Source: Rickettsiales bacterium (GTDB lineage: Bacteria; Pseudomonadota; Alphaproteobacteria; Rs-D84). From it: DNA of 35,994 bases. The notes under the pieces were generated by a model. That model worked only from the letters and a program-made list of their open reading frames with translations. It was not told the origin of the DNA and did not search any database. Shown one piece after another: positions 1-35,994 of this stretch (positions are counted from its first letter, which is position 1; every line of letters begins with the position of its first letter). The position numbers were made by a program, and so were the translations under genes. Location: NCBI GenBank assembly GCA_031263295.1, contig JAISGC010000057.1, forward strand, positions 1-35,994, read 5' to 3'.

Positions 1-4
1 AGCT

Positions 5-151
5 GGTGTTCCCCTCCTTTGGAGGGGTGGCATTTTGCGAAGACACGAAGTGTCGTAGCAAAATGACGGGGTGGTGTGTCCAACGGGCACAGCTCGTTAT
101 CGCCACCACCCCGCCGCCTTCGGCGGCACCCCTCCAAAGGAGGGGAACACC
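5..151. repeat. REP-like composite palindrome, two inverted CCCCTCC-N-GGAGGGG units (copy 1)
   Basis: GGTGTTCCCCTCCTTTGGAGGGGTG...CACCCCTCCAAAGGAGGGGAACACC terminal inverted repeat; near-identical copy at 31972-32123, half copy at 829-878. Confidence 0.9.
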
Positions 152-195
152 CGTTGGACGGCACGGCCAAGAGAAACAAAAACAGGGAGAAAACT

Positions 196-735
196 ATGAA
201 AAAGTTCAATTATCAAAGTGCAAAGTTCAATGATGGCTTGCGGGAGCGCAGAGGCGCATTCGGCAAGCTATCATTGAACTTTGCAATTTGCACTTTGTTA
301 TTTTGCGGCGACGCAGTCGCCGCAAAGCTTTGCATGCGAAATCCGCCGAACGGCGGGAAGTTCACCAGAAACCCGACCGCGAATATCTGGGCCAACGGGC
401 CCGACTGCATGACCTGGTCGACCGGCGAAAACAGCGTTTCGGCCGAAACCGACCCGATGAAGCTCTGCCCGAATGTCAAAATGCACGGGGAATCGCGTTT
501 CATTTGGTTTTATAATGCAGCCGGGGAAAATCGGCCCGTCGCCGGAGAAAGCGCGAGCACCGAACCGGAGAAAGGCAGTTGCCTCTGCAAGATAAACTAT
601 CCTTTCCAAACGAAGTGGTTTCTGGTCGGACCGGACTATAATAGTTCCAATACCTGCAACCGGTGGTGCGGCAGCCTGTCGGTCCGTCCGAGCGACAGAA
701 ACTTTATAAAATATATCGGATTGGGGTTTGATTGA
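196..735 (+). CDS. secreted Cys-rich hypothetical protein (paralog of 32166-32603)
   Basis: GGGAG SD before ATG 196; signal-like N-terminus; IWANGxxC and CxCKxxYP...W...CxxxC motifs shared with 32166-32603. Confidence 0.8.
   Translation: MKKFNYQSAKFNDGLRERRGAFGKLSLNFAICTLLFCGDAVAAKLCMRNPPNGGKFTRNPTANIWANGPDCMTWSTGENSVSAETDPMKLCPNVKMHGESRFIWFYNAAGENRPVAGESASTEPEKGSCLCKINYPFQTKWFLVGPDYNSSNTCNRWCGSLSVRPSDRNFIKYIGLGFD
201..297. repeat. heptamer-armed hairpin (CAAAGTG/CAAATTG family), in frame inside the signal-peptide region
   Basis: CAAAGTGCAAAGTTCAATGATGGCTTG...CAAGCTATCATTGAACTTTGCAATTTGCACTTTG; homologous to 20305-20397. Confidence 0.85.
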
Positions 736-828
736 GCGGCCGGCGCGCCGCAAAGATAGCGGAGCGCAGGCGAACATCCAATAATCCCGAAGACCAACGG
801 GGCGAAGTTAGACAGAGCCAGCGACAAG

Positions 829-878
829 CACCACCCCGCCGCCCTTCGGGCGGCACCCCTCCAAAGGAGGGGAACACC
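829..878. repeat. half copy of the REP-like palindrome between convergent genes
   Basis: CACCACCCCGCCGCCCTTCGGGCGGCACCCCTCCAAAGGAGGGGAACACC matches the right half of 5-151. Confidence 0.85.
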
Positions 879-894
879 ACGCGTCACGCATCGC

Positions 895-2241
895 CTAGTT
901 TTTAAGGAAGTGTTCCAGCCAGTGGTTGTCGATTTTGTTCGACTGGACATCCGCGGCGTCGAGCAGGCGCAACTGCAATGGCGCAGTCGTTTTCACGCCT
1001 TCTATCATAAACTCGCCCAATGCGCGGCGCGCCCGGCGGATGGCCGACGCGCGGTCGTCCGCGTGCACAATGACCTTGGCAATCATAGAATCATAATAAG
1101 ACGGGATTTTGTATCCAGGATAGCAGGCCGAATCCACCCGGACGCCGTATCCGCCCGACGGGCAGTATTGCGTCAGCGTTCCCGGGTTCGGCATAAATGT
1201 GTCCGGATCCTCCGCGTTGATGCGGAACTCTATCGCGTGGCCCTTGGGTTTCAGGTCTTTTTGCGCGAACGACAGCTTTTCGCCCATCGCTATCCGTATC
1301 TGCTCGCGGACCAAATCGACGCCGTAGACCATTTCGGTCACGGGGTGCTCGACCTGCAATCTGGTGTTCATTTCAAGAAAATAGAACTTGCCCTTCTCGA
1401 ACATAAACTCCAATGTTCCGGCGTTCGTATAGCCGAGTTTTTTCATGGCGGCGCCGCAGACCTTTATCATTTCCGCGCGCTCGTCTTCCGTAATCGCGGC
1501 CGCGGGGCATTCCTCCATAACCTTTTGGTTTTTCCTTTGCAAGGAGCAGTCGCGCTCGCCCACAATCGCGACATTGCCCTTTTCGTCGCCAAGCACCTGG
1601 AACTCTATGTGCCGCGGATGCATCAGCAGCTTTTCCATATAAATAGTGTCGTCGCCGAAGCCGGACCGCGCCTCGGCCTTGACCAGCTGGAACGATTCCG
1701 CGAGGTCGGCCGCCGCAAAGACCGCGCGCATCCCCTTGCCGCCGCCGCCGGCCGCCGCCTTTAACATAACCGGATAGCCGATTTTCTCGGCCCATTTTTC
1801 AGCCGACGCCAAATCCGCGACCGCGCCGTCCGAACCCGGGACGACCGGCAGGCCGCATTCAATCGCCGTTTTCTTCGCCGCGACCTTGTCCCCCATGCGG
1901 GCGACCATATCGGAGGTCGGGCCAATCCATTTCAGGCCGTGCTGCTCGACCTTTTTAATAAAGTCCGCCCGCTCGGAAAGCAGGCCGTATCCGGGATGAA
2001 TCGCGTCGCAATCGGTCAAAAGCGCCGCCGACAATATCGCCGCCTCGTTCAAGTATGAGTCCCGGGCCGCCGCCGGGCCTATGCAGACGGACTCGTCGGC
2101 CAAGGCCGCGTGCCGTGCGTCCGCGTCGGCCGTCGAATAGACCGCGACCGATTGGATGCCCATATCGCGGCAGGCGCGGACTATGCGGAGCGCGATTTCC
2201 CCGCGGTTGGCGATCAATATCTTTTTGATTTTCTTTGGCAT
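895..2241 (-). CDS. accC: acetyl-CoA carboxylase biotin carboxylase subunit
   Basis: KILIANRGEIA, HPGYG, GGGGKGMR, RDCSLQR, EMNTRLQVEHPVTE, YYDSMIAK motifs. Confidence 0.97.
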   Translation of the reverse strand: MPKKIKKILIANRGEIALRIVRACRDMGIQSVAVYSTADADARHAALADESVCIGPAAARDSYLNEAAILSAALLTDCDAIHPGYGLLSERADFIKKVEQHGLKWIGPTSDMVARMGDKVAAKKTAIECGLPVVPGSDGAVADLASAEKWAEKIGYPVMLKAAAGGGGKGMRAVFAAADLAESFQLVKAEARSGFGDDTIYMEKLLMHPRHIEFQVLGDEKGNVAIVGERDCSLQRKNQKVMEECPAAAITEDERAEMIKVCGAAMKKLGYTNAGTLEFMFEKGKFYFLEMNTRLQVEHPVTEMVYGVDLVREQIRIAMGEKLSFAQKDLKPKGHAIEFRINAEDPDTFMPNPGTLTQYCPSGGYGVRVDSACYPGYKIPSYYDSMIAKVIVHADDRASAIRRARRALGEFMIEGVKTTAPLQLRLLDAADVQSNKIDNHWLEHFLKN

Positions 2242-2254
2242 TTTGGACCTTTTT

Positions 2255-2338
2255 AATGAATAAAGAATAATGAATAAAGAATAATATCAGTGTTTTAACG
2301 CGCCATATTTATTCTTTATTCATTGTTCTTTATTCATT
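2255..2338. repeat. heptamer-armed hairpin (AATGAAT/AAAGAAT) at the accB/accC junction
   Basis: AATGAATAAAGAATAATGAATAAAGAATAA...TTATTCTTTATTCATTGTTCTTTATTCATT; overlaps the accB TGA. Confidence 0.9.
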
Positions 2339-2801
2339 TTATAACCATAAGCGCGGTGCCGTATTCGACGGTTTCGCCGTCTTTGACCAGAATCTTGTCC
2401 ACGACGCCGTCCCGGTCCGCCTTTATCGGATTGTATGTTTTCATCGCCTCGACCAGGCACAAGGTGTCGCCCTTGGCGACTTTTCCGCCCGCCGTTACAA
2501 ACGGCTTGCTTTCCGGATCGGGCGCAAGGTAGACCACGCCGACCATGGGCGAGCAAACGCTGCCCGCGGGGGCCGCCGCATCGCACATTCCGCCGGAAAC
2601 GGCCGGATTTTCCGGCATCCGGGGCGCGGGCGCCGAAATGATGCCGGAACCAGTTGCCGCAGTTGCGACACAAATATTTTGTTTTGACAAGTGTATTTTA
2701 CGCGAAATGATGCCGAACAGGACCGATGTTTCGGTGGTGATTTCAGAAAGGCCCGCTTCGTCCATAATTTTGACCGCGGCCACTATTGATTTTTTTGACA
2801 T
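2334..2801 (-). CDS. accB: biotin carboxyl carrier protein
   Basis: SPMVG, EAMKT biotinylation motif, VEYG; start placed at MSKK (AGGGA SD) rather than at the longer ORF start that runs through a repeat. Confidence 0.93.
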   Translation of the reverse strand: MSKKSIVAAVKIMDEAGLSEITTETSVLFGIISRKIHLSKQNICVATAATGSGIISAPAPRMPENPAVSGGMCDAAAPAGSVCSPMVGVVYLAPDPESKPFVTAGGKVAKGDTLCLVEAMKTYNPIKADRDGVVDKILVKDGETVEYGTALMVIK

Positions 2802-2827
2802 AAGTTCCCTTTTTAACTGCGGGACCG

Positions 2828-2855
2828 ATTGTAGCAGATTTTTGGGGTTAGTCAA
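2828..2855 (-). promoter_or_regulatory. sigma70-like promoter for accBC
   Basis: minus strand TTGACT-16 nt-TACAAT with TG extended -10. Confidence 0.55.
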
Positions 2856-2857
2856 AT

Positions 2858-2955
2858 AGTTGGGGTTTGAGTTCGAGTTTGTGTGTAACATGCGTTGTCG
2901 ATTAAAGACAAACGCCATCGCAAGTTTCACTCAAACTCGAACTCAAACTCCAACT
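2858..2955. repeat. hexamer-armed hairpin (GAGTTT/GAGTTC)
   Basis: AGTTGGGGTTTGAGTTCGAGTTTGTGTG...CACTCAAACTCGAACTCAAACTCCAACT; begins in the DUF721 stop codon. Confidence 0.9.
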
Positions 2956-3251
2956 TACCTTACGACCACCTTCCCAATCGCCCCATACCCGAAGTATTTG
3001 TTGATTTTTTCGGCGATTTCCGGGGCGGAATACGAGATTTCCAGCCGCCGGGCCGGGTTTTTCGCCCGTATCGTCGCGGTTCGGTCCTTGACGCCGCGGG
3101 TTATTCTGACCAGTTCGGTATCCGGACCGACCAGCTCCGGCCAGCGCGCCGCAAGGTCGGCGTCGGACGCCTTGGCGCCGAGGCGGGACAAGAGCTTGTT
3201 TATCGCAGAGCCTATGAAAGCCGGGCGCGTGTCCCTTTTAATTGCCACCAT
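2955..3251 (-). CDS. DUF721/DciA-like small protein
   Basis: L..RWPELVG, LEISY...EIAEKINKYFGYGAI pattern; GGAG SD before ATG 3251. Confidence 0.75.
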   Translation of the reverse strand: MVAIKRDTRPAFIGSAINKLLSRLGAKASDADLAARWPELVGPDTELVRITRGVKDRTATIRAKNPARRLEISYSAPEIAEKINKYFGYGAIGKVVVR

Positions 3252-3765
3252 TGTATGTCTCCGAAAACTCGCAGCCGCAGTATTTTTGGCGGTAGCCGCC
3301 CGGTTCCGGCGCATAGCCGAAGTCCGCATCGATATATTCTATGTCCGAATCCGGGCCGAGGGCCGCGCGGGCCGCCCTGCGCACCTGGGCCGCGTCTTTA
3401 TGCGGGGAGACGCCGAAGACGCTGGCAATGCGTCCGCATCCGTTCGCGCGCGCCCAGTCCGCGCCGTATCGAAGCCGCATCGCGAAGCATTTTTCGCACC
3501 GCGCGCCGCGCTCGGGGTCTTTCTCGTGTCCGCGGACCGCCCGCAGCCAGGCCGCGTGGTCGTAACGGCTTGTCGCCCACCGGACTCCGAGCTTGTCGCA
3601 AAGCTTTATCTGCTCGTCCAGGCGCCGGTCGTATTCGGCGCGCGGGAAAATGTTCGGATTGTAAAACAGCACGCAGAAATCCGCGCCGTCCTTTTTGAGG
3701 CGCTTTACCGCCGCCGCAGAGCAGGGCGCGCAGCAGGACATCAAAAGGAGCTTGGAACTTTTCAT
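3238..3765 (-). CDS. queH: epoxyqueuosine reductase QueH (DUF208)
   Basis: LLLxSCCAPCS, FYNPNI, PERGARCEKC, YRQKYCGCEFS. Confidence 0.9.
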   Translation of the reverse strand: MKSSKLLLMSCCAPCSAAAVKRLKKDGADFCVLFYNPNIFPRAEYDRRLDEQIKLCDKLGVRWATSRYDHAAWLRAVRGHEKDPERGARCEKCFAMRLRYGADWARANGCGRIASVFGVSPHKDAAQVRRAARAALGPDSDIEYIDADFGYAPEPGGYRQKYCGCEFSETYNGGN

Positions 3766-3768
3766 ATA

Positions 3769-3864
3769 TTTTAATGACTAATGACTAATAACTAATGTCT
3801 AATTACTAATAAAATGCCGCCGATTAGACACTAGTAATTAGTCATTAGTTATTAGTCATTAAAA
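3769..3864. repeat. heptamer-armed hairpin (AATGACT) between tRNA-Cys and queH
   Basis: TTTTAATGACTAATGACTAATAACTAATGTCTAATTACTA...TAGTAATTAGTCATTAGTTATTAGTCATTAAAA. Confidence 0.9.
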
Positions 3865-3869
3865 ACATT

Positions 3870-3943
3870 TGGAGGCCTGAGTCGGACTCGAACCGGCATA
3901 AACGGATTTGCAGTCCGGTGCATAACCCTTCTGCCATCAGGCC
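3870..3943 (-). tRNA. tRNA-Cys (GCA)
   Basis: minus strand GGCCTGATGGCAGAAGGG...CTGCAAA...GGTTCGAGTCC...TCAGGCCTCCA; 74-nt cloverleaf, U discriminator, encoded CCA. Confidence 0.95.
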
Positions 3944-3956
3944 TCGGCGGGGCCAA

Positions 3957-4586
3957 TCATACAACGGCCGCCGCGTTTTTGCAAGGGCATATCTTGGCGA
4001 CGGGACAATCGTCGCACTTTGGGCGCAGCGCCTTGCAGATATAGCGCCCGTGCATAACCATCAGGTGGTTCGCCAGATCGTGAAATCGCGGCGGGATGAT
4101 TTCGACCAGGCGGCGCTCGACCTTTTCGGGCGTGTTGTCCGCGGCGCCCGCCCAGCCGAAGCGGTGCGACAGGCGGAAAACATGCGTGTCTACGCCGATA
4201 TTCGGCGCGCCCCATAAAATGTTCGACACGACATTCGCGGTCTTGCGCCCTATGCCGGGCAATTTCACCAGTTCGTCGCGCTCATGGGGCAGGGCGCGGC
4301 CAAGCAGTTTTTCCGACAGCGCGATGATATTTTTCGCCTTGTTGTTAAAGAAAGAAATAGACTTGATAAAATCCTTTAATCCTTGCAAACCAAGGGTCAG
4401 AAACTTTTCGGGCGTATCGGCCGCGGCGAATAATGCGGGCGTGCAGGTGTTCACATGCTTGTCCGTCGCCTGGGCCGAAAGAATAACCGCAATCGCGAGC
4501 GTGAACTCGTTGGTGTAGTAAAGTTCGGTCCGCGCGTCAGAGCCGAACTTTTTCTTCATTGCGTTGAAATATTTTGTCGGATTCAT
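3957..4586 (-). CDS. nth: endonuclease III
   Basis: LSAQATD, HhH LPGIGRKTANVV, VDTHVFR, CxxxxPxCxxCPxxxxC 4Fe-4S motif; start at MNPTKY. Confidence 0.95.
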   Translation of the reverse strand: MNPTKYFNAMKKKFGSDARTELYYTNEFTLAIAVILSAQATDKHVNTCTPALFAAADTPEKFLTLGLQGLKDFIKSISFFNNKAKNIIALSEKLLGRALPHERDELVKLPGIGRKTANVVSNILWGAPNIGVDTHVFRLSHRFGWAGAADNTPEKVERRLVEIIPPRFHDLANHLMVMHGRYICKALRPKCDDCPVAKICPCKNAAAVV

Positions 4587-4660
4587 TTTTCCACTACCCC
4601 GTCTGCTCGCTCCGCTCGCAGCCACCCCTTCGCCAGCGAAGGGGAATTGCGCTCTGGAAT
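4587..4660. repeat. REP-like palindrome family 2 (copy 1)
   Basis: TTTTCCACTACCCCGT...TTCGCCAGCGAAGGGGAATTGCGCTCTGGAAT; repeated at 32995-33071. Confidence 0.85.
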
Positions 4661-7600
4661 CTATATTTTTGTTATTCCAATTTCAAGCTTGTGGCCCTCG
4701 ATTTCCACACTAAACTGCGACGCGGGTTCGTAGGCTATCTCCGTCGCCAAGGCGTCCGCCGCGACCCGTGCTTCGTGAGCGCGGATCGCATCGACAATCG
4801 GCGCATCGCCAGAAACCGACAACTTTATCCTGTCCGAGACATCGAGATCCGCGGTTTTCCGCGAATCTTGGATAAAGCGCAACGCGTCGTTGGCGAGACC
4901 CTCGGCCGCCAATTCCGGCGTTATTTCGGTGTCCAAAACCACGACCGCCGTATTGTCTGGCAAGGCCGCGCCCGCTATGCCGTCCCGAACCCGAAGGCGG
5001 GTTTCGTATTCTTCGGGCAACAGGCCGAAGGCCGCCGGGTCGAAGTCTGGCCTTTTCGACGCGGCGATTATTTCTTTAAGTTTGCCGCCCAGCCGCGCGC
5101 CGATTTTCGGCGTCAAAAGGTAGACGAACTTTTCGGCGACCGCATCGGCATTCTCGCTGTGCCGGATTTCTTTTACATTCAGTTCGGAGGCGATTATCGA
5201 ATCAAACGCCGCATCAGCCGAGCCCGCGATTTCCAAGGACCGGAGCGGAAGCCGATTGCGCAGTCCGTGCTTTTCGCGCAGCTGTTTTCCAAGCGCTATG
5301 ACCGCGCGCGCGCGGTCCATTTTGTCTTCAAGCCCTCTGTCCTGCGGAAGCTTCGACACATCCGGCCAGTCTTCGAGATGCACGGACTCGCGGCCGGTCA
5401 AGGCCCTGAATATAAAATCCGCCGCCATCGGGAGATAGGGCGCCAAGGCCCTGCAAAGCGTCGTCAGAATCGTCCACAAGGTATCGAACGCGGCCGCATC
5501 CTTGCCGTCCCAGAATCTCGCGCGCGAGCGGCGGACATACCAGTTGTTGAGGATTTCCATAAAGTCTGCAAAAAGCGGTGCCGCGTCGTTTATCCGGTTC
5601 GCGTCCAAAAGCGCGGCCGCGCGCCCGACAAGGGTGCGCAGCTTCGACAGGATATAGCGGTCGAGAATATCGCCGCCATCCGCGGTTTGTTTGGCCTTGA
5701 CCGATTCCGCGTTGGCGTAAAGCGTGAAGAAATAAAACGCGTTCCAAAGCGGCGTCAGAACCTGGCCCGCGGCCTTGGATATATCCGCGCCGTCTTTCGA
5801 TATGGAAAGGTTGCCGCCGGATAAAATCGGCGAACTCATCAGGAACCAGCGCAGGCTGTCCGAGCCGAGGGTTTCGATAATTTCCATCGGGTCTGGGTAA
5901 TTCCTCTTGGATTTCGATAATTTCTTGCCCTCGGAATCCACGACCACTCCGTGGCAGACCGCCGACTTGAACGGAACATTGTCGAAAAGCGCGGTCGACA
6001 ATATCATCATATTATAGAACCAGCCGCGCGTTTGGGCTATGTATTCGACGATAAAATCCGACGGGAAATGATTGTCGAACCAGTCTTTGTTCTCGAACGG
6101 ATAATGCGCCGCCGCAAAGGGCATCGCGCCGCTCTCGAACCAGCAGTCCAGGACCTCCGGTATGCGGCGCATCGTCGATTTTCCGGTCGGATCGTCGGGA
6201 TTCGGACGCGTGAGGGCGTCTATCGCGGGCCGGTGAAAATCGGTAATTTCGACGCCGAAATCCCGCTCCAATTCCGCAACCGAGCCGTAGACATCGACGC
6301 GCGGATAGTTTGCATCGTCGGATTTCCAGACCGGTATCGGCGCGCCCCAAAAGCGCGACCGCGAAATCGCCCAGGGCCGCGCGCCTTCAAGCCATTTGCC
6401 CATTTGCCCGTCGCGGATGTGGCCCGGAATCCAGTCTATCTTTTGATTCAATTCGACCATTCGTCCTCGGATTTTCGGAACATCCACATACCAGCTGTTC
6501 AGCGGCATATTGATAAGCGGAACGCCCGTGCGCCAGCAATGCGGATACATATGCCTGTAAAGTTCCTTCTTTATCAAAACCCCGGCTTTTTTAAGATCTT
6601 CCACAATCGGAGCGATTGCGTCGAACACAAGCATTCCCGCGTATGGCCCGACCTGTTTCGTAAAGCGGCCCTTGCCGTCGACCGGCGCGCGCCAACTGAT
6701 TCCCCACTTGTCCATAACCGCAAGGTCTTCCTCGCCGAACGGCGCAATATGCACGATGCCCGTTCCGTCCTCGGTCGTTATGTAATCGGCCGAGACGACC
6801 CTGAACGCGCCCGGAGTATCCGGGAAGAAAGGAAACAGAGGCCGGTAAGTTTTTCCGACCAGTTCAGACCCCTTTATATTGCGGACGAATGCAGCATTCG
6901 CAAGCTGCTGCTTATATCGTTCGCGAGCCGCATCGCCGATTATATAAAGGCGGCCGTCCTCCTCCATAACCGCGTATTCTATGTCTTGCCCCACGCAAAG
7001 CGCGAAGTTCGACACCAATGTCCAGGGCGTGGTCGTCCAGGCCAGGATGCTCGCGGGCTTGCCGTCGATTTTATCGTCCAGCGCGAATGCGATTGTGACG
7101 GCCGTGTCGTCGCGCTCGCGATAGCAGTCGTCCTGGCGCGTTTCGGAATTGGATACTGTCGATTCCGCCCCGTATGAATACCATATCGAATAGGTTCCCT
7201 CGTAAATAAGGCCCTTGTCGTAAAGCTGCTTGAAGGCCCAAATCACGCTTTCGGTGTATTTCGCGTCCATCGTGCTGTAAGTCTTATCGAACTCTATCCA
7301 GCGCCCCATTCGCGTCAATATCTTCTCCCATTCCGAAACATACATTTGGACCCGGGTCCGGCAGACGGCGTTAAAGTCCTTTATGCCGAACTTTTCGATT
7401 TCGTTCTTGCCCGATATTTTAAGGTATTTCTCGGCGTCCAATTCCGCGGGCAGGCCGTGGCAGTCCCAGCCGATATTGCGCGGGACAAGCTTGCCGCGCA
7501 TAGTCTCGTATCGCGGTTTCAAGTCTTTTACATACGATGTCAAAATATGGCCGTAGTGCGGCAGTCCGTTTCCGAACGCGGGTCCGTCGTAGAAGACATA

Positions 7601-7729
7601 TTCCGGCGCGCCCGAGCGTCGTTCCAACGATTTCTTGAAGATGTTTTCTGTCTCCCAGAACGCCAGCATTTCGCGCTCCAACTTCGGAAAGTCCGGCTTT
7701 GCGGGGACATCTGGATAATATTTTGCCAT
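4661..7729 (-). CDS. ileS: isoleucyl-tRNA synthetase, type 2 (eukaryote-like)
   Basis: GLPHYGH (HIGH), GWDCHGLP, WTTTPWTL, WAISRSRFWG, QTRGWFY, KLSKS; type-2 C-terminus without Zn finger; start at MAKYYP. Confidence 0.96.
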   Translation of the reverse strand: MAKYYPDVPAKPDFPKLEREMLAFWETENIFKKSLERRSGAPEYVFYDGPAFGNGLPHYGHILTSYVKDLKPRYETMRGKLVPRNIGWDCHGLPAELDAEKYLKISGKNEIEKFGIKDFNAVCRTRVQMYVSEWEKILTRMGRWIEFDKTYSTMDAKYTESVIWAFKQLYDKGLIYEGTYSIWYSYGAESTVSNSETRQDDCYRERDDTAVTIAFALDDKIDGKPASILAWTTTPWTLVSNFALCVGQDIEYAVMEEDGRLYIIGDAARERYKQQLANAAFVRNIKGSELVGKTYRPLFPFFPDTPGAFRVVSADYITTEDGTGIVHIAPFGEEDLAVMDKWGISWRAPVDGKGRFTKQVGPYAGMLVFDAIAPIVEDLKKAGVLIKKELYRHMYPHCWRTGVPLINMPLNSWYVDVPKIRGRMVELNQKIDWIPGHIRDGQMGKWLEGARPWAISRSRFWGAPIPVWKSDDANYPRVDVYGSVAELERDFGVEITDFHRPAIDALTRPNPDDPTGKSTMRRIPEVLDCWFESGAMPFAAAHYPFENKDWFDNHFPSDFIVEYIAQTRGWFYNMMILSTALFDNVPFKSAVCHGVVVDSEGKKLSKSKRNYPDPMEIIETLGSDSLRWFLMSSPILSGGNLSISKDGADISKAAGQVLTPLWNAFYFFTLYANAESVKAKQTADGGDILDRYILSKLRTLVGRAAALLDANRINDAAPLFADFMEILNNWYVRRSRARFWDGKDAAAFDTLWTILTTLCRALAPYLPMAADFIFRALTGRESVHLEDWPDVSKLPQDRGLEDKMDRARAVIALGKQLREKHGLRNRLPLRSLEIAGSADAAFDSIIASELNVKEIRHSENADAVAEKFVYLLTPKIGARLGGKLKEIIAASKRPDFDPAAFGLLPEEYETRLRVRDGIAGAALPDNTAVVVLDTEITPELAAEGLANDALRFIQDSRKTADLDVSDRIKLSVSGDAPIVDAIRAHEARVAADALATEIAYEPASQFSVEIEGHKLEIGITKI

Positions 7730-7746
7730 AATTTTCTGCCTTTTAT

Positions 7747-7769
7747 AAAAAACGGGCGCCCATGCGCCC
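7747..7769 (-). terminator. attenuator terminator hairpin upstream of ileS
   Basis: minus strand GGGCGC-ATGG-GCGCCC-G-TTTTTT, 17 nt before the ileS ATG. Confidence 0.7.
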
Positions 7770-7795
7770 CGGACCACGCCAAAGCGCCGCGCCGT

Positions 7796-7828
7796 TTATT
7801 CGATAATGATTATCTCTTTGTTAAACAT
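7796..7828 (-). CDS. ileS leader peptide MFNKEIIIIE (4 tandem Ile codons)
   Basis: ATG TTT AAC AAA GAG ATA ATC ATT ATC GAA TAA; TATAAT 6 nt upstream; followed by terminator and ileS. Confidence 0.8.
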   Translation of the reverse strand: MFNKEIIIIE

Positions 7829-7887
7829 GCGCCGATTATAGAACAACTTTTGATGGATTTCCAGTTTTTTTATTATAGAATTATCGG

Positions 7888-9528
7888 GTGAAAAATTACG
7901 ATGTCATTATTATCGGGGGCGGGCATGCGGGCGTAGAGGCGGCGGCCGCCGCCGCGAGGCGAGGGGCGCACGCGCTGCTTTTGACCAAGGCGGCGGCGGA
8001 CCTTGGGGCGATGAGTTGCAACCCTTCCATAGGCGGGCCGGGCAAATCCCAGATGGTCGGCGAGATGGCCGCACTCGGCGGAGTGATGCCGCGGGCCGCC
8101 GATGCCGCGGGCATTCAATTTCGGATGCTGAACGCAACGCACGGGCCCGCGACCCAGGCCCTTCGCGCGCAGATTGATCGCGATTTATATCGGGCCGCCG
8201 TCTCACGAATCACGAGCCACGAACCACGAATCACGATTGAATATGAATCTGTCGAAACACTCGATTTGGAAAACAAAATCGTCAATGGGAAATATCGGGC
8301 CAAGGCGCTGGTTTTGACAACGGGGACTTTTCTGAACGGCCTCGCGACCAGGGGCGCGGAACGCATCCCATCGGGGCGGCTGATGGACGATGGGAACTAT
8401 CAGGATGCGACGGCCGGAATATCGGAAATACTCAAAAAGGCCGGTTTTTCGATGCTGCGATTAAAGACCGGAACGCCCGCGCGATTGTTTGCCGATTCAA
8501 TCAATTTCGCCGTTTGCGAGGAGCAAAAGGGGGATGAGCCGCACGAATGGTTTAGTTTAGGGGTTAGGGGCCAGGGGTTAGGGGTTAGTTGTTTCATAAC
8601 TCACACAACGGAGGAGACGCACGATATTATAAGGGACAATATTGCGGCGGCGCCGATGTATAACGGGGGCATAGAGGGCATCGGGCCGCGATATTGCCCA
8701 AGCATCGAGGACAAGGTTATGAAGTTCCCCGAGCACCTGTCGCACCATATTTTCTTGGAGCCCGAGACGCGGGCGGGCGATGTGATTTATCCGAACGGCC
8801 TGTCGACTTCGTTCGGCGCCGATATTCAGGACCGGTTTTTGCGGACGATTCCGGGACTCGAAAATGTGCGCGTCGCCCGATACGGATACGCGATTGAATA
8901 TGACGCCATCGATGCGCGGGCTTTGCGGCCGTCGTTGGAGGCGCGGATGCTGCCCGGTCTTTTTTTCGCGGGCCAGATAAACGGGACATCGGGATACGAA
9001 GAGGCGGCCGCGCAGGGGCTGGTCGCCGGGGCAAATGCCGCTGCCTTCGCACTGGGCGGCGCGCCGCTCGAACTCGACCGGACCAATTCTATGATCGGCG
9101 TTATGATTGACGACATTACGACCCTCGGCGTCGACGAGCCTTATAGAATGTTCACCAGCCGCGCCGAATATAGATTGCAATTGCGGAGCGACAATGCCAT
9201 TTTTCGTATTGGACCGCGGGCGGTAGAACTTGGATTGCTGGCGCGGGATGTTTATGAACAAATGAGCAATGAGCAATTAGCAACCCGCAATGAGGTGGAC
9301 AAACTTTACGCCGGTTATATTGCGCGGCAGAATGCGCAGATTGAAAAAATGCGGCGGGACAAATTGGTCAAAATCCCGGTCGGATTGGACTTTTCCGCCC
9401 TGTCGGGATTGACCAACGAACTTGTGCAAAAGCTCGCGGCGGCGCGGCCCGACAATCTCGCCGCCGCGATGCGCATTCCCGGAATGACGCCCGCCGCCGC
9501 GATGGTAATCTTGTCCGCGATTAAATAG
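7888..9528 (+). CDS. mnmG: tRNA uridine 5-carboxymethylaminomethyl modification enzyme MnmG (GidA), shortened
   Basis: GGGHAGVEAA, MSCNPSIGG, RLKTGTPAR, GPRYCPSIEDK, AGQINGTSGYEEAAAQG, EPYRMFTSRAEYRL. Confidence 0.96.
   Translation: MKNYDVIIIGGGHAGVEAAAAAARRGAHALLLTKAAADLGAMSCNPSIGGPGKSQMVGEMAALGGVMPRAADAAGIQFRMLNATHGPATQALRAQIDRDLYRAAVSRITSHEPRITIEYESVETLDLENKIVNGKYRAKALVLTTGTFLNGLATRGAERIPSGRLMDDGNYQDATAGISEILKKAGFSMLRLKTGTPARLFADSINFAVCEEQKGDEPHEWFSLGVRGQGLGVSCFITHTTEETHDIIRDNIAAAPMYNGGIEGIGPRYCPSIEDKVMKFPEHLSHHIFLEPETRAGDVIYPNGLSTSFGADIQDRFLRTIPGLENVRVARYGYAIEYDAIDARALRPSLEARMLPGLFFAGQINGTSGYEEAAAQGLVAGANAAAFALGGAPLELDRTNSMIGVMIDDITTLGVDEPYRMFTSRAEYRLQLRSDNAIFRIGPRAVELGLLARDVYEQMSNEQLATRNEVDKLYAGYIARQNAQIEKMRRDKLVKIPVGLDFSALSGLTNELVQKLAAARPDNLAAAMRIPGMTPAAAMVILSAIK
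8203..8237 (+). repeat. intragenic heptamer array (TCACGAA x5, imperfect)
   Basis: tcacgaa tcacgag ccacgaa ccacgaa tcacgat, read as SRITSHEPRIT in mnmG. Confidence 0.85.
8557..8588 (+). repeat. intragenic heptamer array (TTAGGGG x4.5, imperfect)
   Basis: ttagggg ttagggg ccagggg ttagggg ttag, read as LGVRGQGLGVS in mnmG. Confidence 0.85.
9261..9295 (+). repeat. intragenic heptamer array (AATGAGC x5, degenerate)
   Basis: aatgagc aatgagc aattagc aacccgc aatgagg, read as MSNEQLATRNE in mnmG. Confidence 0.75.
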
Positions 9529-9997
9529 TTTCTTCCAAAAATGCCGATTCCAAAAGACGCGCGGCCTCCGCGTCGGAGAGCCCCGCGGTCTCCAAATATT
9601 TTATCTGCGGCGCGCCCGGACGCCAGAGCGACGCCGAATGCGTCGCCGATTTCGGAATAGAACCTATGCGCTGGGCCGGGGTCATTTTCAAGGATTTCAT
9701 TTTCGGCGACGCCAGGACCGCGAATGAAATATCGGATTCGCCGCCGGGCGCGTTCGGCGGTATGACCGCCGTGGCCGACAATGTATTTTCCGAACCCGCG
9801 CCCGCGAGCAGCTTTATTTCTATCTTGTGATTTCCGGTCGCGGTTATTTCTAGCGTCAGCCGCCCCGTGTTTTTAATTATCGCTTTGGCCGCGCCCGTCA
9901 GGTTCGCGCGGATATGCGCCGCATCGTCCACGACAATCCGCGGCGGCAAATCCGTCAGAGTAATATCGCCCTTGATAGTCGCAACATTGTGTGTCAT
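9521..9997 (-). CDS. minimal SufD/SufB-family protein (C-terminal part only)
   Basis: ATHSAS...QIKYLETAGLSDAEAARLLESAFL resembles the SufB/D C-terminus (xHGAT...QLFYLxSRGLxxxEAxxLIxxGF). Confidence 0.65.
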   Translation of the reverse strand: MTHNVATIKGDITLTDLPPRIVVDDAAHIRANLTGAAKAIIKNTGRLTLEITATGNHKIEIKLLAGAGSENTLSATAVIPPNAPGGESDISFAVLASPKMKSLKMTPAQRIGSIPKSATHSASLWRPGAPQIKYLETAGLSDAEAARLLESAFLEETI

Positions 9998-10023
9998 AGT
10001 GCCCCTATTATAAAGGATTTGTT

Positions 10024-11091
10024 ATGGGTTTCAATTGCGGAATAGTCGGATTACCAAATGTGGGGAAATCAACATTGTTTAACGCTTTGACTGCGACCAT
10101 CGCGGCCGACGCGCAGAACTATCCGTTCTGCACCATCGAGCCGAATCTCGGAAAGGTGGTCGTGCCCGACGACACCTTGGCGCGGCTGGCGGCGTTCGAG
10201 AAATCCGTCAAGGTCATTCCGGCGCAACTCGAAATCGTAGACATTGCCGGGCTGGTCAAGGGCGCCGCGGCGGGCGAGGGGCTCGGCAACAAGTTCCTTG
10301 GGCACATTCAGGCGACCGATGCGATTATTCATATGGTGCGCTGTTTCGAGAACGACGATATTGTTCATGTCAGCGGGCGCATCGATCCCATCGCCGACAT
10401 AGAGGTCATTCGGACCGAACTGGCTCTGGCCGATTTGGAATCTTTGGACAAGCAGATGAAAAATCTTGAAAAGAAAACCCATGCCAACGATAAGGCCGCG
10501 ATTCTTTCGCTGGCCGCGGCGAAGGAAATAAAGGCGAAGTTGGAGGCGGGCGAAACAATCACCGGCGAGGGCGCGGGGTTCAATCTGTTGTCGTCGAAAC
10601 CCGTCATTTATGTCTGCAATGTCGACGAGAAATCGGCCGCATCCGGCAATGATTTTTCCCGGTCCGTTTGCGCTTTTCTTCCAAAAGAGCCGGTGTTGGT
10701 TATCTCGTCAAAAATCGAATCAGAGATTGCGCAGCTGGCAAATCCGGACGAGCGGAAAATGTTTTTGGAAGACCTCGGATTGGCGGAATCGGGATTGTCG
10801 AAAATAATCAAGGCGGGATATGCGGCGCTCGGCCTTGAAACATTCTATACCGCCGGGCCGAAAGAAGCCCACGCCTGGACAATCAAAAAGGGCAGCACCG
10901 CGCCCGAGGCCGCCGGAAAGATTCATACCGATTTCGAGAAGGGATTCATCCGCGCGGAAATTATCCGACCCGAAGACTGGTTCGGGCTCGGGGGCGAGGT
11001 TGCGGTAAAGGCCGCCGGAAAGATGCAATTGGTCGGCAAAGAATATGTTATGAAAGACGGCGATATTGCCAATTTCTTATTCAATGTTTAG
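10024..11091 (+). CDS. ychF: ribosome-binding ATPase YchF
   Basis: GIVGLPNVGKSTLFNALT, NYPFCTIEPN, DIAGLVKGA, AGKIHTDFEKGFIRAE. Confidence 0.97.
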   Translation: MGFNCGIVGLPNVGKSTLFNALTATIAADAQNYPFCTIEPNLGKVVVPDDTLARLAAFEKSVKVIPAQLEIVDIAGLVKGAAAGEGLGNKFLGHIQATDAIIHMVRCFENDDIVHVSGRIDPIADIEVIRTELALADLESLDKQMKNLEKKTHANDKAAILSLAAAKEIKAKLEAGETITGEGAGFNLLSSKPVIYVCNVDEKSAASGNDFSRSVCAFLPKEPVLVISSKIESEIAQLANPDERKMFLEDLGLAESGLSKIIKAGYAALGLETFYTAGPKEAHAWTIKKGSTAPEAAGKIHTDFEKGFIRAEIIRPEDWFGLGGEVAVKAAGKMQLVGKEYVMKDGDIANFLFNV

Positions 11092-12611
11092 GCCCAGATT
11101 TCGAGAATCTGGTCGCGGACGGATTGGATTTGGGCGGCAGGGGCGGATTCGGAAATCATTGCGTCCAGCTGCTTTTTAAGCGCGATTTCGCGAATGACCT
11201 TTTTCGCCGTTTCCTCTGTCATCCTTGATTCGTAAGGATCGGAGGGGTCGGCCGCGCCCAAAAGCTCGAAGTTGTCGCCGTAAAGCTCCGGGAACTTTCG
11301 CGCGATTTCATTCACAAGGTGCGCGGCGCGGTCGGTCGGATCGGGCGCCCGCATCTCCGGCTTTATTTCGCGGCGGTATTTGTTCCACTGCTCCCATTCT
11401 TTGTTTTTAAGGACCAGAAGGTATTCGTTCTTTAACATCAGGTCCGGGATTTTTTCGTATTCCGCGCGGAGCCACCGGTCCGCGTTCACCCGGCCGCTTT
11501 CGGTCATAACCGGATAATTGTTATTCGCGAGCGTCCAGACGAAATCGGGAAGCGCCGCGGCCGCGTTTATTATCGGATCCATCGAGCCGCCCGCCGTCAG
11601 GATTTCGTCCGGGTCTTTGCCGCCGTCTACGAAAGCAAATCTTATCGTATGCTCGGCTTTCAGCAGCGGCATAACCAGGCCCGCCGCCCGCGCCGCCGCC
11701 TTTTGCCCTGCGGTGTCGCCGTCGAAGCAGAAGACCAATTCTTTCGCATATTTCAGTAATATTTCGATGTGCTCCGCGGTCAGTGCCGTGCCCAAGGGCG
11801 CGATGGTTTCGCCGTATCCGTGCGTCTGCATCTGCATGCAATCTATTTGCCCCTCGACCACAATCGCGCGTTTTTTCAGCCGGATTTCGGGCAGGGCGAA
11901 GTTGATTCCAAATAGCGTTCGCCTTTTGGCGAAGAACTCGGTTTCGGCTATGTTCATATATTTGGGCTCGCTGCCGTCAAGCGACCGGCCCGAAAACGCG
12001 ACCACGCGGCCGCGGATGTCGATTATCGGAAACATCAATCGGTTGCGGAAAAAGTCATAGTCCGCGCCGCCGTGGGTCGAATGGCGGGTCAGCCCGGCCG
12101 CCAATCCGTCGGGGCCGAAGCGGGCGGCGACGGGGCTGTTTTTCGGAGCATATCCGAGGCCGTATTTTTCGACGACCGCCGCGGGAAGTTTCCGACGCGC
12201 CAAATATTCCGCCGCCGGGGAGCCGGGCAGGGCGGCGATATAGATATTCATGGCCGCCGCCATCGTGTCGAAATATTTATTCTCGCGGGATTCTTCTTCC
12301 GGGTCGCGGGGGCGAAAATCGGGCATTTTCATTCCGGCGATTCCGGCCAGCTCCTTTATCGCGTCGATGTATCCCATTCCGAACTTTTTCATTAAAAATG
12401 TTATGACATCGCCGCCTTCGCCGCAGCCGAAGCACTTGAAGATTCCGCGCTCTTCGGAGACCGAAAAACTCGGCGTCTTCTCGTTATGAAACGGGCAGCA
12501 GCCCCACCAGTTCTGGCCCTTGGGTTTCAGCGGCACCGACCGGCCGATTATGTCCACGATGGACACGCGGCTTTTGAGCTGTTCGACGAAGGGTTTTAGG
12601 TTTTCGGACAT
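11088..12611 (-). CDS. dnaG: DNA primase
   Basis: CPFHNEKTPSF...CFGC Zn ribbon, FRNRLMFPI, PKYMN, VEGQID, CFDGDTAG TOPRIM; start at MSENLK. Confidence 0.96.
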   Translation of the reverse strand: MSENLKPFVEQLKSRVSIVDIIGRSVPLKPKGQNWWGCCPFHNEKTPSFSVSEERGIFKCFGCGEGGDVITFLMKKFGMGYIDAIKELAGIAGMKMPDFRPRDPEEESRENKYFDTMAAAMNIYIAALPGSPAAEYLARRKLPAAVVEKYGLGYAPKNSPVAARFGPDGLAAGLTRHSTHGGADYDFFRNRLMFPIIDIRGRVVAFSGRSLDGSEPKYMNIAETEFFAKRRTLFGINFALPEIRLKKRAIVVEGQIDCMQMQTHGYGETIAPLGTALTAEHIEILLKYAKELVFCFDGDTAGQKAAARAAGLVMPLLKAEHTIRFAFVDGGKDPDEILTAGGSMDPIINAAAALPDFVWTLANNNYPVMTESGRVNADRWLRAEYEKIPDLMLKNEYLLVLKNKEWEQWNKYRREIKPEMRAPDPTDRAAHLVNEIARKFPELYGDNFELLGAADPSDPYESRMTEETAKKVIREIALKKQLDAMISESAPAAQIQSVRDQILEIWA

Positions 12612-12668
12612 TTGAGTTCGAGTTTGAGTTTGAGTGGAGCTCGACTCAAACTCCAACTCGAACTCAAA
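12611..12668. repeat. hexamer-armed hairpin (GAGTTT) filling the whole topA-dnaG spacer
   Basis: TTTGAGTTCGAGTTTGAGTTTGAGT-GGAGCTCG-ACTCAAACTCCAACTCGAACTCAAA. Confidence 0.9.
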
Positions 12669-14879
12669 CTATTTATTCCATTTTCTCTTAAAAGCGCTGG
12701 GCTTTTTGTTGTTTATGAGGTCGGCGGCCGCGTCGAGGTCGGGCTGCTCCTTGACGCTGACATTGACCTTGTTGCTCGAAATATATGGTCCGAAGCGGCC
12801 GGTCGGATAGAACAGAATCTCGGCGTCGGTCTTGGGATTTTTGCCGAGTTTTATCGGCTCGGATTTTTGACCGACCGCCGCCAGCAGCTCTTTGGCGATT
12901 TCAAGCGTTATGGTTTCGCGGGTGTATTTTTTCGCGCTCGCGTTTTTCGTCCCGTCCGAAACATAGGGGCCGAAGCGGCCTGTCTTGAACGAGATGCCTT
13001 CGCCGAGGTCGGGCGATAAATCGCTTTGATCCTTGGATTCGGAGGACGCGAGGTTTTTAATGTATTTGCAATCGGGATAATTCTTGCAGGATATGAACGC
13101 GCCGAAGCGACCCTGGCGGATGCCGAGCTCGCCGCCGCAGTCGGGGCATTTGGTGCCGCCCGCGAGAAAATGAGGCGCAAGGTCGGCCGACATTTTATCC
13201 CAGACATCTTTAATCGGAACCGCCGCCGCCGCCGCCGCCCAGTCCGCGAACGGCGACCAGAAGCCTTTGAGGACTTTGGAGCGGTCGGCCGTGCCGTTCG
13301 ACACATCGTCCAGCGCATCCTCGGTCTTGGCCGTGAAGTCGACCTGAATCAGCTGGTTGAAGTAATCGGTCAGAAATGTCGAGACCAGCCATCCGGCGGG
13401 GGTCGGCGTAAAGCGCCGACCGCGGTCGACATCGACATACTGGCGGTCGACGATTGTCGACATAATGGAGGCGTAGGTGGACGGGCGGCCGATGCCGAGC
13501 TCCTCCATTTTTTTCACAAGGGAGGCCTCGGTAAAGCGCGGAGGCGGCTGAGTAAAATGCTGGTCCGACTGATACTTTTCGACCGGCACGATGTCGCCGA
13601 CCGCAAGCGGAGGAAGGGCCGCGTCGTTTTCTTTGTCCGTTTCCTCGTCCGTCGATTCGTCGTAGGCTTTCAGGAATCCGTCGAAAATCAAAGTCTGGCC
13701 GGTGGCGTGGAATTGCGCCGTTTTATCGGCGGCGAAATCGACCGCGACCGCGTCGAACAGGGCGTTGGTCATCTGGCAGGCGAGCGTCCGTTTCCAAATC
13801 AAATCGTAGAGCTTCGCCTCGTCGCCATCGAGCGCGGGCGCGGGGCCGAAGTGGGTCGGACGCACGGCCTCGTGAGCCTCCTGCGCGTTCTTTTGTTTTT
13901 TCGCATAGACATTCGGCGCGGCGGGAAGATATTTCGCGCCGTATTCCGAACCTATGAAATCGCGCATCTCGGCCAACGCATCCGCCGAAAGATTCGTCGA
14001 ATCGGTTCGCATATAGGTTATGAATCCCTGCTCGTAAAGGTGCTGGGCCGCCGACATCGTGCGCTTGGACGAGAAATGCAATTTCCGCGCCGATTCCTGT
14101 TGCAAGGTCGAGGTCGTGAAGGGCGCGAAGGGCCGCCGCGTCGTCTGTTTCTTTTCGACCGAGATAACCTCTATCGTCTTATGCGGTTTCAGGGCGGCCA
14201 GGATTTCGTCGGCCTCGGCCTTGGAACCGATGGTCATTTTCTCTATTTTTTTCGCGCCGAACTTCGACAGGTGCGCGGCAAAGCCGCAGAGCGCATCGAT
14301 GGACCAATACTCTTGCGCGCGAAACGCCTCGATTTCTTTTTCCCGCGCGACCACCAGCCAGACCGCGACGGACTGAACGCGTCCCGCGGATTTGCCGACC
14401 GACTTTTTCCACAAAACCGGCGACAGGTTGAAGCCTATCAAATAGTCCAGCGCGCGGCGGACCAGATACGCGTCGACCAAGTTCTGGTCTATTTCGCGCG
14501 GATGCTTCAATTGCTCCATAACCGCGGTTTTGGTAATTTCGTGGAAGGCGACGCGGAAGACTTTTTTGCCCGCGAGCGCTTTCTTCTCGTTCAATATCGA
14601 AAGGATGTGCCATGAAATGGCCTCTCCCTCGCGGTCCGGATCGGACGCCAGATAGACTTCGTCGGCCTTTTTAACCTCGTCCACAATCTGCTTTATGACC
14701 TTTTCCTTGCCGGGCATAATCTGCCACTTCGGGGCGAAATCGTTCGCGACATCGATGCTGCCGTTTTCGGGCACAAGGTCGCGCACATGGCCGACCGAGG
14801 CTATGACGCGCCAGCCCTTGCCGAGATATTTCTCAATCGTTTTGGCCTTGGCCGGAGATTCAACAATCATTAGATTCAT
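12669..14879 (-). CDS. topA: DNA topoisomerase I
   Basis: IVESPAKAKTI, SDPDREGEAI, SAGRVQS, ITYMRTDS, AQEAHEAVRPT, GIGRPSTYA, C4 Zn ribbon and GRFGPY repeats. Confidence 0.97.
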   Translation of the reverse strand: MNLMIVESPAKAKTIEKYLGKGWRVIASVGHVRDLVPENGSIDVANDFAPKWQIMPGKEKVIKQIVDEVKKADEVYLASDPDREGEAISWHILSILNEKKALAGKKVFRVAFHEITKTAVMEQLKHPREIDQNLVDAYLVRRALDYLIGFNLSPVLWKKSVGKSAGRVQSVAVWLVVAREKEIEAFRAQEYWSIDALCGFAAHLSKFGAKKIEKMTIGSKAEADEILAALKPHKTIEVISVEKKQTTRRPFAPFTTSTLQQESARKLHFSSKRTMSAAQHLYEQGFITYMRTDSTNLSADALAEMRDFIGSEYGAKYLPAAPNVYAKKQKNAQEAHEAVRPTHFGPAPALDGDEAKLYDLIWKRTLACQMTNALFDAVAVDFAADKTAQFHATGQTLIFDGFLKAYDESTDEETDKENDAALPPLAVGDIVPVEKYQSDQHFTQPPPRFTEASLVKKMEELGIGRPSTYASIMSTIVDRQYVDVDRGRRFTPTPAGWLVSTFLTDYFNQLIQVDFTAKTEDALDDVSNGTADRSKVLKGFWSPFADWAAAAAAVPIKDVWDKMSADLAPHFLAGGTKCPDCGGELGIRQGRFGAFISCKNYPDCKYIKNLASSESKDQSDLSPDLGEGISFKTGRFGPYVSDGTKNASAKKYTRETITLEIAKELLAAVGQKSEPIKLGKNPKTDAEILFYPTGRFGPYISSNKVNVSVKEQPDLDAAADLINNKKPSAFKRKWNK

Positions 14880-14936
14880 TTTGATTCCTTTGCCCGAGCA
14901 TTTAACTATTTATTTTATATATTTGCAACTCACAGA

Positions 14937-16091
14937 TTATCCTCCCTTGGCGGAAAGTTGCAAATCCCTATGCACCCAGCAGTTCTGCACCAGTCCGAAG
15001 CCGAACATCAGCGATAGTAGCGCCGAGCCGCCGAAACTAAACAGAGGCAGCGGCACGCCGACGGTCGGAAGCAGCCCCATATTCATACCTATGTTTATAA
15101 AGTAATAGGCGAACCAGTTTATCGCGAATCCGAATATCATCAATTGCGCGTATCGGGATCGGCACAATCGCGCCATTCTGTAAAGCATTATCGCGATTCC
15201 GAAAAAAAGCCCGAGCAAAACTATGCCGCCGAAAAAGCCCAACTCCTCCCCCGTCAGCGTCCATATGAAGTCCGTCTGCTTTTCGGGCAGGAACTGGTTC
15301 TGGCCCTGGGTGCCGCGGGCGAATCCTTTGCCCGACATTCCGCCCGAGCCGAAGGCTATTTTCGCCTGCGTTATCTGGTATCCGGCCCCCTTCGCGTCGT
15401 GGTCCGGGTTCACGAATGTTATTATACGCGCGCGCTGATATGGATGCATCGCCGTATGCCATACGACCGGCGCGGCCAAAATCGCCGCCATCGCCGCGAT
15501 AACGAACCAGTTTTTATTCGCGCCGACAATAAAGAACATACATACGATTTGCAGCGCCAAAGTCATACCTGTTCCGAGGTCCGGCTGGGCGACTATGAAC
15601 GCGAACGGAATCAGAAAGAGCAGGGTGGGAATCGCGTAGTTTTTAATCTGCGAAACCTGGCCCGAGTTATACCAGGCGAAGTATCTGGCCAGCACCAGCG
15701 CGAGCGTTATCTTTATGAACTCGGAGGGCTGAATCGTAATGAATCCGAGGTTCAGCCATCTTTGCGCGCCCATTCCGGTGTGCCCTATGAAGTTCACGGC
15801 CACAACCAGCAGAACCGCGATTCCGAAATAAAAATAGGCGAACTTTATCCATGTCTTTATGTTCGACGCCGCGACCGCGAAATATACGACCAGGCCGAGC
15901 GCTATTTTCCCAAGCTGCGGCAAGACATAGGGCCCTACCTTGCCGCCGCCCGCCGAATAGAGCATAACCAACGAATATCCGAGCAGGCAGAATATCAATA
16001 GCGTCAATGGCCACGACATCTGGCGGATGCGCTCGGCGACGCCGATATTCTCGCTCCGCGCGGTCCTGGTGTGGAATAGATTTTTAGACAT
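14937..16091 (-). CDS. rodA: rod shape-determining SEDS protein RodA
   Basis: GAQRWL, IQPSEFIK, QPDLGT, GYQITQAKIAFGSGG, FLPEKQTDFI, GVPLPLFSFGGS; downstream of mrdA. Confidence 0.95.
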   Translation of the reverse strand: MSKNLFHTRTARSENIGVAERIRQMSWPLTLLIFCLLGYSLVMLYSAGGGKVGPYVLPQLGKIALGLVVYFAVAASNIKTWIKFAYFYFGIAVLLVVAVNFIGHTGMGAQRWLNLGFITIQPSEFIKITLALVLARYFAWYNSGQVSQIKNYAIPTLLFLIPFAFIVAQPDLGTGMTLALQIVCMFFIVGANKNWFVIAAMAAILAAPVVWHTAMHPYQRARIITFVNPDHDAKGAGYQITQAKIAFGSGGMSGKGFARGTQGQNQFLPEKQTDFIWTLTGEELGFFGGIVLLGLFFGIAIMLYRMARLCRSRYAQLMIFGFAINWFAYYFINIGMNMGLLPTVGVPLPLFSFGGSALLSLMFGFGLVQNCWVHRDLQLSAKGG

Positions 16092-16100
16092 AGCTTTTAT

Positions 16101-16220
16101 AGAGAATAAGAGAATAAGAGAATAAGAGAATAAGAGAATGGAACTTGCGGAGTCGCAAACGCCATTCTCTTATTCTCTGCAAACGCGAAGCGTTTGCATT
16201 CTCTTATTCTCTAATTCTCT
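16101..16220. repeat. octamer-armed hairpin (AGAGAATA), 5 vs 5 units, with a small nested hairpin
   Basis: (AGAGAATA)5 GAAC...CCATTCTCTTATTCTCT [GCAAACGCGAAGCGTTTGC] ATTCTCTTATTCTCTAATTCTCT; overlaps the mrdA TAG. Confidence 0.9.
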
Positions 16221-24435: not shown

Positions 24436-25377
24436 ATGAAAAATGCGATTTGGTTTAATCGGTTGAATATTCTTGCGCTGGCGCTGATGCCGGTTGGTTT
24501 TATGGTGCGGATTTTTGGATGGCGCTTTCGCCGCCGCCGGAACTCTAAATTAAAAATCATTTCGATTGAAAATATAACCGGCTTCGACGCGGGCCGGACC
24601 GAAATCATCCGCGAGATTGCAAAATATATGAACGCCGCGGTCGTTCTGGGCGGATATGGTCGGGGGCGCATTGCGCGCGAAAACGATCCGGTTTCCGAAA
24701 TAGGCGCGGAGGCGAAAATGATTGCCAAATCCGGCCTGGAAGTCTGGGTCGGGAACAAGTCCGAATCCGTCCAATCCTTGGAAATAAAGGATCAGAAGGT
24801 TTCGGCGGTTGTCGCGGCGGGCCCCGTTCCGGTGAAAAACGCGGTCCGGATATTATTATTCGACGGGGCGTCGGCGGCCGGGAACGGGCTGTTTTGGCCG
24901 GCCGGTCCGTTGAGGCGCGGCATCGTTTCGGCCGTAAAGTCGGCCGACGCGGTTCTGCTGGCCGGGACGCCCGGCGCAGGCTCTGCGCGGATCCTGCGGA
25001 TTGCGAAGAGAAAGAAAAAGCCAGTGTTTTTTGTCAGGAAAGATTTCGACACGGACGGCCTGTTCGGGAAATACGCCGCCTTCGGCGACGGGCCGGAACT
25101 ATTCGGCGCGCTCGGGGGCATTTTAAGCGTCCGCCTGGTGGATAAAATCCGCTTTCCTGCGGGCCGCGTCTATAACAAAAACGACATAATAAAACTTTTC
25201 CGCGCGGCCAAGGCTTTCGAGGCGCGGCTGATAACCGACGAGAAAAACTGGGTCCGCCTGCCGTCGAACATTCGCGCGAAAGTCCGGTTCGTTCCGGTCA
25301 GGGTCGGATTGCAGCCGAACTTTTATCTGTGGTTGGAACGGCGAGTCGCCGCGGACATTACAGGAGTCCGAATATGA
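24436..25377 (+). CDS. lpxK: LpxK-like (tetraacyldisaccharide 4'-kinase) protein, degenerate
   Basis: overall LpxK layout (GYG, GNGLFWPAGPLR, LITDEKNWVRL) but P-loop altered. Confidence 0.7.
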   Translation: MKNAIWFNRLNILALALMPVGFMVRIFGWRFRRRRNSKLKIISIENITGFDAGRTEIIREIAKYMNAAVVLGGYGRGRIARENDPVSEIGAEAKMIAKSGLEVWVGNKSESVQSLEIKDQKVSAVVAAGPVPVKNAVRILLFDGASAAGNGLFWPAGPLRRGIVSAVKSADAVLLAGTPGAGSARILRIAKRKKKPVFFVRKDFDTDGLFGKYAAFGDGPELFGALGGILSVRLVDKIRFPAGRVYNKNDIIKLFRAAKAFEARLITDEKNWVRLPSNIRAKVRFVPVRVGLQPNFYLWLERRVAADITGVRI

Positions 25378-26384
25378 AAACTATAAAAATATCCGGCGTA
25401 GGTGTTCACAGCGGAAAAAAATCCGTTATGGAAATAACGCCGACCAAATCCGGCGGCATAGTTTTTGTCCGTGACGGCGTTCGCATTCCGGCGAGATTCG
25501 ACAATGTCGGAAATGCCATGTTGAGGAACACCACCATCGGGACCGCGCCGAACGAAGTCCAGACCATCGAGCATCTGATGGCGGCGCTTTTCGTTTCGGG
25601 CGTCGCCGACTGCGAGATAAAAATCGATAATTCCGAGACGCCGATTCTGGACGGCTCGGCCGCGGAGCTGATAAAATTATTAAAACCAATTGCGGAAAAA
25701 AGCCGGGCGCCATACCTTGTTATAAAAAAGCCCGTCATTGCCAGGCAGTCTGAATCGATGAAAAAAATGCCGGTCCTTTTGAGGTTTTTATCCAAAACAG
25801 CCGGGTTTTTTAAGGGGCGAAAACTGGACGGATGGGTCGGGTTGTCGCCGGTCCGCGGGCGCAAGTTGGAGGTCGCTGCGCGCCTTATATATAAGGAGAG
25901 GATTATCGGCGACCAATCGTTCGGCTTTGTTTTCGATTACGACGACTTCGCGAAATCGGCCGCCGATTTTGCGAAAAATATCGCCCGGTCCCGGACCTTC
26001 GGAAAGGCCGGGGAATGGGAATGGTTGAAGGCGCATGGAATGGGCCGCGGCGTCGACGAGACGAATGTCATAGCGCTCGGCACAATCGGCGATTTGGAGC
26101 GGCTGCATAAAATCGGAATCGGGAAAGGCATAAAAAAAAGCGCGTTGAAGGCGCGCGGCGAAAACGAGGTCGTCGCGCTGAACGGGCTGTTTTATCCCGA
26201 CGAGTTCGTCCGGCACAAAATCATAGACGCGGTCGGCGACCTTTACACATCGGGCTTCCGCATAGTCGGAAAGCTTGAATCATACAAGGGCTCGCACGCT
26301 ATGAACAATATCGTTCTTCGGAAACTTTTCGCCGACCCGGAGAATTATGATATAATTTCAGAGAATAAGAGAATAAGAGAATAA
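25374..26384 (+). CDS. lpxC: UDP-3-O-acyl-GlcNAc deacetylase
   Basis: GVGVHSG, TIEHLMAAL, PILDGS, ARSRTFG, DEFVRHKIIDAVGDL, GSH; ATGA overlap with lpxK. Confidence 0.92.
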   Translation: MKTIKISGVGVHSGKKSVMEITPTKSGGIVFVRDGVRIPARFDNVGNAMLRNTTIGTAPNEVQTIEHLMAALFVSGVADCEIKIDNSETPILDGSAAELIKLLKPIAEKSRAPYLVIKKPVIARQSESMKKMPVLLRFLSKTAGFFKGRKLDGWVGLSPVRGRKLEVAARLIYKERIIGDQSFGFVFDYDDFAKSAADFAKNIARSRTFGKAGEWEWLKAHGMGRGVDETNVIALGTIGDLERLHKIGIGKGIKKSALKARGENEVVALNGLFYPDEFVRHKIIDAVGDLYTSGFRIVGKLESYKGSHAMNNIVLRKLFADPENYDIISENKRIRE

Positions 26385-26478
26385 GAGAATGGAACTTGTT
26401 AAAAGGTTTTTGTTAAAAATTAAAGCACTGCGGTTATCGCAGGCTCCATTCTCTTATTCTCTTATTCTCTTATTCTCT
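26360..26478. repeat. octamer-armed hairpin (AGAGAATA) spanning the lpxC end and the lipoprotein start
   Basis: (AGAGAATA)3 AGAGAATGGAAC...GCTCCATTCTCT(TATTCTCT)3; loop similar to 35877-35994. Confidence 0.92.
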
Positions 26479-26826
26479 CTTACCGCGTGCAGCAGCCCCA
26501 ACTCGGGCAATATCGACAATGCGACGATTCTAAACTGGGAAAACGATATGGCCACCAACGAGCAGTTCGTCAAAGATCACAAATACTGCCTCGGCGTCGA
26601 CAAGCCGTCCCATATGCCCCGCTCCCGCGTAGCCAAGCTTCTGATGCCGAATGCCGGCGGCCAGATGCCCGACTGGGAGGGCCTTTGGGTCACATTCCAA
26701 TCCAACGAAAATCGCGACATCCCCCAGCGATTCCTGATGTCCGCCCCGCCCGGCACAACCAGCAAGTCCACGGGCGCATACAGAAAATGCATGTTCAAGA
26801 AAGGCTATCTCCTCCGCGCCGAATGA
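26389..26826 (+). CDS. putative lipoprotein
   Basis: lipobox LTAC after hydrophobic FSYSLILLFS; C...YRKCMFKKGY C-terminal motif. Confidence 0.75.
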   Translation: MELVKRFLLKIKALRLSQAPFSYSLILLFSLTACSSPNSGNIDNATILNWENDMATNEQFVKDHKYCLGVDKPSHMPRSRVAKLLMPNAGGQMPDWEGLWVTFQSNENRDIPQRFLMSAPPGTTSKSTGAYRKCMFKKGYLLRAE

Positions 26827-26914
26827 GGCGCGAAGCCGGCGGGGAGGCCCCCGCGGGCCTACTCTGGCGCAGTGCCGGAAATAAGGCAATCCCTTTTATA
26901 ATAATGTGATAAAA

Positions 26915-27766
26915 ATGAAAAATAAAATGCTCTTTATAACATCCGACCTTTCGCGGCAGTTGATAATTCTGGCGAAAAAAATCGCGCGCAGCGGGACGCC
27001 CGTCGCGATCGCCGCGCCGGAAAACAAAAACAGCCAGTTTTTCGACGGGCCGGAGATACGGCTTCGCCGCGCGTTCGGGCATCTGTTCGGAAAAAATAAA
27101 ATCCGCGGCTTCGGTTCGGCCATCGCCTTCGACAAGCCCGCGGCGCGCCTGGCCGAGCGGGCCGGAATCCCCGCCTCCGGATACAACGGGGGCGTCGGCA
27201 TAGACCTTTCCGTCTGGAATCCGGGCGCCGTTTCTGGAAACCGCCAGACCATGCTCTTGGGCAAATACAACATCGCGCCGCATCAGAAAATGATAATCGC
27301 GACCGACCCGGACGAAAAGAGCATTCGCGCTCTGATCCTTGGTTTGGAAGGATCAGAGAGAAACGACTTTGTGATTGCTCTTTACGGCGCCTTGACCAAA
27401 AAGCAGGCGCGGCGCATATCCCGGCGCCTCGAAGACGAGCCGCGGATAATATACCTCGGCAACGAGCCGGACCTGCCGACGCTGATGCGCGCGAGCTTCG
27501 CCGTTATGTCTTTTTCCGATTCCGCGAAGTTTTACAAAATCGCCGCGCTCGCCATGGGCCGCATGACTGCATGGAAGAAATCCAAAATCGCCCCGAATGT
27601 CGCGGTGAAAGACGATTTCGCGGCCGCCGCCTTCGCCTTGCTCGATATGCCCGCCAAAGAGCGCGAGCGCTTCGAGAAGGAAAATGTCGTTCGCGCCGCC
27701 CAATTCGATATGGACAAGATTGTCGCGAAGTTGAAAAAATTAGTGCGAGTGCGAGTGGGAGTTTGA
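26915..27766 (+). CDS. GT-B (family 4-like) glycosyltransferase-like protein, degenerate
   Basis: GGVGIDLSVWNP, IIYLGNEPDLPTLMRAS, ALAMG, QFDMDKIV layout. Confidence 0.55.
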   Translation: MKNKMLFITSDLSRQLIILAKKIARSGTPVAIAAPENKNSQFFDGPEIRLRRAFGHLFGKNKIRGFGSAIAFDKPAARLAERAGIPASGYNGGVGIDLSVWNPGAVSGNRQTMLLGKYNIAPHQKMIIATDPDEKSIRALILGLEGSERNDFVIALYGALTKKQARRISRRLEDEPRIIYLGNEPDLPTLMRASFAVMSFSDSAKFYKIAALAMGRMTAWKKSKIAPNVAVKDDFAAAAFALLDMPAKERERFEKENVVRAAQFDMDKIVAKLKKLVRVRVGV

Positions 27767-27833
27767 GTGGCGCTGCCCATTAAATGCAAACGCGATTATA
27801 AGCTCAACTCAAACTCACACTCGAACTCAAACT
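27742..27833. repeat. hexamer-armed hairpin (GAGTGC/GAGTTT), encodes C-terminal VRVRVGV-stop
   Basis: AGTGCGAGTGCGAGTGGGAGTTTGAGT...ACTCAAACTCACACTCGAACTCAAACT. Confidence 0.8.
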
Positions 27834-27853
27834 TTTTATGATATAATCACACT

Positions 27854-28477
27854 ATGAAAAGGTCTTTGCTCTATTTGTTTCTGACGCTCGCCGCGCTGGT
27901 TTATGCGGCGGTCAAATTCGCCGCGTCCGATTCGACCGCGTCCAGGGCGCGGATAATTTCCGACGGGCCGGTCGGCGAAAATCTCCGCGCTTTCGTTTCC
28001 GCGAATGTCGGCAACCCGGATTTGCCGCGCATCGTCGCCGATAACTTTTCCGGCGTCAGATTCGTCTCGGTCAGGAACGATATGAACGGGACCGCCGTCA
28101 TAACCATCCGGCACAAGAAGACCATCGCGGTCTGGACCGACGGCGAGAAATACTATCCGCTGCTTGAAAACGGCGCCCATTTGGACGCGCCTTTCGCGGC
28201 CCGGCCGCAGAGCGTGGTTTTCAAGGGCGCGGTGCCCGCGGATGTTTTGGGCATAATAAAATCGGTCGCGGCCGCGCCGCGGTTTTTCGCGAAGGCGGAC
28301 TTTTTGGAATGGGTGGAGGGTCGGCGCTGGAATGCGATTTTATTCGACAGGGCCAGGGTGATGCTGCCCGATCGCAACGCCGCCGCCGCCATCGCGAAGA
28401 TTGAATCGTCCGGCATTCTGGGCAAAAAGTTTTCCGTCCTGGATCTTCGGGACCCGGAGCGGATGCTGGTCAAATAG
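27854..28477 (+). CDS. ftsQ: cell division protein FtsQ, compact
   Basis: N-terminal TM, POTRA-like segment, WVEGRRWN, LDLRDPER; precedes an ftsA-like gene. Confidence 0.8.
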   Translation: MKRSLLYLFLTLAALVYAAVKFAASDSTASRARIISDGPVGENLRAFVSANVGNPDLPRIVADNFSGVRFVSVRNDMNGTAVITIRHKKTIAVWTDGEKYYPLLENGAHLDAPFAARPQSVVFKGAVPADVLGIIKSVAAAPRFFAKADFLEWVEGRRWNAILFDRARVMLPDRNAAAAIAKIESSGILGKKFSVLDLRDPERMLVK

Positions 28478-28480
28478 GAG

Positions 28481-28608
28481 AATAAAGAATAAAGAATAAA
28501 GAATAAAGAATAAATAGCGGCGCGTTTGCAGGCAGAGCGCATATTGTTGCGTCATAACTTGTCGCCCGTGCATATTTATTCTTTATTCTTTATTCTTTAT
28601 TCTTTATT
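28481..28608. repeat. heptamer-armed hairpin (AATAAAG), perfect 36-bp arms
   Basis: (AATAAAG)4 AATAAATA at 28481-28516 and TATTTATT(CTTTATT)4 at 28573-28608. Confidence 0.95.
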
Positions 28609-28615
28609 AGAAGCA

Positions 28616-30313
28616 TTGTTCGACAATAAACAGACATTTCTTGCGCTCGACATCGGGACCGGCGTGGTCCGCGCGTTCGGCGCCGCCGTCAAGGACGGGC
28701 GGGCGCGGCATTTTTCCTTCGCCGCGTCCGGGGGCGCGATCGCCGAAAATATCATGAACGCCGCCGACGCGGTCGAAAGGGAGCTCGGCGTGAAGTTCCG
28801 GGATGCGGCGATAACCGGCAACCTCGGGGCGGTCGAATCGGTTGTCGCCAAAAACGGCGTCGCCTTTCCGCGCGTTCGCGAAATAACCGAGACGGACGCG
28901 TTCAATGCAATCTGCAATTCGGCCGAGGTCCGCGGCAATCCGGGCATGGTCCTGCATCTTATACCGCTGCAATTTTCGGGCGCGGCGGATGCGGCCGATG
29001 GCGAGATGGCGCCGGGGCGGCCCGCCTTCGGGCGAGTCCTTTCGGTCCGGTTCAATATGCTTTTCGTCGACGGCGCCCGCGTGTCAGAAATCAAGCGCGC
29101 ATTGATGTCGGCCTCCATCCGGCCAGTCGGATTCTATGACCCGATTTATTTATTGGGGCTGCGCTATCACCAGAAAAAGCGGACGGAGATTTTCATAGAC
29201 TTCGGCGCATCCTTTATAAAGGCCGGGGTTATGACCGACCGCGGCCTGACCAAGCGGTTCGATGTCGCGGCGCCTGTCTTTTCGACCGACGAGAAAATCC
29301 GGCTGGCCGTTTTGGAGGACGAGCCCATGGGCTCGGACCGCTATGTCGCCGCGGCCGAAAATATCACGCGCCAGGATGTCTGGGACGAATGGGCCGCGGC
29401 GATGGGCGATGCGGTCGATATTATTTTGGAGAGAGCCGCCGCGCCGGGCGCCGCGATTTTCATATCCGGCGCGGGCGGAAACGCGGAGCATATAAAGTCT
29501 CTGATCCTTGAAAACAAAGGATTGGAGAATATTACGATATTGGATGGGTTCGCGGCGGCCGGATCTTTGGCGCTCCGCGGCGCGGGTTCCGCCGAACCGC
29601 GGTCTGCGACTGCCGCAGGCGGCGCCGCTCCGCGGCGGGCACCGCGCCGCGGGCGTCGGCCGCAGGCCGCGGCCGTTCTGCCGAGCGTTCTGAACTGGGA
29701 CATAAACAACGGATGGGTTTATAAGATGTTTCAGAACGCCGGAATAAAGCGGCTGCACATCGATGTGCAGGACGGCTTCTATACCGCGGCCGTTTCGGGC
29801 GGGGTGCCGGAATTGAAAAAAATCCGCGCGTTGTGGAGGGGCGGGATGCAGGTTCATCTGATGGTCGACGACCCGGCTTCGTGGGCGCAGGTCGTTATGA
29901 AAATCGGCGCGGATACTATTATCGTCCAGGCGGGGACGCGGAACGCCGAGGCCGCGATGACGAAAATAAAGCGGGCGGGCAGGCGGGCCGGATTTGCGAT
30001 TTCGCCGGACTTCGACATCAAAAAATTGCCGAGGCTGATGCTCGCGATGGCGGACGAGATAATCGTGCTCGCGGTCGCGCCCGGCCCGAGCGGACAGGCG
30101 TTCGGGGAGGCGGCGCTGGCGCGCATACGCGCGCTGAAAAACACGCGGACGCGATATAGGTTCGATTACGAGATAATCGCCGACGGCGGGATAAATCCCG
30201 AGACCGCGAAACTCTGCCGGGAAGCGGGCGCGGATGCGGTCGTCAGCGGAAGCTTTCTGCGCAACGCGCCGGATTTCCCGTCCGCGGTCGCGGAACTAAT
30301 TCATAATTCATAA
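28616..30313 (+). CDS. fusion of divergent FtsA with ribulose-phosphate 3-epimerase
   Basis: N-terminal ALDIGT, VLHLIP, FIDFGA, ISGAG actin-fold motifs; C-terminal PSVL, LHIDVQDG, VHLMV, ADGGIN, GADAVVSGS; TTG start at 28616 inferred. Confidence 0.8.
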   Translation: MFDNKQTFLALDIGTGVVRAFGAAVKDGRARHFSFAASGGAIAENIMNAADAVERELGVKFRDAAITGNLGAVESVVAKNGVAFPRVREITETDAFNAICNSAEVRGNPGMVLHLIPLQFSGAADAADGEMAPGRPAFGRVLSVRFNMLFVDGARVSEIKRALMSASIRPVGFYDPIYLLGLRYHQKKRTEIFIDFGASFIKAGVMTDRGLTKRFDVAAPVFSTDEKIRLAVLEDEPMGSDRYVAAAENITRQDVWDEWAAAMGDAVDIILERAAAPGAAIFISGAGGNAEHIKSLILENKGLENITILDGFAAAGSLALRGAGSAEPRSATAAGGAAPRRAPRRGRRPQAAAVLPSVLNWDINNGWVYKMFQNAGIKRLHIDVQDGFYTAAVSGGVPELKKIRALWRGGMQVHLMVDDPASWAQVVMKIGADTIIVQAGTRNAEAAMTKIKRAGRRAGFAISPDFDIKKLPRLMLAMADEIIVLAVAPGPSGQAFGEAALARIRALKNTRTRYRFDYEIIADGGINPETAKLCREAGADAVVSGSFLRNAPDFPSAVAELIHNS

Positions 30314-30486
30314 TTCACAATTCATAATTTTCCCCACCCAAGTTTTTCTAAATCTCGCGGGCTTTGCCCGCTCGATAAGAAAAACTTTCCCGCCCCGCTG
30401 GACCCTGCGGGTCCGCGGGGCAGGAGGGAGCGCGACGGCAAGCAACAAATTATGAATTATGCATTATGAATTATGAATTATGAATT
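30298..30486. repeat. heptamer-armed hairpin (AATTCAT/AATTATG) enclosing a REP-like element
   Basis: AATTCATAATTCATAATTCACAATTCATAATT...AATTATGAATTATGCATTATGAATTATGAATTATGAATT; contains the ftsA-rpe stop. Confidence 0.9.
30332..30425. repeat. REP-like palindrome family 3 (copy 1, nested)
   Basis: CCCCACCCAAGTTTTTCTA...AAGAAAAACT-TTCCCGCCCC...GGGGCAGGA; similar to 33515-33601. Confidence 0.8.
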
Positions 30487-30498
30487 GATATTTCCCCC

Positions 30499-30527
30499 TT
30501 TACATAAAAATCTGAATAATTTATAAT
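30499..30527 (+). promoter_or_regulatory. sigma70-like promoter
   Basis: TTTACA-17 nt-TATAAT. Confidence 0.7.
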
Positions 30528-30746
30528 TTCGCTGCCGCGCCAGATTCGCGCGGCGGGGTGTCATTACCCTCTTTTGAGCGTCCGAAGGGACGAAAATTAT
30601 CTCCAACTCCGGTTGGAGGGCCGATGAATATATTGAATAAGCGGCACAATTCTCAAAGATTGTAATGAACCTCCAACCACCCTTCGCGGATGCGCCGCTT
30701 CGGGTGGCGGACCGCCGTTTGCGGCGGCCATACAAAGGAGTTTGAG

Positions 30747-31607
30747 ATGAGAATATTTTTTGCGCTGTTTTCGTTTGTCGTCGCGTCCGCCGCGCGGGCC
30801 GCGGATATTGCCGCGTCGGTATTCGCCAATTGCGCCAGGGTCTGCATCAATCGCGAGATTTCCGTTCCGGACTGCGCGTTTCCCGATGTCGCCGCATTGA
30901 ACGCGCAGCTGGCGGAGGCGAAATCCGGTATTAGCGATCGCGATGCAAAGCTGGCCGGTTTGCAAAAAGAACTCGACGGCGCGAGGGCGGATAATTTGAC
31001 CGCGGCGCAATGCGATGCGAAGGTTGCGGCCGCGGTCGCCGCAGTTCCGGCGCAGGCCGCGCCGCCCGCACCGGCGTGTCCCGCGGCCCCGGCTTGCCCG
31101 GCGACGCCGGTGTGTCCGCCGACACCGGCGTGTCCGGCTTCGCCCGTTGTCGCGGCGGCGGCTCCCGCTCCGGCGCCCGCGCCAGCCCCGGCGGCGGCGG
31201 CCGTCGCCGCCGCGCCGGACCCGAAATGCGCCGCTGCGGTAAAGCAGTATTATTTCGGAGTTGTATTCACAAAGAGATTCAAGGCGGGGGATTCGTTCAA
31301 ATGCAATGCCGGAACTTTCGGGGATCCGTCGGTCACGGGAGCGTCCAAGTATTGCTATGGCGAAGATACTTCGATACTGGTGGCGGAAGGAAATACGCAT
31401 ACCATGAAAACCGACGGAAATATAGGCTTTGGGTCTATTTTTGCGGCTTCGGGCGACAGCGGGAAATGCGATAGAAAAAGTTTTGGAAACAACAAGCTGA
31501 GCAGCAGCGGTTTTCCAATATATTGCTATGACCGCAATCTGAATATCGCCGCGAAGGAAGGGGCGGCCTTCGTTCCGAAGTCGAAGAAGCTGAGCCATTG
31601 CCCGTGA
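30747..31607 (+). CDS. secreted Cys/Pro/Ala-rich protein with coiled coil and FGDP lectin-like module
   Basis: AGGAG SD; signal MRIFFALFSFVVASAARA; PxCPxx repeats; CNAGTFGDPSVTGASKYCY. Confidence 0.8.
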   Translation: MRIFFALFSFVVASAARAADIAASVFANCARVCINREISVPDCAFPDVAALNAQLAEAKSGISDRDAKLAGLQKELDGARADNLTAAQCDAKVAAAVAAVPAQAAPPAPACPAAPACPATPVCPPTPACPASPVVAAAAPAPAPAPAPAAAAVAAAPDPKCAAAVKQYYFGVVFTKRFKAGDSFKCNAGTFGDPSVTGASKYCYGEDTSILVAEGNTHTMKTDGNIGFGSIFAASGDSGKCDRKSFGNNKLSSSGFPIYCYDRNLNIAAKEGAAFVPKSKKLSHCP

Positions 31608-31653
31608 TGCTTGCCGGGGGGACCGCGGCCCCGCGCGCCCGATATTTTCTTCT

Positions 31654-31681
31654 TTGCAAAAAAATGCGGAACGCTTATAAT
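31654..31681 (+). promoter_or_regulatory. sigma70-like promoter upstream of the C4-like RNA
   Basis: TTGCAA-16 nt-TATAAT. Confidence 0.65.
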
Positions 31682-31864
31682 GGCCGGGAACCAAGTTGGG
31701 AAACTTGGGTCGGGGCTATCGAAAGCCTTTACTAGTGCGGCGCGTTCTCGCGTCGTAATCCGCGCATAAAAAACGCCCGGTTGAAATACCCGGTGCCTGC
31801 GGCGATGGCCGCGTTTTTTATGCCGTCGGCCGGACCCTCCGGGTCTGTCGCCGGTCCCCGTTTT

Positions 31865-31939
31865 ATGGTCGGGGGGCCGTTCGCGAGCAATCCGAACGGA
31901 ATCATTCATTAGTATGATTTTCGATCCCACCCGACCTAT
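31865..31939 (+). ncRNA. C4-like antisense RNA (P1/P7 C4-type three-way junction)
   Basis: ATGGTCGGG-GGG [CCGTTCG..CGAACGG][AATCAT-TCATTAGT-ATGATT] TTCGAT CCC-A-CCCGACC; complementary targets ATCGAAA (31718) and ACTAGTG (31731) upstream. Confidence 0.65.
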
Positions 31940-31971
31940 CAGGTTTTTCGATATAGGCCGAGCCTTCCGGC

Positions 31972-32123
31972 GGGTGTTCCCCTCCTTTGGAGGGGTGGCA
32001 TTTTGCGAAGTCACGAAGTGTCGTAGCAAAATGACGGGGTGGTGATGAAGACAGGCACAGCGCGTTATCGCCACCAGTGCGTGGCCGCCTTCGGCGGCAC
32101 CCCTCCAAAGGAGGGGAACACCC
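31972..32123. repeat. REP-like composite palindrome (copy 2 of 5-151)
   Basis: GGGTGTTCCCCTCCTTTGGAGGGGTGGCATTTTGCGAAG.CACGAAGTGTCGTAGCAAAATGACGGGGTGGTG...CCCCTCCAAAGGAGGGGAACACCC. Confidence 0.92.
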
Positions 32124-32165
32124 GCTTGAAGGCATCGCCAAGAAAACAAAAACAGGGAGAAAAAT

Positions 32166-32603
32166 ATGAGAAAATTATTTGCCGGAATCGCTCTGGTCCT
32201 TTCAGCACAAGGAGCGGAGAGCGCGAAGATGTGCAGGCTGGATAACTCGGGGATGACATACGCATACAATGCGTCCGCAAAAATATGGGCGAACGGGATA
32301 GGCTGCGGCGATACCGAAAAAAGCGGCGGCGCGGACCAGCTTTGCGCGACGCGAAAGATGTCGGGCGTCGGATGGTGCGCCGAGAAAGGATACACGACAT
32401 ATGGGCCGGCGAATGAAAACGAGGTTGGAAAATACTGCCATTGCAGAATGACTTGGCCGATTGAGGGCAGATGGATTTTGGGCTGGTATACCGGAGGAAA
32501 TAATGACCCGTTCACAGATGCGGCGGCCTGCGCCGCAAAATGCGCGATGGCCTGCGGTGCAGACAGCAGAAGCAATTTATTCTTGTTTATGGTGGCCGTG
32601 TAA
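32166..32603 (+). CDS. secreted Cys-rich hypothetical protein (paralog of 196-735)
   Basis: GGGAG SD; signal peptide; IWANGIGC, YCHCRMTWP...W...CAAKCAMAC. Confidence 0.8.
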   Translation: MRKLFAGIALVLSAQGAESAKMCRLDNSGMTYAYNASAKIWANGIGCGDTEKSGGADQLCATRKMSGVGWCAEKGYTTYGPANENEVGKYCHCRMTWPIEGRWILGWYTGGNNDPFTDAAACAAKCAMACGADSRSNLFLFMVAV

Positions 32604-32993
32604 TGATTCGATAGTTATTTCACGGGCGGTTCCGTCTGCGGTTATGTTTATGAAAATCGTGTCTTTGGGCAGGAAGGGCAGGGCGAGTTCCGGCCATTCG
32701 ATTAAAACTATGTCGTGGCCGATTGCGTCGAAGAGGCCTATCTCTTCGAGTTCGGCCGCAGACTTTACTCGGTATAGGTCGAAGTGGGATATTCCGGGAT
32801 AGGTTTGCACGATTGTGAATGTGGGGCTCGGAATGTTCTGGTCCTTGGAAACCAAGGACTGGATGATTGCGCGCGAAAACTCGGTCTTGCCCGCGCCGAG
32901 GTCTCCGTTGAATGCGACGACCGAGTTGGGGCGCAACTTTTTTGCGAAGTCGGCGGCGAATTTCTTAAATGATTGTAAGTCTTTTAAAAGCAT
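32577..32993 (-). CDS. tsaE: tRNA t6A biosynthesis ATPase TsaE
   Basis: GDLGAGKT, PSPTFTIVQTY, HFDLYR, LIEWPE. Confidence 0.95.
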   Translation of the reverse strand: MLLKDLQSFKKFAADFAKKLRPNSVVAFNGDLGAGKTEFSRAIIQSLVSKDQNIPSPTFTIVQTYPGISHFDLYRVKSAAELEEIGLFDAIGHDIVLIEWPELALPFLPKDTIFINITADGTAREITIESLHGHHKQE

Positions 32994-32994
32994 G

Positions 32995-33071
32995 TTTTCC
33001 ACTACCCCGTATGTTCGCTACGCGCGCGGCCAGTGCGTGTTCGCCAGCGAAGGGGAATTGCGCTCTGGAAT
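32995..33071. repeat. REP-like palindrome family 2 (copy 2)
   Basis: TTTTCCACTACCCCGT...TTCGCCAGCGAAGGGGAATTGCGCTCTGGAAT; ends identical to 4587-4660. Confidence 0.85.
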
Positions 33072-33074
33072 AAA

Positions 33075-33470
33075 TCACCAATCATACAACTGGTAATCCG
33101 ATGTTTTTTCGATGTCGCCTTTGGTTATTATATTCGCGTGGTTCGGGCAGTTGTAGACATTCGCCGTTATGATATAAGACCGGTCCTCGCCGAAGAACTT
33201 CCATTCGCGCGGGCTGGTTCGCATCGAGACTATCCAGTATGCGTTGCCTTTTCGCGCCTGGTCCACGACGCGGTTTTCAAGGTATGCTATCGCGTCGTCC
33301 TTGTCGTAGACGAGCGCGTCCACTTCGAGCTTGTATAAAAACTGGCAGCCGATGGGCTCGTCTTTTAATTGGCGCAGGTATTTTGTTTCGGGCTTCGGTT
33401 CGATGAAGCCCGAACAGGCGGCCAGCGCGGCTAGCGCCGCCGGGCATAAAATGGTCAGTAGTTTTTTCAT
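33075..33470 (-). CDS. lipoprotein (DUF4156-like)
   Basis: MKKLL...LAAC lipobox; C.FL...LENR...KGN...ANVYNC pattern. Confidence 0.75.
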   Translation of the reverse strand: MKKLLTILCPAALAALAACSGFIEPKPETKYLRQLKDEPIGCQFLYKLEVDALVYDKDDAIAYLENRVVDQARKGNAYWIVSMRTSPREWKFFGEDRSYIITANVYNCPNHANIITKGDIEKTSDYQLYDW

Positions 33471-33514
33471 AGCATCAGAATTATATCATAAAAAATTATC
33501 CAGCCCAAGTTTCG

Positions 33515-33601
33515 CCCCCACCCAAGATTTTCTAGGCTCGCGGGTCTTGCGACCCTTGCTCGCCAAGAAAATCTATCCCGCCCCCATAAATGGGGGCAGG
33601 A
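33515..33601. repeat. REP-like palindrome family 3 (copy 2), overlapping the ispH 3' end
   Basis: CCCCCACCCAAGATTTTCTA...AAGAAAATCTATCCCGCCCCCATAAATGGGGGCAGGA. Confidence 0.8.
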
Positions 33602-34418
33602 AACGCGCAATCGCCGATTCGACTTCTTCAATGGAGTAATCCGGTGTGGACAGGCCCGCCGCAATGGCGCAATGCTGTTTCCCGTCGAACCATTCCGGCC
33701 GCAGTTCGGCCGCGTTTTCGACCTGAAAAATATCTTGGCAGAACGGCCCCGCGGCGGCCGCCAGCGCCTTGGTGTTCGATGAGTTCTTTCCGCCGATCAC
33801 AATCATTATGTCCGCCCATTTCGCCAATTCGGCCGCAGCCTTTTGGTTGTTTTGCGTCGCCGGGCATATCGTGCAGACGCTTTGGAAATCCTTGATTTTC
33901 TCGGACAAAAACTTTTCCGCCTCTTGAAACTCGTTTATCGGCTTGGTCGTTTGCGAAATCAGCGCGACGCGTTCCGGCAGGGCGATGCCCCGCAATTGGT
34001 CGACCGACGAGAACGCGAAAACATTCGCGGCCCGCCCTATGATTCCCAGCACCTCCGGGTGGTTCGTTTCGCCGAACAAAAACACCGCGCGTCCGGATTC
34101 GGAAAACTCGCGCGCCAAATCCTGGACGCGCTTCACATTCGGGCAGGTCGCGTCGATTATTTTGATGCCGCGGGCCTCCATCGATTTCTGTTCGGCCTCG
34201 CCTATGCCGTGCGCCCGTATCAGGGCAGTCCCTCCGTTTGGAATCGCGTCGATTTCCAGCGGCCCGACATCGAAGTCCCGCAGCAGGCGCGCCGTTTCGT
34301 GCGGGTTGTGGACTATCTCGCCCGCCGCGATATATGCGCCCGGATTATCCTCGGCCATTTTAATCGCCCGGCGGACCCCGCCGCAAAATCCGATAACTTT
34401 TGTCTTTCTAATTTCCAT
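33573..34418 (-). CDS. ispH: 4-hydroxy-3-methylbut-2-enyl diphosphate reductase
   Basis: GFCGGVRRAI, IVHN, RAHG, DATCP, HPEV, SQTT, TICPAT, SSNT, AGLSTP. Confidence 0.96.
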   Translation of the reverse strand: MEIRKTKVIGFCGGVRRAIKMAEDNPGAYIAAGEIVHNPHETARLLRDFDVGPLEIDAIPNGGTALIRAHGIGEAEQKSMEARGIKIIDATCPNVKRVQDLAREFSESGRAVFLFGETNHPEVLGIIGRAANVFAFSSVDQLRGIALPERVALISQTTKPINEFQEAEKFLSEKIKDFQSVCTICPATQNNQKAAAELAKWADIMIVIGGKNSSNTKALAAAAGPFCQDIFQVENAAELRPEWFDGKQHCAIAAGLSTPDYSIEEVESAIARFLPPFMGAG

Positions 34419-35481
34419 TCGCAAGAACCTTGTCTATTTCGGCGCACAGGCGGGCGAATATCCGGTCGTTCGGAATCGGAACCGGAGCGCGCCCTCCGAC
34501 GACGAGCATTCCGGTTTTGTCTTCCGCGGACGCGCCGTAGACGCCGACATCCACGCGGCCCGCCTCCTGTCTGTTCACGACGCAGCCCATGACCGCGACG
34601 GATGCGGCGCGCGTTTCGTCTCTATACTTTTCTTCAAGCATATTCGCGATTTTTATGACATCTATGCATTTTCGCGAACAGGTCGGGCACGAGACGATGT
34701 TCAGGCCGCGGCTCGACAATCCGTATGCCTTTAATATTTTTATTCCGGCGCGCGCCTCGTCGACCGGGTCCCCCGACAGGGAGACGCGCAGCGTGTCGCC
34801 GATTCCGCTCCAAAGCAGATGCCCGAGCGCCATCGCGTTTTTTATGCTGCCGTCCAGAATGCCACCGGCCTCCGTCACGCCGAGGTGCAGGGGATAATCG
34901 CATTTCGCGGCCAATTTCTCATAGGCCTCTATCGTCATTTTTGCGTCGGACGACTTGACGCTTATTTTTATATCCGAAAACCCGGCGTCTTCCAGCGCCC
35001 GCGATTGGAGCAATGCGGATTCGACCATGGCCTCCCCGCACGGCTCGCCGTATTTTTCCAGCAGGTCTTTTTCCAAAGATCCGGCGTTGACCCCTATCCG
35101 TATCGAGCATTTGTTCGCCTTCGCCGCCGCGACGACCTCGCGGACATTCTCCGCGCTTCCGATATTCGACGGGTTTATGCGCAGGCATGCGGCCCCGGCG
35201 TCCGCGGCCAGAAGCCCCATCCGCCAATCGTAATGAATATCGGCGACAATCGGAACCTTCGATTTGGGAACGATGCGGCGCAGGACATCCGCGGCCGATT
35301 CGTTCGGGACGGATATGCGCATTATGGAGGCGCCCGCGTCCGCGCATTCGTTTATCTGGCGCAGCGTTCCGTCGAAATCGTCGGGCGCGGCGTTCGTCAT
35401 CGATTGTATTGTTATGGGGGCGCCGCCGCCGACCGGCACATCGCCGACAAAAATCTGTCTTGTTTTTCTTCGCTCAATCAT
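34408..35481 (-). CDS. ispG: 4-hydroxy-3-methylbut-2-en-1-yl diphosphate synthase
   Basis: IQSMTN, ADIHY, RINPSNIG, RIGVNAGSL, PLHLGVTEAG, GIGDTLRVSL, SCPTCSR, MGCVVN. Confidence 0.97.
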   Translation of the reverse strand: MIERRKTRQIFVGDVPVGGGAPITIQSMTNAAPDDFDGTLRQINECADAGASIMRISVPNESAADVLRRIVPKSKVPIVADIHYDWRMGLLAADAGAACLRINPSNIGSAENVREVVAAAKANKCSIRIGVNAGSLEKDLLEKYGEPCGEAMVESALLQSRALEDAGFSDIKISVKSSDAKMTIEAYEKLAAKCDYPLHLGVTEAGGILDGSIKNAMALGHLLWSGIGDTLRVSLSGDPVDEARAGIKILKAYGLSSRGLNIVSCPTCSRKCIDVIKIANMLEEKYRDETRAASVAVMGCVVNRQEAGRVDVGVYGASAEDKTGMLVVGGRAPVPIPNDRIFARLCAEIDKVLANGN

Positions 35482-35583
35482 ACGCCCGGCCTTTTGCAAC
35501 GATTGCGATTATAACATTTTTTCCGCCGCCGCAAAAAATAAAGCAGTTGCCTGACAGGCGCATACTTTATTATAATGTTCGCT

Positions 35584-35901
35584 ATGGAAAGGTTCGAGAG
35601 TCTTGTTGGATTTTACGGCGCGGTCAAAACCATCGCGTCCGCCGTCTGCGTCGAGAAGGGCGGCATCGACATAGACAACTATGCCGGGCGCTTTTTTATC
35701 GCCGACTTGCTTGAACTTATCGTCGCATACGGCGAGAAGGCTGGCGCGAAAAACCTGGACGCCCTGCGCCGCGAATTGGCCGCCCGCGCCGCCGACATCA
35801 CTCCGACCAACAAGCCGATTTACGAGATGTCGCTTGAAGAGTTTGAGAAGTTTATAGGCGGCGGCTCCGCCGCCGAAGAGAATAAGAGAATAAGAGAATA
35901 A
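35584..35901 (+). CDS. hypothetical protein; C-terminus ENKRIRE encoded by a repeat
   Basis: codon style matches neighbours; TATAAT 7 nt before ATG 35584. Confidence 0.7.
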   Translation: MERFESLVGFYGAVKTIASAVCVEKGGIDIDNYAGRFFIADLLELIVAYGEKAGAKNLDALRRELAARAADITPTNKPIYEMSLEEFEKFIGGGSAAEENKRIRE

Positions 35902-35994
35902 GAGAATGGAACTTGTCAAAAGGTTTTTGCATAAAATAAAAGCGGCACGCATATTGCGCGCTCCATTCTCTTATTCTCTTATTCTCTTATTCTC
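35877..35994. repeat. octamer-armed hairpin (AGAGAATA), close homolog of 26360-26478, cut by the window end
   Basis: (AGAGAATA)3 AGAGAATGGAACTTGTCAAAAGGTTTTTG...GCTCCATTCTCTTATTCTCTTATTCTCTTATTCTC. Confidence 0.92.

Follow-up and report, generated by a model that had tools for sequence, protein, structure and literature searches.

Hairpins with tandem-repeat arms at gene junctions of a termite-gut Rickettsiales bacterium resemble gene-bearing intervening sequences

Introduction

Some intervening sequences (IVS) of 23S rRNA genes carry a gene for the S23p protein (PF05635), and short types without an open reading frame (ORF) also exist. Among palindromic repeats, Correia elements have a TA target duplication, and REP sequences are 20–40 nt GTAG-tagged palindromes. 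In the Coxiella IVS, the terminal stem is described as 28 bp long, tandem GACAGAT heptamers precede the S23p ORF, and RNase III cuts within the stem (PMC4990558). The same enzyme is described as acting on Correia elements in mRNAs, where it cleaves their paired inverted repeats, and Rickettsia palindromic elements (RPE) as palindromic repeats, sometimes in frame within genes, of a reduced alphaproteobacterial genome (PMC10969869). REPINs, or REP doublets, are RAYT-moved, hairpin-forming inverted doublets that spread within a genome outside genes (PMC3116915). Finally, Xanthomonas genomes are reported to contain 70–75 convergent pairs each of inverted GGGAATC heptamer arrays, many of which overlap a stop codon or lie 0–50 bp from one; the available sections of these accounts of Xanthomonas and cyanobacterial heptamer arrays make no link to PF05635 (PMC4692102, PMC4679880).

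Here we analyze a 35,994-nt stretch of DNA (the window) from a termite-gut Rickettsiales bacterium, together with the 987-kb assembly to which it belongs (G000; 87.6% complete, 114 contigs) and several relatives. G000 contains 178 hairpins with tandem-repeat arms. One of them, C23:6818-7180, has all the sequence features of a gene-bearing 23S rRNA IVS: tandem heptamers adjoin the start codon of a PF05635 ORF, as they do in the IVS of Coxiella, Leptospira and Brucella. The other 177 are gene-less and resemble the short ORF-less IVS. Unlike 23S rRNA IVS, these elements lie between protein genes, beside a tRNA gene or in frame within genes, and none lies in an rRNA gene; most lack an ORF, and 25 classes of arm unit occur in one genome.

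The elements also share features with several mobile repeats. Like the Correia/NEMIS elements of Neisseria and like MITEs, they are short, multi-copy, palindromic, located at gene boundaries and presumably co-transcribed. Their arms, however, are tandem microsatellites instead of unique inverted repeats, and we found no counterpart to the TA duplication of Correia elements. They resemble REPINs as hairpin-forming inverted repeats that spread within one genome, but a Y1/RAYT gene was not found in G000 and the arms are tandem arrays of 27–46 nt. Tandem heptamers in intergenic DNA recall the Xanthomonas GGGAATC and cyanobacterial STRR/TAACTGA repeats. In contrast to those systems, each with one dominant unit, G000 has 25 classes, its copies have inner modules in common, and they are linked to a gene-bearing cassette. 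By their build and position the elements also recall RPE, in that 20 of 177 fall inside called ORFs (two of them in lgt). Unlike RPE, they lie mostly at junctions and have microsatellite arms.

Results and Discussion

A sequence-only reading of the window had listed about 13 microsatellite-armed hairpins. Tandem Repeats Finder and an inverted-repeat scan detected arrays of period 6–8, each with a reverse-complement array 0–116 nt downstream, at 12 of the 13 sites (201/214, 2255, 2858, 3769, 12611, 16101, 20300, 26360, 27742, 28481, 30297 and 35877). The arms consist of 4–5 tandem units of 6–8 nt, measure 25–46 nt and are 82–100% complementary. Inspection of the thirteenth site, 18418, revealed just a 14–16 nt palindrome with a single unit on each side, and it was therefore left out of the count. 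All ten elements folded as RNA gave long hairpins (−31.8 to −71.9 kcal/mol, z −4.9 to −11.9), and 0 of 200 shuffled sequences folded as well. A 22-nt arm pattern matched the window 12 times against 0 expected. The features are listed below, the hairpins without a strand.

205..296, hairpin, CAAAGTG/AAAGTGC arm class; −51.7 kcal/mol, z −11.4
2254..2338, hairpin, AAAGAAT/AATGAAT arm class; between accB stop and accC start, genes on the − strand
2858..2955, hairpin, GAGTTT-type arms of 46 nt, 85% complementary; −54.6 kcal/mol; flanked by divergent gene starts
3769..3864, hairpin, AATGACT class; first unit holds the stop of ORF 2860-3774; tRNA-Cys 3' end 5 nt beyond
8203..8236, + strand, single in-frame array TCACGAA x4.9 in a variable loop of mnmG
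8557..8588, + strand, single in-frame array TTAGGGG x4.6 in mnmG; 96.7% identity over 30 nt to an AACCCCT-class hairpin arm
9261..9294, + strand, single in-frame array AATGAGC x4.9 in mnmG; resembles arms of the AATGAGC hairpin class
12611..12670, hairpin, GAGTTT arms; fills exactly the space from topA stop (TAG) to dnaG ATG
16101..16232, composite (nested) AAGAGAAT hairpin; PBP2 (stop within the element) to rodA; −71.9 kcal/mol
20300..20402, hairpin, AAAGTGC class; convergent gene pair with both stops within the arms
26360..26478, AAGAGAAT hairpin; LpxC terminates 8 codons into the arm
27742..27833, hairpin, AGTGCG/GAGTTT-type arms; arm holds the stop of ORF 26906-27766; ftsQ start 20 nt past; z −4.9
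28479..28608, hairpin, AATAAAG arms of 36 nt, 100% complementary; begins a few nt from the ftsQ stop (ORF end 28477)
30297..30486, hairpin, AATTCAT arms (AATTATG class, 12 copies); arm holds the stop of ORF 28526-30313; loop contains a nested GC-rich palindrome
35876..35994, AAGAGAAT hairpin cut by the contig end

Eleven elements had been placed at stop codons. A stop codon lies inside or abuts nine of them (2255, 3769, 12611, 16101, 20300, 26360, 27742, 28481 and 30297), whereas the element at 2858 sits between divergent gene starts. The loop matches that had been noted between 26360 and 35877 and between 201 and 20305 are real; the inner module GCCTGCCGAATGCGC of the 205..296 hairpin, for example, recurs in the element at 20300. 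As stated previously, the window appears to lack a transposase: no such domain occurs in the 30 ORFs scanned of 34 called.

The hairpins are not confined to the window. Genome-wide, we found 615 arrays of period 5–9, of which 354 form the 178 hairpin pairs (median length 94 nt); arrays and paired hairpins make up 1.76% of the assembly. The largest unit class accounts for 37 of the 178 pairs, so that no single heptamer unit dominates. An independent detector returned 138 periodic-arm hairpins in the 987 kb of G000, one in 352 kb of the congener G004, and none in three other relatives sampled over 100 kb, 43 kb and 60 kb. Among relatives, densities span none to 14 hairpins per 100 kb. The inverted-array architecture is also present in the relatives G090, G093 and G091. 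The 23S gene of G090 has 2893 nt against a model of 2925 positions, and hence no insert; G000 has no assembled 23S gene.

Comparison of copies supports the earlier proposal that they were dispersed as units, since the members of a class agree across loci in the order of their variant units and in their inner modules. All 16 AATGACT copies contain the same series of variant units between the same TTT...AAA ends, and the ACTAGG class (37 copies, 34 of them aligned) has a 44-nt inner palindrome in common. An inner half-site, defined post hoc from the ACTAGG class, was expected in 12 of 155 loops but recurs in 71, spread over at least ten arm classes. Loops are modular, with inner modules common to different arm classes. 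The repeat units had been called unrelated; many unit classes do exist, but inner modules cross them, and the same site can carry different units. Three mnmG loops compared in five genomes hold arrays of differing units at the same site with length unchanged (the loop at 8203..8236 has other-unit arrays in orthologues from four other genomes). The topA|dnaG and virB4 junctions carry different hairpin units in different genomes, and a set of paralogous genes has hairpins of three arm classes at one position, where the arms encode signal-peptide cores. Because different units occupy one site across genomes and paralogues, and inner modules are common to classes, these data suggest unit turnover at fixed sites besides separate families.

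Such turnover could also mean that the hairpins arose where they stand, by slippage, snap-back or template-switch repair followed by gene conversion between arrays, and never moved. The 143 unpaired arrays within ORFs of G000 and the group-II-like reverse transcriptase conserved in the clade would fit this scenario. We regard it as quite unlikely, as copies at unrelated loci agree in long and specific series of variant units as well as in non-repeat inner sequence, and at seven of nine junctions the congener lacks any array. Moreover, MutS genes occur in hairpin-rich and hairpin-poor genomes alike, and the reverse transcriptase is present in hairpin-poor G004 and G094 too.

The seven empty junctions of G004 are ATGA/TGAAATG stop/start overlaps, and the other two carry hairpins with other units. 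The accB/accC genes of G004, for example, overlap by ATGA without an insert, PBP2 and rodA overlap without an insert in G003 and G004, and so do LpxC and its neighbor (ATGA, both genomes). The junction before ftsQ is empty in G004, the array hairpin at the ftsQ 3' junction is absent there, and the gene–tRNA-Cys spacing is about 6 nt. The topA|dnaG junction is empty in G003 and carries a small AGTTATA-unit hairpin in G004; the G004 counterpart of the convergent junction at 20300..20402 carries a GGGACAA-unit hairpin. An inversion that distinguishes the two genomes, G000 and G004, has one of its breakpoints at the 26360..26478 site.

At 88 same-direction junctions of G000, defined by crude gene calls (greedy longest-ORF choice plus a GC3 filter), elements begin a median of 1.5 nt (IQR −3 to 7) past the upstream stop, and the next in-frame start follows them after a median of 13 nt; the element fills the junction completely in 37 cases. 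Stop and start codons are located at the foot of the stem. Two host genes are themselves enclosed, rplS as a whole by inverted single arrays and rpmE by two hairpins. We saw no strong orientation bias of junctions among G000 elements, and in the three classes compared (16, 19 and 37 copies) direct repeats of 2–7 nt were no more frequent than with shuffled partners, so that the proposed target duplications did not appear. The placement may reflect the targeting to gene junctions that had been suggested or survival only at such sites, two possibilities that these data do not separate.

The sole longer copy with a non-host ORF in G000, C23:6818-7180, encodes a 120-residue PF05635 protein (E 9.6e-29; TIGR02436 107.5 bits; PDB 2rld E 2.3e-33) flanked by AAGAGAAT x4.6 and ATTCTCTT x3.9. 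A search for a longer copy enclosing an ORF, of the four-helix-bundle type among others, had been proposed; the copy found carries a four-helix-bundle gene. The ATG of this ORF overlaps the last arm unit, and the same junction of arm and inside occurs in several gene-less AAGAGAAT copies. The architecture is general. All 28 PF05635 loci of this order are flanked by inverted arms 17 nt long or longer, and 20 of the 28 also pass a strict test of periodicity that none of 104 shifted windows passed. In a sample of the phylum, inverted arms occur at 19 of 30 loci against 1 of 115 controls, and strictly periodic ones at 14 of 30 against 0 of 115. The arm unit, mostly in heptamer arrays, differs at nearly every locus, and in G000, G090 and G091 gene-less hairpins have arm units in common with the resident cassette. 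Among 24 unit classes of G000, 21 have more G than C in the first arm, with a tie in one further class; so do 24 of 27 PF05635 cassettes of the order (one tied) and 19 of 19 from the phylum sample; gene-less hairpins and gene-bearing cassettes therefore have this polarity in common. We propose a candidate class, the PF05635 hairpin cassette, with inverted arms of tandem ~7-nt units that lie no more than about 150 nt from either cargo end, the G-rich arm coming first. The numbers of genes and hairpins differ between genomes: G000, with the most hairpins, yielded one PF05635 gene at 87.6% completeness, while G005 and G001 carry three and four, and samples of 60 kb and 54 kb from them contained no periodic hairpins. 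The C23 locus does not match a diversity-generating retroelement, in which a reverse transcriptase would adjoin an Avd gene: its protein scores 17–18 bits against Avd models with cut-offs of 40 and 80, and the reverse transcriptase of G000 is on a different contig.

We think it somewhat probable that the elements are selfish palindromic cassettes of the intervening-sequence type, accompanied by gene-less miniatures. The cassettes are built like gene-carrying 23S rRNA IVS, with a G/purine-rich arm of four to five tandem 6–8-nt units, a cargo and a reverse-complement arm. The full form carries the four-helix-bundle gene (PF05635/TIGR02436, the S23p IVS protein and a relative of Avd), and the ~180 short forms of G000 would be miniatures without a gene, their inner modules being swappable. 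Tandem arrays may turn over in place by concerted evolution, which would explain why arm units differ and many unit classes coexist with one architecture. Weighing against this reading are the lack of target duplications in the classes compared, the single PF05635 gene found in the genome richest in hairpins, and the location of all elements outside rRNA genes.

Ordinary MITEs mobilized in trans by an unassembled or lost transposase are a less probable alternative, in which the four-helix-bundle gene would be cargo or a separate, hairpin-preferring element. The elements are indeed small, A/T-rich and present in 178 copies with terminal inverted arms, and their modular loops would allow variable cargo. 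An insertion sequence could also be missing, because the assembly is 87.6% complete in 114 contigs. Other hallmarks of MITEs did not appear: we detected no target-site duplication in the three classes tested and no same-ended parent transposon with a transposase, the sole longer copy encoding the four-helix-bundle protein. The transposase family searched, Y1_Tnp (PF01797, Y1/HUH of the RAYT type), was not found in G000, nor was any DNA-moving enzyme of known type linked to the elements there. With an identity threshold of 85%, no repeat in the assembly exceeds 496 nt. We know of no transposon that is related to these elements. Finally, the PF05635 gene lies between such arms at 47 of 58 loci across the phylum, which is too regular for chance cargo.

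According to the IVS-type reading, DNA copies would spread into A/T-rich gene boundaries and separate genes that formerly overlapped and were translationally coupled. Insertions may be tolerated because the first arm usually contains an early stop, a few codons in, and because the transcript would fold the element out, its 27–46-bp stem rejoining the stop with the next start. This stem would be a natural substrate of RNase III, which is encoded in G000 (C92:24675-25013), and is probably cut. The sequence-only reading had likewise supposed that the elements fold out of the message, and the geometry, with stop and start at the stem foot, is consistent with such folding in vivo. The observation made there is confirmed, and its overall interpretation as a mobile element or mRNA intervening sequence is partly supported.

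Folding of the RNA might alternatively serve the host, the hairpins being kept as processing sites, mRNA stabilizers or translation couplers. This role, which is compatible with IVS-type cassettes, would agree with the tight stop–start fit in essential operons, the enclosure of rplS and rpmE, and the signal-peptide cores encoded in the paralogous family. Yet the same operons run without elements in close relatives, and hairpin density varies widely among these. G–U pairs lean only weakly to the sense strand (184 vs 132 in total; 40 vs 26 elements, p = 0.11), a bias that is not significant and that counts against the IVS-type reading as well. Also against that reading, the two arms of an element are not clearly more complementary to each other than to arms of other copies in five of the six classes compared; for AATGAGC the figure was 13 of 2000 permutations. 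The comparison therefore yields no compensatory signal of selected pairing. We consider host function as the reason for their maintenance improbable.

How IVS-type cassettes might move is a matter for a more speculative proposal, which we rate as a long shot. The four-helix-bundle protein could be the mobility factor, a ring-shaped pentamer in which each subunit recognizes one ~7-nt unit and which is matched to the unit of its own cassette; such recognition of one unit per subunit would explain arms of four to five units. Together with the conserved stand-alone reverse transcriptase of the clade, as in the case of Avd, it would copy hairpin RNAs released by RNase III into A/T-rich gene boundaries. 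The sole reverse transcriptase of G000 scores as group-II-like, adjoins trmD and lies on a different contig from the PF05635 gene. If this proposal is true, IVS-type cassettes and their miniatures would constitute a new class of retro-mobile element, and S23p would be given a function after 30 years. Hairpins built like inserts of rRNA genes may also offer a new handle on the spread of those old, unexplained inserts.

Arrays lie within 60 nt of 22 of the 228 contig ends, and the truncated AAGAGAAT element at 35876..35994 has identical copies at the ends of three other contigs, as might be expected of assembly or amplification artefacts. We attach next to no probability to this explanation. Elements are internal to long contigs and the genes that flank them are intact, some arrays lie in frame within conserved genes, and the same architecture recurs in G090, G093 and G091 and around PF05635 genes across the phylum.

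Hairpin Elements in the Contig and the Genome

The sequence-only reading of this contig had listed about 13 hairpins at gene junctions. Tandem Repeats Finder (TRF) and an inverted-repeat scan confirmed 12 of these sites as arrays of period 6–8 followed by their reverse complement; the site at 18418 is a palindrome of only 14–16 nt. A search of the window with a 22-nt arm pattern gave 12 matches, with 0 expected. RNA folding predicts long hairpins for all ten elements folded (−31.8 to −71.9 kcal/mol), with z-scores of −4.9 to −11.9 and none of 200 shuffles as stable.

The population is confirmed and extends through the whole genome (G000), in which the window forms one entire contig (C73, 35,994 nt). 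The genome bin comprises 114 contigs totalling 987,354 nt, has a G+C content of 54.6% and is 87.6% complete. This assembly contains 615 arrays of period 5–9, of which 354 combine into 178 hairpin pairs of 25 unit classes. The largest classes are ACTAGG (37 copies), AATGAGC (24), AATGACT, AACGACT and AAGAGAAT (16 each), AATTATG (12) and AACCCCT (9). An arm consists of 4–5 units, with median lengths of 27 to 32 nt; elements have a median length of 94 nt and together make up 1.76% of the assembly. Arrays are only slightly overrepresented at contig ends (22 of 228). G000 and samples of its relatives were also searched with a second, TRF-independent detector (see the table below).

The nearest named relatives by MnmG are uncultured alphaproteobacterial bins with 63–75% identity, filed as Rickettsiales bacterium, Alphaproteobacteria bacterium and Candidatus Enterousia. 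The sequencing run that contains the window is a termite gut metagenome (one DNA run, the likely source sample). The window holds housekeeping operons (accC, ileS, mnmG, ychF, dnaG, topA) along with rodA, PBP2, virB4, lpxK, lpxC, ftsQ, ispH and ispG. In an Rfam scan of the window only two tRNAs reached the gathering score, and the elements matched no family. Positions 2–162 and 31962–32133, and also 838–878, belong to another family of palindromic repeats, about 170 nt long and unrelated to the hairpins. Its arms are GC-rich and non-periodic (GGTGTTCCCCTCCTTTGGAGGGGTG...), and blastn against the genome returned 233 matching pieces on many contigs.

A Cassette Gene Within the Same Arms

The earlier proposal to search for a longer copy enclosing a four-helix-bundle ORF led to contig C23, positions 6818–7180. 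This sole PF05635 gene of G000 encodes 120 residues and lies between AAGAGAAT ×4.6 and ATTCTCTT ×3.9. The assignment of the protein to this family (S23p, the protein of 23S rRNA intervening sequences, IVS) is based on Pfam (E 9.6e-29), TIGR02436 (107.5 bits) and PDB 2rld (E 2.3e-33), an entry with five chains. The ATG of the gene overlaps the last arm unit, and the same junction recurs in several gene-less AAGAGAAT copies.

Inverted arms of at least 17 nt, no more than 150 nt from the gene, flank every one of the 28 PF05635 loci collected from the order. Strict periodicity was found at 20 of these 28 loci, as opposed to 0 of 104 control windows taken 600 or 900 nt away. Across the phylum, 60 of 301 sampled genomes contain a PF05635 gene; among 30 loci fetched from this sample, 19 have inverted arms and 14 are strictly periodic, compared with 1 and 0 of 115 controls. 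The arm unit differs at almost every locus. Gene-less hairpins and cassettes have the same polarity: G exceeds C in the first arm for 21 of the 24 unit classes of G000, for 24 of 27 cassettes from the order and for all 19 from the phylum sample. Neither the classes nor the related genomes are mutually independent, and the p-values are accordingly too strong. Across the phylum the gene occupies one fixed cassette with inverted arrays of about 7 nt, the G-rich arm first, and a unit specific to the locus. This general rule is the most useful new point of the analysis. A literature search of incomplete coverage returned neither a general flanking of PF05635 genes by inverted heptamers nor multi-class heptamer-armed hairpins, and earlier descriptions are possible. 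The sequence-only reading had called heptamer arrays next to four-helix-bundle genes known; this holds for Coxiella and was otherwise untraceable in the literature.

PF05635 genes and periodic-arm hairpins in G000 and its relatives (TRF-free detector; hairpin densities for relatives are from samples, not whole genomes)
Genome; PF05635 genes; hairpins per 100 kb
G000, genome under study; 1; 14.0 (138 hairpins)
G090; 6; 5.0
G093; 5; 2.5
G091; 2; 2.4
G004, congener; none found; 0.3 (352 kb)
G092; none found; 0 (43 kb)
G094; none found; 0 (100 kb)
G021; none found; 0 (60 kb)
G005; 3; 0 (60 kb)
G001; 4; 0 (54 kb)

Presence of the gene and hairpin load are loosely associated. Three relatives with two to six PF05635 genes carry 2.4–5 hairpins per 100 kb, and four without a detected gene carry 0–0.3. 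G005 and G001 have the gene and no hairpin in the sampled stretches, and G000 combines a single gene with the highest load. In three genomes (G000, G090 and G091) the unit of a resident cassette also occurs in gene-less hairpins.

The 23S rRNA IVS with its S23p gene has been recognized since about 1990, and its origin, its spread and the function of the protein are described as unsolved (PMC4990558). According to the same source, the Coxiella IVS has a 28-bp terminal stem, inside which RNase III cleaves, and tandem GACAGAT heptamers that precede the start of S23p. The G000 cassette is built in the same way, though it is located outside rRNA. PF05635 genes located between cas genes have been interpreted as CRISPR-associated (PMC3936711), and in CPR bacteria such genes are reported at scattered rRNA insertion sites (bioRxiv 10.1101/2024.02.27.582315). 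Both occurrences fit a cassette landing between genes, and those among cas genes may be such cassettes instead. In Xanthomonas, inverted heptamer arrays of one unit are described near stop codons (PMC4692102), and co-transcribed Correia elements are reported to be cleaved by RNase III (PMC10969869). The G000 elements are akin to both IVS cassettes and palindromic miniatures, and this one small genome would represent a burst of gene-less cassette copies outside rRNA.

Placement at Gene Junctions

We examined placement with a crude gene set of 866 ORFs, obtained by greedy selection on length among ORFs with GC3 of at least 0.58. Among 177 elements, 20 lie inside ORFs and 23 at contig edges; 88 occupy same-direction, 25 convergent and 21 divergent junctions. 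Relative to the number of junctions of each kind (446, 157 and 149) this distribution reveals no strong preference for orientation. A called stop codon falls inside the element in 54 of the 177 cases and no more than 10 nt away in 99. At the 88 same-direction junctions the median gap from stop to element is 1.5 nt (IQR −3 to 7), the median distance from element to the next in-frame start is 13 nt (IQR 5–30), and in 37 cases the element fills the junction. Between topA and dnaG it occupies the whole space from TAG to ATG, and the lpxC protein extends 8 codons into an arm. The proposed targeting to gene junctions cannot be told apart from selection. Hairpins can space even tightly coupled essential genes (topA-dnaG, PBP2-rodA, accB-accC, lpxC) 60–130 nt apart.

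Empty orthologous sites, which the mobile-element reading had anticipated, were found in relatives with about 70% protein identity after matching junctions by synteny. The element is absent from seven of nine assessable junctions in G004.

Orthologous junctions in G004
accB|accC; empty
ORF 2860–3774|tRNA-Cys; empty
PBP2|rodA; empty, also in relative G003
lpxC stop; empty, also in G003
ORF 26906–27766|ftsQ; empty
ftsQ|next gene; empty
stop of ORF 28526–30313; empty
topA|dnaG; occupied by a hairpin of another unit, AGTTATA
virB4 convergent junction; occupied by a hairpin of another unit, GGGACAA

At empty junctions the stop codon overlaps the next start or directly adjoins it (ATGA, TGAAATG), and the G000 element sits exactly at that point. 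Given the distance of these relatives, the comparisons demonstrate absence and not dated insertion. Since two relatives have the overlapping-gene state, gain in the G000 lineage would be the simpler reading.

Dispersal and Unit Turnover

The idea that the elements were dispersed as units is supported by specific series of non-identical units that are kept within a class, and by inner modules common to different loci. All 16 AATGACT copies contain the series TAATGAC-TAATGAC-TAATAAC-TAATGTC-TAATTAC with TTT...AAA ends. The ACTAGG copies (34 of 37 aligned) have in common a 44-nt inner palindrome, which is far more variable than their arms (about 2% difference). Changes in this palindrome are apparently mostly transitions, and its two halves are often unpaired. 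The inner half-site occurs in 71 of 155 loops across arm classes versus 12 expected, a comparison that is partly circular as the motif was derived from ACTAGG. A second inner module joins the elements at 201 and 20300 to copies of the AATGAGC class. Within one class the cargo can be nothing, a short GC hairpin, a nested palindrome or a gene. The arms stay constant, and the inside can be exchanged.

Target duplications, also anticipated, were looked for and not found. A Y1 transposase was not detected in G000 (87.6% complete), nor a long multi-copy repeat in its assembly. A metagenome scan for near-identical strains with FtsQ as the query gave a closest match of 42% identity. Three arrangements were noted in passing. 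Window positions 26389–33470 are inverted relative to G004 contig C2 (about 143500–148400), with one breakpoint at the AAGAGAAT element after lpxC. On contig C57, rplS is enclosed by two single inverted AAGAGAAT arrays 567 nt apart (3738–3768 and 4335–4367). On contig C42, rpmE lies between two AATGAGC hairpins (13549–13984).

Arrays also occur inside genes. MnmG of G000 and of four other genomes contains in-frame single heptamer arrays at three variable loops:
window 8203–8236, mnmG array
window 8557–8588, mnmG array
window 9261–9294, mnmG array
retrieved stretches L004, L006, L008 and L012, mnmG arrays of relatives

The units differ between genomes with no change in length compared with outgroups, and two of the three G000 arrays are copies of arms from hairpin classes. 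Small secreted or lipoprotein-like paralogues (contigs C25, C105, C24, C46, C48, C109, C110, C57, C80 and C14) form a family in which the leader and the beginning of the mature protein (AAKLC/AAKMC) are conserved; three members gave no Pfam match. Their signal peptides are encoded by hairpins, with three arm classes at the same position. The first, purine-rich arm yields the charged N-terminal stretch and the complementary arm the hydrophobic core. Arms of hairpins can in this way come to serve as protein-coding sequence. As a separate observation, an lgt-like ORF for a membrane enzyme (C20:15370–16284) contains two whole in-frame hairpins (ACTAGG and AATGAGC), which add stretches such as LGLGSGLGLG...PSPSPDPSPN.

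The differing units at the MnmG loops and in the secreted paralogues imply that units change at fixed sites besides spreading anew. Because single slips of period-7 arrays within genes would cause frameshifts, it seems likelier that turnover proceeds by copying patches from other arrays.

Proposed Folding of the Transcript

In the proposed mechanism a read-through transcript would fold the element out. The stems of 27–46 bp would be natural substrates of RNase III, for which G000 has a gene. The folded stem would juxtapose the stop with the next start, such that coupled translation may survive. A sense-strand bias toward G-U pairs is weak and not significant. A comparison of complementarity to the own arm with that to other copies, a blunt measure that allows register shifts, gave no clear signal in five of six classes. 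At the DNA level, the data largely support the reading of these elements as mobile and as probably folding out of the message. With about 180 natural insertions and known empty sites, mobility and RNA processing both become testable.

Two candidate correlates were rejected. Loss of mismatch repair does not explain the hairpins, since MutS is present in five of five genomes tested. A stand-alone reverse transcriptase of 339 residues is encoded just upstream of trmD-rplS (C57:1985–3004, retrieved stretch L148:1222–2241); its best match, scoring 109 bits where the cut-off is 300, is a group II intron reverse transcriptase. The protein is conserved in G004, G090, G093 and G094 with 47–53% identity, and its presence in four of five relatives tested, among them G004 and G094 with their few or no hairpins, speaks against a link to hairpin load.

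Three further features of the window were also observed. The ispG protein (34408–35499) as a query matched two of 21 neighborhood genomes (G000 and G001), 14 of the 21 being at least 90% complete. Positions 31001–31200 reach 82.5% G+C and include 18-nt repeats (31069–31199) within an ORF on the minus strand (30597–31694) that has no Pfam match. Positions 23200–23700 form an A/T-rich gap (lowest value 24.5% G+C) with an 83-nt unit repeated 1.9 times (23325–23488) just upstream of tRNA-Met (23543–23619).

Follow-up and report, generated by a model that had tools for sequence, protein, structure and literature searches.

A conserved ileS leader with the features of a probable isoleucine-codon transcription attenuator in a family of Alphaproteobacteria

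Organization of the ileS locus

The window analyzed here, a contig stretch of 35,994 nucleotides, carries on its minus strand an ORF of 1022 amino acids (4661-7729) identified as ileS, the gene for a type-2 isoleucine-tRNA ligase: it scores 772 bits against TIGR00392 (cut-off 621.4) and resembles the type-2 enzymes MupA and MupB, the models of which return 620 and 599 bits, respectively, below their own cut-offs. The neighboring gene mnmG (7888-9528, plus strand; TIGR00136, 651 bits) lies outside the element described below and is divergently oriented, so that a terminator in the ileS leader ends no upstream gene. A base-for-base reading of the minus strand between these two genes located every element that the original prediction had named ahead of ileS, each at its predicted position, and showed one further element that it had overlooked.

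Going toward ileS, the promoter scan identified a sigma-70-like promoter: a -35-like hexamer TGGAAA (7858-7863), separated by a 17-nt spacer from a -10 hexamer TATAAT (7835-7840), the pair giving 10 of 12 matches. Only 6 nt (CGGCGC) separate the latter from the ATG of a small upstream ORF (uORF; 7796-7828) that encodes MFNKEIIIIE and probably has a leaderless start. Its codons are ATG TTT AAC AAA GAG ATA ATC ATT ATC GAA TAA, with the ATG at 7828-7826, the stop at 7798-7796 and, as the proposed sensor, four consecutive isoleucine codons ATA ATC ATT ATC at 7802-7813. Beginning 2 nt past the stop codon, a hairpin of 25 nt (hairpin A; 7770-7794) with the sequence CGGCGCGGCGC-UUUG-GCGUGGUCCG forms part of the minimum-free-energy (MFE) fold of the leader; this is the overlooked third element, a candidate anti-antiterminator that completes the classical 1:2 / 2:3 / 3:4 layout. 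The candidate antiterminator, or 2:3 helix (7764-7787), joins GCGCUUUGG (7787-7779) to CCGGGGCGC (7772-7764) in 9 bp, extending the shorter pairing first proposed between GCGCTTT (7787-7781) and GGGGCGC (7770-7764). The 3:4 hairpin, found by scanning and by folding, is a putative intrinsic terminator (7747-7769) of the form GGGCGC-AUGG-GCGCCC, G, U6, in which GGGCGC occupies 7769-7764, GCGCCC lies at 7759-7754 beyond the loop ATGG, and a single G precedes six T residues at 7752-7747. The T-tract ends 17 nt before the ATG of ileS (7729), and direct reading of the sequence places a Shine-Dalgarno-like AAGG (7739-7742) 9 nt before that ATG. Comparable AAGG or AAGGA motifs were seen by eye, and left uncounted, ahead of ileS in relatives. 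The whole switch spans about 89 nt, with about 45 nt from the stop codon to the terminator.

Mechanical scanning of a 600-nt stretch returned three promoter-like sites, where shuffled sequences led us to expect 0.6, and two terminator-like sites (including 7769-7754) against 1.2 expected; the terminator scan is therefore not significant by itself. Searches of positions 7600-8000 with the models of Rfam 15 at E<=10 retrieved only three unrelated chance hits and no relevant family: the T-box covariance model gave no match, nor did any of the amino-acid leader families (Thr, Leu, His, Trp, Phe and others).

Distribution and coding signature of the leader

To describe the range of the element we used a covariance model, R1, built from 12 leaders of relatives. 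Of 151 genomes belonging to this family, 141 contain a match to R1; they represent 15 of its 18 genera and include 125 of 133 high-quality genomes, and the element is nearly always present as a single copy per genome. The same model matched none of 29 genomes among five other families of the order, and its best hit among sequences lying ahead of ileS in 93 further families of alphaproteobacteria did not go below E=0.16. Among named public records, the N-terminus of IleRS is encoded inside the 250-nt flank in 45 of the 48 R1-positive pattern hits, and in none of 32 that are R1-negative. Eleven of those 48 loci are assigned to Candidatus Enterousia and the others are labelled Alphaproteobacteria, proteobacterium or Rickettsiales, labels that bear out the assignment of the source organism to the alphaproteobacteria, just as the TIGR00392 score and the likeness to MupA and MupB bear out that of the gene to type-2 ileS. 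Genome sizes of 0.6-1.1 Mb had first raised the suspicion of a CPR (Patescibacteria) bacterium, which these labels led us to reject. Among sequencing runs, the locus of this uncultured organism is present in no listed RNA run and in a single DNA run, that of a termite-gut metagenome from which the assembly may derive.

The linkage to ileS persists when the upstream neighbor changes from mnmG, as here, to tRNA-Thr, as in some genomes, and in one genome (G022) the element stands at the head of a two-gene operon ending in ileS. The upstream tRNA of some Enterousia genomes was considered as a possible tRNA-Ile and proved to be tRNA-Thr(CGU). The element is missing from a congener with a 79% identical IleRS (G002, L003) and from several other genera; it is dispensable. 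Because it is conserved in relatives, and not on the strength of this single locus, we conclude from the sequence comparisons that the arrangement is more than chance.

The Ile-rich uORF that had been proposed ahead of ileS proved to be a constant feature of the family. All 51 distinct full-length leaders possess an ATG and an in-frame stop, enclosing 10 codons in 43 leaders, nine in seven and 11 in one, and the isoleucines occupy the same peptide positions: 45 of 51 leaders have Ile at position 6, all 51 at positions 7 and 8, and 48 at position 9. These residues are specified by ATA (94 codons), ATT (92) or ATC (22), with G absent from their third positions and the first two bases of codons 7 and 8 invariant; G does occur at the third positions of codons 2-5. 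Insertions and deletions within the uORF comprise two 3-nt gaps only, that is, multiples of three, and the codons flanking the Ile run vary freely. This pattern of substitution is that of a conserved coding frame containing an isoleucine run. Sensing of a rare codon through ATA was ruled out, as 19 long ORFs in the window use this triplet for 38.5% of their isoleucines.

Upstream regions of the relatives (49 distinct sequences) fit the further proposal of a leaderless start. Measured from the best -10-like hexamer, the ATG is most often 7 nt away (19 of 49); the distance falls within 6-8 nt in 28 and outside that range in 18, with no candidate hexamer in the remaining three, and a Shine-Dalgarno-like motif precedes the uORF in only two of the 49. 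From this promoter spacing and the absence of a Shine-Dalgarno motif, we consider that translation of the uORF probably begins at the 5' end of the transcript. In keeping with the -35-like hexamer, the motif CTGGAAAT is found again ahead of the leader in many relatives.

Alternative structures and predicted ribosome control

Folding of the leader gives three states, the anti-antiterminator, the 9-bp antiterminator and the terminator, in which the antiterminator excludes both hairpin A and the terminator through shared strands. The terminator is the most uniform of these across relatives, with 97.7-99.1% of its positions paired, a U-tract of 6-7 residues and a mean energy for the hairpin alone of -10.5 +/- 1.6 kcal/mol (51 leaders), and its predicted presence before ileS is thus conserved. 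In alignments, a TATAA-like string was seen after the U-tract in many relatives. Stabilities of the other two helices were compared with those obtained from dinucleotide-shuffled spacers: hairpin A averages -9.7 kcal/mol against -6.4 for the shuffled spacers, with 46 of 51 leaders better than the median of their own shuffles, and the antiterminator -9.4 kcal/mol where shuffled spacers give -5.65, an advantage over the shuffle median seen in 47 of 51 leaders. In a structure-blind MAFFT alignment, hairpin A and the terminator together are 90% paired and show changes on both sides in six pairs; their joint covariation score was reached by one of 500 shuffles, a modest signal in a kind of test that relatedness of the sequences inflates. 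Standard pairs occupy 88.3% (A2) or 90.2% (A3) of antiterminator positions in 51-55 leaders, compared with 30-59% in controls in which the strands were slid, which upholds the proposed alternative pairing in a form longer than first described. Covariation in this helix is not above that of shuffles (147 of 500 attain the observed score), and since it falls within the shuffle range, the support for the antiterminator comes from conserved complementary sequence.

How the position of a ribosome might select among these states was judged by the energetics of truncated transcripts, as folding the complete leader to equilibrium around a blocked ribosome site does not discriminate: under a +12 offset the terminator wins at every ribosome position, with a mean P(T) of 0.75-0.90. 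Given that the terminator wins at equilibrium in all states, the switch must be kinetic. In a transcript cut before the 3' arm of the terminator, with nucleotides to +37..+40 blocked, the antiterminator is the MFE structure (-13.5 kcal/mol). Over 51 leaders, the same truncated-transcript model gives a cost of freeing the terminator 5' arm of about -4.8 kcal/mol when the ribosome is absent or early; the cost peaks near -10 kcal/mol, about that of the terminator hairpin itself, when the leading edge lies 6-11 nt beyond the first base of the stop, a placement in which codon 10 or the final Ile codon occupies the A site, and drops to about -3 kcal/mol once the edge is at +14 or farther, with the ribosome on or just past the stop. 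These calculations agree with the proposal that a ribosome at the stop codon should weaken the antiterminator and one on the last Ile codons should favor it. The broader expectation, that stalling on Ile codons yields read-through, is seen in full in the model only toward the end of the run: with a +12-nt footprint, antitermination is predicted to be maximal only for a ribosome halted at the final one or two Ile codons or at codon 10, and one halted at the first Ile codon should act as no ribosome at all. The strongest conservation nevertheless falls on codons 7 and 8.

From comparative sequence and modelling, we regard the element as probably a transcription attenuator of the classical leader-peptide type, in which a translating ribosome gauges charged tRNA-Ile and thereby sets expression of ileS. 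From the elements described we infer where transcription starts, that the uORF is translated, that polymerase terminates at the U-tract and that the outcome depends on isoleucine, in the following way. The first transcribed nucleotide would be the A of the uORF ATG or lie no more than about 2 nt from it, and a 70S ribosome would thus load directly on the RNA 5' end with no need of a Shine-Dalgarno motif. If Ile-tRNA is abundant, this ribosome would pass the four Ile codons and reach the stop, its leading edge covering the first bases of GCGCUUUGG, and after its release hairpin A (7794-7770) would fold; with GCGCUUUGG either covered or held in that hairpin, the 5' arm of the terminator would be free to form GGGCGC/GCGCCC-U6, and polymerase would stop 17 nt short of ileS. 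Under a shortage of Ile-tRNA, the ribosome would be slow in the Ile run, and with its A site on the last Ile codons would melt the base of hairpin A and leave GCGCUUUGG free to pair with CCGGGGCGC as this emerges, locking the terminator 5' arm; polymerase could then continue into ileS, which would be translated from its own AAGG site. Most likely, the attenuator would raise IleRS synthesis when charged isoleucine tRNA is short.

The structural logic just described depends on the place of the ribosome rather than on the identity of the codon, and under the +12-nt rule codon 10, which specifies E, K, R or G, is positioned as well as the last Ile codon. The same architecture might then report general translation capacity, or transcription-translation coupling, by responding to any slow ribosome without sensing isoleucine specifically; we hold this to be unlikely, as the isoleucines described above are kept in most leaders at all four positions, and in every leader at positions 7 and 8, despite synonymous changes in the third base, and the regulated gene is the Ile-specific synthetase. 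A second possibility is that stalling in the uORF mainly alters translation of ileS through access to its ribosome-binding site, the hairpin and U-tract serving as a weak or constitutive terminator. Such a translational mechanism is documented for mycobacterial leaderless Cys uORFs (Canestrari et al., bioRxiv 10.1101/834739), and in the MFE fold of the present leader the U-tract pairs with an AAAAGG stretch containing the Shine-Dalgarno-like motif of ileS. This pairing is weak and consists of A-U pairs only, whereas the 6-bp stem, all G-C and 98-99% paired, is conserved together with its U6-7 and overlaps a conserved alternative helix, a signature of termination control that makes the translational account very improbable.

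Autoregulation of a synthetase through its leader RNA has a precedent in E. coli thrS, and one could likewise suppose that the uORF is untranslated and that a protein, such as IleRS repressing itself, or some other factor binds the hairpins and the conserved AUAAUUAUUAUA tract as RNA or DNA. We judge this very unlikely in view of the reading-frame pattern, in which an ATG and a stop bound 9-11 codons, indels come in threes and the third base of Ile codons is never G; the lack of a relevant Rfam match at E<=10 also speaks against it. Finally, it is extremely unlikely that promoter, mini-ORF and terminator constitute an independent small transcript or fixed insulator devoid of switching, with ileS transcribed from elsewhere: the dominance of the terminator in all states modelled at equilibrium and the TATAA-like string beyond the U-tract would suit that arrangement, but the mechanical scan found no further promoter-like site between terminator and ileS, the element lies upstream of ileS in the great majority of named records and heads the ileS-ending operon of G022, and the alternative helices are stabler than their shuffled controls.

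Isoleucine supply and relation to known leaders

Genes for ilvC and ilvD are absent from this genome (G000) and from all five relatives searched (97-100% complete), in searches for which 14 of 14 controls were positive; members of the Enterousia family thus probably cannot make isoleucine, as judged from their gene content. A crude scan for further leader-peptide attenuators in all 114 contigs, seeking an ATG-initiated ORF of 5-24 codons with at least three identical residues within four, followed by a terminator, and blind to GTG or TTG starts and to looser codon clusters, returned 59 candidates, among which only the ileS leader was convincing. Two of the others (on contigs C3 and C69) were artefacts. 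These features suggest that genome-reduced, Ile-auxotrophic gut symbionts could gauge tRNA-Ile charging with some 90 nt of RNA. Attenuation by leader peptides is itself well known, and its probable family-wide ileS member is new: it is a well-supported family of cis-regulatory elements, spread over more than 140 genomes at species level and covered by no Rfam model, and the first clear case we have found of predicted leader-peptide attenuation on a synthetase for a branched-chain amino acid. Our literature search revealed no description of an Ile-codon attenuator of ileS, of which older comparative-genomics papers on proteobacterial attenuators may hold a mention. The compact and apparently leaderless design also offers a minimal system for the coupling of a 5'-end-loaded ribosome to RNA polymerase.

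The original prediction that nothing of this kind had been described in an alphaproteobacterium requires qualification. In Caulobacter crescentus, ribosome profiling mapped CCNA_03934, an "ileS leader CDS" of 45 nt ending 78 nt before ileS (Schrader et al. 2014, PMC4117421), which supplementary file 2 (sheet 4) of that work includes in its list of leaderless mRNAs bearing a 5'-PPP end; a translated leaderless ORF ahead of ileS was therefore already annotated. Passages of that paper on CCNA_03934 use it as a negative control and propose no mechanism, and to that extent the claim stands. As annotated in that source, it resembles the present uORF in being alphaproteobacterial, very short, leaderless, translated in Caulobacter and just upstream of ileS, and differs in having 14 codons instead of 10, a comparison drawn from the annotation. 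Its function is likely to be of the kind proposed here, in an organism that allows a direct test.

A second class of alphaproteobacterial ileS leader was encountered in at least nine of the 93 other families, with the peptide pattern ...R-I-(I/T)-x-P-(A/V)..., the core CGAATTAY NNN CCCGG and a hairpin, CCCGGC..GCCGGG, that surrounds the stop codon. MFNKEIIIIE contains no R-I-(I/T)-x-P motif and R1 matches none of the loci of that class, so that the two share only an Ile-rich uORF before ileS; our guess is that CCNA_03934 belongs to it. Additional loci, such as L221 and L206, have lineage-specific Ile-run uORFs with terminators. Taken together there appear to be three architectures, namely the leaderless IIII leader of about 89 nt with its terminator, the R-I-(I/T)-x-P leaders and the lineage-specific Ile runs, and we offer tentatively, at somewhat less than even confidence, a class-wide reading in which leader-peptide control of ileS is an alphaproteobacterial habit with at least three architectures, filling the role of the T-box in Firmicutes and almost wholly overlooked in earlier descriptions. 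Were it true, the Ile-auxotrophic genomes of the Enterousia family, about 1 Mb in size, would retain as their sole isoleucine sensor a 70S ribosome that loads on the RNA 5' end, and tight coupling of transcription and translation would supply the timing with no separate pause site.

Classical leader-peptide attenuators are led by a Shine-Dalgarno site. With the trp, his, leu, thr and ilv leaders, and with that of pheST, the element shares an ORF rich in cognate codons, a terminator, an overlapping antiterminator and an anti-antiterminator; it is unlike the classical proteobacterial leaders in serving Ile and ileS, in its total length of about 89 nt, in a stop codon only 2 nt before hairpin A and in its apparently leaderless start. 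The pheST operon is cited in an earlier study as an example of a synthetase operon under leader-peptide attenuation (PMC1262725). Ile-codon leaders before cimA or ilv genes likewise consist of an Ile-rich mini-ORF followed by a terminator, and a uORF attenuator is reported for ilvB1NC of M. tuberculosis (PMC13236596); the cimA and ilv leaders govern biosynthetic genes in organisms that make isoleucine, in contrast to a synthetase gene in probable Ile auxotrophs, preceded by a clear antiterminator. The mycobacterial polycysteine ORFs cited above are also leaderless sensory uORFs with a run of a single codon, in which stalling reports amino-acid supply and controls the genes downstream; they respond to Cys, and stalled ribosomes unmask a sequestered ribosome-binding site to exert translational control, whereas here the amino acid is Ile and the predicted output a canonical terminator. 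Finally, T-box leaders, which control ileS in Firmicutes and Actinobacteria as described in that study of pheST (PMC1262725), perform the physiological task proposed here, that of providing more ileS when tRNA-Ile is uncharged, but do so by binding the tRNA directly with a leader of about 200 nt that includes a specifier loop, where the present element has about 45 nt between stop codon and terminator.

Layout and distribution of the leader upstream of ileS

The element occupies the minus strand of a 159-nt intergenic gap between the divergent genes mnmG (start 7888, plus strand) and ileS (ATG 7729, minus strand); the latter is of the MupA-like type 2, as had been proposed, with mnmG and nth as neighbours. 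A -35-like TGGAAA (7863-7858) and, after a 17-nt spacer, a -10 TATAAT (7840-7835) lie ahead of an upstream ORF (uORF), whose ATG (7828) follows the -10 box by 6 nt and which reads ATG TTT AAC AAA GAG ATA ATC ATT ATC GAA TAA, or MFNKEIIIIE, in which the Ile codons span 7813-7802 and the stop codon 7798-7796. After a GC-rich stretch comes a terminator, GGGCGC-ATGG-GCGCCC (7769-7754) followed by G and T6 (7752-7747), and an AAGG motif lies between the T-tract and ileS. All coordinates of the original prediction proved correct on the minus strand, the promoter- and terminator-like sites being relisted by a consensus scan.

Inspection by eye of the first 30 ileS loci of relatives identified 13 in which a mini-ORF with an Ile run precedes a GC hairpin and U-tract; all 13 are from the window's own family, even at IleRS identities of only 43-48%. 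From an alignment of 12 of these leaders we built a covariance model, R1, of 89 positions. Of 151 genomes sampled from the family it matches 141 (15 of 18 genera; 125 of 133 high-quality genomes), once per genome apart from two weak second matches, so that the expectation of conserved Ile-rich uORFs before orthologous ileS genes was realized. This count is a lower bound: R1 missed a divergent version in one genome (G011), in which MTTIIIF is followed by a hairpin and by a U7 that abuts ileS. When the order was sampled, R1 matched 116 of 121 family members and none of 29 genomes from the five sister families; applied to the ileS upstream regions (400 nt) of 93 further alphaproteobacterial families (a tally that counts one unpublished genome, G211, whose sequence was left out), it found nothing better than E=0.16.

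Sequence comparison further indicates that the element has been lost in some family members. It is absent before ileS in G008 and G016, and in G002, from the same genus as the window (IleRS 79% identical, same divergent mnmG), the intergenic region retains a TATAAT promoter and an SD-like AAGGTG and is without uORF, hairpins or terminator, as in a natural deletion variant.

The conserved core was used as a pattern to scan named genomes, where it occurs in at least 119 stretches. Among the 80 loci listed, R1 recognises 48: 11 labelled Candidatus Enterousia sp., an alphaproteobacterial genus of uncertain placement; 34 labelled as Alphaproteobacteria, proteobacterium or Rickettsiales MAGs, from rumen, colon, faeces and termite gut; and three that bear the labels Muribaculaceae or Paludibacteraceae. 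Of the last three, two (L138, L141) are identical over their full length to loci of the window's family (L055, L059), and the third (L116) has 284 of 474 60-mers in common with an Enterousia record; their Bacteroidales labels are probably mis-binned or mis-assigned. The labels of R1-positive named records thus bear out an alphaproteobacterial host. The only sequencing run containing the window is a termite-gut metagenome. The window's genome is of about 1 Mb, and those of all relatives are of 0.5-1.1 Mb; the CPR affiliation that such small sizes might suggest is ruled out by these labels.

Coding pattern and probable leaderless start of the uORF

Per-column counts were taken from 51 distinct full-length leaders fitted to R1 (alignment A2). 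Each has an ATG and an in-frame stop (TAA in 49, TAG in two), spanning 10 codons in 43 leaders, nine in seven and 11 in one. Isoleucine occupies peptide position 6 in 45, 7 and 8 in all 51, and 9 in 48; the first two bases of codons 7 and 8 are invariant, with T, C or A as third base. In no leader does any of the four Ile codons end in G, which would give Met, although G is found as third base in codons 2-5. Codons 2-5 and codon 10 vary freely, and the only indels within the uORF are two gaps, each of exactly 3 nt. Neither an untranslated RNA nor a DNA site would readily explain such a pattern, which argues for a reading frame. A role of ATA as a rare-codon signal was ruled out, ATA not being rare among codons here.

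Of 49 distinct upstream regions, 28 have the end of their best -10-like hexamer 6-8 nt ahead of the ATG, most often (19) at 7 nt; only two of the 49 show an SD-like tetramer at the usual place. A -35-like motif, CTGGAAAT, is widely conserved upstream of leaders. In a few Enterousia genomes the usual promoter gives way to a tRNA-Thr(CGU) gene whose 3' end lies about 11 nt ahead of the ATG (L019, 1302-1377; L048, 1601-1676; also, by eye, L072 and L078). The leader in these genomes may be co-transcribed with the tRNA and freed by its processing, which would also leave a near-leaderless 5' end.

Alternative helices and predicted response to ribosome position

The leader is predicted to fold into a 25-nt hairpin (7794-7770), hereafter hairpin A, with the terminator (7769-7747) directly after. 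A third possible helix, the putative antiterminator, pairs GCGCUUUGG (7787-7779) with CCGGGGCGC (7772-7764) in 9 bp, including three G-U, and excludes both hairpin A and the terminator. Folding of the alternative structures thus recovered all three; the original prediction had seven of the nine antiterminator pairs but overlooked hairpin A, the anti-antiterminator.

Hairpin A and the terminator are 90.0% paired in A2, with 10 pairs changed on both sides, a number reached by 0/500 shuffles. In a structure-blind MAFFT alignment of the same leaders (A3) they are again 90.0% paired, with six both-side pairs against 1.8 expected (1/500 shuffles); the covariation score is 0.158, compared with 0.130 (0/500). 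The antiterminator is paired in 88.3% (A2) and 90.2% (A3), compared with 30-59% in slid controls. Its covariation is not above shuffles (score reached by 147/500, A3), and support for this helix rests on conserved complementary sequence. Relative to dinucleotide-shuffled spacers, hairpin A is more stable (-9.7 vs -6.4 kcal/mol; 46 of 51 leaders beat their own shuffle median), as is antiterminator capture of the terminator 5' arm (-9.4 vs -5.65 kcal/mol; 47 of 51 beat the median and 23 all 20 shuffles), these structure counts not being probabilities because the leaders are related sequences.

When the full leader was folded at equilibrium with ribosome-covered bases blocked, the terminator formed in every state, so that a switch would have to operate kinetically, as textbook attenuators do. 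Transcripts were accordingly modelled as cut just before the terminator 3' arm, with the leading edge of the ribosome moved along. For the window's truncated transcript, hairpin A and antiterminator are isoenergetic in free RNA (-13.5 kcal/mol); only the antiterminator remains a strong fold with the edge at +37 to +40, and it drops to -7.8 kcal/mol at +43 and -5.3 at +44 or beyond, corresponding to a ribosome on the stop codon. Across the 51 leaders, the free energy to release the terminator 5' arm is about -4.8 kcal/mol without a ribosome or with an early stall, about -10 with the edge 6-11 nt beyond the first base of the stop, a value on a par with that of the terminator hairpin (-10.5 +/- 1.6), and about -3 with the edge at +14 or more. 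The modelled energetics thus reproduce the three-state logic of classical attenuation. A stall on the first Ile codons is predicted to be the same as no ribosome, yet conservation is highest at codons 7 and 8: either the footprint would in effect be slightly longer than modelled, or the earlier Ile codons may work by delaying arrival of the ribosome at the critical position.

Conservation, coding pattern, alternative helices and energetics together argue, from sequence comparison and modelling, for the Ile-sensing attenuator originally proposed; its reading as a leader-peptide attenuator appears essentially right, and the element real.

Isoleucine supply and comparison with known systems

Model searches found ilvC and ilvD absent from the window's genome (87.6% complete) and from five of five relatives 97-100% complete, and matched 14 of 14 control genomes; the family is therefore probably unable to make isoleucine. 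The gene ileS is a natural place for a response to low tRNA-Ile charging. In one genome the leader and ileS are separated by a gene encoding a P-loop (GxxxxGK) protein of about 186 aa (positions 181-742 of G022:C1:3089-3900). The stop of this gene overlaps the ileS ATG (ATGA), and the predicted attenuator therefore heads a two-gene operon, governing both.

A crude scan of the window's genome found no other convincing leader-peptide attenuators. Two paralogous 22-codon ORFs, MGSVSSKHQDKYAGRLPRADPA and MGSASSKTRKQSAGFLSGLDPA (minus strands of contigs C40 at 4285 and C41 at 6331), come with a TATAAT-like box and an SD-like motif (AGGGA or AAGGAA) apiece, and the stop codon of each is immediately followed by a GGCGC-loop-GCGCC terminator with T7; they may represent small proteins or small RNAs. 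Within 23400-23600 of the window (minus strand) stand two near-identical hairpins, GATGCCGGGCCGGGC(G/A)TT followed by ATTTTT, about 95 nt apart, probably members of a palindromic repeat family.

Other alphaproteobacterial families (GC 25-64%) carry a second conserved uORF class 100-230 nt upstream of ileS (L233, L247, L248, L249, L250, L279, L287, L292; also L245, L256, L264), with a peptide ending ...(I)(I)-R-I-(I/T)-x-P-(A/V)-x-stop, a nucleotide core CGAATTAY NNN CCCGG, the stop codon in or beside a CCCGGC..GCCGGG hairpin and, in only some members, a T-rich tail; the ileS strand carries the motif in 9/93 families and the opposite strand in 1/93. Short III-containing ORFs precede ileS on its own strand in 6/93 families and on the opposite strand in 1/93. 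Two further Ile-run uORFs (L221 in G247, L206 in G226) are unrelated in sequence to R1: MKYLKINSVIIIKI, followed by CCGGGC..GTCCGG and U7, and MSDIRSISIIISIIIP, followed by a short hairpin and T-rich tail.

No Rfam family matches the leader. The suggestion that such a system was undescribed held in that we found no Ile-codon attenuator of ileS in the literature searched; an ileS leader CDS is, however, already annotated in Caulobacter. Ribosome profiling had mapped this CDS, CCNA_03934, which is 45 nt long and ends 78 nt before the gene; it is entered with a 5'-PPP site under 'Leaderless mRNAs' (supplementary file 2 of Schrader et al. 2014, PMC4117421), and in the available text of that study serves only as a negative control. 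It offers a precedent for a leaderless ORF before ileS, and may belong to the second uORF class (R-I-(I/T)-x-P).

Among known systems, the available text of PMC1262725 describes T-box leaders for actinobacterial ileS and classical attenuation for proteobacterial synthetase genes such as pheST, and that of bioRxiv 10.1101/834739 describes leaderless polycysteine uORFs of mycobacteria acting on the ribosome-binding site. The element described here is most likely a new, family-wide example of a textbook mechanism and not a new kind of system, distinctive in its small size, its apparently leaderless start and its target gene.

Follow-up and report, generated by a model that had tools for sequence, protein, structure and literature searches.

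Initiation regions split by a repeat-borne hairpin are a real and recurrent feature of the genome described here, that of an uncultured gut alphaproteobacterium (987 kb; a MAG that is 87.6% complete and stems from a single termite-gut sample). At its ftsQ-ftsA junction a member of a palindrome family with tandem heptamer arms occupies precisely the space from an SD sequence, which shares bases with the ftsQ stop codon, to the TTG at which an ftsA-rpe fusion gene begins. The function that we propose for this arrangement is initiation of ftsA-rpe across the base of the looped-out hairpin, via the SD, via ribosomes that have terminated on ftsQ, or via both, and we give this reading a probability of about one half.

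The junction lies within the window (the whole stretch of 35,994 nucleotides that was analysed), and the coordinates in an earlier note on this DNA were all borne out to the single base by the sequence, the ORF list and an inverted-repeat search. All features are on the forward strand. The ftsQ-like gene (27854-28477, 207 aa) ends in ...RMLVK-TAG and matches Pfam FtsQ_DivIB_C (E = 4.8e-5, 24.6 bits against a cut-off of 21); the position of its C-terminal LVK-stop is matched in relatives. Its TAG (28475-28477) overlaps the SD-like AGGAG (28476-28480) in the hexamer TAGGAG (28475-28480). Directly behind it follow the 5' arm (28481-28516), composed of (AATAAAG)x4 and then AATAAATA, a G+C-rich loop of 56 nt (28517-28572) that folds into small stems of its own, and the 3' arm (28573-28608), composed of TATTTATT and then (CTTTATT)x4. 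The two 36-nt arms, delimited by inverted-repeat search and TRF, are 100% complementary, which gives a hairpin of 128 nt; each holds about five perfect heptamer copies (TRF period 7, 5.1 copies, 100% matches) and has a G+C content of 11%. The 7-nt spacer AGAAGCA (28609-28615) leads to TTG 28616, the start of the fusion gene (28616-30313, 565 aa), which was assigned by alignment, profiles and Pfam.

Folding of positions 28460-28640 yields -68.6 kcal/mol, compared to -33.75 +/- 3.71 kcal/mol for 200 dinucleotide shuffles (z = -9.4), none of which equalled the native value, and the hairpin by itself accounts for -60.8 kcal/mol. The stem base is firmly closed in the calculated ensemble, with P(unpaired) of 0.03 for the outermost 6 bp and hence a pairing probability of 0.97, while mean P(unpaired) is 0.58 for AGGAG (ensemble of 28400-28700) and 0.55 for the spacer. 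Linearly, the end of AGGAG is 135 nt and the ftsQ stop 138 nt away from TTG 28616; with the hairpin looped out these distances shrink to 7 and 10 nt. Removal of the hairpin in silico leaves TAG-GAG-AGAAGCA-TTG, an ftsQ-ftsA spacer of 10 nt. A promoter scan placed its only promoter-like sites ahead of ftsQ, with none in or after the hairpin, and an Rfam scan of the window returned two tRNAs and nothing else. We also considered an intrinsic terminator and rejected it, since the arms have only 11% G+C and the terminator scan names none for the big stem. Searching sequencing runs with 27854-29400 recovered one DNA run, probably from the source sample, and no RNA run.

The spacing that results from looping out is a normal one for this organism. 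With SD 4-mers defined as AAGG, AGGA, GGAG or GAGG and a working spacing of 5-11 nt, 215 of 604 genes (36%) carry an SD, compared to 30 of 604 at a control position; G content peaks at -11 to -9, and GGAG mostly ends 5-9 nt ahead of starts, a range into which AGGAG-7 nt-TTG falls as had been proposed. A search for the 16S rRNA with its anti-SD found none in the 87.6%-complete genome. The hairpin-free junction TAG-GAG-AGAAAA-ATG is native to the same genome, and junctions with gaps of 4-15 nt have an SD in 13 of 28 cases. The proposal that TTG 28616 has no other good SD also stood up: neither AGAAGCA nor the 3' arm contains any of the four 4-mers.

TTG 28616 was likewise confirmed as the probable start by alignment, where it coincides with column 1, the N-terminus, of 16 homologues and gives (M)FDNKQTFLALDIGT; same-genus copies begin with TTG or GTG as well. 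The predicted N-terminal peptide is (M)FDNKQTFLALDIGTGVVR, whereas the in-frame TTG 28526, which opens the longest ORF and lies within the hairpin loop, would give MQAERILL... The name ftsA, in contrast, holds only in part. A profile of the 17-sequence family matches FtsA crystal structures (E = 3e-21 to 4e-14, profile positions 7-325), but the N-terminal 355 aa of the present protein are not recognised by Pfam or NCBIfam, and its relatives score 43-87 bits on TIGR01174, under the cut-off of 175.85. The same family profile matches Rpe structures (E = 4e-61), and Pfam Rpe covers residues 356-547 (E = 9e-34), so that the protein is best described as an FtsA-like domain fused to ribulose-phosphate 3-epimerase. 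A search of genome contigs with the fusion protein for related loci found no relative.

The hairpin belongs to a large family. Among 342 inverted repeats detected in the genome, at least 119 are palindromes whose arms repeat a unit of 6-8 nt in tandem; this one genome of about 1 Mb combines about 12 different unit sequences. That the ftsA hairpin is itself a dispersed repeat, as suspected before, is supported by arm matches at 11 other loci, all of the AATAAAG/AATAATG type, and by its absence from 3 of 3 same-genus junctions. Many copies share their arms and differ in their loops; the loop of the ftsA hairpin has no second genomic copy at E < 0.05. A consistent target duplication was not seen at the copies near rpsJ, fmt and lptB. 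Classification as a MITE was rejected, because the flanks of the ftsA hairpin, GGAG and AGAAG, share at most 'AG' and the loop is unique.

About 10 genes, rpsJ, fmt and lptB among them, show the order SD, hairpin, 6-9 nt and start. At rpsJ, tuf TAAGGAG is followed by a 66-nt hairpin and ATATAAAG-ATG, and the protein aligns with residues 1-102 on profile positions 1-102; this junction lies at C32:10960-11050, its start is certain, and rpsJ has to be strongly expressed. At fmt, def ends in ...GGAGGTAA, followed by a 96-nt hairpin and CACAAA-ATG (residues 1-218 on profile 1-229). The lptB junction consists of AAGGAG, a 94-nt hairpin and AGTAAAAA-ATG, and that on contig C12 of TAAAGGAGGAC, a 90-nt hairpin and AACAGAT-ATG. 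Counting as start-abutting every tandem-armed hairpin with a start at most 10 nt after its 3' base (n = 29), deletion of the hairpin restores an SD 4-mer at a spacing of 5-11 nt in 8 of 29 cases. Control flanks have an SD in 7.8% of 193 other oriented cases and in 11.3% of 42 that follow a stop, which amounts to a 2.5- to 3.5-fold enrichment (binomial p = 0.0013 and 0.013, respectively). The other 21 have no bridged SD, indicating that genes so placed do not require one. More frequent is a co-oriented stop on the upstream side, at most 15 nt away from the 5' base, found in 22 of the 29; for these, the stop-to-start distance is -17 to 17 nt when looped out versus 56-159 nt linearly. Stem quality gave no sign of selection, with complementarity of 93.0% in the start-abutting hairpins and 93.3% in the rest (Mann-Whitney p = 0.65). 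Gene calls came from our own codon-usage caller, which is crude, and some of the first starts after a hairpin are probably wrong; at the C91 and C28 junctions an ATG 11-13 nt further on, with its own AGGTGA, is more likely the start. The other 223 inverted repeats include 23 that are start-abutting; four of the 23 were flagged for a bridged SD, and two of these four (C16 and C96) were discarded because the 'SD' arises only from joining the flanks.

We propose that in the transcript the arms, 56 nt apart, would readily pair to give a hairpin with about -61 kcal/mol, so that 128 nt are looped out and a compact operon junction would be re-created (SD-7 nt-start, stop-10 nt-start). A 30S subunit might then pair with AGGAG and reach the TTG, making this a split ribosome-binding site, or ftsA-rpe might be initiated by ribosomes that have only just finished ftsQ next to the stem base. 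Folding would in this way make the insertion nearly neutral, which would explain why palindromes are found at many stop-start junctions, including those of rpsJ, fmt and lptB. Recurrence of the layout at other housekeeping genes makes it probable that initiation bridges the base of the folded hairpin. Since a stop at the 5' base (22 of 29) is more common than a bridged SD (8 of 29), termination-coupled re-initiation is at least as good a reading as SD bridging. Re-initiation coupling collapses at a linear distance of about 20 nt in the bacterial pairs tested in PMC10666635, and the 138-nt gap would thus need the fold. Routine initiation across closed repeat hairpins of 50-130 nt throughout the genome, with the hairpin holding an upstream SD or a just-terminated ribosome by the start, is a more tentative extension, which we think falls somewhat short of probable. 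If true, being hidden from the ribosome by folding would be what allows selfish palindromes into the SD-start spacers of essential genes (rpsJ, fmt, lptB, ftsA-rpe). The arrangement could also be no more than a historical remnant, the palindrome having entered the spacer recently and the SD there having had no time to decay.

Relatives do not conserve the arrangement: same-genus ftsQ-ftsA junctions are hairpin-free, and the hairpins of other genera lack an SD. The expectation that an orthologous junction without the hairpin reads AGGAG-N7-start was borne out in part, as one of three same-genus junctions (G002) reads TGAGG-N7-GTG and the other two, TAG-AAA-TTG and TAA-AA-TTG, have no SD. Four other genera (G005, G006, G015, G021) carry unrelated hairpins at this junction with no clear SD on the 5' side. 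The ftsQ-ftsA spacing is -4 to 9 nt in 10 of 18 relatives' genomes, where the genes overlap in ATGA or stand 2-9 nt apart. In 20 relatives the SD of rpsJ, where visible, lies 3' of the tuf hairpin. The available 351 kb of the roughly 1.1-Mb genome G006 contain 24 tandem-armed hairpins, of which two are start-abutting and none has an SD, numbers too small to judge. Two exact-pattern scans of metagenome contigs for close strains with or without the hairpin gave no matches beyond one chance match with unrelated flanks (L081).

The closest known split initiation sites are those of phage T4 genes 38 and 25 (Gold, 1988; Nivinskas et al., 1999; Malys and Nivinskas, 2009; as given in PMC3014915, PMC7297116). 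According to these accounts, hairpins between SD and AUG enhance initiation by shortening the spacing from 22 to 5 nt in gene 38 and from 27 to 11 nt in gene 25. The ftsA junction shares with both a linear SD that is too distant, a stable hairpin that would restore 5-11 nt and the lack of another SD, and with gene 25 the location at an intercistronic junction (gene 26-25 there, ftsQ-ftsA here). It differs in size, with 128 nt and a 36-bp stem looped out here compared to about 16-17 nt in T4, and in origin, as the ftsA hairpin is a dispersed genomic repeat and the T4 hairpins are locus-specific conserved structures. Moreover, a cellular host and housekeeping genes are concerned here, the hairpin is not conserved in relatives, and its bridging role is a proposed one. 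On this comparison, the ftsA arrangement may be viewed as a much larger cellular variant of the T4 gene 38/25 type. Our literature search on split, discontinuous or bipartite ribosome-binding sites retrieved the T4 and thrS cases and no dispersed repeats that split cellular ribosome-binding sites.

Heptamer repeats of the cyanobacterial STRR type are a similar class of element, and REP elements near stop codons reportedly stall ribosomes, a finding attributed to Liang, Rudd and Deutscher in 2015. Closer in form are the GGGAATC heptamer arrays of Xanthomonas, described as 70-75 convergent pairs (PMC4692102). These are likewise intergenic convergent 7-nt arrays that can form stem-loops and often lie 0-50 bp from a stop or start; in contrast, about 12 unit types coexist here in 1 Mb, the arms are A/T-rich and not G4-forming, and many copies occupy the entire stop-to-start gap. 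Correia/NEMIS elements of Neisseria are also dispersed inverted repeats that give mRNA hairpins beside genes, and these hairpins bind RNase III and alter expression of neighbouring genes (PMC2649163). However, Correia elements possess a core that is conserved, they duplicate their target, and they carry promoter or IHF sites, whereas here the arms alone are shared and neither target duplication nor a promoter-like site was found. With termination-reinitiation systems (PMC12548453, PMC10666635) the present locus can be compared once it is folded, since only 3 nt separate the ftsQ stop from the stem and 7 nt the stem from the start; the linear distance of 138 nt is far past the limit of about 20 nt reported for them (PMC10666635). 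A bacterial demonstration of re-initiation across a closed hairpin base was not found in the literature searched. In cauliflower mosaic virus, ribosomes are shunted over a hairpin after a short ORF. Were routine initiation across the palindromes to hold true, the ftsA junction would surpass all known split initiation regions in size, would parallel viral shunting in a bacterium and would be the first case of a bridge that comes from a mobile repeat family instead of a locus-specific structure.

Several observations fit other explanations. It is possible, though in our view rather unlikely, that the upstream SD is irrelevant, that RNase III cuts the hairpin or the hairpin stays closed, and that translation begins on a short A/U-rich leader without SD, the hairpin serving as operon punctuation or as an mRNA-stability element. 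Genes without SD are indeed the majority, both at start-abutting hairpins (21 of 29) and away from hairpins (about 64% by the same test), and 5 of 29 start-abutting hairpins have neither a bridged SD nor a nearby stop. Intercistronic RNase III sites of T7 provide a precedent. The genome encodes RNase III (C92:24675-25013, Ribonucleas_3_3, 80.9 bits, above cut-off), and a perfect duplex of 36 bp, compared to the at least 20 uninterrupted bp asked of a substrate, is expected to be recognised, so that predicted cleavage counts against bridging. Correia hairpins in Neisseria mRNAs are bound by RNase III and cleaved or protected (PMC2649163). Against an irrelevant SD stands the enrichment of SD 4-mers at the bridged position, 2.5- to 3.5-fold over control flanks. 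Pairing of the outer 12 bp, at -8.8 kcal/mol, would give the cleaved fragments little hold on each other, so that cutting would sever rather than help upstream determinants. Furthermore, TTG serves poorly as start codon when the leader has no SD or is very short.

Less probable still is a recent, mildly harmful insertion that leaves ftsA-rpe poorly translated, with the FtsA part decaying in this lineage or in a population variant. The 36/36 identity of the arms suggests a young insertion, 14 residues that every one of the 16 homologues has (alignment columns 224-237) are missing, the present copy is the only one of three tested that the NCBIfam ftsA model misses, and the 87.6%-complete MAG represents a single sample. 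However, the frame of 565 codons is intact, all 48 listed invariant columns of the 17-sequence alignment are kept, and the fused Rpe domain still scores E = 9e-34. In the alignment, a check for Met codons alone showed none near the FtsA-Rpe domain boundary, and Rpe therefore most likely depends on the start at TTG 28616. Decay would also have to account for the layout shared by rpsJ, fmt and lptB, and these genes cannot be on their way out together.

A start within the loop, at TTG 28526 or another in-loop TTG or GTG, would lengthen the protein by about 30 residues, with the loop and the 3' arm as their coding sequence, and is very improbable. The frame is open from 28526, and elsewhere in the window ATG 26389 is located in an arm of the palindrome 26360-26478, but the extension occurs in none of 16 homologues, which all begin 8-11 residues before the LDIGT motif; no SD precedes TTG 28526, and the hydrophobic stretch IYSLFFILYSLL would be placed on a cytoplasmic actin-fold protein. 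Excision of the hairpin from the RNA with rejoining of the ends, which the earlier note had entertained, or an assembly artefact is barely credible, as it is favoured by the tidy sequence left by excision and nothing beyond, no rejoining activity is implied by anything observed and we are aware of no activity in bacteria for cutting out hairpins of this sort and joining the ends, while at least 119 such palindromes with different loops in 114 contigs, related palindromes in independently assembled genomes of other genera and an independent contig set of run X1, which contains 99% of sampled words of 27854-29400, speak against an artefact.

If initiation across the base of the looped-out hairpin does take place, initiation complexes would tolerate structure between SD and start far beyond the T4 cases, with 36 bp and 128 nt bridged, and would do so at cellular housekeeping genes. 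This would explain how a reduced genome can have its operon junctions saturated with dispersed palindromes and still express its polycistronic messages. The locus offers an easily cloned test system: a short fragment comprises stop, SD, hairpin and start, and with it SD bridging can be told apart from termination-coupled re-initiation and from RNase III processing. Gene callers are prone to misplace the starts of genes of this kind; here the longest ORF opens within the loop, at 28526.

At the ftsQ-ftsA junction, a repeat hairpin sits between a stop-overlapping Shine-Dalgarno sequence (SD) and a start codon. The ftsQ-like ORF (27854-28477; Pfam FtsQ_DivIB_C, E = 4.8e-5) is closed by TAG 28475-28477, which overlaps AGGAG 28476-28480, and the first hairpin arm starts directly after this motif. 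The 36-nt arms (28481-28516 and 28573-28608), each made up of five perfect copies of a heptamer, are 100% complementary and enclose 56 nt; the 7-nt AGAAGCA and the in-frame TTG 28616 follow. Direct reading, the ORF list and an inverted-repeat search confirm this layout, which an earlier note had described. The junction region has a minimum free energy of -68.6 kcal/mol compared to -33.8 +/- 3.7 kcal/mol in 200 shuffles (z = -9.4, 0/200 as stable), and the hairpin by itself reaches -60.8 kcal/mol. The predicted ensemble gives a pairing probability of 0.97 for its outer base pairs and leaves AGGAG and spacer about half open. Folding would restore a native-type junction. Neither a promoter-like site nor a canonical terminator accompanies the hairpin. 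Among sequencing runs, the locus is present in only one, labelled termite gut metagenome.

The downstream gene, ftsA-rpe, appears to be a conserved fusion. Pfam and NCBIfam recognise only a ribulose-phosphate 3-epimerase (Rpe) domain (residues 356-547). The N-terminal 355 aa find a match in 23 of 41 related genomes, source genome included, and in 21 of the 24 other members of its family, nearly all in open frames of 555-623 aa. A profile of 17 family sequences matches FtsA crystal structures at positions 7-325 (3wt0, E = 2.8e-21; 7q6f; 1e4f) and Rpe structures over 380-588; these matches, together with the homologues in relatives, point to an FtsA-Rpe product. To our knowledge, FtsA fused to ribulose-phosphate 3-epimerase has not been described. 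Throughout the bacterial family the fusion is one protein of 552-594 aa (loci L010-L028), with a basic linker at the place of FtsA's membrane-targeting tail. The source copy lacks 14 residues that all 16 homologues have (alignment columns 224-237, protein residues ~223-224), in the GQ..IT..IA region of the FtsA-like domain; it alone of three tested copies is missed by the NCBIfam ftsA model. The proposed start, TTG 28616, aligns with column 1 of all 16 homologues, and TTG or GTG is likewise the first codon in the three copies from the same genus. The longest ORF opens in the hairpin loop at TTG 28526, an extension absent from every aligned homologue.

The junction was compared across 18 genomes, including the source. 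In ten, ftsQ and ftsA overlap or lie at most 9 nt apart (three share ATGA), three have a gap of 30-41 nt without a strong hairpin, and five carry hairpins of unrelated sequence (the source and the relatives G005, where it is weaker, G006, G015 and G021). The five hairpins look like independent insertions, and by this comparison the ancestral junction was tightly coupled. No clear SD lies 5' of the stem in the four relatives with a hairpin; in G021 the stop is within the stem base and ATG 3 nt beyond the stem. The expectation that orthologues without the hairpin read AGGAG-N7-start held in one of three same-genus junctions (TGAGG-N7-GTG), but the others read TAG-AAA-TTG and TAA-AA-TTG, without SD.

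The window makes up all of contig C73 of the source genome (987 kb, 114 contigs, 54.6% G+C, 87.6% complete), which encodes an EF-Tu with 86% identity to that of a gut MAG labelled Alphaproteobacteria among the matches listed, the other 79 of which, mostly Proteobacteria, reach 68-75%. A scan for arms of 18 nt or more with 85% or more pairing and loops of up to 300 nt gave 342 inverted repeats. In 119 of them the arms consist of 6-8-nt units in tandem, of which there are about a dozen kinds. Convergent heptamer arrays of Xanthomonas are published neighbours (PMC4692102). A 144-nt query with the ftsA hairpin matched 11 other loci of this genome through the arms only; its loop has no copy elsewhere there. 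By a crude gene calling made for this analysis, with 893 genes covering 81.5%, 76 of the 119 lie between co-oriented genes, often spanning the entire gap. Counted on both strands, they give 222 oriented flanks (16 left out, <25 nt from a contig end). In 29, the downstream ORF has its first start codon within 10 nt of the 3' base, too close for a contiguous SD; 22 of these also have a co-oriented stop no more than 15 nt from the 5' base. Stop-to-start distances in these 22 are 56-159 nt linear versus -17 to 17 nt looped out. Most start-tied genome-wide is the AGGACT-unit family: in 12/35 copies the 3' base is followed by a start codon at a distance of 3-10 nt (11/12 at 5-10 nt); since its 5' arm opens with the SD-like AGGA, this element may bring its own, stem-sequestered SD.

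The genome uses SDs: G peaks at -11 to -9, and 215/604 genes (36%) away from hairpins have AAGG, AGGA, GGAG or GAGG at spacing 5-11, compared to 30/604 (5%) when the test is shifted 30 nt further upstream. Deleting the hairpins in silico regained such a 4-mer in 8/29 start-abutting cases (28%), versus 7.8% of 193 other flanks (p = 0.0013) and 11.3% of 42 post-stop flanks (p = 0.013, binomial), and in 6/22 flanks that follow a stop (p = 0.031). In a simpler count, an SD ends 0-5 nt from the 5' base in 7/29 versus 11/193 flanks (Fisher p = 0.0036). The 223 other inverted repeats hold two more real split-SD cases; two further flagged ones are artefacts, the SD being made by joining the flanks.

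The SD-hairpin-start layout recurs at essential genes. In the tuf-rpsJ gap (contig C32:10969-11038; locus L030 1665-1748), TAAGGAG is followed by a 66-nt GAGTTT-unit hairpin, ATATAAAG and the ATG of rpsJ, where S10 residues 1-102 align with profile positions 1-102. This gap measures 18 to 247 nt in 20 relatives examined, many with other hairpins, and their rpsJ SD, where visible, lies downstream of the hairpin. At def-fmt, ...GGAGGTAA precedes a 96-nt hairpin, CACAAA and the ATG of fmt (residues 1-218 align with profile 1-229). The lptB junction reads AAGGAG, 94-nt hairpin, AGTAAAAA, ATG, and that of a secreted protein TAAAGGAGGAC, 90-nt hairpin, AACAGAT, ATG. Native junctions without hairpin look alike, for example TAG-GAG-AGAAAA-ATG.

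The ftsA junction is a putative split initiation region of a repeat-borne type that occurs in cellular housekeeping genes, and we infer that ftsA-rpe initiation takes place across the hairpin base. The looped-out hairpin would put AGGAG, as candidate SD of ftsA-rpe, near TTG 28616, a bridging with tested precedents in phage T4 genes 38 and 25 (PMC3014915, PMC7297116), although the ftsA loop-out is ~8x larger. Alternatively, terminating ribosomes might re-initiate, which suits the more general stop-hairpin-start geometry. In tested pairs, coupling fails past ~20 nt of linear distance (PMC10666635, PMC12548453), so re-initiation too would need the fold. Against initiation across the hairpin base, however, the stems show no sign of selection, an SD is absent from most start-abutting hairpins, and the genome encodes RNase III, for which a duplex of 36 bp is an expected substrate, with Correia hairpins as a precedent (PMC2649163). 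Of the two routes proposed earlier, initiation across a looped-out hairpin gains partial support, from geometry, start codon and recurrence, whereas RNA-level removal is unsupported.

Further palindromes occur in the window. One of TAATTCA units (30297-30480; 34-nt arms, 116-nt loop) starts within the last codons of ftsA-rpe, and its 5' arm thereby includes the stop codon of that gene (30311-30313). Another (26360-26478), of AGAGAATA units, holds ATG 26389 in its 5' arm, and its 3' arm codes for the hydrophobic core of a lipoprotein-like signal peptide (SYSLILLFSLTAC). Eight more with tandem 6-8-nt-unit arms (2255-2338, 2858-2955, 3769-3864, 12611-12668, 16105-16232, 20300-20402, 27742-27833 and 35876-35994) are of various unit types, and almost all of them lie between genes. 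The last of these is cut by the contig end, and the same AAGAGAAT element is also found at the ends of contigs C18, C35, C76 and C79, among others; therefore, these repeats break the assembly. At 23325-23488, an A/T-rich 83-nt unit is repeated 1.9 times (91% matches) shortly 5' of a tRNA gene (23543-23616).
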